From the NCBI GenBank assembly GCA_008632985.1, contig QPGO01000035.1, positions 545,899-609,898 of the forward strand: a DNA stretch of 64,000 bases, written 5' to 3'. A program made the position numbers and the translations under genes. This DNA comes from Psammoneis japonica. Its lineage: Eukaryota. The notes beneath the pieces are model-generated. The model had not been told where the DNA came from. It searched no databases and worked only from the letters and a program-made list of their open reading frames with translations. This document shows, in pieces, positions 1-64,000 of the stretch; the first letter of the stretch is position 1; each line of letters starts with the position of its first letter.

Positions 1-9
1 CCATTTCAA

Positions 10-1460
10 TCAAGCATCAAGATTGCCGTCGTTGTCACTGGAACTGTATTCCTCAACAGTCGAAGACACCCCACAGCTATTTCCCTCCTGGCCAGCTGCG
101 CGACTTCCTACGGGCGGCGATTCTCCAAGACTAGAAACTTGATCACCTGAATCGTTTCCAATTGCCATAACCAAGTCTACGGGAAGCTGTTTTCCTCCAC
201 CTGCAGCCCATGCAACGGGGTTGTCGCTATCATAACACGCTTCTCGTAGTGGGGACACTGCAGTCCTATTCGAGTCGCTGCTGGACGAAGACGAGCCGTT
301 ACGTGAAACGTTGTCGGGTGAAGAGGCAGTACGGGCCTTTTTGTTAGCAGAAGGAATGATTTGATTATCGCGCTTCATCGATTCCAAAGCCCGCTTGCTA
401 GACCTGTTGACCCGTACGTTAACCTCACGGAGCTTCTCGTGCATCTCAGCTTGGTCACGGTCGCTCTTCTTTTCTGCCTCGGAAAGCCTTGTATTCAGAT
501 CTTCAACGCGCTCTTCCAGCCATCCGTTTCGATCTTTCAGCCATCCGTTTCGATCTTTCAGCCGTTTGATCTTTTCTTCTTTCTCGGCGTTTTGATGCTC
601 CAAAGAGATCAAGCGCTCACGATGATCAATAAGATTGGAAAGCTGCTGGACAAACGGCGCTCGAACATCAGGAGGGAGAACACCGACGAAGTGGCCGAAA
701 CGAAAAAAATGACGATCCCACGTTTCGTAATCATCCAAATCAGTATTCTGCAACTTCACAAAGATCTCCACGACCCTAACTATGGTCAGTGTCGAATCTT
801 TTTCGAAACCTAAGAACACGAAGTCATGGACAAGGGGTGAGCAATCAGTCGCATGGACGCCGTGGAAGTGTTGAAAAGAGGAACTTACCCATTCCAGCAA
901 CAGAAGATTCATAACTTTCTGATGCCATGACGGCTTTTCTTGGAGCGTTCGCCTTCTCTTTCTAACGGATTGAAGACACAAGGGAGATGCAAACAACAAC
1001 GTGGTCAGGGAAATGACAAGAAATCTGATGCGTCTCTGCTTTGCGCGGTCTTCAGTAAAACGGCTGCCGCGTAGAAATTGTACCCATGTCCACGTACTAC
1101 CCAAAGTAACGGCAATCAAAGGGAAAAGGGCGCTCATCTCGATACCGTAGGTAACGGCTGTCTTTCCCAGGGGGGTGACGAAGCGCTTTCAAGCTGGCGA
1201 TTCAAGAAAGAAATGCAGCCGGATTGCCGACACGTCGGCAGACAACAACATCTTCACAGCAAAAGCGACACGTCCTTGGATCCATACATGGCGTCACGTA
1301 CACGGAATAGTTCTGTACAAAGAGACCACGACACTTCCTCTCCACAATGAGTACAACAAGTCGAACTCACCTTTTTCTTCTTGCTAGCGGCGATCACGTT
1401 AGATGTCTTGACGGTGCGAGCGCTTGAATAGGACGCGACACTGATGTCGTCGTTTGCCAT
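10..1460 (-). CDS. Hypothetical coiled-coil protein, 3 exons (1371-1460, 889-961, 10-809; ~320 aa); member of a local gene family
   Basis: Canonical GTGAGT/GTAAGT donors and TAG acceptors join in frame (MANDDISVAS...KKKK|KEKANAPRKA...VAGM|GFEKDSTL...). The paralog at 34569-36315 has the same exon structure. A 21-bp tandem repeat (LKDRNGW) lies at ~519-562. Confidence 0.75.
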
Positions 1461-2699
1461 GGTAAGGGGTTATGTATCAGAGAAAGCTTGAGGTTTTGTC
1501 TTGATTGTGAGAGAAAGCGTTGGCGCCCGTCCAAGCTTGCCACGACCGATGGCTCGAAAGAAGTTTGCGAAAAGTTTTCAAGTGGGATTCTTGGGCGGAC
1601 TTTTCCTTCCTCAAAGGCAAAAACCATTCACGATTCTGTCACCGCTAAGAAGCCATGCGCTCAAGAAAGACAGGCTTTTCGTCTCCCCCCCTAGTAACAT
1701 GCCTCAATTAGAGCAGGTACGAAGTGCCTCCGCTCACCTGATAAAATACGAAATCTCTCGATCCTATGCTCATAGCTCATGCCACACAAACACCCAACAT
1801 GACATGTCTGCGCCATCATTTGAATACCTCTCGAGGATGTGGTACCGCTAAAATGAGCCTACGTAGCTGAACTCCAGAATGCTAAACCACAACCCATTAT
1901 TCCCTTGCGATGGTGCACACAACATGAAGCACCTTGCCTTCTCCCCACCCCACACCAACTACACCACCGTTGTCGGCCGCAATAGGCAAGCTATTCTATT
2001 AAATGCACGTTTTCGATCTTCCAACAAAACCGTTTACTTTCTTGAAATACACTATGGTAGAGCATCGACTAAGGGATACCGAGCATCGCACATTACTACA
2101 TCAACTCATCTATTTCAGATCGACACAACCAGCATCATGAGTCGAGATGAGAGATGAGAGAGTTTTCGTCCAGAGTGGAGAAGATACTGCCTATTTTCAA
2201 TACAGTATTTGTTTACTTATATGTTGAATGATGTGACCACTTGCCGGCATGCTCCGTCGACATACGGTGCTGTAATTCCGTCCTTCGCTTCAGGTGAGCC
2301 ATGCGTGACAGACGATGGAACGAGAGCAAAGTTAGTTCAAAGTAAAGAGCAAAAGGACAGAGATTTCAAGACTGGGTGAAAGAAGCCAGTGTTGAGAGTT
2401 CGAAGTTCTGCTGCAGGAGCTAAACATGGTGCAAAGTGGTGTGCCAGTGTAAATCAAATGGGGTGTCCAGTGCGTGGTTGGCATCGAATTGGGCTGCGAA
2501 CAAAAAACGGAAAAGCTGAGAAAAGGCAAAAACGTCGTGCAATCACACAGTTCAGCTCAACTCATTGGCATCCTCCTGCAGTCAGTGTTTAAATTATAAA
2601 GTGACATGTTCAGTGCCTTCATCCATGGGTCTCTCACACGTTGCGCTGCAGTGACTCGGTTCAACAACGCTCAGATTCATCGCCCGCCGTTTAGAGAGC

Positions 2700-4791
2700 C
2701 CTCTGACTCACTGGCCAATGGATCACTTGAAAGGTGATTCACACTTTTCCTTGTCATTGGAGGTGTTCAACTCCTCATTATCCAAACTTCCGCTGCTTTT
2801 CAAGCTGTTTCCATCAGAAGTTGATGCCCCCAGGCGATGCAGCACCGTGGGTGAGGCGGAGTCTCTTGAAGGGAGAGATGGAAGTCTCCACATCCATCTT
2901 TCATTCACGAGGCCACTTGTGACTTGCCATTGGTCCCGTGCAAGCCTCGCTCAGAAGGTTGTCTAGATCTGAAACAATTTTGAAGAGGGGGCATGACTTC
3001 CTTCTTGGGAGACAACGCAAAGGCGCCCTTTGAGGTTGCGGATTTGCTCTTCAAGCACTTCTCGACGCGTTCCAGCCCTAGGTGGGAGCTCGTAGTACTG
3101 ACGTGTGACAACAATAATTAAATTTTTATCATCCGTCGTATGTTTCGTACGTAGATTTCTACGTGTGATATTTAAAAAAAATTGTCCAGACTCGCTGTTT
3201 TGCGAAGCCCCAGACGTTTTATATAACAAATTTATAGAAACAATAATGCGCCAGTTACATTCTTCAATGTCTGAAGAATGTAACTGGCTAAGTAAAAAAT
3301 GATGTACTTCAATCATGTGCGAGTTTGTGCGTTCGCAAAATTGCCTCATTTTCTGTTGGCGATCATTGACATTCTAATTACCGTATAATTTTACTACGGA
3401 GCTCGCACGTAGAAGTCTACGGGCCCAATGTCACACGGATTCCCACCTACGTCTGGAACGCGTCTCTCTGTCTTTGGCAGAGAAAGTCGCAGCACTGCTT
3501 CTGTCATCAGTGGATTCAGTGTCAATGATGACCTTCACATTCACAAGTCTGCCACCAGCTTCAACATGCACTGAGGTTGAAGAGCTGGATGGCCTCTTGC
3601 TTCCGGAAGAAGAGTGGCAGTTCCTGTTGCCAGGGCTGCCACACTGCGTGTTGCTGGGAGCGACAGCAAGTTCATGATCCTCCTTGTCATTTGATCCATG
3701 GCAAGCCTCTGTCTGAAATGCACTGCGCTGCTTTTGACTTGCTTGAAGCTCCTCATTGGCATCATCTTGAAGGCTGCTGAGACACTCAACTTGCGCAGTG
3801 AAGGCTTCTTTAAGAGGAGCAACCTGCTGCCTGTGAAGCTCTTTGCAATGCTCTTCAATTTCCTTGTCATGCTCTTCAAGTTCTGCGCCGCACTCTTCAA
3901 GTTTTGTGATGTGCTCCTCATTGTTGCAAGCTTCTTCCCTTGATTGGTCAACACCCATCAACCGAAGGTGATGACTTTGATGAGTGGAGAGTTGCTCTTC
4001 AAATGATGAAGCCTGCAACTCTGGTGGAAGACATGCTGTGAGTTTCCGGCAACATTTGACGCAGTGCGTGCATCTCTTGTTGTCGCACAGATTGACCTTC
4101 TGGAGCTTGACAAAGGTTCTTGACATTGACTCAATGGTCTTGATCAACTCTGTTGTGATTTGAAATGCCAGCCACAAAGAGAAATCAAAACACATGAGCA
4201 AGGCACAAGGTGATCTTACGTGAGGAACAAGAATGGAAGAGCCCCACTTGCCCATTCCAGCAACACCAGATTCATCACATTCTGACAACATGATGGTCAT
4301 TCTTTGAGTGTTGGCCTTCTCTTTCCAATGGACTGGACACACAATGGAGATGAAACAACAACATGGTCAGCAAAATGACAAGAAATGGATGCGGGTCTGC
4401 TCTGCATTGTCACCCATCAAAATGGCTGTGGCACAGAATTTGCACCAAAGCCTGCAAAACAAAGCATGGTGATGGCAGAGAGAAAACCAGCGCTCATCTT
4501 GATCATTCAAAACAACAATGGTCATCTCTCAAGTCAATGATTCTGGAAAGAGACGCAGCCAGATTGCTGAAACGGCAGGTTTCCCATGACCACACGGCTG
4601 GTGCAGAACCCACACCTTCACAAGCCACACGTCCCATGAATCCATGCATTGTGCCATGACATGCATCAGATTGTCTTGCAGAGAAATCACAACACAAAAT
4701 GACTCACCATCTTCTTTGCCTTGGTGCTCACGTTGCATGTCTTGACGGCGCGATTGCTTGAAAACAAGACACTGGCATCGTCATTTGTCAT
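2700..4791 (-). pseudogene. Hypermutated paralog of the 10-1460 / 34569-36315 gene family, interrupted by a MITE
   Basis: Recognisable exons MTNDDASV...KAKK, KEKANTQRMTIMLSECDESGVAGM and ...TFVKLQ. The acceptor TAG is now TGG (~4325) and the donor GTAAGT is now GCAAGT (~4250). The 303-aa ORF has no Tyr. The 3' end is approximate. Confidence 0.75.
3064..3464. mobile_element. MITE, family A copy 1 (401 bp), TpA-rich and unmutated
   Basis: 24-bp TIRs GACGCGTTCCAGccctAGGTGGGA / TCCCACCTacgtCTGGAACGCGTC. 4-bp TSD TCTC (3060-3063, 3465-3468). Homologous copy at 48785-49179. Confidence 0.92.
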
Positions 4792-6685
4792 GGCAACAGA
4801 GTTTTGCATCGCTTGTGGTTTCATCTTGATTGCTGGACAATGAAGAGTGAGAGAATTCATTGGGGCATTGATGCTTGACATTCATGACAGATGGCCAGAA
4901 AGAGGTTTGTGAAATGTGTTCAATCAGGACTCCTGGCAGACGTTTCCTTTCTCACCACCCACATTGGCTTTGTGCACTCACAACATGCAGGAGAGTGCCA
5001 ACACTGATCTCGTGGACTTTCCGACCAACTGGTCTTTGAAATTCAAGAGTCAGAGGATCATTGAAAGGGTCAACAGCACACATGGGTGAGCTTGTTCTTC
5101 TCACAAATCTTGGCCCACATGTGTCAAACAACACCTGGTGCAACTGAGGAGACATTCATGATTCAGTCAACAGTGATCCATCACTGCTGCAGAGTGTTTG
5201 TTGCTTCATTTGTAGAGGCCTTCCCCACCATTGATTTTTGTTGCATCAACAGAAATGGATGAAAATGCATGTGTGAACAAGCACTGGCAGACAAAAGTTG
5301 GAGAATTGAAAAGGCTTTCCGTTGGCGCATCATGGACTGAGACGTCTGCTGCGCTCCGTGGAGAGCTCAAGCTGATGTGACACAGCAAGTTGGTGAGTCG
5401 GAATGTTTGGCTGTCAAAGCTCCAATGCTTCTCACAAATCCAACAACAGGATGGGAAAGTTTTGCCACTGACTTTCACAACTTGTCTGTTGCTCCAGAAT
5501 TCATTTTCTTGATGTTGCGGCTGCCTGGACTCCGATGCAAGATCCCTGACATCCCTGTTGTTTGGCTTGCCACAGATTTTTAATTGTCCCTTCAACACCT
5601 GCCTGCAAAATGACAATTGAGTCATTGATTGATCAAAAGAGTTCACAGAGCTCGTCTTCAAGTTTCAAACAACCCACTCCAGGTGTGTTGCAGCCACACC
5701 ACAAAAATCAATCATCGCATGACAGTTTCCACCTTTGCGAGCAGCTGCCGACTGAGTGATGGTTTGAATCATGGCAGTTTGCCAGATTGTCCTCTCTTGC
5801 TCTTTTTGCAATGACAATCATGCAGGAGGAGTTGCAGAGTTGAACTCAATCCACAGGTCCGTTGCCAAGGCGAAGTTGGGTTGTTTCCTGGGCAGCTCTA
5901 GATTGACGACTGTGATTTCAGTGGAGACACGCACTGCAAAAGAGACAAACCCTTGCCTTGTGTGCTTGCAACCCATTGTCAGGGCAGCAAAGAGCTTGTG
6001 CTTGACAGCAAATCTTTCGAAGCACGCTGATGCCATTCGTTGGTTGCCCCAATTGAGACAGGTTGGGGAAATTTTTTCCAATGAGTTGGCATGAGTCGAC
6101 ACCATGTCTGAGGTGGAAAGTGGACGAGCTCACTGCATGTTTTGTCAATGGACAGGGAAGGATGTCAACAACATGTGGAGTGATGCCACATGTGGCAGTT
6201 TTCTGTGCTTGCACTTTCAAGCTCGACGTTTGGTTGCTGTTTGCTCAACAACTCCAGCTGTGCACCCACCATTGGATTTTGTGTTTGAGCCTTGCAACAC
6301 TTGAGAGAAGCACTGGAAAAGCAGGGGCAGGGATGAGACTGGGTGACACTCAGTGGAGACATCATTCTCATCCGTGACAGCGAGATGTCTCACTTCTCCC
6401 CGCCACAACCATCGTCAACCCGTGCCCCGTGCGCTGAGTGCGTCGCGCTCGCAACTTGGGAACTGAGGAACTCTCAACGAACTGCGATGCGCGTGATTTT
6501 CGCGCGACGAGAACTCGCGCCGAAAAAAAAAACTCGGAGCGCGCGCGCTGAGCACACAAACTCCAATCGGAACCCGGAAACTTTTCGGTTCTCGCTGTTC
6601 GCTGCGCCTGTTCTCTGCAAAATCACATCAGAACGCTCTGCAAAAAAGACGTTACCAAAGCAACATCGTCATTGGACCCATCACC

Positions 6686-7405
6686 ATGGTGAAGCAAGCC
6701 CCCTTTACTGCTCAACTTATCTATGCTGATACCAAGGCCAAGTTTCAGGAGCACACGGCTCCAAACGGCCAGGTCTACGTTGAAGTCGAACCGGACGCCG
6801 AGTACTTTGTTCGGATTCGTTCCGAACGTCCTGGATCTGTTCTCTGTTTCATTGAGGTAGACGGAGAGAGCCTTGGATACCATGACAATCTTTCAAATGC
6901 TTCTGGTTATCGTGATAGGGGATTATATTCCTTTGATGGGGTGAATCAGACGATGAAAGCTCTTGTGTTTGTCAAGACGCCCGTACAGATGCAAGGCGAT
7001 CCTGCAAACGCTCCTCCATACTGGACAGGAGAAATCAAGGTTTCATTCTACGAGGGTATCAGGACCGAAGAAACGTATGAGCTACAAGCATCGTCCAATA
7101 CGTGGAACGGTGGAAATGTGGGACACATGATTGGAAACGATCCTAGCAAGAAGAAGGGTCTCAAATCAAGCAAGGGCGAGTACCAAGAAGTTACGCAAGT
7201 TTCCGGTGGAAGATGCACACATTACGACAGGGGACAACTCCTCGACACGATTGTCTTGAAGTACTGCTCTACGATTGGCTTGATTCATGCAGGGATCTTG
7301 CCCAAGCCGCCAGCATGGGAGCTTCATCGCATGATGCATCCCGCAAACACGGCTCCAGTGGACCAAGCGACCGCCGGTATGAGTGTCGACCTGACTGCGA
7401 GCTAG
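6686..7405 (+). CDS. Hypothetical protein, 239 aa
   Basis: ATG-initiated single ORF with normal amino-acid composition (Tyr present) and a globular beta-rich pattern (VYVEVEPDAEYFVRI, GEIKVSFYEG). Confidence 0.75.
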   Translation: MVKQAPFTAQLIYADTKAKFQEHTAPNGQVYVEVEPDAEYFVRIRSERPGSVLCFIEVDGESLGYHDNLSNASGYRDRGLYSFDGVNQTMKALVFVKTPVQMQGDPANAPPYWTGEIKVSFYEGIRTEETYELQASSNTWNGGNVGHMIGNDPSKKKGLKSSKGEYQEVTQVSGGRCTHYDRGQLLDTIVLKYCSTIGLIHAGILPKPPAWELHRMMHPANTAPVDQATAGMSVDLTAS

Positions 7406-8108
7406 AGGTCGAGTTTCGAGAGAATTAGAAGAGAGAGGTCCAATTGAGGATATCTTGCATGACTTACGATATTCGAATCAAAGGATTTATTTACATGCAA
7501 CATACTAAAGCAGTGGTGTTTAGGATATGTGTTTCGCCGCTCTTCTTCTTTCTCTTCATTACCTTGTTTTAGGTCATTTTATCTGCAGTTGGCAGTGGCC
7601 AATTGATACTATACTGGAGCCTTGAATTTAACCTGATTGATGGAGTTTAGCCTCTCTATTACCGGTATCATAGAGAGGTTTCTTTCGCACAATACACTGT
7701 ATGGTAGCAAGTCGCGTTCCCTCACCAGGGGATATGGGTTCCAACGGTGGAATTTTCAGTTTTGAAATAGTTATTTATCTCCAGAAATGAGATCATTCAT
7801 TTTTGTTTCATCTCTATGCTTGAAGAAATATCAATGATTCACGTCGATTTGTCGTTCCCAAAACCATTACCAGGTAACCAGACTGTGAACTCGCCAAGGG
7901 GTGGTAGCGAAACTCAAAAACTGAAAACACTCAAAAAACGCCGCTCACTCTTTCAACTTTGCCAACAGAAGAGGTATTATACATTATACTGTAATAGCAG
8001 ACCGTGTCGACAGATCAAATTGAAACCTTAAAAGCTCTTCTGAGTGAAGCAGTTGAGAATAGTTGGGTTTAGCTTTTCGAAGTTTCGCAGCAGCACTACC
8101 TCTACAGT

Positions 8109-9080
8109 ATGGATTCAACGGTCGATCAATGCTCCGACGCAGCAGCAGCGCAACCCATGACTGCTCTTGCCTTGCTGAGACAAACGCGAAAAAGGCCTCG
8201 GCTGTATCTTTTGAATTCTTATTCTGGTTTCGGTGTCTATGAGTTGGATTTGGGTATTACCGAAATTGCGGGGAGCGCTGGTGCGGGCAAGACACAGTTG
8301 TGTCTTGGTCTGTGTTGTGCCTGTGCGTGTGAGACATTTGAGTCTTCTAGCAACCAACAGCTGAATCTAAATCAGGATAGTATGGCAGTAAATGACAAGG
8401 AGAATACATATCCGCGGTACTACAGAGCTCTGTACGTATCCATGGGTGAAGGCGGAGCTCCAGCGAAAATTGCAGAACGACTCGGCACCATTGCTCAACA
8501 CCGACATGAGCGGCAGGGAGGTCCATCTGCAAGAGAAGTTTTATCTCGAGTGCTAACCATAACGGTTAGAAATGAGGACGAATTCTTGCATCTCATCAAT
8601 CAGGATCTTCCAGCTTTGCTATCAGATACTTCATCTGAATCGCCCGTTGGTGTGGTTTTGTTTGACAGCATTGCAGGATTGTTTCGTGTGCCTGATACAA
8701 TGAGTAGTGGCGGCGGCTCCTTTTATTCTCGACGGAGTGCTGTCCTGTTTGATGTGGCTGCAAAGCTCAAACAACTCTCTGAACAATATCAAGCCCCAAT
8801 GGTGGTTGTAAACCAAGTCACATCTGTCATTTCGGATTCAAGCGAAAATCAGGTAGTTCCGGCTTTGGGAGTGACGTGGTCCAATTGTGTCAATACAAGC
8901 TTCTTGGTGACTCGAGAAGAAGGATGGGTAGACGTGGAGGTGGAGAACGAAGAGCAAAAGGTGACCACGGAGAAGCAGTCGAAATGTATCAGAAAGCTGA
9001 GACTCCATCGCTCCTCGAGGTTTCCAGAATCCGTGGTCGAATTCGAGGTTGGTGCTGGAGGACCGATTGCAACAGAGTAA
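8109..9080 (+). CDS. XRCC3: RAD51-paralog DNA repair protein, XRCC3-like
   Basis: Walker A ITEIAGSAGAGKTQLC, Walker B VVLFDSIAGLFR, VVVNQV and PALGVTWSNCVNT motifs of the RAD51/XRCC3 family. Confidence 0.85.
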   Translation: MDSTVDQCSDAAAAQPMTALALLRQTRKRPRLYLLNSYSGFGVYELDLGITEIAGSAGAGKTQLCLGLCCACACETFESSSNQQLNLNQDSMAVNDKENTYPRYYRALYVSMGEGGAPAKIAERLGTIAQHRHERQGGPSAREVLSRVLTITVRNEDEFLHLINQDLPALLSDTSSESPVGVVLFDSIAGLFRVPDTMSSGGGSFYSRRSAVLFDVAAKLKQLSEQYQAPMVVVNQVTSVISDSSENQVVPALGVTWSNCVNTSFLVTREEGWVDVEVENEEQKVTTEKQSKCIRKLRLHRSSRFPESVVEFEVGAGGPIATE

Positions 9081-9235
9081 GGCGCTATCATCAGCATTGC
9101 ACTCTGCAAATTCCCTACCTAGCGTTACAATTCCAAAAACAAACGCCTACGACCAGGGACTTCACAGTTTATACATAACTTGTTTCGTAAGTTGACGGTA
9201 CACAAGTTGTAAAAACACTCATCAATGTAGAGTTG

Positions 9236-11156
9236 CTAGTGTATGGAAATGAGGTTGTCGGGATGATGACCTCCTTTCCAATTGAGGTCTCGCACAAGAG
9301 TGGGCGTTCCGCACCCCCCTTCTAGGGCACTGAGCAACACCGCCAGGATAGCCACACCTCCCGACGGAGCGTCTGCTGTTCCTGATAATTCACCATACTT
9401 GTCTTGCACTTGGAAACGACCTTTGGCAATGCGGCTAGCCGAAAGCTCAAAAGAAAAGAACTCAACCGACCCCAAATCGTCGGACCACTTTCCAATCCTA
9501 CCACTCAGCTTTGGAGTATAGAAACAACGATGTGTCCAAGGAACAAAGACGCAAAGCACCGAGCAACCATCTGGCAGGGCTCTCCACGTCATTCTTTCGT
9601 TTCCATCATACTGAAAGTGGTCCACCATGCTATCGTGGGCTGGGAGCACAAGCGATGCCAAGCCAACGGCGCCTTGTTGTTCGGACCCGACACTCTCATT
9701 CGCACAAGGAACGAACAGTTTGGCCCAGTCGGAAAAAGCCCCTGCAGTACGACGATTTGCATACATTTGCTCGGCCGAATCTCGGAGGACACTGGTTGCT
9801 TTGGCATTACCGCGTCTAAAGTTGCAAGCAATGACTCCCACATTGGCAATTCCGCTGCTTCTTGTGGCATTCGCTTCGACGGTGGAAGACAGAATTGACG
9901 GTGTAACATTCGTCATATCGTCCTCCGTTATGTATACAAAGCCCATTGGCGCCGACTCCTCTTCAGTGGAACTGCCGCCATTGTGGTCATCATCATCTCC
10001 TGCGGACGCAGCTCCTTCTGATACTGTGTTCTCGGTTTCACAAGTCCGATTAAGATACTCCTTTTCAACCCATTCCATGCCAGGCGAAACTGTAGACAAG
10101 CCATCTTCGCACCGTGATAAGCGAGACTCCAGTAGGCTTGTTGCGACAGATTCAGGGTTCAATGTGCTATCTCCGGCAGCGGGTCGCCTCGAGTTTGTCG
10201 AAACGTGAATGGGAGATGTAACGGCGGAGATTGAGACTTTCATCAAGTCATCCGTGGGACACATTTGAAGCCTTGTCCGTTTGATGTGCTTCCTCCACAA
10301 GAAGAAAGCGAGAGCAAGCACAGCATTGATCGACACAACAACCGCACTAATTACTGCAGCATTTGCTTCCCGCCTTGACGTGTTGCTATCTTCATTCGGT
10401 GTGGGCGGAGGACTGGCACCTAATCCTGTCGGGGGCGTGGGTGAAGGCAGTGATCCACCTCCAATCCCAGGTGAAGGCGACACTGCGCTATCACCACCAT
10501 TGCTACACGCAGTTGAGACTTTTCAGCCACCAGGGAACGACCCTGTGTTTCCATTGGGGGTCTGGGTCAGCGACGAGCATCTGCCATTTTCCGTATGCTC
10601 TAAAGAACAACCTTCCTCCCAAATGCACTCAGTAGCATTGCAAACCCCCGGACTTAAGCTTCCATATGACTGTGGTCGACTAGACCCACAATTGTTTGAA
10701 CCAGCCAGAATACACTGAAATCCTCCTGCCGTCATGGCTGCAGGGCAGGCATCCTGTATCACCAGAGCAAACCTCACCGCCACTCAGACGGGTTCCATCC
10801 ATCACTACGTTACAACCAAGGCACCCTCTGGGGGGATTCTCTTCGTTGCAGCCGCACGGGTTGTCACAAGTCCACAGCCAAACTTGAACGTCGTCGAGTA
10901 GGCTCAAAAACGATGGTGCACCTCCGAAACCCCACGCATCATGGAAGCATCCCGTGACGGCATTCACCAAATCAGAAGCCACGGCATTTTCGCAAAGTGG
11001 AAAACACGCGTAGGAACAACTGGAAATGTAGACCTGTCCTAAACTAGGGCAAGTTGCGTGGATGTAAGGGATAAGTGAGAACGTCGCAAGCAGACAAGCT
11101 CCGGTGCTTTTTGCCGTGATGCCCTGGTGCCGGGCGCCTACGTTTTGCTTTCTCAT
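9236..11156 (-). pseudogene. Cys-rich single-pass membrane protein gene, apparently disrupted (frame change ~10740-10780 and in-frame TGA at 10523-10525)
   Basis: Signal-peptide-like GACLLATFSLIPYIHA, Cys-rich ectodomain, Pro/Gly stalk and TM segment AAVISAVVVSINAVLALAFFLW followed by RK. ORFs 10523-10783 and 9236-10483 share a frame and are separated by one TGA. Confidence 0.55.
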
Positions 11157-13757
11157 GCTCTTGGCTCTTGTCGACTTGAGGACAGAGCGGGAGCCAAATG
11201 AAGTCGAAGAGAAGAAGGTGATGGGAGACGGGATGATCATAAGTAATCGGATCAGGATTTCATGCAATGAGCACAAAGGCTTTAACATGTGAGATGCCGT
11301 ACGGACTTCATGGCACTCGAATTGATTGAGTCGAGGGTCGAGGCACGATTCGAGTCAAGGGACGAATCGATGCACGAATCGGCCCAAACCCACAAATTTT
11401 CAATTTTTTAGGGTGTTGGGATTATCCTCTGAGCTTCTGCGCGAATCACTAAAACTCAAAGCACGAGCAGAACAAAGCACGAATCGAAATTACCACAAGC
11501 TTCAACTTTTGCAGGGTGAACAAGCCTCAATGAAAACATGATCCTTTGCTGCAACACCTTGTCAAAAACGGTACAGTTCCAAAATTCGGCGCTTCAGCAG
11601 GGGACTGCAAACTGCAACTTGGCTCAGAGAAACGTTGCTTGACACAATCACGGCATGACACAACACTGCAGAACACATTGTTGAGCTCTTCATTGTGCAA
11701 GTGCCAGCAATCTAAATTGAATGCGCAAACAAAGGTTTGCTCAAAACATTGCTGCAGTCACATTCTTTTTCAATTCTCCAAAGCACTTCCACTCATCAGC
11801 CTCAAGTCTCAAGCACATTTTCGGCAGCGTCTCTGTTGTTGCTGAAGTGTCACGTCCCCAACCAACCATGCAGCGGGACAGGATGCAGCAAACAGCATGA
11901 TGCTGCACAACAATTTGTCCTCATCCATGATGGTGAAATTAAAGACATCACTTCTCCCCACTGCACCATGTCAACCATCTCCACACTCATCATGATGATG
12001 ATGATGATGATGTGTCGCAGCCTCTGCTTGCACAGTTGTCATCTGTCACCATGCCATTTGGTGCTGTCAAATGGATGCACCTCCCACCCTTCTCCATCAT
12101 GTTGACCAAATTCATGCCACATGCATGGACATGCTCTTAAATCCTGAATGGGTCCACTTTTTTGCAGGGGCCACTTCGGTGGCTGCCAAGGATCAACTTG
12201 TGCTCTGTCTGTTCTGCCATGCTGTCTAAAATTTTGCCTTTTCCACAAAGAGTGCATCCTCAGATTACAGTCTGAGCCACATCAAGTCTCAATGGGCAAA
12301 GTTGGTGCATGGATCTCTTGGCTGGTCCATCTGTCTCTAAATCCCGATTGGGGCTGCTTGTTGCGGGGATCGTTTTTTGGCAGCTGAGGATCAACTCACA
12401 CTCTGGCCTGTTTTGCCACACCTCTCAAATCATGCCCATTTTTGCAAGGAAAAAATCCTCAGATTGAGCTCTAAAAGACACCATTGGCTGAGTCTCAATG
12501 GGCAAAACAAGCACGGATCTCTTGGCTGGTCCATTCATCTCTCCCACTGTGTTGCAATCATGAGGCTTGTGGTTGTTGCCACTTCCTCAGTGTGGCCAAC
12601 ATTTTTCCTCTGTTGTGTGCAGCACACAGCTCCATGTGCTTGCATGCACTCCATTGGAATTCCGCTCCATCTGTTCAATGCCAATCTTTGCGTGTTCTCA
12701 CACACCTGAAAGGTTCAGAGTGAGAAGTGAAACCCACACCCCCATGTTTTGAGTTTTCTTAAATTTCCTCACAAATTTTGTCATCGCAATGGCAAATGGT
12801 GATGGAAACAGACCTGTTGCATGGGACAAAATTTTCAATTTTGTTCTTGTCTTCACTCAAATGCAAGAAGCACAGGAGTCAGAGAAAGGTTGTCTCCTCT
12901 TCTTCCAAGTCAGTCAAGTGCAAATGACTGAGCAAGGCCAGAAGATGCCCAATTGATTGCTGTTTTGCTGAAATGGTTTGTGGGTTCAACAACTCTGACA
13001 ACAGTCCACTCCTGAAGCATCATCTCCAACATGGCAGAGGTCAGCCCTGTCAACATTTGCATCACTGTTGCTTTGCCAGATGGGGTCAGAGGACTGTCAT
13101 CTTGAACATTGACAATCACGCCAATTTAGTGGTGGAGAGCAAGCTCAATGATTCAGGAGAACTCCATTTCTCCACACACACTTTTCAAGCTTCCTCCCAT
13201 GCCATTTTGCTCTTTCAGCAGCCTCCTGTTGTGCCACATTGCCTTGTCCTGCATGTTGAATGCTGCCTAGCCCCACAGCAGATCAACATGATCCACACAG
13301 CATCCATTTCTCCTTGATCCACTCAACACTTCTGTTTTGTGCTCACACACAAAGATGAATTGCCATTGTGTCCAGGTCAAAGGATGTGGTCATGTTTGCA
13401 ATTTCTCCTGCAAATCACAGCGGGACTTGGGAACAACCAAAGTTGCCAATTTGAAAGTGCTTGTGGTCCTCCTTGTCTCTCCCAGCAAAGTTGTCATGAG
13501 GCTTGCACTTGGGATTGCCCCTTGTCTGATGATGATGATCCCCTGTGTCCAAGGAGGAACTGGTCTGAACCAGGCTCCGTTGTTGTCCTGTAAATGACGC
13601 GTCCAATGTCACAGCTCCAGTCATCTGTTTTTCCATCATTCCTGGCCCCACCATCCAGAGGGAGCACAGCACTGATGCTGCTCTTTGGTTCATTGTTTTG
13701 CTGGCCATTTGTGCCCGCATGTGCTCATGGATCTTCTTTGGCAACAGTGCTTGTCAG

Positions 13758-13793
<36 letters not shown>

Positions 13794-14163
13794 CAATGTG
13801 GCTGCTCAGACATGGCAATCTGACACCCTCATGGCTTGTCTCCACAAGTGCTTGGGTCTTTCCCAGGCATGCTGTTGAGGCCTTGATGAAATGGCACCAA
13901 TGCCGTTCTTTGGCTCATTGTGTTGCTCTCTGTTTTTGAATTTCAATTTTGTGATCAACAACAATGTGCAGAACATCATGTGCAAAGGGCACTGTTGTTC
14001 CCTTCCTTGCCACTTCAGCATGCAGCATCGCACCTCACACCAATGCACCTGCGTGTGTGCGTGGCCAGAGACAATGCATTCTTTTGTTGGCTCTGCCCCC
14101 AACAACATTGGCACATTCACAATGCTTGCAGCACTTCACGTTTGCAGCATTTGGTCTGTGCTC

Positions 14164-14952
14164 AGTGAAAAGGGAACCAATTGCTTGGCCCTGGCGATTC
14201 CAAGCCCAGCCCCACATCCCAATTCCTTCACCCACCAGTGACCATTTTCATCACAGCAACATCATGAGCACACACACGGCTGTGTGCATGTGGCATGTGT
14301 GCCAGACTGTCTCCATGTGTTGCATCAACAGACTGGAGTTGCTTCCACTTTGCCATGATGTTGTCAGAGTGCTGATGACAAATGCAGTGGCAGGGAATCC
14401 ATGCAATTCTCGCAGCCTGGGCTCCAAGCCAGCAGCAAGGTGAGGACCTCCTTGGCTGGGCCAAGAGTCACTGCATGAAGGTGGGAGCTCATGGGTGAGG
14501 GATGGGTTGATGGACAGACAAAGGATGAAACACGATGTGTGAGATGAGAAAAGCAAGCAAAATGAGAAATGAGGCTGGCCCAAGGGACTCCTCATTGTCT
14601 GGCAGGTTGGGAGACACCATGGAGCTGTCGAGAGGCATCTCCAAGGTGATGCCAACAACAAAATTTGACAACCCTTCACTCCCAATCCCATCTGCAGCCA
14701 CACAGTGAAAAGGGAGCCAACTGCTTCTTGGCACTGGCAACTCCAAGCCCAGTCTAATGTCCCACCTGCTTTGCCCACTGGCACCTGTTTTCATCATGGC
14801 AACATCATGAGTGTGTGCACGGCTGAGTGCATTGTGTGTGAGCCAGGCTGTCTCCATGTGTTGCATTGACACAGACTGGAGTCACTTCCACTGTGCCATG
14901 TCATCAGAGGAGCGCTGATGGCCAAGGCGGTGGCAGGGAATCCAAAGAATTC
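14164..14952. repeat. Diverged direct duplication (~250-bp units at ~14164-14410 and ~14703-14952)
   Basis: Shared blocks cagtgaaaaggga, tccaagcccag, caacatcatgag, ctgtctccatgtgttgcat and gtggcagggaatcca. Confidence 0.85.
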
Positions 14953-15060
14953 TGATGAGGTGTGAACGAGCCGCCACACACTTGGTTTTTGTGCTGTGAG
15001 AGAGCCCCCTTTGCTGCACAACTTGTCTGTGCAGTTGCCAAGGTCAAGCTTTGGGAGCAC

Positions 15061-15324
15061 ACAGCAGTGCAACCCATGACTGCTTTTGCCTTGCTGAGAC
15101 AAACACGGTGTCCATGAATTGGATTTGGATGCAACCGAAATTGCGGGGGCCGCTGGTGCGGGCAAGACACAGTTGTGTCTCGAACTGTGTTGTGCCAGTG
15201 CGTGTGAGACATTTGAGTCTTCTAGCAACCAACAGCAGAATCTAAATCAGGAAAGTATGGCAGTAAATGACAAGGAGAATGCATGTCCAAGGTGCTACAG
15301 AGCTCTGTGCGCATCCATGGGTGA
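15061..15324 (+). pseudogene. Captured 5' fragment of the XRCC3-like gene (copy of ~8142-8449 with an internal deletion)
   Basis: High nucleotide identity to the gene; encodes TEIAGAAGAGKTQLCLELCC...NACPRCYRALCASMG where the gene has NTYPRYYRALYVSMG. Confidence 0.92.
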
Positions 15325-15541
15325 TGCTCTCTACTAGAGCCACCCCCGCCGATGGCGAGTCTGCGTGTCCCGATTTGTTCAAAGGCCCAATCGGACGGTG
15401 TTTGCTGGCCTCGCTCCCATGTTCTCAGTTCACAGTCGATACGATCACTGGTTTATCGTTTTTAACCGTATATCCTAGTATATCATATGAATTCATGTAC
15501 ACTAATGGGTTGAAGCACCATGCTTTCATCTTCTCTCAGTT

Positions 15542-18048
15542 TCAACGGGTTGACGGGGGCTTTTCTAGCATTGCCTTGATTTGCTCGAGCTCTCTTTCAA
15601 GTTTGTCCAAGCGCTCGTCTGACTCTGTGTTTGCAGCCTTAAAAGTCTTCTCTGAGAGTAAAACTGATTCTGGTGGGTCTGTGATACCACCAAAGAATTC
15701 TCTGACTTGTCGAGGCCAAAACGCACCCAAAGTGAACCACCCCAAAACAAAGAACAAGACGTAAAGAAAGGCAAAGGAAACTGAGTCCCAAAGCACAAAC
15801 AAGTGCTGTACGATTGTGTCGACCACAGTATCCTCTGTCTCTTCTCCAGTCCCTCCAGTCTCTTCCATAGTCTCCCCAGTCTTTTTTTCTTCCTTTTTCT
15901 TGGAAGCCCAATACCAGTCACGCTCTAGACTCCTTATTCCCTTTAGATGACCACCCAACTCCAAGTCGTGTTCTTCAAGAAGTTTATCTGGCTTGTAATA
16001 CTGCTTACGGGTTTTGACCAACGAATAGGGCCACCACTCCCAAGGAATGTCATCTAAAACTTTTGTGTCCCCAAGCTGGTCAACATACGCAAAAAATGGT
16101 TTGACATGGCGATCAGAAAGACTTCCTCCTATACTGCCAAGAAACTCTAGCCGGTACCCAAGGTATGTGATATAGTCATGCTCTGTGGCCTCTTCCCACG
16201 CCGTACTGACGATGCCAATCACAACGTTCAAGAAAATGATCACAACAACTACACCAAACAGAAAATCCAGGTATCCGGATGTGCTTTCTGGGCCATTGAT
16301 GAAGAATGCAAATACTGTCCAAAAGGAGGTTGCCAAGGAGCAAAAATTTTCACGGTCTTCCGGAGATGAGCACGCCGGATCATCAAAGTAGAATACGTAG
16401 TAGACGTAACCAAATACTTGCAGTACCAGAACCGACACGACAAAGAATGGGATCAATGTCTGAAAGATCTGCGATAACGACAAACAAGAGAGAGAGAGAG
16501 AGAGAGAGAGTGATTAGGTGCGTCTCCCTTCTCCCCAAAAAAATTTCAACAGACTCTCGCAGAAACACAAAGTAAAGTAGCAGAGTGCCTCACATTGATA
16601 ATTCCGCCTACAAAATTTGAGAAGGGAAGGAACGTGTTCCGTAGAAATGTAATCATCCCCACAAACACCAATGCACCGGATATGCTGAGAAGGTAGCGAA
16701 GGTTTTGAGGGATGTCATGACCGTCACCGTAGGCAGTCTTCATTTGCAATGTAGACAAAACCACCAGAATGATGCGTCCACAATCAAAATAGTTCCAAGG
16801 ATCTAAAAAATACTTCCATTTTTCAAACTTGAGCTGCAACAGTTCCCTGATTGCAAAGTAACAAAGGATTCCATAAATCGCGTTGAAAGTCCCCACGCTT
16901 GGTCTGTATCCCCGTAGAAAGGCATTCGTAGCATGTGCAACTGTGCCGATCAATCCGCAATTCAAGTAGAAATCGGCTAACAAGACAGCCACCACAGGTC
17001 GTGAAGTAATGCTGTCATTAACCAATTTGCGAAGTTTCGGCGAAGCCGAAATACACGCCGCAAAGTTAGGATGGAACCGTTCGTCATTGAGCCAAAAATC
17101 AAACATGCTCGGGATACCATTATCAGTCCCCAACATTTCGTTCTTCTTGTCTTCTTCGAGTAGCAACAAGATCACCTCTGGTGGCGTATTCCCCTCGCAA
17201 GCAATCTGGATTGCCGATCGCCCATTCTTGGACTTTGTATAAAGAGTTGACCTATTCTTGTCGTCATACTTGAGTAGCAACTTGAATACTTTGGCCGAAG
17301 CGTTCTGACGGCTTGCGTAGTGGATGGGAAGCCTTCCGGATTTGTCCTTGGTATTTATCGACTTGCTAACTTTGCCCTCGCTATCTTTGCCCTTGCTGTC
17401 CTTGTCCTTGATATCCTTGTCCTTGATATCAGTCGATGTGTTCGCATCATCAGCTTCAACAAGTAGCTCAATGACTTCTGCCGGTGCGTTCACTTCACAC
17501 GCGATGTGGAGAGGAAGTCGCTCATTTCTTGTTGTCTGTGTTCGAAGTGAATCCCCATTCGGGTCAGCATTGAGCAATAGCCTTAGCACTTGAATCGGTG
17601 CATTCTTTCTGCAAGCATAGTGGATCGGAAGTCTCCCATGTTTTGACTTAGTCAAAACAGCCGGAAGTCTCCCATCCTCTGCCTTGGTCAAAACAGTCTT
17701 GTTGTTCTTATCAGCATCAAGCAAAAGCTCGATGACATCTGGTGGTGCCTCCCTGAAGCACGCTTCGTGTAGAAGAGTCATTTGATGCTTTTCGTCTTTC
17801 ACATGTGTCACTTGTTTTAGTTCCTTGAACTTCATGATATCGTCAACGTCTTTCTTGTCCATTTTTCCTTTTTGAGTTTGTAGAGCTTTCATCAACTTCA
17901 CCCACTTTGACTGGAGCTCTGGGACCAAACCGCTGTGTTGTTCAATGCTTAGAGGTTTCTCCGGATCCCGGGGATCCTCCCCGGATCTGTGGCTCGCATG
18001 GTGCGATGTTAACAGGTGTTGCCGCTCATCCGAACTGGCGTTTCCCAT
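15542..18048 (-). CDS. Ankyrin-repeat TRP-like ion channel, 2 exons (16594-18048, 15542-16468; ~793 aa)
   Basis: Several ankyrin repeats (TLLHEAC, RLPIHYAC, RLPLHIAC), YFLDPWNYFD, multiple TM helices, pore-helix-like SFWTVFAFF and IFLNVVIGIVS. A phase-0 GT..AG intron at 16469-16593 joins the two ORFs in frame. Confidence 0.85.
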
Positions 18049-18199
18049 GGTAGAAGCATGAAGCTGTTGTATCGTACGATATCAAGGATTGAAGAACTGC
18101 ACGCGATCTTTTATGTTCTTTTGAAGTGATCTTCAATCGTCAGACACATCTTAAAAGACTCCTGGTACAAAAAATGCGTAGAATTTGTGTAAGAAAGAT

Positions 18200-21100
18200 T
18201 TTGGATCTTGCACATGCATCATCGCTCGAGCGGTTGTCAACCCTCTCTGGAAGATGCTGCATGCAGTTTTGCTGCCCAACCCCGGTGGTGCCACGTGTGT
18301 GATGACAAAGCCCCCATTTTGTAGAAGTAAGTGCCAAAATGCGTTTCCAACCGACTGACATCGCACATCAATGCAAAGTTCCAGCAACTTTTGGGGTTGC
18401 AAGTGCTGGAGGGTCACGGCCCCAGTCACGCCGAGCCATCACAAAATTTCATCAAGAGCCGCGCTTTCCCACATGTGACAAAAGGGCTCTGCACAATGCT
18501 GGCTCCATCATCGAATGCCCTGTGCCATGAGCAATGCTTGCCTGTTGTGCACTCTTGAAAGATGCTATTTTAAAGAGCATGGGACTGACACTGCCAGTGT
18601 CTTGGGCACTTCTTCTGTCTCCAGTGGGGGGATGGAGAGTGTCAAGAAAGTCTGGCCAGCACTTCCAAAGTGTTTCAGCCAGCTTGGCAGCCATGCGGTG
18701 CTTGGGGCAAGATGGGGGGCTGGCCCTTTCTCAACACCAAGGCAAATGACAGCAACACTCTCCATTTTGCACAATTCATTGTTGACCTCACATGGCTGTC
18801 GCTTGTCTCCCATTTCCTGCTAAAAATGTCGTGCTGCACAGCCACCCATGAAAACCAAGCACAAACCTCAAGTTGACTGGGGTGGGGCCATCTGGGTGTG
18901 TGCACATTTGTGTCTGATGCAATTGTGCAGCCAGCCACACCCTCTCCAGGAAAAGCTTTTGGCAGCATGGTGTGATGCGCAGATGCCAAAAAGGTGGTCG
19001 TGTGAGAGCTGTGTGACACCTTGTTCCAAAGCAACAGCCAGAAATGCTTTCATTTCTTGCTTTTTGACATCACAATGACTCAAGAGGTTAGATCCATTCT
19101 TTCAGTGCTGGATCATGCATGCCCGTTGCTTGCACGTCAACAAAAAGAAGTGACAAGAGGTGGCAACCACATTGTCCAGTGCCTTTGCTGTGATCAACCT
19201 CCTTCCATCACATGCCAATTGGATGCTTTGCTGGATGGCTGTGCCACATTGTCTTCACAACCAAGCTCACAGACAGTGAGGACAAAATGTTTGAAGCTTC
19301 AATGATGAACATCACCACATTTGTCAAAAGCTCAGAGAGAAAAGAGGACATTCACGGCATTCTTGGGCCTTGCTTGTGGATGTTCATCACACCAGCAAAC
19401 CAGGGCTCAGTGACACCCATGTGAGTGTCACAAAATGTCTCATCAGCATCATCTTTGTCATGCACCTCTCCAACCAACTTGACAATGGTGCTTGCAGATG
19501 GTGCTTGCAGACCACACAAATGGTCTGGTGCAACAGGCAGAGAGAGCACACAATGTTGCACAATTTGTCTTCATCAACAACACACTCTGTCTCTTGCACT
19601 TGCTGTCTTTGGGCTTGTTGCTTGATTCTTGATGAGCTGACAAAGTTGAAAATGTGATTTGGCAGTGCTTTCATCCATCATGATCAGATGAGTCCTGGCA
19701 AGCCAGCTGTCACCTTTGGATCTTTGTCATTGTCAAAACTGACTCTCATGGCAACATCGGAATGTTAAAAAACTTGATCCACCTGTTTCTCATGTCCATG
19801 CTCAGGTGCCAGGAGAATTGGATCTTATTTTCCTGTTCCACAGCTGTGCAAGCTGAATGATGTCATCCACTCAAGTGCCAGTCATTTGAACACAAAACAA
19901 GGGGGCTTTGTTTTGTCAGATGGGGAGGCCACTTTTCTTGTTCTCTTGCCTTCTTGGGAACTGGTTTCTCATTGGGAGTCTTAGAAGCTCACTTGTTCTT
20001 GCTTGCTTTGTTGACAGCTGCAATGCTGGCAAAGAGAATGCCAAGTGCCCAGTTTTGTGCAATGGCACAGAAGCTGTTCTCTTGCAAGCTGCTCCAACAG
20101 AGGGGGAGGACAATCAAGAACCTGGTTGTCAACAACTTTTGTTGCAGAGACAGCTGGGCCAGTGTGATTCTGTCTGTGGTCACAACAAGAGAGAGGTCGT
20201 GTCTTGAGAAGAAGCTTGATGGCAGGAAAATGAAGAGCATGTTGGTTGCTGGCATTGAGCAAGCTCTTTGGCTGCTCTCTGCCATGCACACAAGGGGGCT
20301 CCAAGAGGTTCTCAAGCAAATGGTTGTGCAAGACATTGCAGTTAAAGATTTTCACAATTGGACAATGATTTTTGACAACACAGCAACAATCTGGGCTTGC
20401 ATCATGGTGGCTGATTGCCCTTGTCAGGTGTGGAAGCAAAAAGGGTGAGTTGTTCATGCATGATGGCCCCTGGTTTGAAAGAGAGCCTGCAAACAAAATG
20501 CACAAAATTCAAAATCGATCATCTCCTGGGCGGAAAAGAAGTGTCACACATCATGCCCACAGATGTGGGTGAATGACAATTGAAAAACAAAAGCAACTGG
20601 CACTCAAATGCTTGGGGCATCAATGACCTCAAAACAGAAAAATGACCAATTGATTGGCCAGGCATCAATCATTTTCCAACCAAAAATGACTGGAGGAGCA
20701 ATTCAAAGTTTTGAGCATTTTGTGTTGTTGCACCAAGCAATTTGCACTCAGCCCCATGGCCTTTGAAAGTCATGGCAAAACTCTGCAAGCACTGGAATGG
20801 TGTTGTGCATCACAACACAGCAAAGCACAGAAAAAGGAAAAGGACAGACCAGCCCAAGGAGGATGGTGTTTGCATTTTTCTTGTGTGCTGCACCACAGTG
20901 TTGTGAAGTCAACCGGGGTGGGTCCAGTTGGCTGCAGCCACACATGTTTGGATTGGCTGCACACACATTTGGATTTGATGCATTTGTGTGACTGGCTGTG
21001 TCCTCTGCGGGAAAAGCCGTGCTCTGCAGCAGAGGCCAAAAAAGGTGAGAGGCACCTGACACATCACCCCAACAAAGTGAAAGCCAGCAGAGCTTTCACT

Positions 21101-23170
21101 TGGTTTTTGACACCGCGGTGACTCACTGGAGATTTGATCCATTTTGCCAACACTGGCTGTTTGCTCATTGCTCACATGCCAACAACAAAGAACAACAAGA
21201 GGTGGTGACCACACTGTTCAGGGCTTTTGTTGTCAACTCCTTCTGCCCCCTGCAGCCAAAGCAGGGCATCATGTCAACTGCAAGCACAGAGGTTTGACAG
21301 GTCAGCCCATCTTAACTGAGCAGGCTGGGAATGCTCAATGGAGCATTGTTTTGATGAAATTAAGAAAGAAACTCAAACCCAATTTAAGTGCTGTTGCACC
21401 TTTGCCCAGCAACACCGGCGCAGGCTAACCCACACTTCCAGTGCACCCCACTGGGGATGTGGCAGAAGTGAATGTGATTGGTTGCTTGGTGCACCACTTT
21501 GCAGTGGCACACACCAGCAACAACTGGTTGAGATGAAATTGCACAGAAATGAGATTGTTGCTTTCTTGTGGAGAGGATGCAGAGAGCACCCAAACTGCCA
21601 CAGCAAAGGACAATCACGTGTTGTCTTCAACAAAGACTGGCTGGGTTTCATGTTTGCATGCACCAGAACAAAAATGAACCATCCACTGCTCAGAGCAGCA
21701 AGGTTGGTGGGCTGGCAGGGAGAAGAGGGGGTGTTCAGGACTTGCAGGTGCAAAACAAGGTGCCTTGATTGTGTGACAAGAAGGGTGTTGGAAGAAACAT
21801 TGTTCTCACACAGAGAATTGATGCCAAATCTTGTGCAGAAATGCCAATCCATGCAGCAAATGGACGGTTGTCAAGTGGTGCTGATGGTTTGTCCAAACAA
21901 ACACACGCAAGTGCATCAGCAGGGACAGAACTTTCACCACATGAGGTGAAGGACTTGCGGAGCAAGCAGGAGAAAAAGAAGTTGTTGTGGGCTGATGGGT
22001 GTGGATGGAAGATGATTGCATCAAAGAAGTTGTGATCATCTGTGAGCACCTCTGAGGCACACAAACTTTGCACTGGATCCTGTGTAGAAAATGCGCCAAA
22101 TCTGCAAAAAATTGCTGAGTGAGGCAACAAGCAGCATGCGAGCGCCACAAGGCATCAACACCAGTCATTTTCCACTGAAAATCATTGCACACATCATGCT
22201 GAAGTGAGGGTGTGCCAATGACAGACATGGCCAAAATGGTGTCAGGGGACCCGGCAAAATGCCACCTGAAAAGGGAGACATTGTCAGTGCGAGAGCATGT
22301 GCAGAAACACACACAGGGGCTGCCAGTGGGGGTGGCGCTGACACGTTGGGAAGTGATGAAATCAAGAAACATCAGCATTGCTGCTCTGCACTGTGCTGCA
22401 TTGACTCCATGCATGGTCAGTGTCCAGTGGTGTGTGTGCACAGCAGAAACACCACAGCACTTGCTGGGTTTGTGTTGAGCTTCATTTTGCCCACAGCAGC
22501 TTTTTCTTTCTTGTTGGCGTTGTTTCGCCCCATCCCCTTGTCTTGAAATGGCAATGTGTCTCTTGCAAGAGAACTCACCCTGCATTGCCAGCATTGGATG
22601 TTGGAGTGTGTGGCTCATCCAAATCATGGTCATGTCAGAAAACTCTTGGATGACAAGTTGAGTGCAACAACCAAGATTCAGCAACCATTCGCTCAACTTT
22701 GTTCCCACATGAAATCGCTGCACGAATGACTCACATCTTTCACATGTTCTTTGGCAGGTTGTTGATGAGCAGATCTCATCCATTCTTTTCTCTTTGTTTC
22801 ATGCACACACTGCCTCTCTTGCAACAGCAGCTTTCAACGCTTGCTCTGCGTGGGCACAACAGACACGCACTTTGTTTGTTTGATTCACCGACAGCTCAGC
22901 TGGGTTGTGCAGAGCTTTTGCACAAGTTGTGCCGGCATGGTTTGATCTTGACGAGACATCATGATCCCTCAAGTTGTCACTGCAAGACAAGCAGCACTCT
23001 TCACTCGGCTCGTGCGTCAAACTTCCCTCCGGCATTTCAAGACAGATTGATGTCTTTTCAACTGAAGCCGGATGAGGCTGGAGGTGGCACGGACGGACGG
23101 CCACTGCGTAACCGACCGGACCGACCGATCGACCAGCCTCGCCTGCCTGCCCGCCCGCACGCCAGGGACC
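18200..23170. other. TpA/CpG-depleted relic of unidentified TE or genes
   Basis: Near absence of TA, fragmented Tyr-free ORFs and an internal paralogous segment (~19085-19200 vs ~21128-21240). The family could not be identified. Confidence 0.6.
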
Positions 23171-24042
23171 GTTTATTTATGTCCCTGCCGCACGCGAGCT
23201 TTACTTTGTTTGCCTGGCTACAGAAAGAATACACAGTAAACAGGCGTCAGACGCCAGTTTCCTAGCGTTTTACCGGCAAAACAATTATGTAGAAATTGTG
23301 TACAATTTTTTAAAAAAGAGATGAGGTTGGATCGAAAAATGCGACAGAGACGCACAAAAACGCGACACAACACGACAAGCGACAATGGCGACCATGTGGG
23401 GATAAAAACAATATCCACACTAATTTCAGGCATACTGCAGTAACAATATAAACATGATAATTGTAGCTGATACAATAATTGGCTCGCTGGTGTCTATCTA
23501 ATAGCTCTAATCGATCATTCGAGATGATGCCATTGTCATCAATATCCCGTATTGTTGCTACGCGTAATTCACGTAGAAAATTGCAAAAAAAGCCATTGAC
23601 AACGATGCTCTGAAATCAACCACAAACTGCATCCAGAGTCAATATGGGCGCACATCTATACTTATTACTCGCCATAAGACATATCCAATGCGTTTCGTCT
23701 GACAAAAATTAGTCAACAGCGTCACCGGCGGCACGCCATTGTCAGCATCGAATGCCGTACAAAAAGCACGGGGACGACGGAAATCGGCTTCGTCTGTCGC
23801 ATTTGTCTGTCTATCGCCCGTTTGTCTCGTAGAATCTACGAGAAAGTTCCCATACATTTTACGGTCTGTCCATGCTTCATCTGACGCCTGTATATTCCTG
23901 ACAACCGTTTATTCTGCGCGTATTTTTTGAATTCACCAGCCGGCCCGACAGCTGGAATTTTGTGTAGTAGAAGTACTTTTCAACATTGCATCAACCATCA
24001 ACACAGCTTTCGTTCAAATCTCTGCGCTTACCACTCGTCATT

Positions 24043-25215
24043 ATGACTTCCAAAGAAAACAACAACACAGATAGCAACAAGAAAGCGAAACTCAACTCCA
24101 TCCTGCTTCACGTGGGGACTGGTTTTGAAGATGAAGATGAAGAATCTCCTGTAGATGCAGTCCTTCGTCTGACACTTGATACGGACAACGGTTCGTTGAG
24201 CGAGGCTGGCCCAAACATCAAGATTGGCTGCAAAAATCCCGGTTGGTTGAGTCGTTACGTCGCTCAAGGCGACGATACTTTGGTCTACATTGGCATGGAG
24301 GACGACCCAGGCATGGCACAAGCCTTTCAAATTGTAGACGGCGGTGACCTCAAGCCACACGGTGATCCGGTCGAAACGGGAGGACGTCATCCCTGTTATT
24401 CTCAGCTAGATAAGAGTGGCAAATGGCTCTTGTCGGCCCATTATTCATCCGGAGACGTTAGTGTAATTTCGGTTCAACAAGACGGCAGTTTGGGAAAGCT
24501 CACGGATATCAAGACACATCAGGGGGTTCTGAAAGATGAATTGAAGGATCGTCAGGAAGCGACACATGCGCATTCCATTATTCCACACCCCTCCAATAAA
24601 TTCGTTGTGGCTTGCGACCTGGGAGTATCAAAAGTCTTTGTCTATGAATTCGATGCTACCGAGGGAACTCTGAAAGAAGCTGGTGACTTGACGCTTCCAG
24701 CAGATGCGGGTTGTCGACACTGCTGCTGGGACTCCACAGGGGAGACCCTTTTTGTTGTCAATGAACTCACCTGTACAGTCACTGCTGCCTGTTTTGACGT
24801 CGAGACTGGAACGCTGAAGGAAGTCGCTTCGGTGTATCTCTTGCGAGAATCTGACAGTGCCGATCGGGCACATCACAGAGGTTGCAGTGATGTGGCAATT
24901 CACCCCAACGGAAGGTTCCTTTACGTTGGATGCCGATCACCATCGCCTGGGATCATTACCATTCTGAAAATCACGGGCAAGGGAGCCGAATGCCAGCTAT
25001 CTGTAGTTGGGCACGAATCGACTCGGGGAGAGGTTCCTCGAAATTTCAAACTTTTGCAAGACGGGCAATGGATGGTTGTGGGCAATCAAGAAACGAAAAA
25101 CGTTGTGTGCTACGCTGTGGATGAAGAAACTGGAGGGCTTGCGTTTAAGAGCGAAATCAGCACGGCCCCGTACAAAGCTTGCAACATTGGCAGTCCGGAA
25201 GCTCTGTATGCCTAA
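24043..25215 (+). CDS. pgl: 6-phosphogluconolactonase (cycloisomerase-2 / YbhE 7-bladed beta-propeller family)
   Basis: Motifs GGRHPCY, AHYSSGDVSV, RQEATHAHS, DLG, GCRH, NEL, HPNGRFLYVGCR, GEVPRNF and VGNQ. First in-frame ATG at 24043. Confidence 0.9.
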   Translation: MTSKENNNTDSNKKAKLNSILLHVGTGFEDEDEESPVDAVLRLTLDTDNGSLSEAGPNIKIGCKNPGWLSRYVAQGDDTLVYIGMEDDPGMAQAFQIVDGGDLKPHGDPVETGGRHPCYSQLDKSGKWLLSAHYSSGDVSVISVQQDGSLGKLTDIKTHQGVLKDELKDRQEATHAHSIIPHPSNKFVVACDLGVSKVFVYEFDATEGTLKEAGDLTLPADAGCRHCCWDSTGETLFVVNELTCTVTAACFDVETGTLKEVASVYLLRESDSADRAHHRGCSDVAIHPNGRFLYVGCRSPSPGIITILKITGKGAECQLSVVGHESTRGEVPRNFKLLQDGQWMVVGNQETKNVVCYAVDEETGGLAFKSEISTAPYKACNIGSPEALYA

Positions 25216-25613
25216 ACGCACCTTGCTACAGCATATCTGAAATGATTTAGCTCTCCTTTCTATTAGAGTAGGGACTGCGGTAGGTAGGGTTGGGAACTCG
25301 AGGTCGCTTGCTTAGGTTGCTTGAAACTATGTATGCAAGGCACACAGTTGGCCTACCTTGTACAACCTCTAAACGTAGCATTGGATAGCTCTTAGATTCT
25401 CATAAGAATAAGGTGTTTATGCTACGAGTAGAGGTGCTAACGGTATCGGTAGCTAGGCTACCATCTCGAAGTTGCTCAGAAAAACCTCCAGCCTCTACAA
25501 GAACCTACTAGCCTTGGCAAGCTCTTCCATTCTCATTATTCCGGTTTTGCCTGCTATAATTATACTGTAACCCATTTACGTTTGAAAAGCTCATTTAAAG
25601 GGAAATAACTAAC

Positions 25614-26954
25614 TTAAGAAACGCTCATTCCTCGAAGACGCGAGCATCGTCGATGTCCGCTTTCTTCTAAAATCCAATTTCCCATCATGCAGCAACAATC
25701 GTCTTCCACCTTGATGGATGCAACGCTTCGGTTCTTGTACAACATTGGTACACCCTTGGCGGGTGCGTCTTGTGTCGCGGGTCGGGGAGGAATGACAATT
25801 TGTCCAGATTCAGGAAAGGGATTCTCTTTCATTTGCTTGAGACCCGCCTCGTCGGCCAGCAAGGTCATGACAAAGCGTTTCGGCTTGAAAGTTCGAATAA
25901 CATTGTTAATGAGTGATGTATACGAGATGACGCGCTGGTTGGTCTCAAAGCTTGCGTACGAAGAGCCGCTTTCAGGAGTAATGTGGATGGTAGAGTAGGA
26001 ACGAAAGAGAATGGCATTCATGGAGTATCCGCATGGCTCAAAGGCTCGCGGGTCGATAATGGCTCCAGGACACAGGGCATCAATACCGGCTGCTTTTGTC
26101 TGTTCCCTGGAAATGCGAATTGTTTCTTCCTCCTTGGATTCATTTTCCCGTCGAGAGTATTCCTTGTAGGTAAATAGTTTGGCAACGTCCTCATCGATGT
26201 CAAACATCATAATGTTGATTACACGGTCCGTGTCGAGTTCCAAGGTCTGGCTTCGGATTGTATGATCCGCCACAAATACAAACCAATGATCGCCCGTTAC
26301 GGGTCCAAGTGTATATCCGTTGCCATCCAGCCGCTCACAAAGATTGCGGTGACTGTACAGATATTCTAGTTCTTGATGGAACGACTGGTGTGGAAAGGAC
26401 TGATCACCAGGGAAATTAAAATTCTTTCGGCTGTAGCCAACCCAATCAATCTCTAAACCCAGACGCAGTCCGAGATCAATCAAAACAGAAATGCATCGCA
26501 ACAAGGTGGTTGTGCCGCAGGTCTTGAGCACAATCATGTACGAGTAGACAAACAGAGAGGATTCTGACAGCACGTAAGCATCGAGATATTGGTTTGAAAC
26601 ACACGACAAAATGGTACAAGCTGCTCGTCTGCACACACTATCCAAGTCGTGTCGGCTGAGTCGACGCAAGCCAACACGTTCGCCCGGAACCGGTGTCGGC
26701 TCGACACTGCCTTGTGTGTTGATTTTGCGAAAGACCACCTCCAGAGTTTTTTCGGGACCTTCAAACACGCCCGTATAGGCTCGGTCGACTTGTCCAGAAC
26801 CGGCATCATCGATATGTTCTGGATGCGGACTCAGGCTTCGATGAGGACCTTCGTCTTCAGATAGTTGTAGCGGTTGAATCAAACTGCTTTCGCTAATTAC
26901 CGTTCCGACACGGCAGTCGCTATTATTGACGATGTGAACGGTTGGTTCAGGCAT
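25614..26954 (-). CDS. SAMDC: S-adenosylmethionine decarboxylase proenzyme (eukaryotic type)
   Basis: FEGPEKTLEV, YVLSESSLFV (autocleavage E-S site), KTCGTT, FEPCGYSMN and TIHITPE...SYASFET motifs. First in-frame ATG at 26954. Confidence 0.95.
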   Translation of the reverse strand: MPEPTVHIVNNSDCRVGTVISESSLIQPLQLSEDEGPHRSLSPHPEHIDDAGSGQVDRAYTGVFEGPEKTLEVVFRKINTQGSVEPTPVPGERVGLRRLSRHDLDSVCRRAACTILSCVSNQYLDAYVLSESSLFVYSYMIVLKTCGTTTLLRCISVLIDLGLRLGLEIDWVGYSRKNFNFPGDQSFPHQSFHQELEYLYSHRNLCERLDGNGYTLGPVTGDHWFVFVADHTIRSQTLELDTDRVINIMMFDIDEDVAKLFTYKEYSRRENESKEEETIRISREQTKAAGIDALCPGAIIDPRAFEPCGYSMNAILFRSYSTIHITPESGSSYASFETNQRVISYTSLINNVIRTFKPKRFVMTLLADEAGLKQMKENPFPESGQIVIPPRPATQDAPAKGVPMLYKNRSVASIKVEDDCCCMMGNWILEESGHRRCSRLRGMSVS

Positions 26955-26994
26955 GACGTGGGATTTGCTCGAGGTGACAATAAAATCTCCCCTG

Positions 26995-27159
26995 TTAGTT
27001 TTGTCGCAATTCGTGGGCGTTTTGCGTTGACAGAGACAATACACTGTGCGTGTAGGTAGTGCTGTCACCACAAGACTTCGTTTTGCACTTGCGCACAGCC
27101 ATCAACTTGGTCCCTCGTCGTTCTTCGTCCTTTCTCGTGATGATGGATTCGTGATTCAT
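26995..27159 (-). promoter_or_regulatory. Candidate upstream ORF (54 aa) in the SAMDC leader
   Basis: ATG at 27159 to TAA at 26995 (MNHESIITRKDEERRGTKLMAVRKCK...HELRQN*), ending 40 nt before the SAMDC ATG. The transcription start is unknown. Confidence 0.35.
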
Positions 27160-27779
27160 TCTTCGTGGCTCGTGCTGGTCGTGCTGGCTGTTACATTTTA
27201 GGGCTATGTGCTTCCTAGTAGATAAGTGGCGACGGACGGACGCGACGCGACCGACGTGCGTACGTACCTGTACGCGTACGTGCGTGCGTACATGCCGGCA
27301 CGTACGTTACGATCAAAAAGCTCCGTGCGGATCCGATGTGGCAATTCAAACTTAGACTTGCAAACCCATTGACACATGTGGGCCATCATTTTTGCCGGCA
27401 ACAGTCATGCCTTGTGCACCAGTTTCGCTGTGACAAACATTCTGCATTGTTGTGATTCAGAACGCTGACCTGCCACCAAGCACTCCACAAACAAAATCTC
27501 AGGATTGAAGCTTCTCAAGTTTTGGGGATCTCAAGTTTTGGGGATTGCTGGCAAGGTTTGAGAAACTGACCCAGCATGAGATTTTGAAACCCACATTGCA
27601 GCACAGCCCTCTGCAGTGCCATGTGGGCATTTTGCTCAAAATGCGCGAATTCCATGCGAGAACATTTCAAAAAACCTGCGCTGCCGTTGTTGTGCCAACT
27701 GAATCACTTTTTGTCAAAATGCCACCTTTTGCTCAAACACATCATGTTTGAGCAAATGGGGGGCTTGACATTTGAGATG

Positions 27780-30312
27780 TTGCTCAAACTTTGTGCAACT
27801 TTGAGCAGCAGCTGCTCAAACTTGCGCAAAGTTTGAGCCGTTGCTCAGCTGTGCAATTTGAGTCCTGCTGATGGTGCAAAACTTCCACACAACAATGGCC
27901 TGCTGTGCTGCACTTGTTGCAGCATGTGCCAGGATTGCTGCTTTCACTGCACACAGGAACTGTGCAGCAATGGCCTGCTGTGCAGCACTTGTTCCATGTG
28001 AAAGGATTGCTGCTTTCACTGCAAGCAGGTGTCAGCGCAAAACAGATGCAACAGAAATGAGAGGTGTTTGCAGCCATCAGCGACAAACAACACAATTGCA
28101 TCCATCACACCATGGCAACACAAACAATGATTTTTCAACAACAACACCTTCAAAAAAACCAACAATTTGATGCACAATGCATGATGCAAACTTGCACATG
28201 AAAATGAAAGTTCCGGGGAGGCCCAAGAAAGTGCAAAGTGTCTGTGAAAGGTGAATGTGTGTGTGATTCAACACACAAAAATGAGTGTTTTTGTTTAAGA
28301 AGAGCTCAGAAAACATTTGTCATGTGATGAAATGGCAGAACTGCTGTCTTTGCTTTTTCAAATGTTTTGGTTGATGATGCTTTTCAAAATGACTTTGAGG
28401 TTTGAAGTGACTTTGAAGGGACTTCAAAGAAACTTTGAAGAATCTTTTTGTGACTTCTGCGCTGCAATGTTTGATCTTCAGTGGAGCCATCTGTTCTTTG
28501 AAGACTCAAAAGAAATGTTTTGCAACTTCCACATTGAAGACAATTCAGTCTTTGATGACATCATCCATTCTTTGCACAAACTTTGAAGGCAAAGACTTTT
28601 GTGGTGTGATGCAACACAAATTCAAAAATGTCTGTCCCTGAAAGTCTTCATTTCAAATGGGCAAAAACAGAACTTTGCTGAGTTTTGAAAATGACCGTGT
28701 CATTGCAGGGTCATCACAGCAGCACAGCACAGCCACTGCACACACAAGTTTTGCTTGTGTGCTGCTGCACACCGGCACACTGCAGTCATTGTTGCAATGG
28801 GCAAAGGACTTGTCAAAGGGTCCAATCACTGCAAGAATCTTGTCTGGGACGAGCTTTTTGGCAAGAATGCTTTTTCATTTGATCCCATGCCACCAATCAA
28901 ACAAAATGACATCTTAGATTGCAACAAGAAGGAGCTGGAGTCATGGGCACCAGGGACACACAATTGTTGCCCCTTTGCACAAAGCATGTGCCAGCTTGTG
29001 GCTGATGTAAAAACAGCCCAAGGCGCCCAAGCAGGCAAGACCAGTCAGACATTGACACTTCTTTTGCTGATCCTCTCCTTGCACCCAAACCAACAATTTT
29101 GTTTGTTTGCCACTGTTTTTGCAGATGTTGAAATGGAGTGTGCTGCAATGGATTCATTGAAGAAATGAATGAGCCAAAGCCATCAAAGCCTGATGGTCAA
29201 GAGGCCATCATGGCCTCTGAAAAGATGATCATGAATTTGCACTGGCCCCTCCATTGGCATGACATGCACGGGGATGAGTGCATTTTATGGGGCAGTCAAG
29301 ATGCCTTCAGGGACCCCCAAGGATGACACAGAGTCCTGTGCAGAGAACCAGGGAATGCTTGTCTGTAAGATGCAAGAGTTGCCAGAGATTGAGAACACAA
29401 GGGTCCTTGTGGAAGGTGATTGATGCAACAGAAATGTGCAGTTCTGGCCTGAGAACTGTGAGATTGCTGGGGAGCACCAATCCCAAGTCAACAAGGACAA
29501 GGCATTGTCAACTGACAATCAACATGGGTGTCAGCAGATTCAGTTGGGAAAGCTGGTGGAAGCATGATTTTGCAACACTGGTGTCTCAAGGCCTGTGCAA
29601 GTTGTCCAAGTTGCACTGAATTGGGGCAAATTTGTGATGGTCCTCTTTGCACACATGAGGTGTGTCAGGACCAACTTCAAAAGAGAGGCAATGCACAAGT
29701 CCATTGTCCCTCTGCTTCAGGCAGGCCCAACCTCTCCACCTCCAGCAAGGCCTGGCAAAAACCCTGGTGTGAAAATGACACCCCAGCAACTGGGTGCATC
29801 AATGTTTCAGGCAATGGCAAGTTAAAACTTCAAAGCATCTTCAATGTTTGTTGGCCAAATCAATGAAAATTCTACAAAGTGTCTTCTTCAAAGCTTCTGC
29901 GATGAAATGAAGCTGTTGCGAGCCCCCCCCCCCCCCCCCCAAATGCAAATCATGTTGTGTCACAGGGAGAGTGTGGAATCTTTTGTCTGCACCTTTGCAG
30001 CTTCCCAGGATTCCCGGCACAGTGGGCTTGTTGGGGGGGCTGCGGGGACCAACAACTGACAAAAAAGCACCTTTCAAATGCCTTGGCATTGACATGTGCT
30101 GCAATGTCAACATTCATTGTTCCATGCCAGCATTGTCTTCATGTCATCACGGCGTGGCATGTTGTTGTGCCAAAAAAAAAAAAAAAAACATGCGGATTTT
30201 TTGTGCAGTGCATGCTTGAGCAACAAACTTGCACAAATTTGAGTGATCTTGAAGTTTGAGCATTTGCTCAAACTTGCAGCAAGTTTGAGCAAATGATGGA
30301 TGCTCAAACTTT
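27780..30312. mobile_element. Putative degenerate DNA transposon bounded by clusters of GCTCAAACTT/AAGTTTGAGC subterminal repeats
   Basis: The same short motif occurs in both orientations, clustered at ~27780-27850 and ~30215-30312. The interior is TpA-free. Termini and TSD not resolved. Confidence 0.4.
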
Positions 30313-30479
30313 TGGTCGGAAAAGCCAAGACTGGAGCTCTCAGTCATGACAGTCAAATGTTGCTCAGTGTGGTGTTTGCGCATCGTCCGTTGTGGTTGTG
30401 CAAACAAGCGTGTTTGAGCAGTGTGCCAAAAAACAACAAGGAGAGAGCAACAAGATCAAGAGAAATGCAACAGAAAATG

Positions 30480-31900
30480 CGTTGATCATGTCCATGCAGA
30501 AGCCTTCCTGTTGTTGATGGGAAATGGATGAGGATGGAGAAGGTGTTTTGTGCAAAGGAGACATGGATTGGCCTGCAGTAGATTCCGCAAAGCTGTTCAT
30601 GAATCCTTTGCACCTGTCTTTGTTTTCAGAATTTCAGTCCTCAATGGCTGATGGCATCCAGGCCATGTTTGTCAAGGGTGCACCAGGCATTGGAAAGTCC
30701 TGTTTTCTCAATTGCGCACTTCATTGATTCCTCAGAGAAGAAAAAACAGTGTTGTGTGCTGACTGTGCTTTCAACGTCATCTGCAAGTTCCATCTGCCAT
30801 TGAGAGTTGGAGGCTGTGAAAGGACCAGTGGGGTCTTCCATTCTTTGACAAGATTGGGCATGGCCAATGCAGACAATGTTGATGTGGTGTTGTTTGATCC
30901 TCATGAAGACTCCGGCAACATGCAAGATTGCACACGGAAGCACTTCTCTGGAAAGCCCATCATGGTTGCTGTGCTTCCAGATCCAGAAAATTGCAAAAAA
31001 CTTGTGAAAGCAATGGCACAAAGTCAGGCACTTCTCCACATGGTCATGCTTTTGCTTGAAGAAGCAGAGCTTGTGTGGAGTGCATGCTGCACAAATTCAG
31101 TCACGCAAAAACTTTTGACAAAATGATGCAAAATCATGAAAGGTGTTGCACGGCACCTCTTTGCCAAACTGCTGCCAAATGGTGTGGACTCATCACTGAA
31201 TCAAGTGAAGCAAAAGCAGGAAAAGGCCTTGAGACAAGTGATCAAGCAACCACAAGCAATTGACAGTGGCAAAGTGGGTGCTGCTTTCAAGCCCCTGTGG
31301 TCACTTTACTTCCTCAAACCTCTCTGCAACAATGATGGGACTGTCACCATTGTTGCCGCTTGATTGAGCTTTGCAGTGAAGATGCGCGGGCAAGGCTTCA
31401 TGACCACTTGCTCAAGAAGGATGTCAGATTCTTGTGGACCCTGCATTAAAAAACACACTTGATCAGAATGGCAGTTTAAAGGGAATTTGTTTTGAGGTGC
31501 ATGCCCACAAGAAAATTCTTGCGGAAGGGGTCAGTGCTAGAATTGCGGTGAACCTGACTACAACTGGCATTGGAAAAACTGCAAGGCAGTTGATTTTTCC
31601 AGTGTCATTGCCACAGATTGTCTTGCCAGACAACAACCTGGGTCAGCCTTGTCTGATGAATGCAATTCAACAAGCAAGACAGCACACAAATGGCAGTCAC
31701 CTTCTGCCACACCTGTCCAATTTCCTGGTTCTTAATTCAGCCTTTGGTTCTCAAAATGACACCGTGCCACTTCAGATGAAGGCAGGATGAAGTGAACCAC
31801 TTTTGCCAAATGCAGAAACTCTGTTTGCAGGCTTGGAGTGTTGCAAGCTCTTCTTCATTGTTCCTGGCAATCTGATCATGTCAAGGAAATTGGCAGGTGG
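30480..31900 (+). pseudogene. Crinkler/RHS-like P-loop NTPase + restriction-endonuclease-fold pseudogene
   Basis: MFVKGAPGIGKSCFLNCALH (P-loop), VVLFDP (Walker B-like), GICFEVHAH and HLLPHLSNFLVLNSAF...LQMKAG, which resemble CRN C-terminal motifs with Tyr replaced by Cys/His. Multiple TGA stops and frameshifts. Confidence 0.6.
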
Positions 31901-34568
31901 GCCAAACAGGCTGAAGCATTGCCAATTTGTTTTGAAGGAAGATTTTTGAGAATTTGTCATTGTGCAATTATGCACTCACTCACTGTCCAGAGTTTGGATG
32001 GACATGTTGGCTCAACAGTTGTCCCCTGTGTCAAGACTTGAGCCCAGCAGTGCACTCAGTGCAACAAAAAAAAACAGTCCCAGCTGGAGGAGATGCTCCT
32101 GCTCTAGAGAGCAGTGGCAGGTGCATGATGTTGTTTTCATCAACCTTTTCAGCTGTGGATGCAGCCAACTTCAGGTCAATTTAGTTGGTGGCCTTGGCTT
32201 CATTTGCAGCCAAACATTGGGTTTGGGTTTAATTCAACCCAGATCTGGCTCCATGCTGTGTGCCATCTCCGATCAAATTTCACCATCATGGGGACAACAG
32301 ATGCCAATGCAAGGCACAGCTGCACAAGCACAAGCTTTCAAGAAGACTTCAAGTCAATTGCTCAAGGCTTCTGGTTGCAGATGGCACACTCTCTGTCTTG
32401 TTCTTGCTGCATTGCCACTGACCACTGTTCAGCATGCAAAATGCTGTTGAATTCTGGCAATGCATGAGGTGACAACAAAGGCAAAGAGAATGTTGATCAA
32501 CAGCAGCAATTGACTTCTTGAAGTGCAACCTGTCTTTGAGAATGGGCTCTTTTGTCACCTGCTGTTTGTGCTCACTTGAGGGTCCACTTGAGCAAGCCAC
32601 AATCCAAGACAAATCATGGGTGAGGTGCTGACTGACATGACTGACAAATGCATTTGTGCAATTCACTCTTGTTGTTGCTGAGTTGCTTCTCTTTCAGCTC
32701 TCATTTCTCCCAGTGCAGACCACTGCTCTCAAAACAACACTGGGTCAAGTGGGAACCCTCTAAAAAGGAGGAATTGGTGCAGTCTTGGTGAAGGTGAAAA
32801 TGTGTCATTGGACTCACTTGTGTGAGAAAATGCAAGCTTCAAATGCACTTTCTCTAACTGCAATTGCTTGGGTTTTATTCTTCAACTTGTCATTGCTGCT
32901 CCCTTTGCAGTTCCCAAGGACCAACCATGAGGCTTGACCAATTTTGAGATGCCGTCAATTGTGAAGCAGTTTGCAGGGGAAATGACCTCATCAAACCTTG
33001 ACATTCAAAGTTGTGAAATTTCACATGAGAACAGTGATGCACATGTTTCTGAAAAAACAAGTCACAACACACATCAGCCCACTCATGCCTGCATCACAAT
33101 TCTTCATGGTTGCAACCTGACCAGAATTGACAACAAAGCATGCACCGTTGGACAATTGGTGCTTGTCAAACAAGAACAGAAGACAAAACATGGCACTGAC
33201 AATCATGCAGACCCAGCCAGAGTTGTCTGCATGTGACAATGGCACCTTGTGTGTCCAGAATGGAGTGCTGATTGACATGCAGAATCTGTGGCAGATTGTG
33301 CCCCCTGTCAACAGCAGTGCATTCTGATGCTTGACCATGTCCTGGGCCACAGGGGAGTGTGCAGCATGCATCCACTGGCCAACACAGTGAGGCTGTGCAC
33401 ACTGGTCTCTGCTGTGCAGCAGTGCAGTGCTCTTTTCATGCACACCCAGGAAGCACAACCCAAAGAGGACATGTCTCTTTGACTTGGGCAAATGCCATCC
33501 CACAAAGTTTGTGATTGCAAGCATGTGTTGGTTGTTCCACATTTGGGACACTGCACACAAGGCTCCCTGTCACTGCTTTCTTGCATGCTTTTGCAGATTG
33601 CTGGATTGCATGTGATGCCAAATGGGCATCTTTGCACAGAACATTGTTGCCCCCTTGCTTGTCACTTCGTCTGCATTGCAAAGTTCCCAGAATGTGTCAG
33701 TCCTGGAACTTTTAACTTGATTTGCAGCCACGCCACTTGATTCATCACCTGTGGTTGTAGAATTTTGGTTTGATGGTCTGAGTGCAGGGGAGGACATGGG
33801 TGGGTTGCACTTTGCATGGGTGAGGTGGCAATGAATTTAAATGTGGTGCCAAAATCTAAAAGTGGATTTGGCTGGACAAGCTGCTGTCATTGTGCAATCA
33901 GTCTCAGCAGACCTGCTCATTCTAGATTGGTCATGATGATGAGCTGTTGTGCTTCACTTCACCAGTGTTTGAGCCTGTTGGAATTCAGAGGGCATTGATT
34001 TGCTTGAAGGATGCTGTTCCATGCATGAAGCACAAGGGGGTGCCTGCATGTTGTGGACACTTGAAATCACTGCAATGATCAAAATTCAATGCTGCTCTCC
34101 TGCTGAAATTTGTCCAACAGTGTCCCTGCACAGAGGATGCCTGCGTGAACAATGTACACATGCAAGCCATGTTGCACTCTTAGTCTGGGTGGAGCGTCTG
34201 GAGAAAGCAAATTGAACAGCGCTGCCAGAATTTACCAAACAAGTCGTCTGCTGTGAGAGGAAGCAAAGCCCATGAGGACTTCTCTCTGATTTGAAAATGG
34301 GTTGACATGGGACAATGACACTTGCTCTCAGAGATGTCCATTTGACAGATAAATTACCTTGCCTGCCTTTTTAAGAGTCTGATCTGTACGGATGAATTCA
34401 CTTTTCAATTGAACGTACAGCACTGACTTTTTCAAGATGCAATTATTTTATATCAATGTTTCTTGTTACTTCGCGGTGCTGCTACTGCAATCTTTCACTA
34501 CAAGTCCCAAAATCTACAAGTAGGGATTTTAAAGCTTCGAACAAATCCCATTCGATCAAAGAAGCATG

Positions 34569-36315
34569 CTAGTTGGTGCGAATCCTTTTCCCAGGAGGTG
34601 TGACTCGATCCGAATCTTCGTCCTTCTTCGACTTACGACCCAAAACTCGTCGAGCCTGGTTCTTTGTCTCGCGCAATCGCTTTCGACTCGCTTGAAGCTC
34701 CTTGTGAGCCTGGGTCTGAAGGTTATCCAAAATCGTGCACAATCTTAAATGTGAATCGCGTTCCTTCTTGGAGCCCTTGCAAAGACTGATGGCAAGACCT
34801 CGTGGTCCGCAGTTGCCAACCATGACCCCCCCTTGATTAAAGAACTTCTTCAGACTGTCGGTGAGCTCTTGCTTGTCGTTCGTATTCTCAACCAACTGAT
34901 GAATCCCTTCGACGGCAGAGTCGGAGAGAGATATCGCAGTTCCGTCGTTAGCAAAGTTCTTGTCAACGAAGACTTCCATATCAAGAAGATCACCACCAGC
35001 TTTGGTACGCGCGGAGGCTGCCGAGCTGGAAGAGCTGTTGCTTGTGGGCGAAGACGAACGGTTCGGGCTGCCGAGCTGCCTCTTATCAGGCGAGATTGCC
35101 TCATCAGGACTGACGTCGTCCTTTAATTCAAGGCAAAGAGCAGATCGAGCCTTCCTCTGGTTTTCGCACTCTCGCTTTTGACTTGCTAGGAGTTCCTCGC
35201 GAGCAACATCTTGAAGCTCGCTGAGCACTTTGACGATGCCAGCACGGACCTCGGTTTCCCTTTGTTCTACAAGCTCTTCGCAACGCTCTTCACTTTTCCA
35301 AGCCTCCTCCTTGCGACGCTCTTCACTTGCTTGAGCTTCCTCCTTGCGACGCTCTTCGCTTTCTTGAGCTTCCTCCTTGCGACGCTCTTCACTTTCTCGA
35401 GCTTCCTCCTCGAAGTGATCGACATCCATCAACCTACGGCGATGCTTCTCATGGGAAGAGAGCTGCAACAGAAATGACGTCTGCAACTCTCGAGGAAGGC
35501 GATTGACAAGCTTTTGGTAATGTTCAATGCACCGACAAGAGACTTCGGCATCGTTTACATCGGTCTCCTGGAGCTTGACAAAGGTTTGACAGATCTCTGC
35601 TATGAGTTTTACCGGTACCACATCTGCTGTACCGGCAAAATCACAAGGAAAATGAGTCGTCTGATATACGGAATAATTAGCGGCAACAACCAGCAAGTCG
35701 GTTGGAACTCACCCGTTCGAGCAATAGATACGTCACTGTCCGATGCCATGATGGCTTTCCTTCGTAATCGTGCTTTCGCTTTCTATTGAAACAAAGTGGA
35801 GAGGAAACAACGACGTGTATGAGAAGAAATGACAAGACACGGGAAGCCGCTTTTTCGGGCGGTCGAATCTGTGGGAAATGGTTGTCGCGTAGAATTAGTA
35901 CCCAAGTCTACGACCCCAGAACGTAACGGAAAAATGCAATCCATCAACGTTCTCCAAATGAAAACGGCTGTCGCGTAGAATTTGTACCCAAGCCTACGAT
36001 CAAGGCAGCAACGGAAGACTCCAAGACGAGCGATGCGAAAAGCGTTCCAAGCCAATGCGTCTCGGCCGCCGCAGCGTCACTACGGTACAAGAAGCACAAC
36101 TCAAGAACTACACGCAACCCCTCCATTGAACGCAAATCACGTAGCGAGTCGCTGACAATAGTTTTGATTGTATGCAAAGGCATGGCAAATGTCGGAAAGA
36201 GCCCTCAATAAAACGAATACATCAAACTCACCTTCTTTGCCGCGGCGCTCACATTGGATGCCTTGATCGTTCGAGCGCTCGTATGAGACATGACACTGGC
36301 GTCGTCGTTCATCAT
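34569..36315 (-). CDS. Hypothetical coiled-coil protein, 3 exons (36232-36315, 35713-35782, 34569-~35626); paralog of 10-1460
   Basis: GTGAGT donors, TAG and CAGCAG acceptors, and the same intron phases as the 10-1460 gene. 33-bp tandem repeats encode EEAQESEERRK (~35300-35410). Confidence 0.75.
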
Positions 36316-36341
36316 GATAAAAGGGATGGCAAGGGGGTGCG

Positions 36342-37200
36342 GGGGAGACTCTGCTTTCTTTACGCTGGGACGAAAAGTGAGTGAAAGCATTGGAGCATCC
36401 CAACTTGCCACGACCGTGGCCCCATCGAGGTTTGGGGACAGTTTTCGACTGGCATTCGTGGAAAGCGATTGTTTCTCGATCAAATCAAAAGTCAAAGCCT
36501 TACAGCAAAATGTCAAGCTTCAAAACATTTGTCTCTTGATTGAATTTTCGTTGCTCTGCTCATGATATAGACTAAACTTCAAAGAACTGGTATCACAAAA
36601 CTCACAATACCGCATTCACAACAGACAGCAGCATGCCTCCAAGCACCCGCCCACAGCAAATACAAAAGCTTTTCGTAGTGCCATCATGTTCAGTTCGGTT
36701 CGCGCTTGTCCGCTTTTTGATGGCCCGAGACATGTTGCACCAGCGTTGCTCCTGCTTTCTGAGCCGCTTTCTGAAATCCCGAAGTAGTTTTTCTGCAATT
36801 TCTCATCTCGATCCGCATCTAGAAGAATATCTCATCCTCCACCGCAGCGGTTCTGCTAATCACACTGGAGAGATCACTGAAGGAAAGTGTTGTGACAACT
36901 GACGAAACATTACAATGGGTCCTGCTGGATACCGAACAGGTTGCGAACGAGGCAATCACTTCTTCCTACTCCCTGAACACAGTGCATGATGATTCTCGCA
37001 ATCGCTCTTTTGTCTGTTGTCGCATCAGAGTCTGAATATTCCAATTCACTACTGTAACAATCCACTCTTTTTTATCGTCGTCACTCGTAAAGGAGGACAT
37101 CTTCACAATGTTGAGAGAACTACCCTCGCCACCAGCAACAACAACATCATCATCGGCGTTGTCATCGTTCATCGCTCATCGTGTACCGGTATTTCGTTTC
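36342..37200. repeat. Segmental duplication, copy 1 (pairs with 45707-46573; homology continues into the PP2C-like gene)
   Basis: Long near-identical colinear sequence, e.g. gtgagtgaaagcattggagcatcccaacttgccac ... gagatcactgaaggaaagtgttgtgacaa. Confidence 0.92.
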
Positions 37201-37352
37201 TGCTATTTCCAAGTTCGATGTTCGCACATCTTTTAGCATGTTAGCATGGACGCCTTTATTGGATCACATGTCCCACATTGATCGACGATCGATCATCGTT
37301 CACACCATGATCCTCTTGCCTCTTGCCTCCCTCGCTGTGGCATCCGACAGTC

Positions 37353-37855
37353 ATGAATGTGTACGAGAGTCAGCTGAGATCCAAGGCCAGGAAATGCCTT
37401 GACCATTGCATGGACGCATTTGTTGCAACACTCGCGGCTGTGTTGGCGTGGTCGATCATGGGCGGAGCTGCAAGCATCGTGGGTCATGGGTGGACGGAGC
37501 AGCAGCTCACGGGTGGCCAGTGGGCTGCACGCATTCTTTGCAAGGCCGTCCAAGAAAGTCTCACCCATGGTATGATCCTATCCGGAATTGCAAAGATGCA
37601 AAGACTCTGAATTTGTTTGCCCACATTCCAGGCACCCAAGGAAAAGAGCAATGCGCCCCGAGCACTCGAGGTTTGACAAAAACAACCAGAACAACGTGCA
37701 TCAGTGTCATTCATCCTGCATTCCAGACACTTGCATCAGGCAATTCAAGTTGGAGACTGTCAAGCTGCCTTTGTGAACCAGAACGGAACAATTGCAAAAA
37801 GTCTCCAGAAATTCAAAATGTGTGTTCGACAGAGAGTCACGACGGAGGACAGGGC
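37353..37855 (+). pseudogene. Truncated, frameshifted, TpA-mutated copy of the PP2C-like gene at 57906-58787
   Basis: MNVYESQLRSKARKCLDHCMDAFVAT...QLTGGQWAARILCKAVQE matches the intact gene. It breaks off at the DIRS-like relic. Confidence 0.88.
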
Positions 37856-37899
37856 CGGTGGAAAACAGGCCCAGCTTCTACACACCTTTTACACAGATT

Positions 37900-40800
37900 T
37901 TGCACTGAGGAGACAGTGGGAAAATGCTCAAAAACATTCAGGAAAAAGTGGTTCACTGCCGGGCCTGGATCCAGCCGCTTCACTGACATGCATGACCCCG
38001 CCAGACTTGGAGTTGATCCCAGACAAAACAACCAACAACACCAAGAATGTGTTTAAACCCAGCAAGGCTAAATTGCAATAGAGAGTCCCACAGCTCAACA
38101 CATTTGGCAGTGGATGCATTAGAGCTGCACTGGGAGGTTGGGTGTGAAATTTCACCCTGCCCTCTGCAGGGTCTTGCCACTCAACTGGTGGTGATGACTT
38201 GATGAAAAGCCCTGGATCTGGCCTGCCAGGGGGTGATCCAAGCTTCAACAAGCTTGGCAATGAGATGATCCCATGGTGTTGCACATCATGTCAATGGCGT
38301 TTTGATGAACACATCCCCATGTCAAGAGATCCACCCAGATTCTTGAGGCTCTCTGTCACCATTTTGAGCCACAGATGCATCTGAGTGCCAGAACTGTTTT
38401 GTTGCTGTCCGGGAAGAGATGTTGATGCTCCCTGTGCTCTCCCCAGACCCCCCCCCCAGCAATGTCAGCACCACATGATTCTTGTGGCAGTTCATGTGAG
38501 CTTGGAGACCTCCCAAGTCAAGCAACAGGCCCTCTGGCCCTTGCAGCAAGAGAACACAGCTTGCTGCAAAGCAGAAACCAGCCACTGGCCATGCATGAGC
38601 CCATGTCTCACTGATCTTGGAGTGTTCACCTTGTCTGCGGCCTGGGAGAGAAGGTTGCTCATTAATTCCACCAAAGTGGCCCTGTCAAGCCACCAATCCT
38701 GTCCCACCCATGCAGCATTTGCAGCCCACAAAAAAATGCCCAGCACTGGAACCAGAGTTTGGCACATGATGGGTCACTGCAATTGTGGAGGTGTTGCTTC
38801 ACATTCAAATCCACCAATGCCCATGCCTTGGAATTGGCCCCCACTGTGGCTTGCACCTGGTTGGAACAGGCCAGCCAGAGTCCATGGACAGTGTTGAATT
38901 GGGTGTGCATTTGAGAGCACCATCTGGGAGATGTGGAGGCAAACACCATGTGTGTGGCCACCCGCAATGATCAGACTCATGGGCCAGGAGAGGCCCAGAT
39001 TCCTGATGACCAGTCCCAGCCTCTGAGATGGCTGAAGACCTTGGGTGATTCTTCTCACATTGGATTTAACCGTCATCACCTTCTGGCTCCAGAGCATGTC
39101 AAGAATCATTCTCTGAATGCAGCATGCCTGCACCACATGATCTGAAATCCATGAGGGAGTCGGCTCTTGCTTGCAGAGCTTGCAAAACACTCTGGTGTCA
39201 GCACACTCAGATGATGCAATGAGGTGATCACCTTGCCTTGCCACATCAAATTGGTTGGCTTCCTGAGGCATCTGACACCATGCAGTGTTGGAGATCCTGA
39301 TGGCCTCATTGTCACTTGTGTGAGAACCTCCCACTCCTTCTCAATTCTCCGTTGTCAAACCCACAACATGAAACTCAGCCACAACCTTGATCCTTGGAAG
39401 CGCAGCACTTGGGACACAACACACTCTGACACATGGGCCAACCACCCACACTCAAATGTGCAATTTGCACAAAATGCACCTTGAGTCCACTCCAGGTTCC
39501 TCCCACAATTGGCACAATCGCCTCTTGAGTGAGTGCATTTTTTGGCAACTTGGAGCTGCCATGATGGAGAGACTGAATGGAACCAAAGGAAAAACACAAA
39601 CCAATGCGCAGCAAAGGCTTGCACATGTGGGCATGCCACTTGGGAGTTAGAAGACAGGGGCATGCAAAGATGTGGAATGACCTCTGACACTCAACTCAAG
39701 TGACTTGGAGCTGCTCTGAGGCAACATCAACCACTGCAGACAGAGCAGGATCCCAAATCCACAATCTAAACATGAACCTCAGCATGTCAAGTGGGGATCC
39801 ATTTGGGCAGCACCAGCCTCCTGCAATGCCATGCCCCAATCCATGGCAGATGCCACCTCTGGTTCTTTGGGGGCTCCCCACTGCTTGAGTGTTGCCCTCC
39901 TTGTTGGGTTCCACAAGTGTGCAGGGCATGCACCTTCAGCACTGTGCCAATCCTCAACCCAGTTCAATGGAGAGGGAGGCCTCTCAAGAGCTCCCAAGTG
40001 GAGGGGGGTGAATGACATCAAGCATTGGCCCTCCATGACCGCTTCAGCAAGGATGCCATGGGACATGCCACCACTTCCTTGGGCTGTCTCATCCAAGTCC
40101 CAGCACCATGCACCAGGCTGAGCTTGAGCACTTGGATTCTGCAAAACAGATGTGGATGACTTCTTGTTCCAACAGCTTTGGTCTTGAGGAGGCACCCATG
40201 TAGAATGCTGTCTCTAAAATGGAGTTGTCCATGATGAAATGAAGCTTGAGACCAAGAAGGTCTCTTGCCTCCCCATGCTCTTCTACAGTGTCTTCCATGT
40301 CCACTGTCTCTTTCCATTTTGATGACTCCAATTTGTCACCCTTTCCCCAGATGCCAATTTGGTCAGACACTGACAAAATCTGGCTTTTGGACTGAGGAGC
40401 CAAGGCCCTTTCCAGATGCATTGCCAAACCACACATTGCAGTGACAATTTCATGCATTCAAGCCATCACACAGGCCAGTGTGTCTGGAGCAAACATGCAG
40501 CATGGCCCCTGCAAGTCTCCAAGGAAATGGAGCTTGACGGACCATGAGTTCCAGCTGCAAGTCTTCCACTTCAATGCTGAGCTTGTCAGCTTTGTGCTTT
40601 GTGCTGCAGCCAACAATGAAATTCCTTTCCCAACATTGCCCACTCATCATCAGTGTGGCAACTTGGGTGTCATGAGTCCAGGGTGAGGTGCCATCCCTTC
40701 AAAAAAGAGGTTGAGGAAGTTGCAGGTCATTGCCACATGGACCACAAAACCTTGCTTCCTCTCCAAATCCTTGCAATCAAATGTGGGCAGCTGAACTCCC

Positions 40801-42130
40801 TCCCAGAGAGCTTCATTGCACACCATCAGGAGGCTCTTGACAATCAACTTTGCCTTGTCCCATTTTGTAGATGAGATGGTGACTGCTAAATCTGTTCCAT
40901 CTAGCACTCAAAAATTGCCCCTGCCCAATCACCAACCTCCTCCAAGGAGGGAAGGCCCAAAATTTGTGGAGAGCATTTTGAGTCCCCAAGTGCTGAAGGT
41001 GCAAGGCCATCTGCCTTGCCACTTTCCAAGCCTTCTCCTTGCTGAACCCTGGGCATCTCAAGTTGTTGACAAATGTCCTGAGATCTCCAGCAACCGCTTG
41101 ATGCAGCTCATTCTGCTTCATTGCTTTGGGCAGCCAAGGCTTGCAGCTCGGGTCTCCAGTTGAGTTGAAGATCACCGACCCAATCCTGCAGGATCATCCA
41201 GCAGCAAAGGGTCCTCCCTGCAACTGAAAATGCCTTTGTTTCTAATCTAAAATGCCTTTGCAAGAAAAGACATCCCACATGAGGAGACCCTCCTCCATTG
41301 CAAAAGGTTGACATTTTAAAAACTCACAAATTTTTGATGGACCATTTGGGAGGCTGCAGAGAAGAGCTGTCATCATCAATGTCAGAACAATGCAAGGTGT
41401 CTCAGCAATTTTGGGTGTGAGGGTAGTTTGAAAAATGGGCTGCTGCAACAGGATTTTTGTTTGCCAATCTGGGGCCTGCGTTGTCATGGCTTTTGTCAAC
41501 AACAATTTGGATCAAGTGAGGCTGCATGTTGAAGTTGCCCACCAAATGCAAAGTGGGCAGCAGTTTTTGTTGTTCCTGTCAAAATCAAAAGGGACAATGT
41601 GGCACTGTTTGCTCTTGTTTTTGTCAAAGATTTCTCATGCTTTGGAGACTGACATTCTTGGCAGCAGGTTGGTTTGGTGGCGGTGATTGTCCAGAGCACA
41701 ATGCCGGCAATCATGTGACACGATGCCTTTTTTCTCGTTTGCAGAGGAGTGGCGTCATCAACCCAACTCAAAAAACTTGTTTTGCCCCCCCCCCCCCCCC
41801 CCCCTGCTCAGCAGATCGGTTTATCTTTGAGGATGGAACATGTGAATGGTGGGGGTGATGCAGTTGAAAAACCCATGTTCACAAAGCTTGAAGCACAGCT
41901 GAGTGCACCACCAGGAGCGAATCAAACAGTCTCATCGCCAATTGAAAGGACACAGTCGAGATGTCTTTCTCCAAAGGTCTCCAAAGGAGATGTGTCTCGA
42001 AGTGCTTTCCATAACAGTTGCTTTTTGTGTGTGATTCAAGAGACAGAGACCTCATGTTGTGCAAGAAAATTTGAAATTGGCGCGCCAAAAGCATTCAAAA
42101 CAATGAAGCAGCCGGCGGCACAGCTTTTTT
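37900..42130 (-). mobile_element. Degenerate DIRS-like tyrosine-recombinase retrotransposon (RT, RNase H and recombinase-region remnants)
   Basis: GDLRTFVNNLRCPG...AWKVARQMALHLQHLGTQNA (decayed YVDD RT region), KWDKAK...DLERKQGFVVHVAMT, FIMDNSILETAFYMGASSRPKL (RNase H), MSFTPLHLGALER and ARQGDHL...IQRMILDMLWSQ. Recognised from family motifs; boundaries approximate. Confidence 0.7.
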
Positions 42131-42366
42131 CAAAAAGGTGGATCGTTTGAAGACCCATCATTTTATTCAGTCATAATTTTAAAAAATATCAAGATTTTAA
42201 AACGACCCGCCTTCAAAGTGGCTCTTGTAGGGCCCTATGTATGTATTGTCTTATGGCTCTTGTCTTGGCTCTTGTCTCACAAAATCACAATTAAGGTTCT
42301 TACTGTACTGTACGACGAACTCTCAAAAACTAAACTCCCTGTTCACAAGTTTGAGTACCGTAAAGC

Positions 42367-45150
42367 ATGAAAGTTGAGTTTGTTGCTATTCTTCTCCACC
42401 TCCTCCTTCCTGCTGATGCTTTGTCATCGCAAGCCAATGGCATAGATGATTCTTTTAATTCAAGGAAAAACTACCATGAGGAAACAGTTGCGCACGAAGA
42501 CTCACGTTACCTAGTCGTTAGAAGTGGCGATAACAGGTACAAGGTGAAAAGTGGTGGCAAGGGAGGGAAGGAAGGAGGCAGCAAGAGGGGGAGTGGCAGA
42601 GTGCGAGGATCAAGCTCCAGCAGCAAGGGAACCCCACCGCCGCCAACACCTCCGAACCCGGCGCAACCGAGCAGCGAGACCAATGGTGGATCCAGCGGCA
42701 AGAGTTTCTCGTCTGGCTCTCGTACCAAGAGCAAGGTCCGAAGCAGTTCTAAGAGTCATGACTTGAAGAGCAGCAGCTATTCGTCGTCCAGTGACAACTC
42801 GTCGTCGAGCAGCGACAGCTCGTCTTCATCCATCAACTGTCCTCCAAGCAGCAGCAGCTCTAGCAGCAGCAAGAGTAGCAGCAGCAGCAGCAGCTCTAGC
42901 AGCAGCAAGAGTAGTAGTAGCAGCAGCTCTAGCAGCAGCAAGAGTAGCAGCAGCAGCTCTAGCAGCAGCAAGAGTAGTAGTAGCAGCAGCTCTAGCAGCA
43001 GCAAGAGTAGTAGTAGCAGCAGCTCTAGCAGCAGCAAGAGTAGCAGCAGCAGTGGCAGCAGCAACAGCCTTCGCAGTAGCAACAAGAGTAGCAGCAGCAC
43101 GAGTAGCAATGGAAACGGGGACAGTAGCAGTGGCGGTGGGGGTGGCTGTGTCGACTCGATAGAGACCTTGCGCGACGCTCTTTTCCATACCGGTACAGGC
43201 ATACGGAGGAGGATGCTAAGTGCTTCGGACGGCAAGATCATTCATATATCCATCTGCGCCGGTACTACGATATCCCTGAACGAAACTATCGTACTCGATG
43301 CTACGACCCTTCCCCGTGCCGAGGAAGTTCGGTTGAATTGCCAACATAAAAAGACACCACAACTCGAAGAGGAAGCCTGCACGTTCATTGGCACTGATCC
43401 AACGACGAAAATGTTTTTCTTGGGTAATGCTATTTCGCTGTCGCTAACGGATCTTGTATTTACGGGGCTCGCGGAAGTCATTGAGACATCATCGGACGGT
43501 GCAGCAGACCGCTCTGTTGACATTCAAGGCTGCAAGTTCAGAGACATAGTGTTGGGTGGTGTGGAGAGCAGTTTAATTCACGTCAAGAGCGGCAAAACGA
43601 ACGTACAAGATTCCACCTTCATGGACATTACTCGCACAGGATTCGTGCTGAATGTAAGGAGTGGTGATGCATGGATAACTGGATGCCGTTTCAACCAAAT
43701 TAGTGATCTCTTCGGGAGCACGGTTTCCTTGGAAGATGGGAAATTCCATATCGTTGATTCCACTTTCACCAGATTGTCTGCTGTACAGGTCAACGTTACC
43801 ACCGCGGTTACAGTGAAAGGGAGAAAAAGCCGGCTCGACGTGGACGGCACGCTTTTTGCCGAGTGTTCTACATCTCAACAGGACGGCGGTGTTATGCGGG
43901 TTGAAGGAATTAAGAAACTCTCCGTTCGAAATTCGATCTTTCAAAGAAATTCTCTGTCCATCGGCAATGGTGGTACTGTCAAAATTGTCGGGGGGGGGCG
44001 AAGAACTCATTCATTCGAAAACGTTGCAATGAGTGAAAGCTCGATTGGCATAGGAAGCGGGGTGTACATCAGCATCACGGATGCCAAAGTGCACATCGTG
44101 AAGTCGAATTTTACGAACGGGTCCACTAGTGGAGGGGGGAACGGTGGCGCAATATCTGTCGAAGGACGAAACAGCGAGCTGACAGTTGACAAGTCCACTT
44201 TTTCACTGTGCTCGACAGTGAATTTTGGTGACTTTTCGTTTGTTCCTGGTTCTGCTTTCGGGGGTGCCATTGATGTTAAAGACGGTAGGATACACATCAC
44301 CGATTCGGGTTTCTTTGGTACCGCTGCAAACTATGGCGGGATACTTAGCATAGAGAATGGATCGGGAGATATCACAGGGGTGGAGATTGGGGACACTGCC
44401 GCCTTTCTTGGCGGTGGTGCAATCAGCCTACGAAACAGCGAACTGACGCTTGAGAAGTCGAATTTTTCGAATTGTTCCGTAAGTGGAGGGGGGAACGGAG
44501 GCGCAATATCTGTCGAAGGACGAAGTAGCGAGCTGACGGTTGAGAAGTCCACTTTTTCACAGTGCGTGGCAGTGTCGTTTGTTCCTGGTACTGCTTTCGG
44601 GGGTGTCATTGATGTTCAAGACGGTATGATACACATCGCGGATTCGGGTTTCTTCAAGACCACTGCAAACTATGGCGGGATACTTAACATCGAGAATGGA
44701 TCGGGAAGCATCACAGGCATGGAGACTGAGAATAATGCCGGCCTTCTTGCCGCTGGTGCAATAAGGTTGGTAAACGGAGAATTGAATGTTGTTGACAGTT
44801 CCACCAAACTCATTTCGGCCAGAGGGAACCTGGGAGGCGCCATTGAAGTCGACAACGGGTGCTTGGATCTATTCAACGTTTCCTTTACAGAATCTGCAGG
44901 GTTTGGGTTGATTATCGACCAAACATCGAGTGCTATAATCCGACAGTCCTTCTTCAACGGCGAAAAAGCAATCTTCTTCAATACAACAAATCAGAAGCGA
45001 TCAGATCTGCGCAGGACGAAGGAGTGCAAAGGTGGTACTGTTGATTGCAACTTCTCTAGCAATACGTTTTGCTTGGGTGCATCGGAAAACAACATCTCCC
45101 CGGAAGGTCTTTGTGGAACGGAACCAACATACGCTTGTCCCGTTTCCTGA
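42367..45150 (+). CDS. Secreted Ser/Lys-rich protein with pectin-lyase-like (Pmp-type GGAI repeat) beta-helix, 927 aa
   Basis: Signal peptide MKVEFVAILLHLLLPADA, poly-Ser tract punctuated by Lys, RRRML motif, repeated GGAI / FxxC/N units and an internal duplication (~44130-44370 vs ~44480-44710). Confidence 0.85.
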   Translation: MKVEFVAILLHLLLPADALSSQANGIDDSFNSRKNYHEETVAHEDSRYLVVRSGDNRYKVKSGGKGGKEGGSKRGSGRVRGSSSSSKGTPPPPTPPNPAQPSSETNGGSSGKSFSSGSRTKSKVRSSSKSHDLKSSSYSSSSDNSSSSSDSSSSSINCPPSSSSSSSSKSSSSSSSSSSSKSSSSSSSSSSKSSSSSSSSSKSSSSSSSSSSKSSSSSSSSSSKSSSSSGSSNSLRSSNKSSSSTSSNGNGDSSSGGGGGCVDSIETLRDALFHTGTGIRRRMLSASDGKIIHISICAGTTISLNETIVLDATTLPRAEEVRLNCQHKKTPQLEEEACTFIGTDPTTKMFFLGNAISLSLTDLVFTGLAEVIETSSDGAADRSVDIQGCKFRDIVLGGVESSLIHVKSGKTNVQDSTFMDITRTGFVLNVRSGDAWITGCRFNQISDLFGSTVSLEDGKFHIVDSTFTRLSAVQVNVTTAVTVKGRKSRLDVDGTLFAECSTSQQDGGVMRVEGIKKLSVRNSIFQRNSLSIGNGGTVKIVGGGRRTHSFENVAMSESSIGIGSGVYISITDAKVHIVKSNFTNGSTSGGGNGGAISVEGRNSELTVDKSTFSLCSTVNFGDFSFVPGSAFGGAIDVKDGRIHITDSGFFGTAANYGGILSIENGSGDITGVEIGDTAAFLGGGAISLRNSELTLEKSNFSNCSVSGGGNGGAISVEGRSSELTVEKSTFSQCVAVSFVPGTAFGGVIDVQDGMIHIADSGFFKTTANYGGILNIENGSGSITGMETENNAGLLAAGAIRLVNGELNVVDSSTKLISARGNLGGAIEVDNGCLDLFNVSFTESAGFGLIIDQTSSAIIRQSFFNGEKAIFFNTTNQKRSDLRRTKECKGGTVDCNFSSNTFCLGASENNISPEGLCGTEPTYACPVS

Positions 45151-45706
45151 GTTTTCGGTAGAAGCCTGGGAGCAGATCCTCAGCTTTCACATATCTTCCT
45201 TACGAGTACATGGCATCGTCTGACGGATGAGAGTGTGGAAAACGAGTAATGATAATGACTATAATGAGTTCGGCTTTAGAGGTCCCTCTAGGGCCCAACT
45301 TGTAAGTATTCCCTTGTGTCAACGATTGGTACTAGGCTAGATGCATTCGATTTAACATTTCTGAGCTCTCCCATAATATTTACGCAGATACAGATCGGGG
45401 GGCTCAACCCTTGAAATGTTTTTCATACCGGCTGTTGTGGTGGCTCCCTCGGCGGCTTTGGCTTGTGCTCCCCATCCAGCGACGTCTATTTTCCTCGACT
45501 TTGGTCCCGGATATGCGGGTAATGTCAGACGTGATGATGCAGCAAATGCAATCATGAGCCGAGCTTCTCCCCAGACCATCAAGCAGTGCCCTGATAGAAG
45601 CGGTCAGTTATTGCACGAGAAGTTGAGTCGATTGGCGTTGGGTTGGGTGGAAGGTGGTGTCGCAATTGTTGATTGCCTCCTCCATCTGAACATTTTGCCC
45701 GGGCGG

Positions 45707-46573
45707 AGGGAGACTGTGCTTTCTTTGCGCTGGGACGAGAAGTGAGTGAAAGCATTGGAGCATCCCAACTTGCCACAACCGTGGCCCCATTGAGGTTTGG
45801 GAGCAGTTTTCGACTGGCATTCGTGGAAAGCGATTGTTTCTCGATCGAATCGAAAGTCAAAGCTTCACAGCAAGATGTCAAGCTTCAAAACATTTGTCTC
45901 TTTATCGAATTTTTGTTTCTCTGTTCATGATATAGACTTAACTTCAAAGAACTGGTATCACAATACTCACAATACCGCATTCACAACAGACAGCAGCATG
46001 CCTCCACGCACCCGTCCACAGCAAATACAAAAGCTTTTCGTAGTGCCATCATGTTCAGTTCGGTTCGCGTTTGTCCGCTTTTTGATAGCCCGAGACATGT
46101 TGCACCCTCGTTGCTCCTGCTTTCTGAGCCGCTTTTTGAAATCCCGAAGTAGTTTTTCTGCAATTTCTCATCTCGATCCGCATCTAGAAGAATATCTCAT
46201 CCTCCACCGCAGCGGTTCTGCTCATCACATTGGAGAGATCACTGAAGGAAAGTGTTGTGACAATTGACGACACATTACAATGGGTCCTGCTGGATACCGA
46301 AAAGGTTGTCAACAAGTCGTCCGGCAATCACATCTTCCTACTCCCTGAACACAGTGCATGATGATTCTCGCAATCGCTCTGTTGTCACATCACAGTCTGA
46401 ATATTCACTACTGTAATAATCCACTCGTTTTTATCATCGTCTCTCATAGAGGAGGACATCTTCACAATGTTGAGAGAACTACCCTTGCCACCAGCAACAA
46501 CAACATCATCATCATCATCGGCGTTGTCATCGTTCATCGCTCATCGTGTGCTGTATTTCTATTTCCAAGTTCG
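45707..46573. repeat. Segmental duplication, copy 2 (pairs with 36342-37200)
   Basis: Direct colinear near-identity with 36342-37200. Confidence 0.92.
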
Positions 46574-47068
46574 GGTGGGTGTGGGTGGGTGTGGGGGGTT
46601 GTGCAGTTGTGGACATGAAAGAAGGGGATTTTGCATGCAAATTTTGATGGACACAGCTGGTGCTGAGACACTCGACACTCATCTCACATTGTAATCTGCC
46701 TTGTCTGATGTGGTTGCACGCACAATCTGGAGTGGTTGCAATGTGAGTCTGTGTTTGGTTGTTCTGGAAGTGTGTCTCAACCCAACGTTGGTTTGGGACA
46801 GACCAGAACCATCCTCCCAGTGGTGCGGGGACATCTGGACAGGAGCTCATCTGAGATGGGGACATGGGAGCCTCCAAGTGTGGATGAGTGCTCTGTGCAA
46901 AACTGCACTGAGGTTCTGTACACAAAAGTGTTGTTGGTTGGCCATCAACATGTTGAGTCCTGCAAAAACTCATTGCAAATTCCTGTGTGTTGCACACAAC
47001 TGCCAGGAAATTGTCCATGATTCATTGCCCAATGCATGGCTGCACAGAACACTGACAGTGCTCACCTG

Positions 47069-47312
47069 TGCATGATGCTGCGCAAAGAGTCACAAGTGCA
47101 CTCGCGCAATCGCTCTGTTGTGGCACCATCAGAGTCGGCTCTTGAACACTCACCACTCTGCGCCACTCCAACCATTGTTTTTGTCGTCACTCACAGAGGA
47201 GGACATCTTCACAACATTGAGAGAACTGCCCTCGCCATCAGCAACAACAACATCATCATCACATCGGCGTAAATCGCTGTTCATCTTTCATCGATGATGC
47301 TTCAAGTTCGCT
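47069..47312. repeat. Third, TpA-mutated copy of the 46354-46573 / 36982-37217 segment
   Basis: Shared cgcaatcgctctgttgt...gaggaggacatcttcacaa...gagagaact...cagcaacaacaacatcatcatc. Confidence 0.8.
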
Positions 47313-48784
47313 CGTGGATGTCGGATGCGTCGGCACCCGTGACGCGCACGATTGCGCGCACGAGCATCTTCGCCTGTTCATCACATCTCGCATCGATCCA
47401 CAATCCACACATCAATTCAATTCAATCTTAAAAGTTGCGCCGCTGCTTTCAGCGGCTGCCTGAGGCTCAGTCATGCCTGATTTGTTCTTTCAATCCACAA
47501 CCATGGAATGGAGTCAGAGCGTCGGTGCACAAAACAAGTGCAGCTGCGCTTGACAAGTCATGGAGCGCTGGAAGACTTTTCCCATTCTCGTCATTTTGGT
47601 CAGTCTGTGGGGAGGGCAGTGGCCACACGTTTCGCCATTCCCACTGCCACTGGCCAGTGTCTTTTGAAGTCCATGTCTTCTGTGAACACTTCCTCCATGG
47701 ACTTGGAAAACCACCGGGCATGCTGGGGTGTGTCGGATGGGTGGTTGAAGAATTCTGCACATTCCTCTTCAATCCGCCCATCAAGGATTCTGTTGACAGT
47801 GAGTCTTGATTCCGAGGTTGGAGATGCAGCCGCTCGCATCCGGTTTTGCCACATGTCCCATGCCGCATTCCACAGCTGTTGAATTGGACCTGCCACCCAT
47901 CGTTCGCCTGCATTCCGACTCTGGATGAATTCGCAGTGCGCCTGTTGAGCTGCGGCCCATTCCATTGCTGGGAATCCTCGCACCAGAGCATGATCGCCAA
48001 GTTGTTCTTGTGCTGTGAATGCCTGTTGTGCTTGTGGATGGTCCGATGTTGGTGTGGGGCAAGGAAGCTCATCGTGCCAGCTCTTGATGATTCGCATGAT
48101 GCCCTTTCGTAAATCTGGATGAGTGAAATGATCCGTCATCCATTTCTCCAGGCTGTCAACCTTCTTCTGCCAAAGTTCCTGTGCCACAAAGGTCTTGCAC
48201 TGGAGCACATGGTCCACCCCATTTTCGTCTTCCCCGCATCTCGGGCATGCTGCGCTTTCCACCTTTTTCCAGCAATGCGCGTTGTTGTTTGTGGGAACAA
48301 AGCCTGTGTTCCACTTTGGTTGCCACAATTGTCGGAAGGTTGGACACCTGCGCATTGCTCGTCCCAGTGCTTGCCAGTCAATGTTCACATGAGTGTGTTC
48401 AACCTTTAGCTTCTTCTTCCAGCAATCTTTTGCAGATGGACCGCAAATGTGATCAAGGACCCTTTGTTCTTTCCATGAGGTTAACGTCGTGTCACCCAAC
48501 CGTGCCATCCAGACTGGTTGTGCAATTTCATGCGGAGCTGTGCCTTCATGCTCTCGCAGGGCTTCCCAGTGCGACTTGGCCAAAAGATCCATTTCAACAT
48601 TCAGTTGTTCAACGTAGGACAGTTCTTGCAGTGAGATTCTCTGATCCTTGTGGCCTTCCACCTCAATTGCCTCCACTGTCACAGGGAGTTCCTGAACCAC
48701 ACTCCTGATGGTGTGAATCAGATCACAGTTGGTGAGAGTCGGATCATCGCAGGAATTGCAAAAGCACGTTCTCAATCCAAGGTC

Positions 48785-49179
48785 GACGCGTTCCAGATGC
48801 AGGTGGGAATCCGTGTGACATTGGGCCCGCAGAATTCTGCGTGCGAGCTCCGCAGTGAAATTGTGCGGCAATTAGAATGTCAATGTTCGCAACAGAAAAT
48901 GAGGCAATTTTGCGAACGCACAAACTCGCACATGATTGAAGTGCATCGATTTTCACTCAGCCAGCTGCATTCTTCAGACATTGAAGAGTGCAACTGGCGC
49001 ATCATTGTCTCCATAAATGCATCATGTAAAACGTCTGGGGCTTCGCAAAACAGCAAGTCTGGACAATTTTTTTTAAATGTCACACGCAGAAATGCACGTG
49101 CGAAACATGCGACGGATGACAAAAATTGTTTGTGTCACACATCAGCACTGCGAGCTCCCACCTGGGGCTGGAACGCGTC
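48785..49179. mobile_element. MITE, family A copy 2 (395 bp), heavily TpA-mutated, nested in LINE RNase H
   Basis: TIRs GACGCGTTCCAG....AGGTGGGA and TSD GGTC. Inverted relative to 3064-3464. Removal restores the ACDCD-LGLRTCF frame. Confidence 0.93.
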
Positions 49180-49744
49180 GGTCGCAATCACATGCCAGAA
49201 TGATCTTCCCTTCACTGATGTTGCATTCATTGCACAGGCTTCATGGAAATGCCACGATTCCGAAGATTCCCCCCAGCTCCCCTCTGCAAGGCGCGAGGTC
49301 TGCAGCATCTCCCGGCATCTGATTCACTCCCTTGCACCGATGTGAATGTCCTTCACAGGGTGGCAGGATCATGCCCGCCATCGCCAATCCATCTTTATGA
49401 GATCCATCCACAACACTCAGGGCCGTCCCATTTTCAATTCCCTGAACTGGTGCCGACAGATCCGGTTGGTGTCCATGCGGAATGAACGACCAGTCCCCGC
49501 AATTGAGAGCTCTCCCTGGATCTGTCACTTGATGGATCGGTGATGTCCCTCTGTTGGTGTTGTCCTGGGACCGCTCTTTGTGACCTGAGTTGGTGGGGCG
49601 TCGTGAGGCATGATGTCGACGGCACCATTTGGTTGACATCGTGACCATCTGTTTCGTCTGTTTTGCGGCAGTCTTGTGCACAGTGCAATTGTGTCCTCTT
49701 CCTTGAAGCACACTCTGTCATCCGATTCCGAATGCCACCATGCT

Positions 49745-50832
49745 GGGACACACGGCATTTTGTCGCATTTGGCAACATTTTCTTAAATGAATTGATGATT
49801 TGTCGCGAAAAGACGTGAATTGCGACAAAATGTCCGGGTTGGCGACAAACGGGACAGAAACATTGTTTGATTGAGTTGCAAAATGATCAATGTCATCATT
49901 TGTGACCAACCTGAACTTTGGCGATGTCGTTTCAATGAGTTGGGCAATTGACAGAATTTGGCGATCGATGTCATCGACGAAAATTCATCCGACAAAATTT
50001 GTCGTGTGCGACAAATTTTGTCGCATCCGACAAATTTTGTTGGACATCCAAGAAATTTGTCGGATGTCCGACAAATTTTGTCGGCGTGCGACACAACACG
50101 ACAAGACAAGACACGACACGACACGACACGACACGACAAGACAAGACACGACACGTCACGACACGTCACGACACGTCACGACACGACGACTCACGAACGA
50201 AACACCCACGCCCCCCGCACACGCCAACCGCTAACGTCTCCGTTGACACTGCCGGCATGTCTCTTTTGCATGATGATGCAAAGCGACGATCATCCGCTCT
50301 CGGCGGTCTCCATGCTCTCGTCAATGCCGGGACAACATCGTACGCTTCTACACAGTGCAACGGAATGTGCCGGCATGTGTTGCTGCGCTGCACCTTTCAT
50401 CAGCGCGACTGGGCACTTCTGAATGTTGGGGAGCATTGCGTTGTCGGCATGTCGCAAATGTCCATCTGTCGGCATTTGTTGGCTCTTGTCGGCGTTTGTC
50501 GTACGTTGTTGGGGTTTGTCGGGGCTTGTCGGGGTTTGTCGGGGCTTGTCGGGGTTTGTCGGGGTTTGTCGGGTGCGACAAAATTTGTCGTATCCGACAA
50601 AATCGCCAAAACATTGGTCAACAAGTGCAGTCTTCGCCGAAAGTTAAATTCATCATGTGGCACTGCAGTTGACACAACGTTTGTGTTTAGGACATGCCAT
50701 CGCCAATTAAATGATGATTTTGTCTTGTTTATCGCCAACGGTTGAAATTTGTCTCAAAGGGCGTTTTTCACGACAAATCGTCCAATTCATTTGTGGGAAT
50801 GTCACAATTGGCGACAAAATGCCGTGTGTCCC
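49745..50832. mobile_element. Non-autonomous TIR element (~1.09 kb) with internal CGACA/TGTCG arrays, nested in LINE
   Basis: Perfect 22-bp termini GGGACACACGGCATTTTGTCGC / GCGACAAAATGCCGTGTGTCCC, longer imperfect TIRs and a near-TSD TGCT/TGTT. Removing the element plus 4 bp restores EPTT-WWHSESDDR. Tandem arrays at ~50090-50190 and ~50510-50573. Confidence 0.88.
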
Positions 50833-51373
50833 TGTTGTCGGTTCCTGCATCCATTTTTCGAGAGGTCTCCGAAGTCGGAGTTGCTGGTTCCTGCCTGTGG
50901 CTAGGAAACTTGTTGTCAGTGCTTCTTGCCACAGCCGCCAGCACGGTCGAGAGGGACATCCTGCCTTCGGCCAGTTGTGCGTTGTCTGACAAGTTGCCGT
51001 GCCGTGCCAATGATCCAGAAGCATCCTTCTGCCATCTCCTGTCACTGCATCCGACAGCCGCACCGCATTCAGCCACATTCTGCGCAGGTTTGTCTTTCTG
51101 AGATGATCACCTTTGCAGCCGTGTGCTTCGAATGCTTCCATCAGAAACTTGTCATTTTGCCGCAGCAGTGGAATCGAGGTCTTCAGTGCGAGCAATTCAA
51201 TCGAGTGTGATGAGCAGAGTTGCCAAAGTGATTTGATCCAGGTCTTCGTGGCTAAAATTGCGAGTTTGTTGCAGTCCAGGGAGAATGCTCTGTCTCCATG
51301 CCCGAGTTCAAGTGTCATTGTCTCGTGTGCATGTTGCATCTCTCTCCCTGTCATCGACGATGAGTCCATTTGT

Positions 51374-51762
51374 GACGGGCTCCAGTCCCAGGTGGGACTT
51401 TTTGTGACATTTGCCCCACAGAATTCTGCGTGCAAGCTCTGTAGTTCGTACTCTGGCCAATGGACATGTTTGTCTTCGACATAAAAAAAACGGCCAAGTT
51501 TGCAGCACATCTGTCCCTGTTCGCACTCGAAGTTTTGGATGACACGCCTGCCCTGCGCCATTCTTAAGACACTCGAGAATGGCATAGAAGAAAAAAATGT
51601 TAAAAGTTGTTCAATGGACAGCCTGACAATTGCACCATAAAATCATGCAAAATTTCGCCAAAATCACGTAGAAATGTACGTGCGCGACATACGATGCGAT
51701 TCAAAAAACTGTCGATGTCACAGCTCAGCAGTGCGAGGTCCCACCTAGACCTGGAACGCGTC
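51374..51762. mobile_element. MITE, family A-related subfamily (389 bp), partly TpA-mutated, nested in LINE
   Basis: Ends GACGGGCTCCAGTCCCAGGTGGGA / TCCCACCTAGACCTGGAACGCGTC and TSD TTGT. Removal restores FLQQ-MDSSS. Confidence 0.9.
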
Positions 51763-52350
51763 TTGTTGCAAAAAGACAGCAACTTTTGCAATCCCTTGTT
51801 TCACAAAGAGTTCCAACAGGCCAAGTCCGTTAAATCGTTTGGGCGCAAAAAGAATTTTCTTCGGGAATGACCGAGGACAACCCACAGCCGGCAGTGCCAC
51901 TTCGTGCAGCGGTTTCTCTGTTCACTGACACTCAGCTTTCGCAAGAGATGTGGCAGCCAGTGGATGTTCAACTGATTTCACAATTCCGCCCGTCAGAGAA
52001 AACCAGGCCTCCGTTCGGTTTAAATGTCCGCATCGCACTTGATCCACCCATTTTCCCACTTTCATCGCCATTGCCTCGATCTGCGTGTCCGAGTTCCCTT
52101 CTAGCGCAATGTGCACACCCAATGTCTCTCTAGCTTCTGACACCTCCATTCTCTCTGCCGTTCTCCTGTTTCCCTCATGATCCAGTGGGGTGATGTCGCC
52201 GGGTGATTCATCCTTGTTCTGACAGGTCCAGCGGTCATTTACCCACTTGAAGGATGCGAGGGACCAGTGGCTTTTCTCTGGTGCAAGTGCACCTCCTGCA
52301 GCCCTGATTCCTCCTTCCCAACAATTGGACATCTCTTGGATCTCCTGCAG

Positions 52351-52785
52351 CATGCCTCCCCACTGGACAACACGGCGAGACCATGCACAAGCCTCTTGTG
52401 CGTGACAACGCAGTGTGTTGTCAACGCGCACCTGGGAAGCACGACCACAGGAGGGTGTGGCTCCAGGTCTTAGGAAATTCCAGAAGGATGCTAAGAGAGC
52501 ATCCGTGTGAAGCACACTAGCCCGTCGTCTGGCCCACGATGGCAGCGTGATTCCACACGATGACATCACTCGTGCACAGCGCGTGATGGCTTGATTCGCA
52601 CAATCCACAATGCGAACACACAATCGATTTGATGCGATCCAAATGCGAACGAACAGGGATTTGGCAAGATTCCCTGTTCGCACTGTCCCACTTTCTCTGC
52701 TCTAAACTGGCTCACAATTTTCACAGCGACAAAGTCGCAACACATCTTCTTTTTCAGCGCCTGGCACATGCATGGGGCACTCCAT
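52351..52785. mobile_element. ~435-bp insertion of unknown type just after the LINE RT FVDD motif
   Basis: ORF2 homology stops at STCEDVL and resumes in the same frame at LQEIQEMSNCWEGG. Flanks CAG/TAG (or CAT/CAT) suggest a 3-bp TSD. TIRs are weak. Confidence 0.6.
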
Positions 52786-55700
52786 TAGAACATCTTCACA
52801 CGTTGAGTCATCAGAGCCCGGAAAGCATGGAAGATCTGTGTCATCGACAAACATGCAACACACATGGTGGTGCGCGTTCTTCGAGATTGGTGTTGTCGCT
52901 CGGATGCCGCAGCCGTCTGCTTTGAGCACATTGATCATTGGAATGCCAACCACGAGCCAAATGGCTGGTGCAGCTCCATGGCCTTGAAAGATTCCTTGCA
53001 ATGGGATCTCGATGGCACCGTGTGGTTCTTCCGAGTCCCCGCACGCTGTTCTCATGCAGTGCTGCATCTGCATGAGTGTTCCAAGCATCATGAAAACCTC
53101 ATCTTCTCTGGCTCCAAACCTTCTCATGCATGGTGCTGCCACCGCATGCAACATTCGGTCACAGCACAATTTAGCGTCCGTGCTGTTGATGGCTCCTGGT
53201 TGATGTGATTGGCAGAACATGTCTCCCGTGAGTGCCTTGTTGAGAGCACAGAGAATTGCTCGATGTCTCTTCCTGCTTCCGCACGCTTCCCATGGAACAG
53301 CTCTGCATGTCTCGGCATTGTTGACAAGAGCCCGTGCGATGTGCTTGTTCATCTTGTCACACATGGCGTCGAACAATGCAATGATTTGAAGTTTCTTAAC
53401 GTGTGATGAGTCCATTTTCTTGGGGATCATGACATCTGCCGCCTTTGTCCAACACTCAGGTGCGTGTCCATGCTTGGCCGGAATGGCTGACACACATGCG
53501 TCAAATTCCACCAGAGTCTCGTCTGAGCAACCTGCCTTGTAGTCCGAGAAGGTCAGTCCGAAGGGGCTGCTGGTTGTGTGACCTTTCATTTTCTTCCAGC
53601 CAGTGACATGCTCCTCAGTGGTGCATTCCAAATGAATTTCCGGAAGTGGTGGTTGTGGACGCTTGAGCTGTTTGATGTATTTTGCTGCATGTTCATCCAC
53701 TCCTGGAGGAATGCTGTGGGTTCCCTCCAGTGCTCTTTTTGCAGCTGGAGTGTCCAAATTGCAGCCGAAGTCTTTGAGGAGAGGGTCCTTCATGAATGGA
53801 ACCGCATGCTGACTTGTCCGTGTTTGGCTGCATCTCGATCGTCCTTCACCCTTGCATGCCTCTTCCATTCCATCTTTTGTTGAGAACACCTTGTTGACCC
53901 CGTTGGGTCCTGGTGCCGTCACTGTTTGGAGAGCCGGTCGAGGTTTGCCAGTTGCTCGTTTAATGCAACTGAACATTCTCTTTTGTCGACAGCTGTGCCG
54001 AACAATTCTTTCCTCTTTTTCCTGGGTCGTGCCTTTTTCTTCTGCTGGTTTCGCGCAACGGATCTTGAACTCGTCTTGTCCAAGCTTTGCAGCCTTTTTC
54101 TTCAGTTTGTGATGTCTTTTCATTGCCATTTTATGTTCTGCCAGTGCTTGATGGGGTCGAAGTCGAAGCGCATCCGTTCTTCCTGTGTGCTGCACACGTC
54201 TGTTGATGATCTTCATGCTGACTCTCCGAAAATGGTGCAGCTTGTACACCAATCTCCATAAGTGAATCTCTTTCCTCGCTTTGTTGATGACGTTGCTCGA
54301 TTCGACCTCGTTCATGTGGAGCTTCCTGCATTGTGCTTTTGCCTCCAGCCTTGTTTGATGGTTTTGTTGGAAGATCCGCTTGTGTTCTTGTTGTTCTGCA
54401 AGTCCAAAAACGTCAGAGTTTTCCAATCGAATGGCTCTTCGCAGCAGATCATGTTTCAAGATTTCTGTCACCACGAGCTGCACGCACTTCTTTACAACTT
54501 TTGGGTCGCCTAATTTTCCTGCCAGTCGGTCTGAGATAGTCTCCGAGAGCTTCGGTGGATTGAAGCCCAGTGCACCAGGCTTTGAAATGTCAATCCATAA
54601 AAGGCGGTGGTCAGAGGTGCAGTCGAATTCTCCGAAACCTGTCATTCCTGCCCTGGTCACCTCCAAGGCTGGCGATGTCAGAATGGCATTGACCGGCATG
54701 TTAGAACGATTCTTGTCGCATGTTGCCACTGCTGGAAGATCCGGATGCGTGGTCTTCAGTGCGTCGATCAGATGAAGAGTCCTGCACCATGCAGTGAAGC
54801 TTGTCCCTCGAACATTTTCATTGAAGTCGCCTCCAACTGCTGTTGGGTCACCCTCTTCCTGCCATTTCTTGATGTGATGCACCAAGTCTTCTAGCACCAC
54901 TTGTCGTGGACAGCGCACATCATCCTTGGAAAGGAGGTGTGTTTCTTGTTGAGAGTAAACTCTGCCAGGATTAGCTTGGGTGTCTCTAACTGGTCGACAG
55001 ACAGTGACGATCCTTGTGTGAATGCCTGATTTGCCTTGCAGTCTCGCCCATGTCCATCTACCCAGTCCCGACGGGTCTTCACCACTCAAAATTAGGTGGT
55101 GGTTGACATGTCTGGTTCATAGATGTCCCACCCCCCCGCATTGCCTTTTGTTTTCTGTCGAGTGGTGCTTGTTTGTTGTGACGAGAGTGCCATGTTTTGA
55201 GAGGCTCCTCCAGCGGTCTTTCCATTGTTTGTGTTTAGGAATTCATCTGAAGTTCAAGTTGATCTCTGTCAAGCCCATGAAGTCAGAATGTTGTTCAGTG
55301 ATCCAGTTCATCATTCCTTCATGCTTGTCCTCAGCAGAAGGTGACACTGGAAGCCCACCAACATTGTGGAAAGCAATTCTGATGGCATTGTGCCATTTCA
55401 TCAATGTGCTGTCACCCCAAGCCTCATCCAATTGACGACCAGCAGTTCCTTGATTAACGTCCTCCTTTTGCGGCAGTCGTCGTGGCCGCTGAGGACGGCA
55501 GGGACTGGGGATCTTGACCCGCTCCCTCGGCCTGAGAGCTGGGATGGTCTTCCAGGTGTCCTTGCTTGGGATCCTTCTGGGCCAGACCATTGTCTTGGTC
55601 TTTTGCTGCTCGTAGCTTTTCCAATTCTTGAACTGGCGCTTCGTTCATTTCTTGCACCTCCTTTAGTTTCGCTCGGGTTGAGGGCGTGGTTTTGACAGAT

Positions 55701-57905
55701 GCGTCCTCCTCTTGTTCACACTCGTGATGATTCTCCAGATTTGCCAGATCAAAGGTTGCCGAACGTCTCGTGGCGGATGCATGCTGTGTGTCATTGTCCT
55801 CATTTCTGAGATGACCAACAGATTCCACATCAGCGGCTTGAGCCAGTTTTGCAGCAACTTCCTGTGCTGCTGCAAGTGGGCCTTGTGTTTCCTTCTGCCT
55901 GCCTGAATCTTTCTGAGCGTTCCCATCAGAAGACTTCCGTCTTTCTGTTCCATCCATTTGTGCTTTCTCGTTGGTCCGCTGTTCCTCCACACCCCATGGA
56001 TCTTCCTTGATCATGTCTGACAGCATTTCACTGTCCTCAGACGTTGTGAGTCCAGTTTCTGGATCGCATTCCGAGTTCTCGCACATGGCGATCCCTGCAG
56101 CCGTGAACCATGGTTCTGCTGATGCTCCGCAGACATGCAGACATTCTGGGGCGACGTTGTCAATCATTTGTGAGACTTGGTCCACCGATTTCCTTGGGAA
56201 TGTCATCACATGATCGCTCGGTCTATTCCACTTGACATCCAGGTGATGGATCAAGGGAATGATCTTGTCCAGATTGGTGGGATCCGGCATCCGTTTCTGC
56301 ATGAGATGCTGTCGTAGTGTCATCTCTCTACCAGTGACTCGCATCTTGTGGTCCGGATTGTCAAGAAAGCTGAAATCAAGTTGTCCAATGACTTTCTGGC
56401 AAAAGAAGTGTTGTCGTTTTTGAAGCTTGTCGATGTTCTCCTTGGTTTTGTCTGAAGCGCACTGCGTGGTGGGGTTCGAGCAGCACGGAACAAAGCGCAG
56501 CTCTGGTCCCAATGCCTTCTTCCTGGCACCAACCCTCCACAGTCGTTCCACCGCCAGCTTGACTTTGTGTGCCTTGCTTGACTCGACAACAATGTGAAGG
56601 GCTTCCGGATTCTTGTTTGGCACATTTCTGTCAAAGGTGGGTCGTTTTCCATCCTTTCCCGCTGTGGATCTCCATTGAATGCCAAGGCTGTCGTAGTCTC
56701 TGCCCAAGCCAAGTGATTTGCAGAATTGTCTGTGCAGTGTTTGCTCACTCATTGTTTTGGTGCTCTGATGTGACCATCCGATGCATTCAAAACGGGTCAA
56801 TTGACAAGGCACAGGGTTGCGTCCAATGGAGAATTTGCCTTTTTCCATGTCTGCAAACATTCCTGAAAGTTGCGAGCCATGGTTTGCCACAGTTCTGGGA
56901 CTGCAATCTTCTGCCACCTGGACAAGGCGCAGCTGACAGCATGTTGTGTGTTCGGCGTCAACTCTTGGATTGAGATGGTCCACCCCCAAGAAGGCACTTG
57001 GCATTTCTCTTTCCTTTGCCAGTCCTTCTGGAACATCTTCTGGAGAGGCCAGTTCTCCGAAAGTGTCCTCAAGATCAGGATCCCATGTGCCAATTTGGAC
57101 TTCTTGTCCAAGCATCTCTTGCATGATCGTGGGTGCTTCTCTTGGTGCGGAGGCCACTGCTTTCAGGGGCTTTTCGGATGGTGGGATGGTCAGGAATGCG
57201 TTGTGATGCAACTGACTCCAGGGAATGCCTTCAGCATGGTCAGTGTCTTCATCGTCATGTGGTGTGTCGGTTTGTTGCGACTCTTTGTCGTTCGTCTCTT
57301 CTTCATTTCCGTCATTTTGTAGAGTGTCTGTTTGCTGAGACTCTCCTTCATTGTTTCCTCCTCGTTTTCTTCGTCGGATTCCGTCGAATGATTCTCACTT
57401 GTAAGATGTTGAAAGGTTTCCTCTTCGTCTGAGGATTCTTCATGCATGTGATCTTCTTCTGTGATTGCAATTTCCGCCGGAGCGATTGCCTTTGAGTTCT
57501 CGTCCTTTTTTGTTTTGCCTTTGAGTTCTGTTTTTCCTGCTTCGCGCAAAGGTTTTTCCAACGTCAGGTGCAAGTTTTTTCTCCTTGTTGTTGTCTTCCT
57601 TGGTACGTGAATTTTGCGTAGAATTTGTACGAGTGTTCTTGTTTTTTACGGTCGTCCACTCATTGCTCTCATTATCCATTTCCTCGTTGTGAGATCTTTC
57701 AGTTGTTTCGTTTATCTGTCCTTGTCTCCTTTGCGTGGAGAGATGTTTTTCTTTCCGCCGGTGCTTCTGCGTTTTGTGCCTGCCATTGTGCGATTTTTTT
57801 AGCTTGTTGTTTGTACGTACGTGCGAGTTATCCACAATCCACACATCACACCATGATGGATGATGGATCTGGATCTTGCCACATCCCTCGCTGGATCCGC
57901 CAGTT

Positions 57906-58787
57906 ATGAATGTGCTCGAGAGTCAGCTAAGATCTAAGGCTGGGAAATGCCTTGACCATTGTGAGGATGCGTTTGTTGCAACTCGTGACTTTGTTGGCGT
58001 GGTCGATGGAGCTACAAGCGTCACGGGTCGTCGGTGGACGGCGGACCAGCTCACGGGTGGCCAGTGGGCTGCACGCATTCTTTGCGAGGCTATCCAAGAA
58101 AATCTAACCCATGACATGAGTCCATCTGAAATTGTAGAGACTCTGACGTTATCCTTGTTCCAGGCATACAAGCAAGAACGCGGAGCACTCAAAGTTTTAC
58201 AAAAACAACCGGAACAACGTGCATCAGCGTCGCTCGTTCTGTATTCCAGACATTTGCGTCAAGTAATTCAGGTTGGGGACTGTCAAGCCGCCTTTGTAGA
58301 CCATACCGGAACGATTGTTAAACGTCTAGAGAATTCAAAATATATCGATAGAGTCACGGCAGAGGCCAGGGCCATGTTTTGGCAGGCAGAAAAGCTCATG
58401 TTTTCCAATGGACTACAAAGCTACAATCGCGACCCTGGCCGCGACTTGATCCAGCCTTTGTTGGTTCGACAGTATCAGTTTCAAAACAACAAGCACGCTC
58501 CTCAACCTTATAGATACTGGGTTCTGGATGGCTTTCCAATCGAGCCCGAGGGCATTATGGTTCATAATGTTCCTTCCTCTGTGAAACACGTTATTCTCGC
58601 TTCGGATGGATATCCGACCTTGTTTTCAACTCTTCAAGAAACAGAGCAACATCTCTCGAATTTTCTCAAGGAGGATCCAATGATGGTGGGACGATACAAA
58701 GCGACCAAAGGACTTGTCGATGGAGCAGAATCGTTTGACGATCGTTCGTTTGTTCGGATACAAATTGAGTGTCAGGATATTTCTTGA
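57906..58787 (+). CDS. PP2C/PPM-fold phosphatase-like protein, intronless
   Basis: CEDAFV, VVDGAT, QVGDC, ILASDGYP and FDDRSFV match the Asp-containing metal-binding motif order of PPM phosphatases. Confidence 0.78.
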   Translation: MNVLESQLRSKAGKCLDHCEDAFVATRDFVGVVDGATSVTGRRWTADQLTGGQWAARILCEAIQENLTHDMSPSEIVETLTLSLFQAYKQERGALKVLQKQPEQRASASLVLYSRHLRQVIQVGDCQAAFVDHTGTIVKRLENSKYIDRVTAEARAMFWQAEKLMFSNGLQSYNRDPGRDLIQPLLVRQYQFQNNKHAPQPYRYWVLDGFPIEPEGIMVHNVPSSVKHVILASDGYPTLFSTLQETEQHLSNFLKEDPMMVGRYKATKGLVDGAESFDDRSFVRIQIECQDIS

Positions 58788-60053
58788 CGACAATGCTTGC
58801 CATCTCTCTTCAGAAATCACCAGGAGTATATATTGCTCTGAACGGTATAGCTTGTCCTATCAACACTTTTCACTTTCGGGATATCATCGCTCGGACCACA
58901 AGCAAGTCAAAAACCCGCCGACTTTCTGACCTGCTCGTTGAGTCAGCCACAGGCTCGTAGTGGCGCCCGTTGCACCCAGTATCATCCACACCCATGTGCC
59001 CACTTCGGAAGACAAGAATTGATGTATCATAGAAGATGCGAACGTGATCGCTTTTGCTCAGACGGGAAAAATCTTTTTTCTTTTCGACATACACTAGGCC
59101 TTTGATTTCTAAATAAGTCATCCCTGGTGTAAGTCCTATGATTATCCCTCCATTTTTTTCTTTCTTGTGCTATGCCTTACGAAGTAGGTACACCGGCGGC
59201 GTCTCTATTACGCATCTTTCTATTCGTCCCATGATTATTGATACTGTATCGCCCCTCTATCGTGAATGCCCTATCAACTCGTTCTATCCCGTATCTGCTT
59301 CTTTCTTGCACTGTGCCCCTTACCGCATTGCCTTTGGCCGCAGTCCTGGTGCACACCAAATCTCGATTTCGTTCCATGACCACACCGCATGCCCAACGGT
59401 ACTCTCAAGAGTGGAAGAAGATCCCGTCAACGGTGTCAGCTCACATTCCATCCTAAATGCGTGTCTGAATCGGCCACCCCACCCAAACGGAGCTACGTGT
59501 GGAGCCTGCCCGACAAGTGTTGCTTTCTGACTTATTCCATTCCTCAGCCGTGAATCGTTCCGAGGTAATCGTACCGTCAGAAAGTAGCAAAAGAAGGGGG
59601 CGCGTTTAGGACATTTTTCTGAACTTACAAATCACAAGCACACTTTCTCTTCAACAGTACTGACCTGCGGTTGCGTTGATCAACTTTATTTTGGATAAGG
59701 AAAGACCATGCAGGACAGAATAGAGGACAATGAAAGATCAAGACATGAAGAGGTACATGGACGAGAGGCAGAAGAAAAGGTTTAGCACATTGTCATTAAG
59801 GAATGCAAATCATTTGAAACGCTTGGTGTTCCCCAGAATACTGACCTAACGTCTTCACTTTTGATCTCGACAAGAGTAGTTGATGAGTATGTTTCGAGTG
59901 AAGGCAATGCACGACAGAAGAGGGCAAAAGAATTCATACAGGTACAAGAGGGCGAGAATTCAAACAGGATAAAGATTGGTAATAGAATCGGGCAAAACTA
60001 TTTTGTCTGGGGAATCGTCCGTTGGAGTGCTCATCAAAGGATTGGGAATCTTG

Positions 60054-62057
60054 TTACCGGATGTGCATAGTCCTGCTGAGCTTGGAACTCCTTGCATGCG
60101 CATCGGAAGGGCCGCGCTTACCACAGTGCTTTCCGGGAGGAGCAAAAATGTTCCAGAATCGTAGCGTCTCGTCAGCTGCAGCAGACACCACCGTACCACC
60201 GTCTGGGCTGCAAGCCATGTGCAAGACTCGGGCAGTGTGACCGTCGAGTTCTTTCACCTTTGCCATTGACGGGTATTTCCAGAGACAGAGTTGGTTCCGA
60301 GCAAAGCCGTGTGAAGAAAGAATTTCCTTTTCGAATGGATTCCATTGGAGAGCACAGACTTGAGAACCAGTGTCAATTGAGTTCAGGAGAGACCCCGAAT
60401 TCGTATTCCAGAACTTGATGGTACGGTCAGCTGTACCGCCACCGGTAGCTAGAACGTTTCTCTCGTGCGGCGACCAAGCAAGAGCCTTCACAGCTGCTTG
60501 ATGATCAGTAAGCTCATGTCGTGGAGCGGGTCTAGAAGATGTGGCAACATCCCAGATACAGAGCTTGTTGTCATTACCTCCACTAGCGAGAGTATCACCG
60601 TCTCGGTTCCACGCGAGTCCACAAACATCTTGGGTATGACCTGCCATTGTCGCAACATTGTGTTGAGCGATGCGCACGTCGTGGTTGACAACCAGGGTGT
60701 CACGTCCACCGCTGGACAATATATGGCGGTTCCAACTCAGAGCACCAACGCGCTCAGTGTGTCCATCCATTGACCGAAGCTGTTTGCCTTGCTGAACATC
60801 CCATAGCTGAGTTGTACCGGCAGATGTTCCCACAGCCAAGTGGGCCCCGCCTTCTTGTACCCAAGACACGGACGAAACGTGTGCGTCAGCTCCACCCTCA
60901 AGAGTGAAGAGTTCTTGAATGTCTCCTGTGCCTGCATTCCATAGATATACAGTTTGACTTAGAGCAACAGCAAGAATATTTGTGTCGCTCCAGGAAAGAA
61001 GGTTGATGTAAAAGTCGTCCATCAAATCGGGTGCGTCCAGAATACGGCTTGGAGCGGAAGGGATTTGGCGGCTAACTAGCTTCGTGGAGCTACTCCTCTT
61101 ACTTGCAGCTGCATTTGCAGAGGCAGAGTAGAGTATGTTCAAATTATTGACCGTGTCACCGCGTGGTGTTGGAGCCTTTTCTTGGAAACTCAAAATGCGA
61201 TGAGAATTGGATTTCGAAACATCGTCTACTCCCAAAATGGTCGAGCTCAGTGCGGAGTTGTAATCATCCTTGTTTGCCTCAGGAACAGTACTGGCAGTCG
61301 AGACATTTTTGTCATCTCCAGCGATGCTTTCGGTACTCGATGATCGGAGTAGATGAGCAGAAATCTCCATATCCATGGCTCCCCGGTTGGGAATGAAACG
61401 GTCGCCACCGTTGTGGGAACTGAGTGCCTTGCGGTTTTCGTGGGCTCCGTCCCGCTTCATTGAAGCCTGAATTTGCTTCCTTTCCCAACGGGGACGAACA
61501 CCACTCCGGATAGAAGTGTTGGCATCAGAAAAAGAGGTACTGAGAAGGTTCTCATAGTCAACGACGGAATTGGACGTGTCGTGGAAGGACGATTTTGGTT
61601 GTTTCTTGGACGAGCTGCCGAAAACAAAACGGAAGACAAAAGCGATGTATGAGCGTGAAACGAACACGAACAACTAGAAAACCGATCCTTGCTTTGAAAT
61701 GCGTCACTAATGGCTTTCGCTGTTCAAGTTTCAAAGTAATTTTCGAAACTAGAAGAGTATAAAACTTGCTTACGACGCGTCCTTTAAGTGGAGCCTTCTT
61801 AGTTGCACGAAAGAGAGCGAGTCTTTCGTAGAAGCAGGCACATTGGCAATGACAACAATCAAATATGTTGATGAATCACAGGGATTCGCTTGAGTCGTCA
61901 AAGACGTTACTCAACATTCGTCAAAAAACGAATCAACCACGAGTCGAAAACGCTTCATATTCACTTACGAAACAAAAGAGGTGTCACGGTTCGGAGGAGC
62001 CGCAGCCAGTCGTGATGATCCAGAGGAATCCCCTGCAGAAGTAGAAGTTGCTTTCAT
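60054..62057 (-). CDS. CDC20: Cell division cycle 20 / Fizzy (APC/C activator); probable exons 61969-62057 and 60054-61614
   Basis: C-box DRFIPNR, RILDAPDLMDDFYINLLSWS, WD40 repeats, AAVKALAWSP, AADETLRFW and C-terminal IR tail. The 5' exon joins in frame via GTAAGT..CAG; the 5' structure is less certain. Confidence 0.93.
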
Positions 62058-62349
62058 GTTGCTTTTGTATGACTTGTTTCGGATTTCAAAGAGGAGTGTC
62101 GTCTTTTTGTGTTTGCGATTTGTGTTGTGCAATGCATGATCTGGGATCGCATCGGTCGATTTTTGGCGCGTGTGTGAGATTATGTGGTCTCCAGTACACT
62201 TCTCTACGCATACGAGAGACTGTACTGAAGCGGACGTAAGAAAGAGCGAACCCAAGATAAAATGTAAAATATTAAATCTTGCATAATACTTTAGAGTATC
62301 CGTTTGAAGAGTCCTAAGTAGGTTGTATGTGTGAGACATCTTCGGCAGC

Positions 62350-64000
62350 AGGCCGATGAGAATGACATCATTAGCGGGCGGCCGTGTTGTTGAGCTGTCA
62401 TCGTGCGCGCGCGCAGTGCGAACACGGTTCGGAGGATGGATGGACGACAGAGAGCGCGAAAAGAGCAGAGCAGACGCGCAAGCAGCAAACCCTAAAACGA
62501 TTCTCCCACAGCAAACAGCCTCGCATGCACACTGTGCAAAATCTTCAGCATCACAAGTTTGCTGATGATGTGCACATGGTGACCACCAACAAGGTTTTGT
62601 CAGTCCACCGACAGTGTGACACAGACTGCACATGAACGATGCCAGACCTCTCCAGGTGGCCGAGCAGATCTCTCTGAGATCTGCCTCTCATTCTCTTCTG
62701 CCAGCACTCATGTCATCACAGTCCCAGTGCTTGGGGAGTCTTTCAGACCTCCATCATCATTGACCTTCGGCATTCTGTCAGGTTGTGGCCTTGTGTTGTG
62801 CCGCTGAACTCTGCACCACGCTTTCTGTTTTGATTCATTTGTTTTGTGAGCCGATTGAGCAAGCGCCTCATCACCTGTTCCCGAAACAGTTTTTTCCTTG
62901 CTTTCCTGGCATTTTTCACAATTGTAGAAACACACCAGATTTCCACGTGTGCATGACCAAAATGCCACCACCAAGTCCAACCATGGCGTCTCCGAGCAGT
63001 GCAAACCCTCCTCCGACGTCAATTGCAGAGATCTGCTGTGAGTTCCAAGCACACAGTGCTGTGCCTCATCTCCACACATCCCTCAATGAGCTCCATGCAG
63101 ACACCAGATGTGATCTGGACCCATTTTTTGATGATTCAGAGCATGATGCTCAACTGAGGAAGGATTTTGTGGACCTGTTTCGAGATTGTCTCATCAACGA
63201 AGTGATCCCACCTTGAGCAGTTGTTCCTGCAGACATGCAATCCATCAAGATGATCCTTGATCAAGCTCAGCTTTGCATTGTGAACCCAACAAGGCCTCAA
63301 ATGAGTTGCCCAACCACTGAGAGAAAGAGGGACCACCAGTTCTGTCACCTGCTGCTGACCCACCTCTTTCTCTTGAGATGACCATGGACAGTGCAAGCTC
63401 TCTGGCATCTCCCAAGAAACCGGATGTTCATGCTCTGCCAGACAATGACCCAAGTCCACCATGTTCAGAGCAGGGGAGGGAAGAAACTGCCTCTCACAAT
63501 CCTGATCCGAAATCCTTGGAAAAGGGGAGGGAACCACCTTCTCATGGCAGTTCTGCTGCAGAATTTGATCTTCACTGACAGATTTGCTTCCAGAGGATGG
63601 TCTTGCCGCCATCAACTCTGTTGGGATCACTCCTGTCATGCCAACCATTGCCTTTGCTTCTGACATGGATCCTTTTGACTGCAAACCTGTTCAGGTGAAT
63701 GCCGCGTCATTTGCCCCCAATGAATGCTTTTGCTGACATTGCGTGCACAGGTGAGCATGAGCTTCTTCACAAGCACCAGGATTTCACACCGGAGATTCTG
63801 TGCCTGCTTGCTGTCAATCCTGTTTTAGGACCAGAAGCAATCCCTGTTGGATTCAGATGCCTCCATGTTTTGGCAGAGAACCCCAAGGCCACGTGGCGAT
63901 TCGCGCTCATTGTCATCCAAAGATTTGTTCCACCCTTGTTGATGAACGGTTGTTGCTTTGCACCAATGGCAAGCAATGAAAGGACTGCACCGTTGATTGT
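62350..64000. other. Start of another TpA-depleted TE/pseudogene block (runs off the window)
   Basis: TA almost absent from ~62380 onward, CpG retained only in the first few hundred bp, and fragmented Tyr-free ORFs. Confidence 0.65.

Follow-up and report, generated by a model that had tools for sequence, protein, structure and literature searches.

The window, that is, the whole 64-kb stretch of diatom DNA that was analyzed, bears the marks of a probable hypermutation at the level of DNA, whose agent may be an enzyme drawn to silenced chromatin. In transposable elements (TEs) and pseudogenes, TpA has been converted into TpG or CpA; on one strand or the other, the A of TpA has gone from A:T to G:C. 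The direction of the change, its strict need for TpA, a context of about 6 bp, the involvement of both strands, its sharp confinement and its occurrence in episodes are established here. A domain-restricted, directional TpA to TpG/CpA decay of TEs and pseudogenes had been proposed in a preliminary description of this DNA, and the outgroups, the contextual spectrum of changes and the copies of host genes all agree with it.

TpA-poor blocks and gene islands

When the window was scanned in 500-bp bins, the observed/expected ratio (o/e) of TpA was 0.00–0.15 in the blocks, where that of TG/CA reached 1.4–2.2, and mostly 0.4–0.8 in the gene islands. The blocks were called with a two-state HMM on TpA counts, followed by boundary refinement. 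The HMM segments (3501–6700, 11501–15200, 18201–23100, 27401–33700, 37301–42100, 46601–51400, 51701–57600, and 62401–64000) recovered the seven TpA-poor blocks, separated by normal islands, that had been described previously. The refined blocks comprised 35,410 bp with 150 TpA (4.2/kb) and the refined islands 26,824 bp with 1021 TpA (38.1/kb); at the island density, the blocks would hold 1348 TpA.

Block 1 starts near 2600, as had been reported, and has a left part (2600–3062; 3 TpA in 463 bp, o/e 0.11) and a right part (3465–6650) that includes a decayed copy of an orphan gene (4246–4954), but a MITE lying within it at 3064–3464 is unmutated (TpA o/e 0.92). Blocks 2 (11501–15050; TpA o/e 0.05, CpG 0.21; no identifiable content), 3 (18201–23100; 0.05 and 0.22) and 4 (27401–33700; 0.05 and 0.14) are old. 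The end of block 4 had been placed at 34330; the depletion holds as far as 33700, but the zone from there to about 34330 is only intermediate. Block 5 (37301–42100; TpA 0.08, CpG 0.18) has a PP2C pseudogene at its start, block 6 (46601–57600) is filled by one dead LINE, and block 7 (62401–64000; TpA o/e 0.03) continues past the end of the window. No identifiable content was found in four of the seven blocks when the window ORFs were scanned, so a TE or duplicate nature is established for part of the depleted DNA only. The blocks contain transposons (one LINE and MITEs), host-gene copies that are dead, and older DNA that could not be identified. This selfish or dead DNA lies in the blocks, while genes 120–870 bp away are normal, and the block edges next to intact genes are less than 100 bp wide.

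Between blocks and islands only TA, CG, TG, and CA shift, the other 12 dinucleotides being unchanged; the summed deficit of TA and CG (about 628 per 10 kb) is about equal to the surplus of TG and CA (about 670 per 10 kb).

Direction, context and episodes of the changes

Every pair that the preliminary description could align showed TA replaced by TG or CA on the block side. This was also found in nine island/block alignments, not all of them independent because two block stretches were each paired with two island partners, in which 58 of 76 island TpA sites read TG (28) or CA (30) in the block copies, the others being CG (1), TA (4) or something else (13). Duplicates that both lie in islands (36339–37217 and 45703–46573; 893 bp, 90.8% identical) kept 19 of 25 TpA and showed no bias, and the paralogs at 13–1613 and 35704–36461 were unmutated.

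Host-gene copies located in blocks carried the same changes. An intact Rad51-like gene in an island (8073–9077, plus strand) is the unmutated source of a fragment at the edge of block 2 (15040–15345, plus strand; copy of 8143–8449). This fragment is at an intermediate stage, with 9 of 14 TpA changed, eight of them to TG/CA and mostly at TAC/TAT, and TpA retained in the contexts CTAG, CTAA, GTAA, GTAT, and CTAC. The intact PP2C gene (57864–58784, plus strand), in an island and separated by 264 bp from where block 6 has its edge, is the unmutated source of the pseudogene at 37321–37856, which has retained none of the 19 TpA of the gene and carries one TA to CG double hit. When the orphan spliced gene (13–1613) was compared with its decayed copy in block 1, TpA fell from 6 to 0 and from 6 to 0, and CpG from 11 to 1 and from 18 to 7; pairs of greater age show transitions at CpG and background changes in addition to those at TpA.

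The polarity was obtained from the LINE, of which one full-length dead copy (47620–57400, minus strand) is present. It consists of an ORF1-like part (55457–57394) and of ORF2 (endonuclease and reverse transcriptase) homology running from 55,550 to 47,620, and it was identified by collinear tblastn matches to 10 relatives (1634–1920 aa). Its ORF2 homologs carry PF03372 and PF00078, an apurinic-type endonuclease followed by a reverse transcriptase; in the Pfam scan of window ORFs, the thresholds are no longer reached by the LINE ORF. The copy has at least four in-frame stops and a frame change, its TpA o/e is 0.06–0.14, and its CpG o/e is still 0.56–1.02. Ten full-length relatives have 23 conserved Tyr columns in common; in these the window copy has TGY nine times, CAY nine times, TAY twice and another codon three times, which bears out the earlier suggestion that Tyr had been recoded to Cys or His (18 of 23 columns). 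Conservation of the remaining 19 residue types is 55–91%. A second, independent outgroup set of 17 ORFs provided 10 Tyr columns, occupied in the window copy by His (5), Cys (3), Tyr (1), and Met (1). Overall, Tyr makes up 0.5% and Cys plus His 9.8% of this copy, and the medians in 150 related proteins are 2.7% and 5.1%, with a lowest Tyr content of 1.2%. The outgroup copies are not themselves free of TpA: in 66 related environmental loci the TpA o/e was 0.35–0.88, and the TpA-loss signature was detected in none of these loci, not even in a single depleted 1-kb window, and in none of the 150 proteins. Since the outgroups keep TpA and Tyr, TpA was lost in the window copy. An equally mutated relative being absent from the 66 loci and 150 proteins, a spread of the signature across diatoms is not supported here.

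Three insertions of one MITE family were found in three different states. Copy A, the element inside block 1 (TIR GACGCGTTCCAG; 4-bp TSD TCTC), is unmutated, with 32 TpA and a CpG o/e of 1.60, and has a summed X1 contig depth of 28,000–50,000 versus about 65 elsewhere. Copy B (48785–49179, plus strand; in the LINE, TSD GGTC) is saturated, with four TpA left (o/e 0.15) and a CpG o/e of 1.08, that of the flanking LINE being 0.47–0.58. Copy C (51374–51762, plus strand), a related element with the same ends that is also in the LINE (TSD TTGT), is intermediate, with 11 TpA (o/e 0.41). From A to B, the youngest pair, 28 of 32 TpA were lost (13 to TG, 14 to CA), versus some 16 changes at the other 340 or so positions, and CpG numbered 27 versus 25; of the 43 differences, T>C and A>G together made up 32, with 27 of them at TpA. 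The A/B pair gives no polarity by itself. In the shared ends, read by eye, copy C agrees with B at roughly half of the sites, which could be due to parallel hits or to ancestral variation. The unmutated, half-mutated and saturated insertions indicate that the process recurs in episodes.

The spectrum is contextual rather than flat, AA, AT, TT, and G+C being unchanged. The ratio of NTAN frequencies in blocks to those in islands went from 0 for ATAT (0 versus 140 counts) up to 0.62 for TTAA, which was largely spared. Flanking bases mattered only from -2 to +2 (chi-square 131 and 72); at positions 3 and 4 they had no significant effect. The context thus spans about 6 bp, R-T-A-Y sites (ATAT, ATAC, GTAC) being the fastest and TTTAAA-like sites the slowest. 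C stood at +1 of the hit strand in 29 of 44 contexts, versus A in 9 of 39, G in 9 of 33 and T in 11 of 36; when the two strands compete for one TpA, the A that precedes C gets changed. The TG and CA outcomes were interleaved at short range (16 runs versus 14.5 expected).

The proposed agent and its alternatives

The agent would be an enzyme recruited to silenced chromatin, most likely a DNA-directed adenine deaminase of the TadA/ADAT2 type, whose product, inosine, would be read as G. Its role may be a genome defense. The TadA and ADAT2-ADAT3 enzymes convert A to I beside a 5′ U or T, resembling the T-A-C/T preference found here; the tRNA substrate A34 always follows U33, and the substrate loop of bacterial TadA reads U-A-C-G. 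The substrates of the known enzymes are tRNA loops or single strands of DNA; here, whole domains are affected on both strands with interleaved sites. Relatives of ADAT2 that act on DNA, amphioxus BjADAT2 and Trypanosoma TbADAT2, are among the work cited by Mettrop et al. (bioRxiv 10.64898/2026.01.13.699255). A deaminase of this kind would have the CDA fold and an HxE...PCxxC motif; no deaminase domain was found among the window ORFs scanned. The mark of targeted mutation may indicate that an enzyme editing adenine in DNA exists in nature.

The description of the process as repeat-targeted is not supported as it stands. Unmutated repeats exist (the 893-bp pair, the paralog pair and the high-copy MITE A), and the source genes that still function are intact; being repeated is therefore not enough by itself as a trigger.

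An unlikely alternative, which keeps the phenomenon but assumes another chemistry, is that a TET/JBP-type thymine dioxygenase marks the T of TpA in silenced TE chromatin as 5hmU and then 5fU. The modified T would mispair with G or be misrepaired, and the resulting T to C change gives CpA, or TpG on the opposite strand. Both 5hmU and 5fU are mutagenic toward T to C. The signature does not reveal whether the T or the A of the pair is the target, and R-T-A describes the context just as well. TpC is unaffected here (o/e 1.06 in blocks and 1.18 in islands), and 5hmU is, to our knowledge, not known in diatoms, both of which speak against this route. In its favor, a TET/JBP homolog is reported to make 5hmU in dinoflagellates, also members of SAR, where most of it occurs in repeats and TEs, and earlier studies cited in that report found T preferentially replaced in TA and TC dinucleotides (PMC11572971). 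Against it, base-resolution maps from Breviolum are described as showing 5hmU without a sequence motif (PMC11071213).

That the elements themselves avoid TpA adaptively, because of a TA-directed nuclease, UpA-directed RNA decay or transposons targeting TA/TTAA, is very improbable. The remaining TpA sites are indeed context-biased, and a scarcity of both UpA and CpG has been reported for many RNA viruses and cytoplasmic RNAs (PMC3829696). However, the LINE is dead, having lost 21 of 23 conserved Tyr besides acquiring its stops and frame change, the same change is found in non-coding MITE DNA and in host-gene pseudogenes, and all 66 related loci and all 150 related proteins are normal. A depletion to a TpA o/e of 0.03 also far exceeds any selective avoidance that we know of.

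There is equally little likelihood of an assembly or base-calling artifact in which heterochromatic DNA is so densely modified that TA is misread as TG or CA during sequencing, although a modification would occur in domains, like the blocks, and all of the runs found derive from one sample and study. X1 contigs (about 65x word depth) cover 3657–6757 with one difference and span block edges at 8332–12424 and 16521–19424 with none; that is, de Bruijn contigs traverse the blocks over 3–4 kb as single paths with 0–1 differences. This reproduction of the blocks makes an artifact unlikely. The G and C alleles are thus carried by contigs of a sequencing run, support of a kind for which the preliminary description had asked, but the run shares its sample and study with the DNA from which the assembly was probably made and is not independent of it. 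Furthermore, strand-wise misreading predicts TG on one strand and CA on the other at every site, whereas each site is fixed as either TG or CA; the changes also sit amid true decay (stops, a frame change and MITE insertions with target-site duplications), and one MITE family shows three mutation states.

A-to-I editing of TE transcripts by an ADAR- or ADAT-like enzyme, fixed by reverse transcription, would suit the largest block, a retroelement, and the usual preference of ADARs for U 5′ of the edited A (bioRxiv 10.64898/2026.01.13.699255), yet it hardly merits credence: in the LINE the strands are hit equally (nine TAY to TGY, nine TAY to CAY) rather than the sense strand only, the changes extend beyond the retroelement to DNA transposons (MITEs), fragments of genes and flanking DNA outside TEs, and MITE B was hit in place, once already inserted in the LINE. 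Non-dedicated processes in late-replicating or repair-prone chromatin are just as implausible, since Pol-eta-type synthesis at WA motifs, which had been suggested earlier, and GC-biased gene conversion both yield A:T to G:C, but the former should affect ApA as well as TpA and ApA is not depleted (71.9 per kb in blocks and 77.4 in islands, o/e 1.23 and 1.14), with ApT and TpT unchanged, while the latter is context-free from W to S with rising G+C and fits poorly with unchanged G+C, AT, AA, and TT, a 6-bp context and edges of less than 100 bp.

Comparison with known systems

The signature has been reported once before, in the unrelated alga Bigelowiella natans, and is far more saturated here. 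The preliminary description knew of no precedent in diatoms, and our literature search found no diatom report of it either, but the same signature was described for B. natans in 2026. In mutation-accumulation lines of this chlorarachniophyte, all hypermutation SNMs fell on TpA to TpG/CpA (Mettrop et al., bioRxiv 10.64898/2026.01.13.699255). As in its integrated viral DNA, the changes seen here are almost only A to G or T to C, limited to TpA and giving TpG or CpA according to the strand; they are also local, the remaining genome being reported as normal there and the neighboring genes being normal here. The B. natans clusters are TpA-poor, rich in CpA and TpG, enriched in RT and DDE domains and contain many unannotatable ORFs, and the blocks described here are similar. 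In neither case is the process constitutive, since only some B. natans lines showed it (same source) and it came in episodes here. A nearly exclusive A:T to G:C change, its restriction to TpA and its confinement to selfish DNA are common to both, with the content of four blocks here being unidentifiable. The two cases differ in host (stramenopile here, rhizarian there), in targets (a LINE, MITEs and host-gene duplicates instead of giant-virus and virophage insertions) and in extent, the depletion here being near saturation (o/e 0.03–0.12) versus 0.45 in the B. natans NCLDV region. The -2 to +2 context and a separable CpG decay are described here, and the words "context," "flanking" and "CpG" are absent from the main text of that report. 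Finally, the mutations were watched arising in B. natans (bioRxiv 10.64898/2026.01.13.699255), whereas here they are deduced from sequence. The B. natans type is characterized by de novo mutation about 1000-fold above background, on which the 28 of 32 TpA lost in MITE B bear only indirectly.

A further-reaching and less probable reading is that a dedicated, chromatin-guided diatom enzyme, homologous to the B. natans agent, edits A to G in double-stranded genomic DNA at 5′-R-T-A-Y-3′, episodically, on silenced transposons and gene duplicates, until hardly any TpA remains. If so, this "reverse RIP" would be an ancient, SAR-wide genome defense from which adenine base editors for DNA could be obtained.

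Fungal RIP (Neurospora and other ascomycetes) changes C:G to T:A, turning CpA into TpA and leaving AT-rich products, is premeiotic and depends on RID. The blocks resemble its products in their dense, dinucleotide-specific transitions in TEs and duplicates on both strands, in the destroyed coding capacity and in the sharp contrast with nearby genes, and the proposed defense would be like RIP with its polarity reversed. Unlike RIP, the direction is opposite and G+C is equal in blocks (0.46–0.51) and islands (0.46–0.49); moreover, functional source copies are intact and some repeats are unmutated, whereas RIP affects all copies. Survivorship of intact copies could, however, hide a mutation of all duplicates.

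Additionally, CpG is depleted in the blocks (o/e 0.40 versus 0.94 overall; 0.14–0.22 in four blocks). This decay shares its domains with the loss of TpA but is slower, as MITE B and the LINE retain CpG with TpA gone, and is not exactly coextensive with it, stopping 100–400 bp short of the TpA edges. It is presumably due to 5mC deamination, which in methylated TEs accounts for the CpG to TpG/CpA half of the signal but cannot remove TpA. Neither the parallel CpG decay nor thymine oxidation figured in the preliminary description. In the old blocks, CpG loss was greatest at WCGW (TCGA 0.08, ACGA 0.09) and least at GCGC (0.66).

Composition of the TpA-depleted blocks and the gene islands

The window is nuclear diatom DNA in which islands of 3–5 kb alternate with TpA-depleted blocks. 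The S-adenosylmethionine (SAM) decarboxylase gene of one island gave its top matches (72–74% identity) with diatom proteins (Nitzschia, Bacillariaceae, Fistulifera and others), and the other recognizable island genes encoded a Rad51-like protein, an ankyrin protein, a lactonase, PP2C and CDC20. The seven blocks given in the preliminary description were recovered as the same set by a two-state HMM. In 500-bp bins, the observed/expected (o/e) ratio of TpA was 0.00–0.15 in the blocks, with TG/CA at 1.4–2.2, and mostly 0.4–0.8 in the islands. After refinement, 150 TpA were counted in 35,410 bp of blocks (4.2/kb) and 1021 in 26,824 bp of islands (38.1/kb), a density that predicts 1348 for the blocks.

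When the 16 dinucleotides were compared, only TA (o/e 0.07 in blocks vs. 0.55 in islands), CG (0.40 vs. 0.94), TG (1.70 vs. 1.14) and CA (1.73 vs. 1.22) differed, while AA, AT, TT and G+C were the same. The spectrum was therefore not the flat one considered as the opposite case in the preliminary description, which had not mentioned the loss of CpG. The gain of TG+CA (~670 per 10 kb) was close to the summed loss of TA+CG (~628).

No credible domain was detected by Pfam in 130 block ORFs, nor in the block ORFs among 48 window-wide ORFs, and the matches to DUF7497, Circovir_ORF3 and DUF6217 were sub-threshold and attributed to chance. The content of four blocks was not identified by these scans of ORFs, and the tRNA and Rfam scans gave no match. 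TGA was commoner in the blocks (25.0 vs. 17.9 per kb). Since TAA and TAG were nearly gone from them (3.3 vs. 16.4 per kb together), ORFs of at least 80 aa were more frequent in the blocks (5.9 per kb) than in the islands (4.1 per kb).

The sequence was also compared with the Logan contigs of one sequencing run, X1 (word depth ~65 throughout). A single difference was found across 3657–6757, a C>T at 5995 within GCT and hence of no relation to TpA, and none over the block edges at 8332–12424 and 16521–19424; as X1 and the data from which the assembly was probably built share one sample and one study, this agreement represents consistency and not independent replication. A base modification misread strand-wise would make every site TG in the reads of one strand and CA in those of the other and break the de Bruijn assembly, which was unbroken.

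Direction of the change in the retrotransposon and in host-gene copies

One non-LTR retrotransposon of full length, lying on the minus strand (hereafter the LINE), made up the block at 46.6–57.6 kb; the homologs of its ORF2 carry endonuclease (PF03372) and reverse-transcriptase (PF00078) domains. Ten full-length relatives were aligned collinearly with it from ~55,550 to ~47,620, and the alignment broke exactly at two MITE insertions. At the 23 columns with Tyr in at least 60% of these relatives, the window read TGY (9), CAY (9), TAC (2) or other codons (3), so that the recoding of Tyr into Cys/His proposed earlier was borne out at 18 of the 23. Only 9% of the conserved Tyr columns were kept, against 55–91% for the other 19 residue types. 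When 17 environmental outgroup ORFs were used instead, 10 Tyr columns were read in the window as His (5), Cys (3), Met (1) and Tyr (1). ATG, ACA and GCA were present and ATA absent at conserved Ile columns, and GTG and GCA were present and GTA absent at conserved Val columns.

The 66 related metagenome loci (TpA o/e 0.35–0.88) were all free of depleted 1-kb windows, and thus the TpA-free outgroup copies that the preliminary description had envisaged as counter-evidence were not found among them. Likewise, the protein signature of the LINE was absent from the best 150 of 4621 relatives, in which Tyr had a median of 2.7% and a minimum of 1.2% (0.5% in the window copy) and Cys+His a median of 5.1% (9.8% in the window copy). 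Since these loci and proteins were normal, the TpA-free state is derived and not a trait of the family.

The metagenome protein P0123 (JGI), which shared 46% identity with the LINE ORF2, was by this measure the closest relative among the matches listed. It contained 1.3% Tyr and 5.3% His, with His at 5 of 34 columns where an outgroup has Tyr; as a weak hint only, its source may be a copy in a related organism that was hypermutated in part. In addition, ~1 kb at 49690–50730 lay between ORF2 homology segments that are ~70 residues apart in the relatives. This stretch contained (CGACA)n, TTGTCGGGGT units and a 19–20-bp palindromic unit in tandem, was CpG-rich (bins o/e 1.0–1.46) and TpA-poor, and may be another insertion.

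Copies of host genes were affected as well. In the Rad51-like fragment (15040–15345), 9 of 14 TpA were changed, 8 of them into TG/CA, and the PP2C pseudogene (37321–37856) kept none of 19. Nine island/block alignments, in which two block stretches were counted twice, yielded 76 island TpA sites, read in the block copy as TG (28), CA (30), CG (1), TA (4) or other (13). The pairwise TA->TG/CA change described earlier was therefore confirmed at 58 of these sites, while 19 of 25 TpA were kept in a control pair that lay entirely in islands. Taken together, the LINE columns, the unmutated relatives and the host-gene copies pointed to the same direction, TpA to TpG/CpA.

Strands, sequence context and the attacked base

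The change acted at the level of DNA, on both of its strands. In the LINE, TAY->TGY and TAY->CAY occurred at 9:9, and in the comparison of MITE copies A (3064–3464) and B (48785–49179) the strand of 27 hits alternated in 16 runs vs. 14.5 by chance, so that no kataegis-like strand-coordinated tracts were found. This symmetry, the interleaving of strands and the presence of mutated MITEs and gene fragments ruled out that the changes were made in a sense transcript and then fixed by reverse transcription. An asymmetry of the transcribed strand in the LINE was also rejected, the excess of coding-strand TG over CA (0.13–0.35) being within the outgroup spread (−0.17 to 0.41).

The block/island frequency ratio of NTAN was highest for TTAA (0.62) and CTAA (0.35), lower for CTAG (0.17), GTAC (0.05) and ATAC (0.014), and zero for ATAT (0 counts in blocks vs. 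140 in islands). Surviving TpA was associated with T at −1 (0.45 vs. 0.20) and at −2 (0.50 vs. 0.27), with no effect of flank positions 3 and 4; the context read by the process spans about six bases. Where the two strands competed, the A followed by C was hit in 29 of 44 contexts, and the A followed by A, G or T in 9/39, 9/33 and 11/36, respectively. In the young Rad51-like fragment, TAC/TAT were mostly lost and TAG/TAA made up three of the five survivors. TpA density switched within 100 bp at the block edges, 120–870 bp from the adjoining ORFs, and the depleted domain of block 6 approximately coincided with the body of the LINE.

The best-supported explanation is that an enzyme attacks the T:A pair of TpA where the DNA is silenced, although the sequence alone cannot decide which base of the pair is attacked. 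Deamination of A to inosine, read as G, by a candidate TadA/ADAT2-like enzyme is favored. Enzymes of this type always see U33-A34, and the substrate loop of bacterial TadA reads U-A-C-G (a YAC context). To our knowledge, no natural enzyme is known for programmed A-to-G editing across domains of genomic DNA. No statement of the TadA sequence context was found in the accessible part of PMC10661471. In the accessible text of their preprint, the authors working on Bigelowiella natans also propose ADAT2-like deamination, citing DNA-acting ADAT2s (bioRxiv 10.64898/2026.01.13.699255).

A rival not considered in the preliminary description is thymine oxidation of the TET/JBP type at TpA. According to the accessible part of PMC11572971, TEs in dinoflagellates carry 5hmU made by a TET/JBP enzyme, and older work cited there had reported a 5hmU preference for TA and TC; however, TpC was unaffected in the window, and the accessible part of PMC11071213 describes no motif for 5hmU in Breviolum. 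The Pol-eta-like WA mechanism suggested earlier was argued against by untouched ApA, and biased gene conversion by a G+C content that did not rise. For the enzymatic attack, flexible R-T-A-Y steps may be preferred to stiff TTTAAA because a base flips out of their duplex more easily.

Episodes of mutation and relation to known systems

The loss of TpA was separable from CpG decay. CpG persisted 100–400 bp inward of several TpA edges, the LINE combined TpA o/e of 0.06–0.14 with CpG o/e of 0.56–1.02, and MITE B, compared with A, had lost 28 of 32 TpA while keeping 25 CpG vs. 27. In the old blocks (11501–15050, 18201–23100, 27401–33700, and 37301–42100) CpG decay was strongly context-dependent, with TCGA at 0.08, ACGA at 0.09, ACGT at 0.14 and GCGC at 0.66 of island frequency; GCGC was enriched (1.68) in the young LINE block. 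Because TpA saturates long before CpG decays, both losses provide a two-speed clock for dating silencing.

The MITE family has a 12-bp TIR, GACGCGTTCCAG, and 4-bp target-site duplications (TSDs). Copy A (TSD TCTC) was unmutated (TpA o/e 0.92) and had not yet been hit; copy B (TSD GGTC) was saturated (0.15), with intact CpG (1.08) between flanks of 0.47–0.58; copy C (51374–51762, TSD TTGT), which shares with A and B only ~100 bp per end, was intermediate (0.41). The low TpA and intact CpG of copy B amid CpG-poor flanks indicated that it was hit after entering an old depleted domain, and the three states within blocks show a process that recurs in episodes. The summed X1 contig depth of copy A was 28,000–50,000 vs. 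~65 in its flanks; the data suggest a very high-copy family, which has probably been active recently.

As to the targeting of repeats proposed in the preliminary description, all identifiable block content was TE or duplicate. Repetition alone was nevertheless insufficient, because an 893-bp duplicate pair (36339–37217 and 45703–46573, 90.8% identical), a paralog pair and MITE A were all unmutated and the source genes were intact. Silenced chromatin would be the simplest factor common to the targets. Each 893-bp copy ends at most ~100 bp from the point where a depleted block begins (37301 and 46601), and a mutated fragment related to the pair was located at 47102–47293.

According to the accessible text of the preprint on B. 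natans (bioRxiv 10.64898/2026.01.13.699255), two integrated viral regions of the mutation-accumulation lines had 231 single-nucleotide mutations, of which 230 were A->G or T->C and each of the 230 lay at TpA, and 124 TpA-poor clusters were enriched in RT and DDE domains; the terms "context," "flanking," "CpG," "diatom" and "stramenopile" do not appear in the main text as accessible. The signature of the window matches the TpA mutations seen arising there, but is much closer to saturation and in another SAR lineage. Fungal RIP works similarly; nevertheless, its polarity, its AT-rich product and its mutation of all copies were absent, and the process was therefore assigned to the B. natans kind. 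Full-text searches of openly accessible articles and of the main texts of preprints uncovered no diatom or other stramenopile for which TpA-directed hypermutation had been described. New descriptors, all obtained from one 64-kb window, are the motif that extends beyond TpA, TEs and duplicates as targets, the recurrence in episodes and the different speeds of TpA loss and CpG decay.

A mutational genome defence, so far described in one 2026 preprint on a rhizarian, would also hold for diatoms, which are a major group of algae and amenable to experiments, and such an extension suggests an old and widespread system. The near-saturation, the motif (R-T-A-Y fast, TTTAAA slow), the interleaved strand hits and the sharp edges constrain the search for the enzyme. 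Furthermore, hypermutated TEs escape recognition by Pfam and gene finders would call spurious genes in the blocks, so that in such genomes the TE content and the number of genes will be misjudged, and so will "orphan genes."

An orphan gene family was represented by two island copies (13–1613 and 35704–36461) and by a hypermutated copy in block 1 (4246–4954), 3 kb downstream of an island copy. The family had no Pfam match, and a protein search with ORF 13–1188, which reads through introns, gave no homolog. Contigs of a second, RNA-like run (X2) showed one island copy to be spliced, with intron-like skips (807–887 and 961–1371) having CT..AC ends; their coverage of the block parts of 1–20000 was nil except for a trace (0.41) in one bin, and was not taken as evidence. 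Finally, a 928-aa ORF on the plus strand (42364–45147), with no Pfam domain, contained an (AGC)n-based tandem array of 33/63/96 bp at 42847–43108 and ~320-bp internal repeats (44100–44426 and 44454–44765).

Follow-up and report, generated by a model that had tools for sequence, protein, structure and literature searches.

Where one member of a small gene family differs from the others at the very letters on which splicing depends, the question is which state came first and what has replaced it. The locus described here poses that question within a window of 64,000 nt (the whole stretch of DNA that was analysed), which is diatom nuclear DNA. Three related gene copies, P1, P2 and P3, lie in it (Table 1), and a first, sequence-only reading had claimed that two splice sites of P2 were destroyed by mutation of TpA dinucleotides, that this fixes the direction of change, and that the process hits duplicated host genes as well as transposable elements (TEs). 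We conclude, with a probability of about 0.8, that a TpA-specific A:T->G:C process erased TA in blocks of this window, and that P2 is an unprocessed pseudogene caught in one of them.

Table 1. Positions of the gene copies, mobile elements and duplicates discussed in the text
Feature	Position	Strand	Remarks
P1, intact paralog	10..1460	-	exons 1460-1371, 961-889, 809-10; 321 aa
P3, intact-looking paralog	34569..36315	-	exons 36315-36232, 35782-35713, ~35626-34569; ~404 aa
P2 exon 1, 84 nt	4708..4791	-	ATG at 4791; from paralog alignment
P2 intron-1 donor GTGAGT	4702..4707	-	without TA, unchanged
P2 former intron-1 acceptor, GG	4325..4326	-	AG in P1 and P3; TTAG->TTGG, a TA->TG change
P2 exon 2, 73 nt	4252..4324	-	Tyr codon TAT of P1 is TGT here
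P2 former intron-2 donor GCAAGT	4246..4251	-	GTAAGT in P1, GTGAGT in P3; a TA->CA change
P2 intron-2 acceptor AACAG	4150..4154	-	without TA, unchanged; in frame with exon 3, which would start at 4149
P2 exon 3, 5' part	3465..4149	-	ends at the MITE insertion
P2 exon 3, remainder	2963..3062	-	TAG stop at 2965-2963
TA-free block around P2	3465..6370		5 TA in 3465-6652
MITE copy A, 402 bp	3063..3464	+	in P2 exon 3; terminal inverted repeats (TIRs) GACGCGTTCCAG..; 3-bp target duplication AGA
MITE copy B	48785..49180	-	nested in LINE; 4 TA
MITE copy C	51374..51762		in LINE block; 11 TA
Two LINE-like retrotransposons (endonuclease and reverse transcriptase)	47630..57394	-	interrupted by MITE B and MITE C
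Copy of part of Rad51-like gene (8143-8449)	15062..15324	+	edge of TA-poor block
Copy of 5' part of PP2C-like gene (57874-58373)	37321..37856	+
Control duplicate, 880 bp, of 45703-46573	36339..37217	+	91% identity

Splice signals of P2 and its paralogs

On the minus strand, intron 1 of P1 ends in CCGTTAG/AAAGAGAAGG (AG at 963-962, exon 2 from 961) and intron 2 opens with GGAATGG/GTAAGT (GT at 888-887), while P3 has CAATAG/AAAGCGAAAG (AG at 35784-35783, exon 2 from 35782) and CGAACGG/GTGAGT (35712). The corresponding letters of P2 are CCATTGG/AAAGAGAAGG (GG at 4326-4325) and GGAATGG/GCAAGT (GC at 4251-4250). All of the bases quoted in the sequence-only reading were found in place in P1 and P2, and a three-way comparison sets the AG and GT of both P1 and P3 against the GG and GC of P2. 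The GTGAGT donor of intron 1, said to contain no TA and to have survived, is indeed intact at 4707, and so is the TA-less second acceptor, AACAG/AG.

That the introns of P1 are used is indicated by contigs of run X2, which skip exactly the two introns that had been predicted: they join 961 to 1371, omitting the 409 nt of intron 1 (962-1370), and 807 to 887, omitting 79 nt that correspond, with the cut displaced by +2, to intron 2 (810-888). Both joints have CT..AC ends, that is GT..AG on the gene strand, and neither is present in contigs of the DNA-like run X1. The introns of P3 are placed by the structure common to the family only. As for the claim that both P2 sites were destroyed, it stands for the acceptor, where the change of AG to GG is certain, but not fully for the donor, which may still function; a minor fraction of eukaryotic introns use donors of the form GCAAGT, so that only the acceptor has certainly been lost.

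Exon 1, intron 1, exon 2 and exon 3 of P2 are collinear with those of P1 and P3. Spliced like its paralogs, P2 gives a conceptual coding sequence of 280 open codons up to the MITE, with no Tyr, 15 Cys and 12 His; when the MITE and one target duplication are removed, the frame reaches its TAG with 312 codons, over which there is no frameshift, premature stop or frame-breaking indel. In the P2 block, a frame of 311 codons would stay open by chance with a probability of about 4e-5. The lesions of P2 are the acceptor change from AG to GG, the donor change from GT to GC, the 402-bp MITE in exon 3 and the loss of all Tyr codons. With paralog homology, retained introns and disabling lesions, P2 (about 2963-4791, minus strand) is probably an unprocessed pseudogene within a TA-free block.

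P1, P2 and P3 appear to constitute a lineage-specific gene family of three members; neither a word-indexed search with P3 exon 3 nor a three-sequence profile run against 1.84 billion representatives gave any homologue of the family. With no homologue anywhere, the designation 'host gene' rests on the splicing of P1 and the absence of TE features.

The letters of P2 could themselves mislead if a modified base at heterochromatic TpA were misread as G or C through base-calling or library chemistry. An X1 contig of 3101 nt spans 3657-6757 with one differing letter (5995), at a depth of 65.6 against 61.2 for its neighbours, and because this contig matches, the letters of P2 are also present in short-read data, although X1 probably derives from the sample that was assembled and is then not independent, a point that favours such an artefact. 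Against it stand the agreement of these short-word contigs at normal depth, the 32 TA that are read normally in MITE A inside the block, and the clean state of each site as TG or CA, with TE frames altered coherently in the manner of heritable sequence; we consider an artefact very improbable. Run X2 is without cover over 2669-6003, 11340-15341 and 18010-20000, and this was not counted toward silence of P2.

Loss of TA and CpG from P2

Two splice sites alone would be thin evidence of direction, and the comparison was extended to the whole of P2. It contains 2 TA in 1493 nt (3465-4957; observed/expected ratio, o/e, 0.02), against 47 in 1617 nt in P1 (o/e 0.45) and 49 in 1926 nt in P3 (o/e 0.41). 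In pair alignments made with a transition-tolerant score, the 21 TAs of P1 that align to P2 are represented there by TG (7), CA (7) or other dinucleotides (7), and the 36 of P3 by TG (14), CA (10) or others (12). Not one of the 57 paralog TAs is retained in P2, the outcomes including 21 TG and 17 CA, whereas TA is found in P3 at 11 of the 31 P1 TAs aligned to it, a comparison that serves as the control. Sites at which P1 and P3 agree on TA are few (five), and P2 has TG at four of these and TT at one. Because the copy has lost TA almost totally, its two splice changes are not an independent coincidence.

P2 has also been depleted of CpG (o/e 0.33, against 1.13 in both P1 and P3). Where P1 and P3 agree, P2 keeps only two of 24 CG, the others having become CA (12), TG (4) or something else (6), while it keeps TG at 11 of 14 positions and CA at 16 of 21. 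Transversions separate P2 from P1 and P3 at 12-16%, and it is an old paralog. The depleted block extends 1.4 kb past the paralogous part, and this flank (4958-6370) has a TA o/e of 0.03 and a CpG o/e of 0.31.

Decay of CpG to TpG or CpA in silenced TEs is general in eukaryotes with CpG methylation, and diatom TEs are methylated. Decay of this type forms a second component in P2, where 16 of the 24 common CpG are CA or TG, and in most blocks; low CpG was found in affected DNA only, and the methylation itself is predicted. It leaves TpA untouched, however, and since the block containing the LINEs and MITE B has lost TA with its CpG nearly whole, the two kinds of loss are separable.

TA-poor blocks across the window

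Eight TA-poor blocks account for 36,450 of the 64,000 bp (57%), and mostly fill the space separating expressed genes. Their TA o/e is 0.04-0.12 and that of TG and CA 1.4-1.9 (pooled values TA 0.07, TG 1.69 and CA 1.73), against a TA o/e of 0.56 in the rest of the window. CpG o/e spreads from 0.16 to 0.82, with 0.65-0.82 in the LINE/MITE B block and 0.16-0.49 in most blocks. The footprint is confined to the blocks, and non-coding DNA adjoining active genes (the introns of P1 and P3, and upstream DNA) retains its TA. GC-biased gene conversion was rejected as an explanation, since G+C is the same inside the blocks (0.46-0.51) as outside them and the changes are restricted to TA, as were errors of the polymerase-eta type at WA motifs, given that AA is unaffected (o/e 1.22 in blocks, 1.14 outside).

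For six of the eight blocks (11451-15250, 18201-23150, 27301-34350, 37251-42150, 62351-63950 and the P2 flank) no origin was recognizable. Pfam searches with 95 block ORFs of at least 110 aa gave no TE domain at E<=0.01. Across the whole window there was no Rfam match, a conserved element in intron 1 staying without assignment, and no gene in a tRNA scan. The CDC20 ORF of the window has its best matches, with up to 83% identity, among diatom-named proteins.

Direction of change in MITEs and LINEs

The clearest view of individual changes comes from two MITE copies. Copy A has 32 TA and is unmutated though it lies inside the P2 block, while at 26 of its TAs copy B has CA (12) or TG (14); the reverse was found at no site, and neither was a CG outcome, since one change removes the TpA that is recognized. 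Single-base differences from A to B comprise 15 T>C, 17 A>G, three C>T and one G>A, with at most three in each other class, and only six of the 32 A>G and T>C changes lie outside TA. The changes therefore fall on both strands and are specific for a single dinucleotide. CpG counts are 27 in A and 25 in B, so that within about 400 bp, 26 of 32 TA have changed but only three of 27 CpG, alongside about a dozen other differences. Words of MITE A occur in X1 at depths of 28,000-50,000, against about 62 for single-copy DNA, and the TA form is thus the common form of the family. A 36-nt word of the MITE had no match among the metagenome contigs scanned. Purine/pyrimidine-coded self-comparison, in which chance matches at 75-80% are many, had raised the idea of a fourth paralog, the homology of MITEs A and B seeming to continue into P2 exon 3; in transition-tolerant alignment the real similarity lies within the MITE only.

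The LINE-like elements (block TA o/e 0.10-0.12, CpG o/e 0.65-0.82) offer a test against proteins from outside. The second ORF, ORF2 (P0121), has 39 homologues at E<=1e-3, many carrying PF00078 (RVT_1) and/or PF03372 (Exo_endo_phos), and it is through these that the endonuclease/exonuclease/phosphatase and reverse transcriptase arrangement of a non-LTR element was recognized; ORF2 of the window itself gives a weak match to PF03372 only (E 0.01, below the cut-off), so the identity came from the homologue search and not from Pfam. The motif FVDDTD is invariant in the alignment. At the eight columns with Tyr in at least 60% of 15 outside homologues, the window has no Tyr but Cys (4), His (3) or Met (1), while it retains Trp at all 8 Trp columns and Lys at all 13 Lys columns. 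Among 80 related LINE loci from metagenomes, TA content was ordinary throughout (o/e 0.56-0.86), with no 1-kb segment below 0.31; these loci serve as a baseline and, having been collected with peptide patterns biased towards intact copies, are silent on how widespread the process is.

We have considered the reverse course of events, in which the TG/CA-rich state would be original and genes and MITE A would have gained TA by RIP-like C->T change at CpA and TpG. MITE C agrees with B, and not with A, at 10 of the 11 sites that are changed in both relative to A, and simple parsimony would take this to mean that TA is derived in A; we attribute the sharing to outcomes determined by context (GTAG->GCAG, TACG->TGCG). 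Reversal is difficult to reconcile with the AG acceptor and GT donor of P1, which are used and are common to P3, with Tyr conserved in 15 outside homologues at positions of Cys or His in the window LINE, with the normal TA of all 80 outside loci, with the high-copy form of the MITE being the TA form, or with a TA o/e in genes (0.56) that is ordinary beside the 0.07 of the blocks. We find this course scarcely credible. The four tests that are independent of the splice sites (the MITE pair, the Tyr columns of the LINE, the 0 of 57 TAs in P2 and the 80 LINE loci) agree, and they support TA as the ancestral state. Together with the AG and GT of P1 and P3 and the use of the P1 introns, they uphold the earlier claim that TG and CA are derived.

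The TAs that survive indicate a preference for loss at TAY over TAR: within blocks, retention is 26% for TAA, 16% for TAG, 7% for TAC and 3% for TAT, and relative to non-block DNA the density of survivors is 0.62 for TTAA and 0 for ATAT. A strand rule by which YTAY would yield TG and RTAR would yield CA held in only 15 of 24 cases, and is not convincing.

Gene-derived copies and the question of a trigger

The proposal that the process reaches copies of host genes besides TEs is supported, in that P2 keeps its intron positions and has no TE domain, and in that two gene fragments are mutated as well. The Rad51-like copy has five TA against 16 in the gene, its changes being TA to TG (5), CA (2) and AA (2), with none in reverse. 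The PP2C-like copy has nine against 33, counted over the padded aligned spans 37250-38100 and 57800-58650, with TA->CA at nine sites, TA->TG at eight and the reverse at three, besides CG->CA at 13 and CG->TG at eight. In each pair, mutation is limited to the member that lies within or next to a block. Neither member of the 880-bp control pair has been mutated, with 25 TA in each.

These pairs bear upon the trigger. In the wording of the sequence-only reading the process hits duplicated host genes; a true analogue of RIP, triggered by homology, would have mutated P2 as a duplicate of P1 and P3. All of the mutated sequences that can be polarized do belong to repeated families (the LINEs, MITEs B and C, P2 and the two gene fragments), and the pattern of blocks is like that of RIP-affected regions in fungi. 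But P1 and P3 are untouched and P2, with its 12-16% of transversions, is old; only one copy of the Rad51-like and PP2C-like pairs is mutated; the 880-bp pair retains its TA at 91% identity; MITE A keeps all 32 of its TAs despite a family of hundreds of copies; and the P2 block exceeds the paralogous part by 1.4 kb. Some of these objections might be explained away by selection against mutated essential copies, by length thresholds or by timing, and a homology trigger is, in our view, improbable. Because P2 is old, its block exceeds the gene and the 880-bp duplicate is unmutated, duplication finds no support here as the trigger, and silenced chromatin, more than duplication in itself, would be the target of the process.

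A second alternative dispenses with any dedicated system, and supposes a slow regional bias of mutation or repair in heterochromatin, through a mispairing modified TpA base or biased mismatch repair, that would act on any unselected DNA. It would account for the graded states that are seen (CpG o/e 0.16-0.82, and partial copies with 11 TA in MITE C, nine in the PP2C-like copy and five in the Rad51-like copy) and for the blocks occupying most of the space between expressed genes, and methylation-driven CpG decay, a slow process of such a kind, is clearly present. It fits less well with the rate of TA change in MITE B, which is tens of times background and well above the CpG rate, with a P2 that has lost all TA and most CpG yet has no frame-breaking indel in 312 codons, and with the retention of TA in non-coding DNA beside active genes. 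We regard it as unlikely but deserving of serious consideration, and even under it a TpA-specific A:T->G:C activity has to exist. The loss of TA would fit either a burst or a slow steady bias, and partly mutated copies (MITE C with 11 TA, the PP2C-like copy with nine) exist.

Comparison with known mutation systems

RIP, in Neurospora crassa and other filamentous ascomycetes, is a dinucleotide-specific C:G->T:A change at CpA that creates TpA and lowers G+C. It is set off by duplicated sequence, mutates both copies, depends on cytosine methyltransferases of the RID/DIM-2 type and takes place before meiosis. Like RIP, the process described here is a transition hypermutation of TEs and gene copies that leaves blocks of kilobases with extreme skew beside normal genes and affects both strands. 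It differs in that the change is A:T->G:C at TpA, that TpA is destroyed while G+C stays at 0.46-0.51, and that the host is a diatom and not a fungus. The predominance of T>C and A>G (15 and 17) over C>T and G>A (3 and 1) in the MITE pair is not that of RIP, the skew is opposite to the raised TpA/ApT index expected where TpA is produced and CpA and TpG are consumed, and mutation of both copies of a duplicate was not found, although selection or timing could mask it. A paper on RIP is available as PMC7296669.

Three further systems share some of these features. ADAR and TadA/ADAT2-3 convert A to inosine, read as G, and prefer a 5' uridine; the natural site of TadA, U-A-C-G, resembles the TAY preference (and TACG->TGCG) of the window. 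They act on RNA, however, while the changes here are about equal on both strands (CA 12 and TG 14 in the MITE), and an RNA copy step is not available, given the introns still present in P2 and the DNA nature of the MITE. Editing of the ADAR type fixed through reverse transcription would mark one strand only, whereas both outcomes occur in the MITE (TG 14, CA 12) and P2 (TG 21, CA 17). APOBEC3 deaminates cytosine on minus-strand cDNA, in a strand-asymmetric manner and in reverse-transcribed elements only. It too is a context-specific hypermutation that inactivates mobile elements, by a deaminase in that case, but the changes in the window are at A:T pairs, are symmetric, and include a gene copy and a DNA transposon. 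The WA-motif errors of polymerase eta in immunoglobulin somatic hypermutation are A->G changes after a 5' T, but WA includes AA, whose o/e is not lowered here, and only six of 32 changes in the MITE pair lie outside TA.

The proposed process and its significance

We propose that a TpA-specific process acting at the DNA level would convert practically every TA in the blocks by A:T->G:C transition, with TG or CA as the outcome according to the strand struck. In P2 it would have changed the acceptor from TTAG to TTGG and the donor from GTAAGT to GCAAGT while sparing the TA-less GTGAGT and ACAG, and would have turned Tyr codons into Cys or His codons with the reading frame left unbroken; decay of CpG to TpG or CpA would have been added, and the MITE inserted later. 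The same process would have struck the two LINE-like retrotransposons, the nested MITEs and the two gene fragments. We infer that it is enzymatic and favour adenine deamination in 5'-TAY-3' DNA, with thymine modification in 5'-RTA-3' as the mirror alternative.

A stronger form of this proposal, which we advance tentatively and at somewhat less than even odds, is that a dedicated genome-defence enzyme edits the adenine or the paired thymine in 5'-TAY-3', a 'reverse RIP' that would erase TpA from silenced chromatin within a short time and so inactivate TEs, nested MITEs and silenced gene copies. If this is true, the losses would comprise the stop codons TAA and TAG, the codons for Tyr and those splice signals that contain TA, with G+C and frames left intact; the enzyme itself would then amount to a naturally occurring adenine base editor of DNA.

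In the portions of the literature available to us, there is no description of TpA-directed hypermutation or of TpA-free repeats, in diatoms or elsewhere, and a TpA-erasing mutation process is apparently undescribed. We know of no instance in nature of A:T->G:C hypermutation in eukaryotic DNA, and to our knowledge targeted hypermutation of silenced DNA is known essentially as C->T only (RIP, its CpG-directed relatives, and APOBEC on cDNA). The footprint is a mirror image of RIP: in a diatom, more than half of the 64-kb window has had its TpA destroyed on both strands. If the origin of this footprint is enzymatic, it points to a DNA-modifying activity with TAY specificity, which comparative genomics could uncover and in vitro assays could test. 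P2 illustrates that ordinary gene copies are not exempt, and its pair of splice sites provides an internal proof of direction that is now supported by spliced contigs and the four independent tests. There are consequences for annotation too: TE proteins in the blocks become unrecognizable to Pfam and the blocks, having lost TAA and TAG as stop codons, contain long false ORFs.

TpA depletion in the window

Judged from its sequence, a process that erases TpA is real in this window. Eight TA-poor blocks, which make up 36,450 of the 64,000 bp, have a TA observed/expected (o/e) ratio of 0.04-0.12; TA loss is separate from the loss of CpG, whose o/e lies at 0.16-0.24 for four blocks, at 0.46-0.49 for two more and at 0.65-0.82 for the pair of LINE blocks. 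Retention within the blocks is 26 % for TAA, 16 % for TAG, 7 % for TAC and 3 % for TAT, TA followed by a pyrimidine being lost most completely, and the density of surviving TA relative to normal is 0.62 for TTAA and 0 for ATAT. TA is retained in DNA adjoining active genes, including the introns of paralogs P1 and P3 and 1.1 kb upstream of P1. The blocks hold 95 ORFs of at least 110 aa (for example 21809-22798, 47603-48871 and 50710-51642), which are long because TAA and TAG are gone there; they are composition artefacts and not genes, and would mislead a gene caller. Five blocks yielded no Pfam domain and no LINE-family similarity, only short internal repeats.

Coordinates of features in the window
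Feature	Position	Strand	Remarks
P1	exons 1460-1371, 961-889, 809-10	minus	introns of 409 and 79 nt; open 321-aa product
P2	~2963-4791	minus	mutated copy
P3	exons 36315-36232, 35782-35713, ~35626-34569	minus	predicted on the three-exon plan of P1; ~404 aa
Intron-1 motif	P1 ~1040-1085; P2 ~4400-4446; P3 ~35860-35905 and ~35955-36000	minus	two occurrences in P3 intron
MITE A	3063-3464		402 bp; in P2 exon 3
MITE B	48785-49180		interrupts LINE-like ORF2
MITE C	51374-51762		interrupts LINE-like ORF2
LINE-like retrotransposons	47630-57394	minus	two in tandem, one MITE interrupting each
ORF1-like frame	55457-57394	minus	646 aa
ORF2 frame	52705-55116	minus	804 aa
Blocks without recognisable origin	11451-15250; 18201-23150; 27301-34350; 37251-42150; 62351-63950		22.3 kb in all; TA-poor, mostly CpG-poor
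880-bp duplicate pair	36339-37217; 45703-46573		91 % identity; TA content normal in both; first copy starts 24 nt upstream of P3 start codon
Shorter relatives of 880-bp duplicate	47102-47293		

A mutated paralog and its splice signals

Over 1493 nt, P2 contains 2 TA, an o/e of 0.02, and its CpG o/e is 0.33, compared with 47 TA in 1617 nt for P1, 49 in 1926 nt for P3 and a CpG o/e of 1.13 in both. None of the aligned TA sites survives in P2: the 21 from P1 are now TG (7), CA (7) or other (7), and the 36 from P3 are TG (14), CA (10) or other (12), while in the control alignment of P1 with P3 TA is kept at 11 of 31 P1 sites. Among sites identical in P1 and P3, P2 has TG at four of five TAs and TT at the other, keeps 2 of 24 CpGs (16 being CA or TG), and retains TG at 11/14 and CA at 16/21.

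The splice signals follow the same pattern. On the minus strand, with a slash at the exon border, the P1 intron-1 acceptor is CCGTTAG/AAAGAGAAGG (AG, 963-962) and the intron-2 donor GGAATGG/GTAAGT (GT, 888-887); P2 has CCATTGG/AAAGAGAAGG (GG, 4326-4325) and GGAATGG/GCAAGT (GC, 4251-4250), and P3 has CAATAG/AAAGCGAAAG and CGAACGG/GTGAGT. The letters cited for P1 and P2 in the sequence-only reading are thus correct, as is the survival in P2 of the GTGAGT donor of intron 1, intact at 4707. Both P2 changes lie inside a TpA (TTAG to TTGG, GTAA to GCAA); acceptor 2, AACAG/AG, contains no TA and is unaltered and in frame. Donors of the form GCAAGT are in use at a minority of eukaryotic introns, so that of the two changes the one in the acceptor alone is sure to be fatal. 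P2 has been damaged at the acceptor and at the donor, by the MITE insertion and by transitions in great number; indels are absent. Assuming paralog-like splicing, and with the MITE excised together with one copy of the AGA target duplication, the conceptual CDS is open for 312 codons to a TAG at 2965-2963, the chance of so long an open frame within its block being ~4e-5; its first 280 codons include no Tyr, 15 Cys and 12 His.

Of three sequencing runs that contain this DNA, two bear on whether the introns are used; their contigs were compared over 20 kb that include P1. Run X1, DNA-like and probably from the assembly's own sample, covers everything at ~61-66, whereas X2 contigs are confined to genic parts, with depths ranging from 2 to ~2000, and X2 therefore behaves like cDNA. 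X2 contigs join 961 to 1371 (409 skipped) and 807 to 887 (79 skipped, cut +2), which match the two introns predicted for P1 exactly, and both joints end in CT..AC, which is GT..AG on the gene strand; neither joint is present in X1 contigs over P1. The use of the predicted introns in an intact paralog, on which the sequence-only reading depended, is thus borne out for P1, and the joined form, even as a DNA retrocopy, would still derive from spliced mRNA.

Intron 1 of all three paralogs keeps a motif of ~30 nt, GGTAC[AT]AATTCTACGCG[AG]CA[AG]CC[AG]TTT (minus strand), which in P2 has its TA and CG changed to TG. Rfam has no match to it; a regulatory role within the intron, or one as an RNA element, is possible. 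In exon 3, P1 has two in-frame tandem units encoding KDRNGWL (540-600) and P3 approximately three encoding EERRKEEAQ with a 66-nt period (35274-35410); this has the look of a coiled-coil protein family that evolves fast. Over 1-2000 (P1 and upstream), X1 has two sequence versions at roughly equal depth (~60 each) with scattered differences that show no TA pattern, for which two alleles, or a second copy of P1 of recent origin, could account; the P2 block and 8332-12424 have a single version at ~62-66.

Direction of change

That TA is ancestral, and TG or CA derived, was originally argued from the splice sites; the same direction is upheld by tests that are free of them. Where MITEs A and B differ at a TA, all 26 sites are TA in A and CA (12) or TG (14) in B, with no reverse case and no CG; T>C accounts for 15 of the base differences and A>G for 17, with at most 3 in any remaining class, and CpG counts are 27 and 25. 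The X1 depth of MITE A is 28,000-50,000, against ~62 for single-copy DNA, and many distinct contigs end at its border (3464/3465), so that A represents the prevailing form of a MITE present in very many copies. It keeps 32/32 TA inside the P2 block, and so inserted after that block was mutated. Members of the family measure ~400 bp; their termini are inverted repeats (GACGCGTTCCAG../..CTGGAACGCGTC), and the insertions are flanked by target duplications of 3 bp (AGA, GTC and probably TGT).

The ORF1-like and ORF2 frames of the LINE-like elements are open despite hypermutation. The MITE-interrupted ORF2 (P0121) has 39 homologues, many carrying RVT_1 and/or Exo_endo_phos. At eight columns with Tyr in at least 60 % of 15 homologues, the window ORF2 keeps none, having Cys (4), His (3) or Met (1), and Cys and His are the expected products of TAY to TGY and TAY to CAY; Trp is kept at 8/8 columns and Lys at 13/13. 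Related LINE loci in metagenomes have a TA o/e of 0.56-0.86 in 80 of 80 cases, compared with 0.10-0.12 for the window copies. In 15062-15324, copied from a Rad51-like gene, TA became TG (5), CA (2) or AA (2) with no reverse change, and in 37321-37856, copied from a PP2C-like gene, CA (9) or TG (8) with three reverse changes.

The reverse direction draws on MITE C, whose likeness to A and B is confined to the ends and subterminal parts: of the 11 sites at which B and C both depart from A, 10 have the same outcome in the two, and by simple parsimony the TAs of MITE A would be derived. Outcomes fixed by context (GTAG to GCAG, TACG to TGCG) may explain this agreement, although a general strand rule for TG or CA fits only 15/24. 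A reversed direction is disfavoured by the high-copy TA form of the MITE, by the Tyr columns and by the splice sites in use.

Trigger, mechanism and relation to known systems

The proposal that the process strikes duplicated host genes as well as transposable elements is supported as to its targets, the P2 donor GCAAGT being possibly usable; a role for duplication itself is not. Several observations tell against a RIP-like homology trigger: P1 and P3 remain unaffected, and 12-16 % transversions separate P2 from the other two; in both gene-fragment pairs the sole mutated copy is the one in or beside a block; the 880-bp pair has 25 TA in each copy; and the P2 block takes in 1.4 kb of unrelated flank with a TA o/e of 0.03. 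Since duplicates are spared and unrelated flank is mutated, what is targeted would seem to be a domain of chromatin and not duplication in itself.

The comparisons show A:T to G:C change at TpA, on both strands and at the DNA level; P2 still has introns, and the MITEs are DNA elements, which excludes an RNA copy step. Sites end as TG or CA and never CG, so that the intact TpA is the recognised target and a single hit ends it. An enzyme could act on the A of 5'-TAY-3', deaminating it to hypoxanthine, which pairs with C, or alternatively on the T of 5'-RTA-3'. tRNA adenosine deaminases act at a U-A-C-G site and ADARs prefer a 5' U; the TAY preference recalls both, a likeness that offers only a lead. 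Errors at WA of the polymerase-eta kind do not fit, AA being spared.

In kind the footprint resembles that of RIP, but it lacks the base change, the dinucleotide and the trigger that define RIP. It is also distinct from CpG decay, present here as a second layer, and from the strand-asymmetric editing by ADAR and APOBEC, which depends on RNA or cDNA. No description of TpA-directed hypermutation came up in a literature search at the level of titles and abstract openings, and passages of PMC4504042 had no bearing on it. The process appears undescribed so far and merits genome-wide study.

Other features of the window

Diatom-named proteins (Odontella, Ditylum, Attheya, Thalassiosira) give the best matches to the CDC20-type ORF (60054-61673, minus), with identities of up to 83 %, and other ORFs are ordinary eukaryotic genes, encoding SAM decarboxylase, lactonase, ankyrin/ion-channel, Rad51-like and PP2C-like proteins. 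A CpG-dense stretch of 280 bp, 6371-6650, with 34 CpG (o/e 1.57) and no TA, separates the P2 block from the gene that follows (ORF 6497-7405, X2 cover beginning at 6913); it may mark the edge of the block as an unmethylated promoter island.

Follow-up and report, generated by a model that had tools for sequence, protein, structure and literature searches.

By its gene content, the window (the whole 64-kb stretch of DNA analysed here, from a single sample) is nuclear DNA of a diatom. A single-exon CDC20 gene finds its closest matches among diatom proteins, at 70–77% identity, which points to a diatom host, and other ORFs of an ordinary eukaryotic kind encode a SAM decarboxylase, a lactonase, a Rad51-like protein, an ankyrin/ion-channel protein and a PP2C phosphatase. 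In the gene regions the odds are 0.53 for TA and 0.94 for CG. Set among these regions are six older blocks of 1.5–6.5 kb that are poor in both dinucleotides, with pooled odds of 0.05 for TA, 0.20 for CG and 1.81 for CA/TG, and a LINE-like element into which two MITE copies are nested; a third copy lies in an older block. The features on which the argument turns are as follows.

46600–57600, minus strand: host element, a copy of a LINE-like non-LTR retrotransposon of about 10–11 kb (TA odds 0.11, CG odds 0.73, CA/TG odds 1.54)
48785–49179, plus strand: MITE copy in the TA-poor, putatively converted state (4 TA, 24 CG), within the ORF of the host LINE; target-site duplication at 48781–48784 and 49180–49183
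51374–51762, plus strand: related MITE of another subfamily, apparently converted in part (11 TA), within the same LINE as the preceding copy
3064–3464, minus strand: MITE copy in the TA-rich state (32 TA, 26 CG)
3465–6652, no strand assigned: TA- and CG-poor block, one of six, delimited by composition
About 11500–15000, 18250–23100, 27354–34000, 37300–42000 and 62494–64000: the other five TA- and CG-poor blocks, delimited by composition
37321–37856, plus strand: PP2C pseudogene fragment, frameshifted by indels, on the border of a TA-poor block; TA and part of the CG lost relative to its parent
57876–58787, plus strand: parent PP2C-type phosphatase gene, with orthologs at 52–65% identity, used to polarise changes
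4246–4446, plus strand: gene-derived fragment in a TA- and CG-poor block (0 TA and 1 CG; its partner at 883–1084 has 6 TA and 11 CG)
15062–15324, plus strand: fragment of a Rad51-like gene at a block edge (5 TA, against 16 in the gene copy at 8143–8449)

The CA/TG odds rise to 1.54–1.81 in all blocks while the total of pyrimidine–purine steps stays unchanged, as expected if TA and CG had passed into CA/TG by transitions. GC content in the blocks (0.48–0.51) has stayed the same or risen slightly, block edges are abrupt, on a scale of about 100 bases, and TA-free runs extend up to 1164 bases (median TA spacing, 18). The six older blocks consist of complex rather than low-complexity sequence and contain long spurious ORFs with 0–1 Tyr; such ORFs arise in TA-free DNA because TAA and TAG are missing. 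Among 18 ORFs of the older blocks none had a credible Pfam match, a Pfam search of 34 block ORFs gave weak matches only, all below the cut-offs, and no relatives were found for the single older-block ORF that was searched. With no recognisable transposable-element proteins in them, the older blocks are presumptive transposon blocks. The last of them (62494–64000) is multi-copy by depth, at 532–2759 compared with ~60 for single-copy sequence.

The three MITE elements lie where the first-pass annotation had placed them, each with a terminal inverted repeat and a target-site duplication. Their inverted ends are perfect over 12 bases in all three, the elements are 389–401 bases long, and the four-base duplications, read directly, are GGTC for copy 48785, GAGA for copy 3064 and TTGT for copy 51374 (copies are named here by their first positions). 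Short, devoid of an ORF, bounded by inverted ends and duplications and present in many copies, they belong to a MITE family, which shows no fixed target sequence and has internal palindromes. No further family copies beyond these three were found in the 64-kb window. In contigs of public run X1, from the same organism, the summed depth of the family is ~65,000 against ~60 for single-copy sequence, which indicates copies on the order of a thousand; the runs yielded some 6300 family contigs, and the state of the family was read from loose-end consensus strings. The MITE end motif had 0 matches in a scan of metagenome contigs and was absent from all 80 related LINE loci. Copy 3064 stands out as a TA-rich island in TA-poor DNA (about 2300–6650): its last TA is at 3448, the next TA lies at 3811, and positions 2301–3000 hold only 10 TA.

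The element that hosts the other two copies has its largest ORF at 52705–55116 on the minus strand, which matches proteins of ~1800–1900 amino acids with E = 3e-169. When four LINE relatives were searched against Pfam, one had RVT_1 above the cut-off together with Exo_endo_phos at 22.7 bits (cut-off 24.5), and another had a weak zf-RVT match at 20.4 bits (cut-off 27.5); in the window copy itself only a weak Exo_endo_phos match remains. The large ORF, with endonuclease and reverse transcriptase, assigns the host element to the LINE type. Matches by tblastn to ten relatives cover it from 55548 down to 47621, stopping at 49181–49184 and resuming at 48724–48778, with a further break at 51351–51372 and 51760–51793. 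The breaks coincide exactly with the two MITEs and so identify them as nested insertions. The LINE block is multi-copy (depth 180–340 against ~60 in run X1), and two contigs of that run, from host paralogs, carry an empty-site joint that passes from 51369 to 51763, skipping 393 bases and leaving a single TTGT. Paralogous LINE copies thus exist without the 51374 MITE, from which we conclude that this MITE entered the host copy as DNA.

The first-pass annotation had compared copy 48785 with the reverse complement of copy 3064 by hand and estimated that about 26 of 30 TA sites were converted and four kept, that CpG was mostly untouched with about three sites changed, and that other differences were few. 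A MAFFT alignment of 48785–49179 with the reverse complement of 3064–3464 (395 columns, 43 substitutions) and the substitution table drawn from it bear out this spectrum. Read from copy 3064 to copy 48785, the substitutions comprise 17 T>C, 15 A>G, 3 G>A, 1 C>T and 7 transversions; T or A in copy 3064 faces C or G in copy 48785 in 32 of the 43, and AT>GC changes stand to GC>AT changes as 32:4 (binomial p = 2e-6). Of the TA sites in copy 3064, 31 can be aligned, and there copy 48785 has CA at 14, TG at 13 and TA at four, with 0 transversions at the 27 sites that differ. CpG was kept at 23 of 26 sites, and the three lost became CA (two) or TG (one). Changes are thus concentrated in TA sites, where they affect 27 of 62 positions compared with 16 of 333 elsewhere (Fisher p = 3e-14). 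The non-TA AT>GC changes of the pair (columns 182, 205 and 226) fall in AA/TT contexts.

The annotation had further taken TA to be ancestral, with the related copy 51374 as an outgroup that agreed. Copy 51374 can be aligned to the pair only at its two ends, over about 72 and 98 bases at 77–79% identity, and at the 15 informative sites found there it has TA at five, CA/TG as in copy 48785 at eight and another dinucleotide at two. The agreement therefore extends to five sites; the examples quoted came from these alone and left out the eight that disagree, at all of which copy 51374 has the same one of CA/TG as copy 48785. Given the 5:8 split and the position of copy 51374 itself inside a converted block, the outgroup argument is weak, and polarising the pair by this copy was dropped as indecisive. 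Four of the eight shared sites stand in a GTAG/CTAC context, and the pair has the same outcome at six of its seven such sites, so a context rule partly explains the outcomes common to copies 48785 and 51374; for independent conversions to give the same one each time, the outcome would have to depend largely on context, and the measured bias is modest (22:9). Elsewhere in the family, a 19-contig loose-end consensus has CA at the site matching column 84, where copy 3064 has TA, and other loose ends show TA at columns 68 and 72 and also contain TA-rich stretches. The ancestral status of TA is nonetheless supported, by the Tyr codons of the host LINE, by the normal TA content of its relatives and by a PP2C pseudogene.

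Both Tyr codons, TAT and TAC, contain TA, so that conserved Tyr positions polarise the change in the host. Across the whole LINE, 24 conserved Tyr codons have become Cys in nine cases and His in nine, are kept in two and read otherwise in four, whereas other conserved residues are kept at 54–91% (Trp 40/48, Pro 39/43, Gly 61/73). A 31-sequence alignment of the largest ORF gives the same picture, with Cys (4) or His (3) in 7/7 conserved Tyr columns and with Pro kept in 16/16 and Trp in 8/8. Over all aligned LINE pairs Tyr identity is 3.1%, the replacements being His 112 times and Cys 111 times, and the Tyr content of the relatives is normal (2–3.5%). Related LINE loci in metagenome contigs have TA odds of 0.52–0.82 in 80 of 80 cases, compared with 0.11 in the host copy, in a set that was picked through intact motifs and so favours unconverted copies and would miss converted relatives. 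At 56812–56813 the window has CA and three paralogous LINE contigs of run X1 have TG, the signature left when a single TA is converted independently in separate copies. Judged by its codons, the DNA that hosts copy 48785 has demonstrably changed from TA to TG/CA.

A second, independent case of TA loss is, on comparison with its parent gene and orthologs, the PP2C pseudogene fragment. Of eight non-synonymous codons with TA in the gene and CA/TG in the pseudogene, orthologs (n = 18) match the gene at six, including Tyr98, Tyr123 and Tyr156; where the gene has CG and the pseudogene CA/TG, they match it at nine of ten. The fragment belongs to a segmental duplication of ~1.5 kb, in which 36339–37856 corresponds to 45703–46573 plus 57874–58373, including the start of the PP2C gene, and the two halves of the second copy are separated by the 11-kb LINE. 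One half is unconverted, with 25 TA in each of 36339–37217 and 45703–46573, and the adjoining half (37321–37856) is converted; identity between the duplicates is 90.8% in the former and 76.6% in the latter, the PP2C half. Conversion of one duplicated half and not the other argues that it took place in situ and regionally.

From these lines of support, rather than from direct reconstruction, we infer that copy 48785 was very probably converted in place after insertion, with TA as the ancestral state. Its kept TA sites include TAA/TAG contexts that resist conversion in all blocks. Copy 3064 sits in an old, CpG-depleted block, which may have ceased to be a target; alternatively, the copy may have inserted recently.

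Several properties of the conversion can be read from the blocks. Strand use in the MITE pair is even (14 CA against 13 TG), and the series of His and Cys replacements along the LINE forms 15 runs compared with 10 expected, with no strand clustering. TA left in the blocks is enriched in TTAA (22.8% against 3.7% outside) and CTAA/TTAG (25.9% against 9.0%) and depleted in ATAT (0 against 6.5%) and ATAC (2.5% against 16.1%). At 22 of 31 informative sites the A on the edited strand is followed by Y and not by R (12:6 for the MITE, 10:3 for other pairs), and Tyr codons of the LINE that follow a pyrimidine became Cys seven times and His twice. The residual contexts, the Y after A and the Cys excess together point to the motif TAY>TGY. 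Two copies within one older block differ as CA against TG at 14 dinucleotide pairs and are identical at 40, which places the action of the process after duplication. CpG is retained in the LINE block and in both MITEs, so that TA conversion either outpaces CpG decay or proceeds independently; the older blocks alone show loss of CpG, a second process that works more slowly.

We consider it probable that these patterns reflect a point-mutation process, acting on DNA and confined to transposon-rich blocks of the diatom genome, that turns TpA into TpG or CpA. It would produce A:T>G:C transitions at the A of 5′-TA-3′ on either strand, with a pyrimidine preferred after the A (TAY>TGY), and would run close to saturation. 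Copy 48785 would have inserted into a young LINE copy and then been converted along with its host, copy 51374 would have been converted in part within the same LINE, and copy 3064, in an older CpG-depleted block, would still be in the original TA-rich state. Beyond the observed spectrum, its direction in the LINE and in the pseudogene, the use of both strands, the sharp block limits and the context bias, we read the process as genome defence of a targeted, RIP-like kind and not as a passive bias, since change that is near-saturating, made of transitions only, tied to a three-base motif and confined to transposons looks enzymatic and targeted.

A sequencing or assembly artefact, in which base modification in silent chromatin is misread and the true DNA still reads TA, is very improbable. 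Sharp boundaries are what chromatin domains would give, and run X1, whose platform is not on record, may be the source data of the assembly, in which case its agreement with the window is not independent proof against a platform artefact. Its contigs, built from exact 31-letter words, nevertheless reproduce the block at a single-copy depth of ~60, equal to that of the neighbouring genes, with 1–3 other letters per kb, and one of them crosses the LINE–MITE junction (47735–48812) with one other letter. The converted copies differ by indels and ordinary substitutions as well, and a modification that paired as G/C in every read should become a fixed mutation at the next replication. A nanopore-type miscall was dropped, since the converted sequence recurs in word-exact contigs of normal depth; run X2, with coverage of the flanking genes and almost none of the LINE block, speaks neither for nor against. 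It is extremely improbable that RNA of the LINE, with its nested MITEs as passengers, underwent A>I hyper-editing before reverse transcription placed it at this locus. The host is a retrotransposon, and ADAR-type enzymes favour a 5′ U; RNA editing should, however, leave A>G on one strand, and neither the balance of His and Cys in the LINE (112 against 111) nor that of CA and TG in the MITE (14 against 13) has this form. Moreover, the pseudogene and gene fragments outside any retrotransposon are also converted, and the 51374 MITE, absent from paralogous LINE copies, entered as DNA. Two other candidates were rejected: selection against TA, to avoid TA-targeting transposases or stops, is implausible for dead elements at 85–100% saturation, and GC-biased gene conversion would need pre-existing G/C alleles at every TA site.

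We also regard as distinctly unlikely the classical RIP-like direction, in which the family was natively TA-poor, copy 3064 (and copy 51374 in part) was hit by C>T at CpA, and copy 48785 is ancestral. This reading would account for the eight of 15 sites at which copy 51374 shares the CA/TG of copy 48785, always the same one, for the CA at one converted site in the 19-contig family consensus, and for a copy 3064 that is TA-rich exactly to its own borders, as repeat-limited CpA>TpA change would leave it; in addition, diatom DNMT4 enzymes, of unknown function, are described in PMC9998398 as related to RID, the fungal RIP enzyme. Yet the 64 kb hold no other trace of CpA>TpA, and the DNA around copy 48785 went the opposite way, with 18 of 24 conserved Tyr turned to Cys or His. 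The MITE would have had to be born with 4–5 TA in 400 bases, whereas loose ends and the outgroup carry TA, and the TA sites kept by copy 48785 include the TAA/TAG contexts that are resistant across all blocks. If the TA-erasing direction is accepted, its chemistry could take more than one form. Thymine oxidation at TpA by a TET/JBP-type enzyme, giving 5-hydroxymethyl- or 5-formyluracil that mispairs with G, or repeated error-prone repair synthesis with a WA motif, in which a polymerase-eta-like enzyme puts G in place of A, is a rather unlikely source. A WA motif is characteristic of polymerase eta, and 5-formyluracil mispairs with G; T>C and A>G at TA are indistinguishable in double-stranded sequence, and the few non-TA AT>GC changes, in AA/TT contexts, fit the WA motif. 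Both routes are expected to give some transversions, against which stand the 0 transversions at the 27 converted TA sites of the MITE and the dominance of Cys and His among Tyr replacements, and error-prone synthesis would also have to reach near-saturation with as little collateral damage as 16 changes in 333 other positions. We tentatively favour enzymatic deamination of adenine to hypoxanthine in transposable-element chromatin as the mechanism, which would explain both the purity of the transitions and the T-A-Y motif. U-A-C is the context of TadA/ADAT-type deaminases and resembles the T-A-C/T motif. More speculatively, diatoms of this lineage might possess an adenine counterpart of RIP, a deaminase or other base-modifying enzyme that is directed to transposon chromatin and makes the A of TpA(Y) pair with the partner of G on both strands.

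Among known systems, the process is RIP-like in logic and is not a member of the RIP family. As in the RIP of Neurospora and other ascomycetes, near-saturating transitions strike transposon or repeat DNA in a dinucleotide context, on both strands and with sharp borders, and the coding capacity of the element is destroyed. Unlike RIP, which turns CpA into TpA and leaves DNA rich in AT and TpA, the process described here erases TpA and raises CpA/TpG, and its host is a diatom, not a fungus. The C:G>T:A transitions that define RIP are not what is found, since the polarised changes are A:T>G:C (18/24 Tyr; orthologs 6/8), and TpA is not raised at the expense of CpA/TpG, the TA odds being 0.05–0.11 and the CA/TG odds 1.54–1.81. 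RIP depends on a RID-type DNMT, acts in the pre-meiotic phase and can strike any copy of a duplicated sequence. Here the LINE block is multi-copy with sharp borders, but only one half of the duplicated segment is converted, and because copy 3064, a 400-base repeat of a family with ~1000 or more copies, is untouched, simple recognition of repeats would not suffice. CpG decay by deamination of 5-methylcytosine likewise feeds CA/TG and is visible in the six older blocks (CG odds 0.20), but it cannot remove TA: in the MITE pair 27 of 31 TA are gone and 23 of 26 CpG kept, and in the LINE block CG odds are still 0.73 at TA odds of 0.11. APOBEC3, which makes C>U on cDNA, and ADAR, which makes A>I on double-stranded RNA, resemble the process in hypermutating mobile elements in a short sequence context, and ADAR yields A>G with a 5′ U/A preference. 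They differ from it in using a single-stranded or RNA intermediate with a bias to one strand, whereas here both strands are equal (His 112 against Cys 111, CA 14 against TG 13) and conversion in place extends to DNA transposons and pseudogene fragments. TadA/ADAT2 and the adenine base editors derived from them make A>I, read as G, and their T/U-A-C context fits TAY>TGY. Natural TadA/ADAT2 enzymes act on tRNA; activity of this type on DNA is, to our knowledge, confined to laboratory-evolved variants. Should an adenine-directed enzyme drive the process, the process would be categorically new.

The literature searched yielded only fungal RIP in its classical direction, and nothing on TA>TG/CA conversion among diatoms or other algae. 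We know of targeted repeat hypermutation as a genome defence only from fungi, and there only in the cytosine-to-thymine direction. A TpA to TpG/CpA process in diatom transposons would extend such defence to a major algal lineage and would suggest that a natural enzyme targets A:T pairs of DNA, a matter of interest to mutation biology and to base-editing technology. An adenine counterpart of RIP, if real, would rapidly, on an evolutionary scale, strip invading elements of TA and with it of every Tyr codon and two of three stop codons; among eukaryotes it would be the first known natural hypermutator of DNA adenine. In practice, TA-free blocks distort repeat libraries and skew transposon ages estimated from divergence, and the consensus sequences of families may mirror the converted rather than the ancestral state.

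The window also contains tandem arrays in two places. The ORF at 42367–45150 (927 codons), which is normal in TA content and had 0 Pfam matches, includes a long AGC-rich array with units of 33, 63 and 96 bases at 42847–43108, and is probably the gene of a low-complexity, Ser/Ala-rich protein. Between the two MITEs of the LINE block, 49988–50573 holds short arrays, namely a 19–20-base unit in ~5 copies, CGACA in ~20 copies and a 10-base TTGTCGGGGT unit in ~9 copies, and these fall where the LINE protein matches are interrupted (49562–50730).
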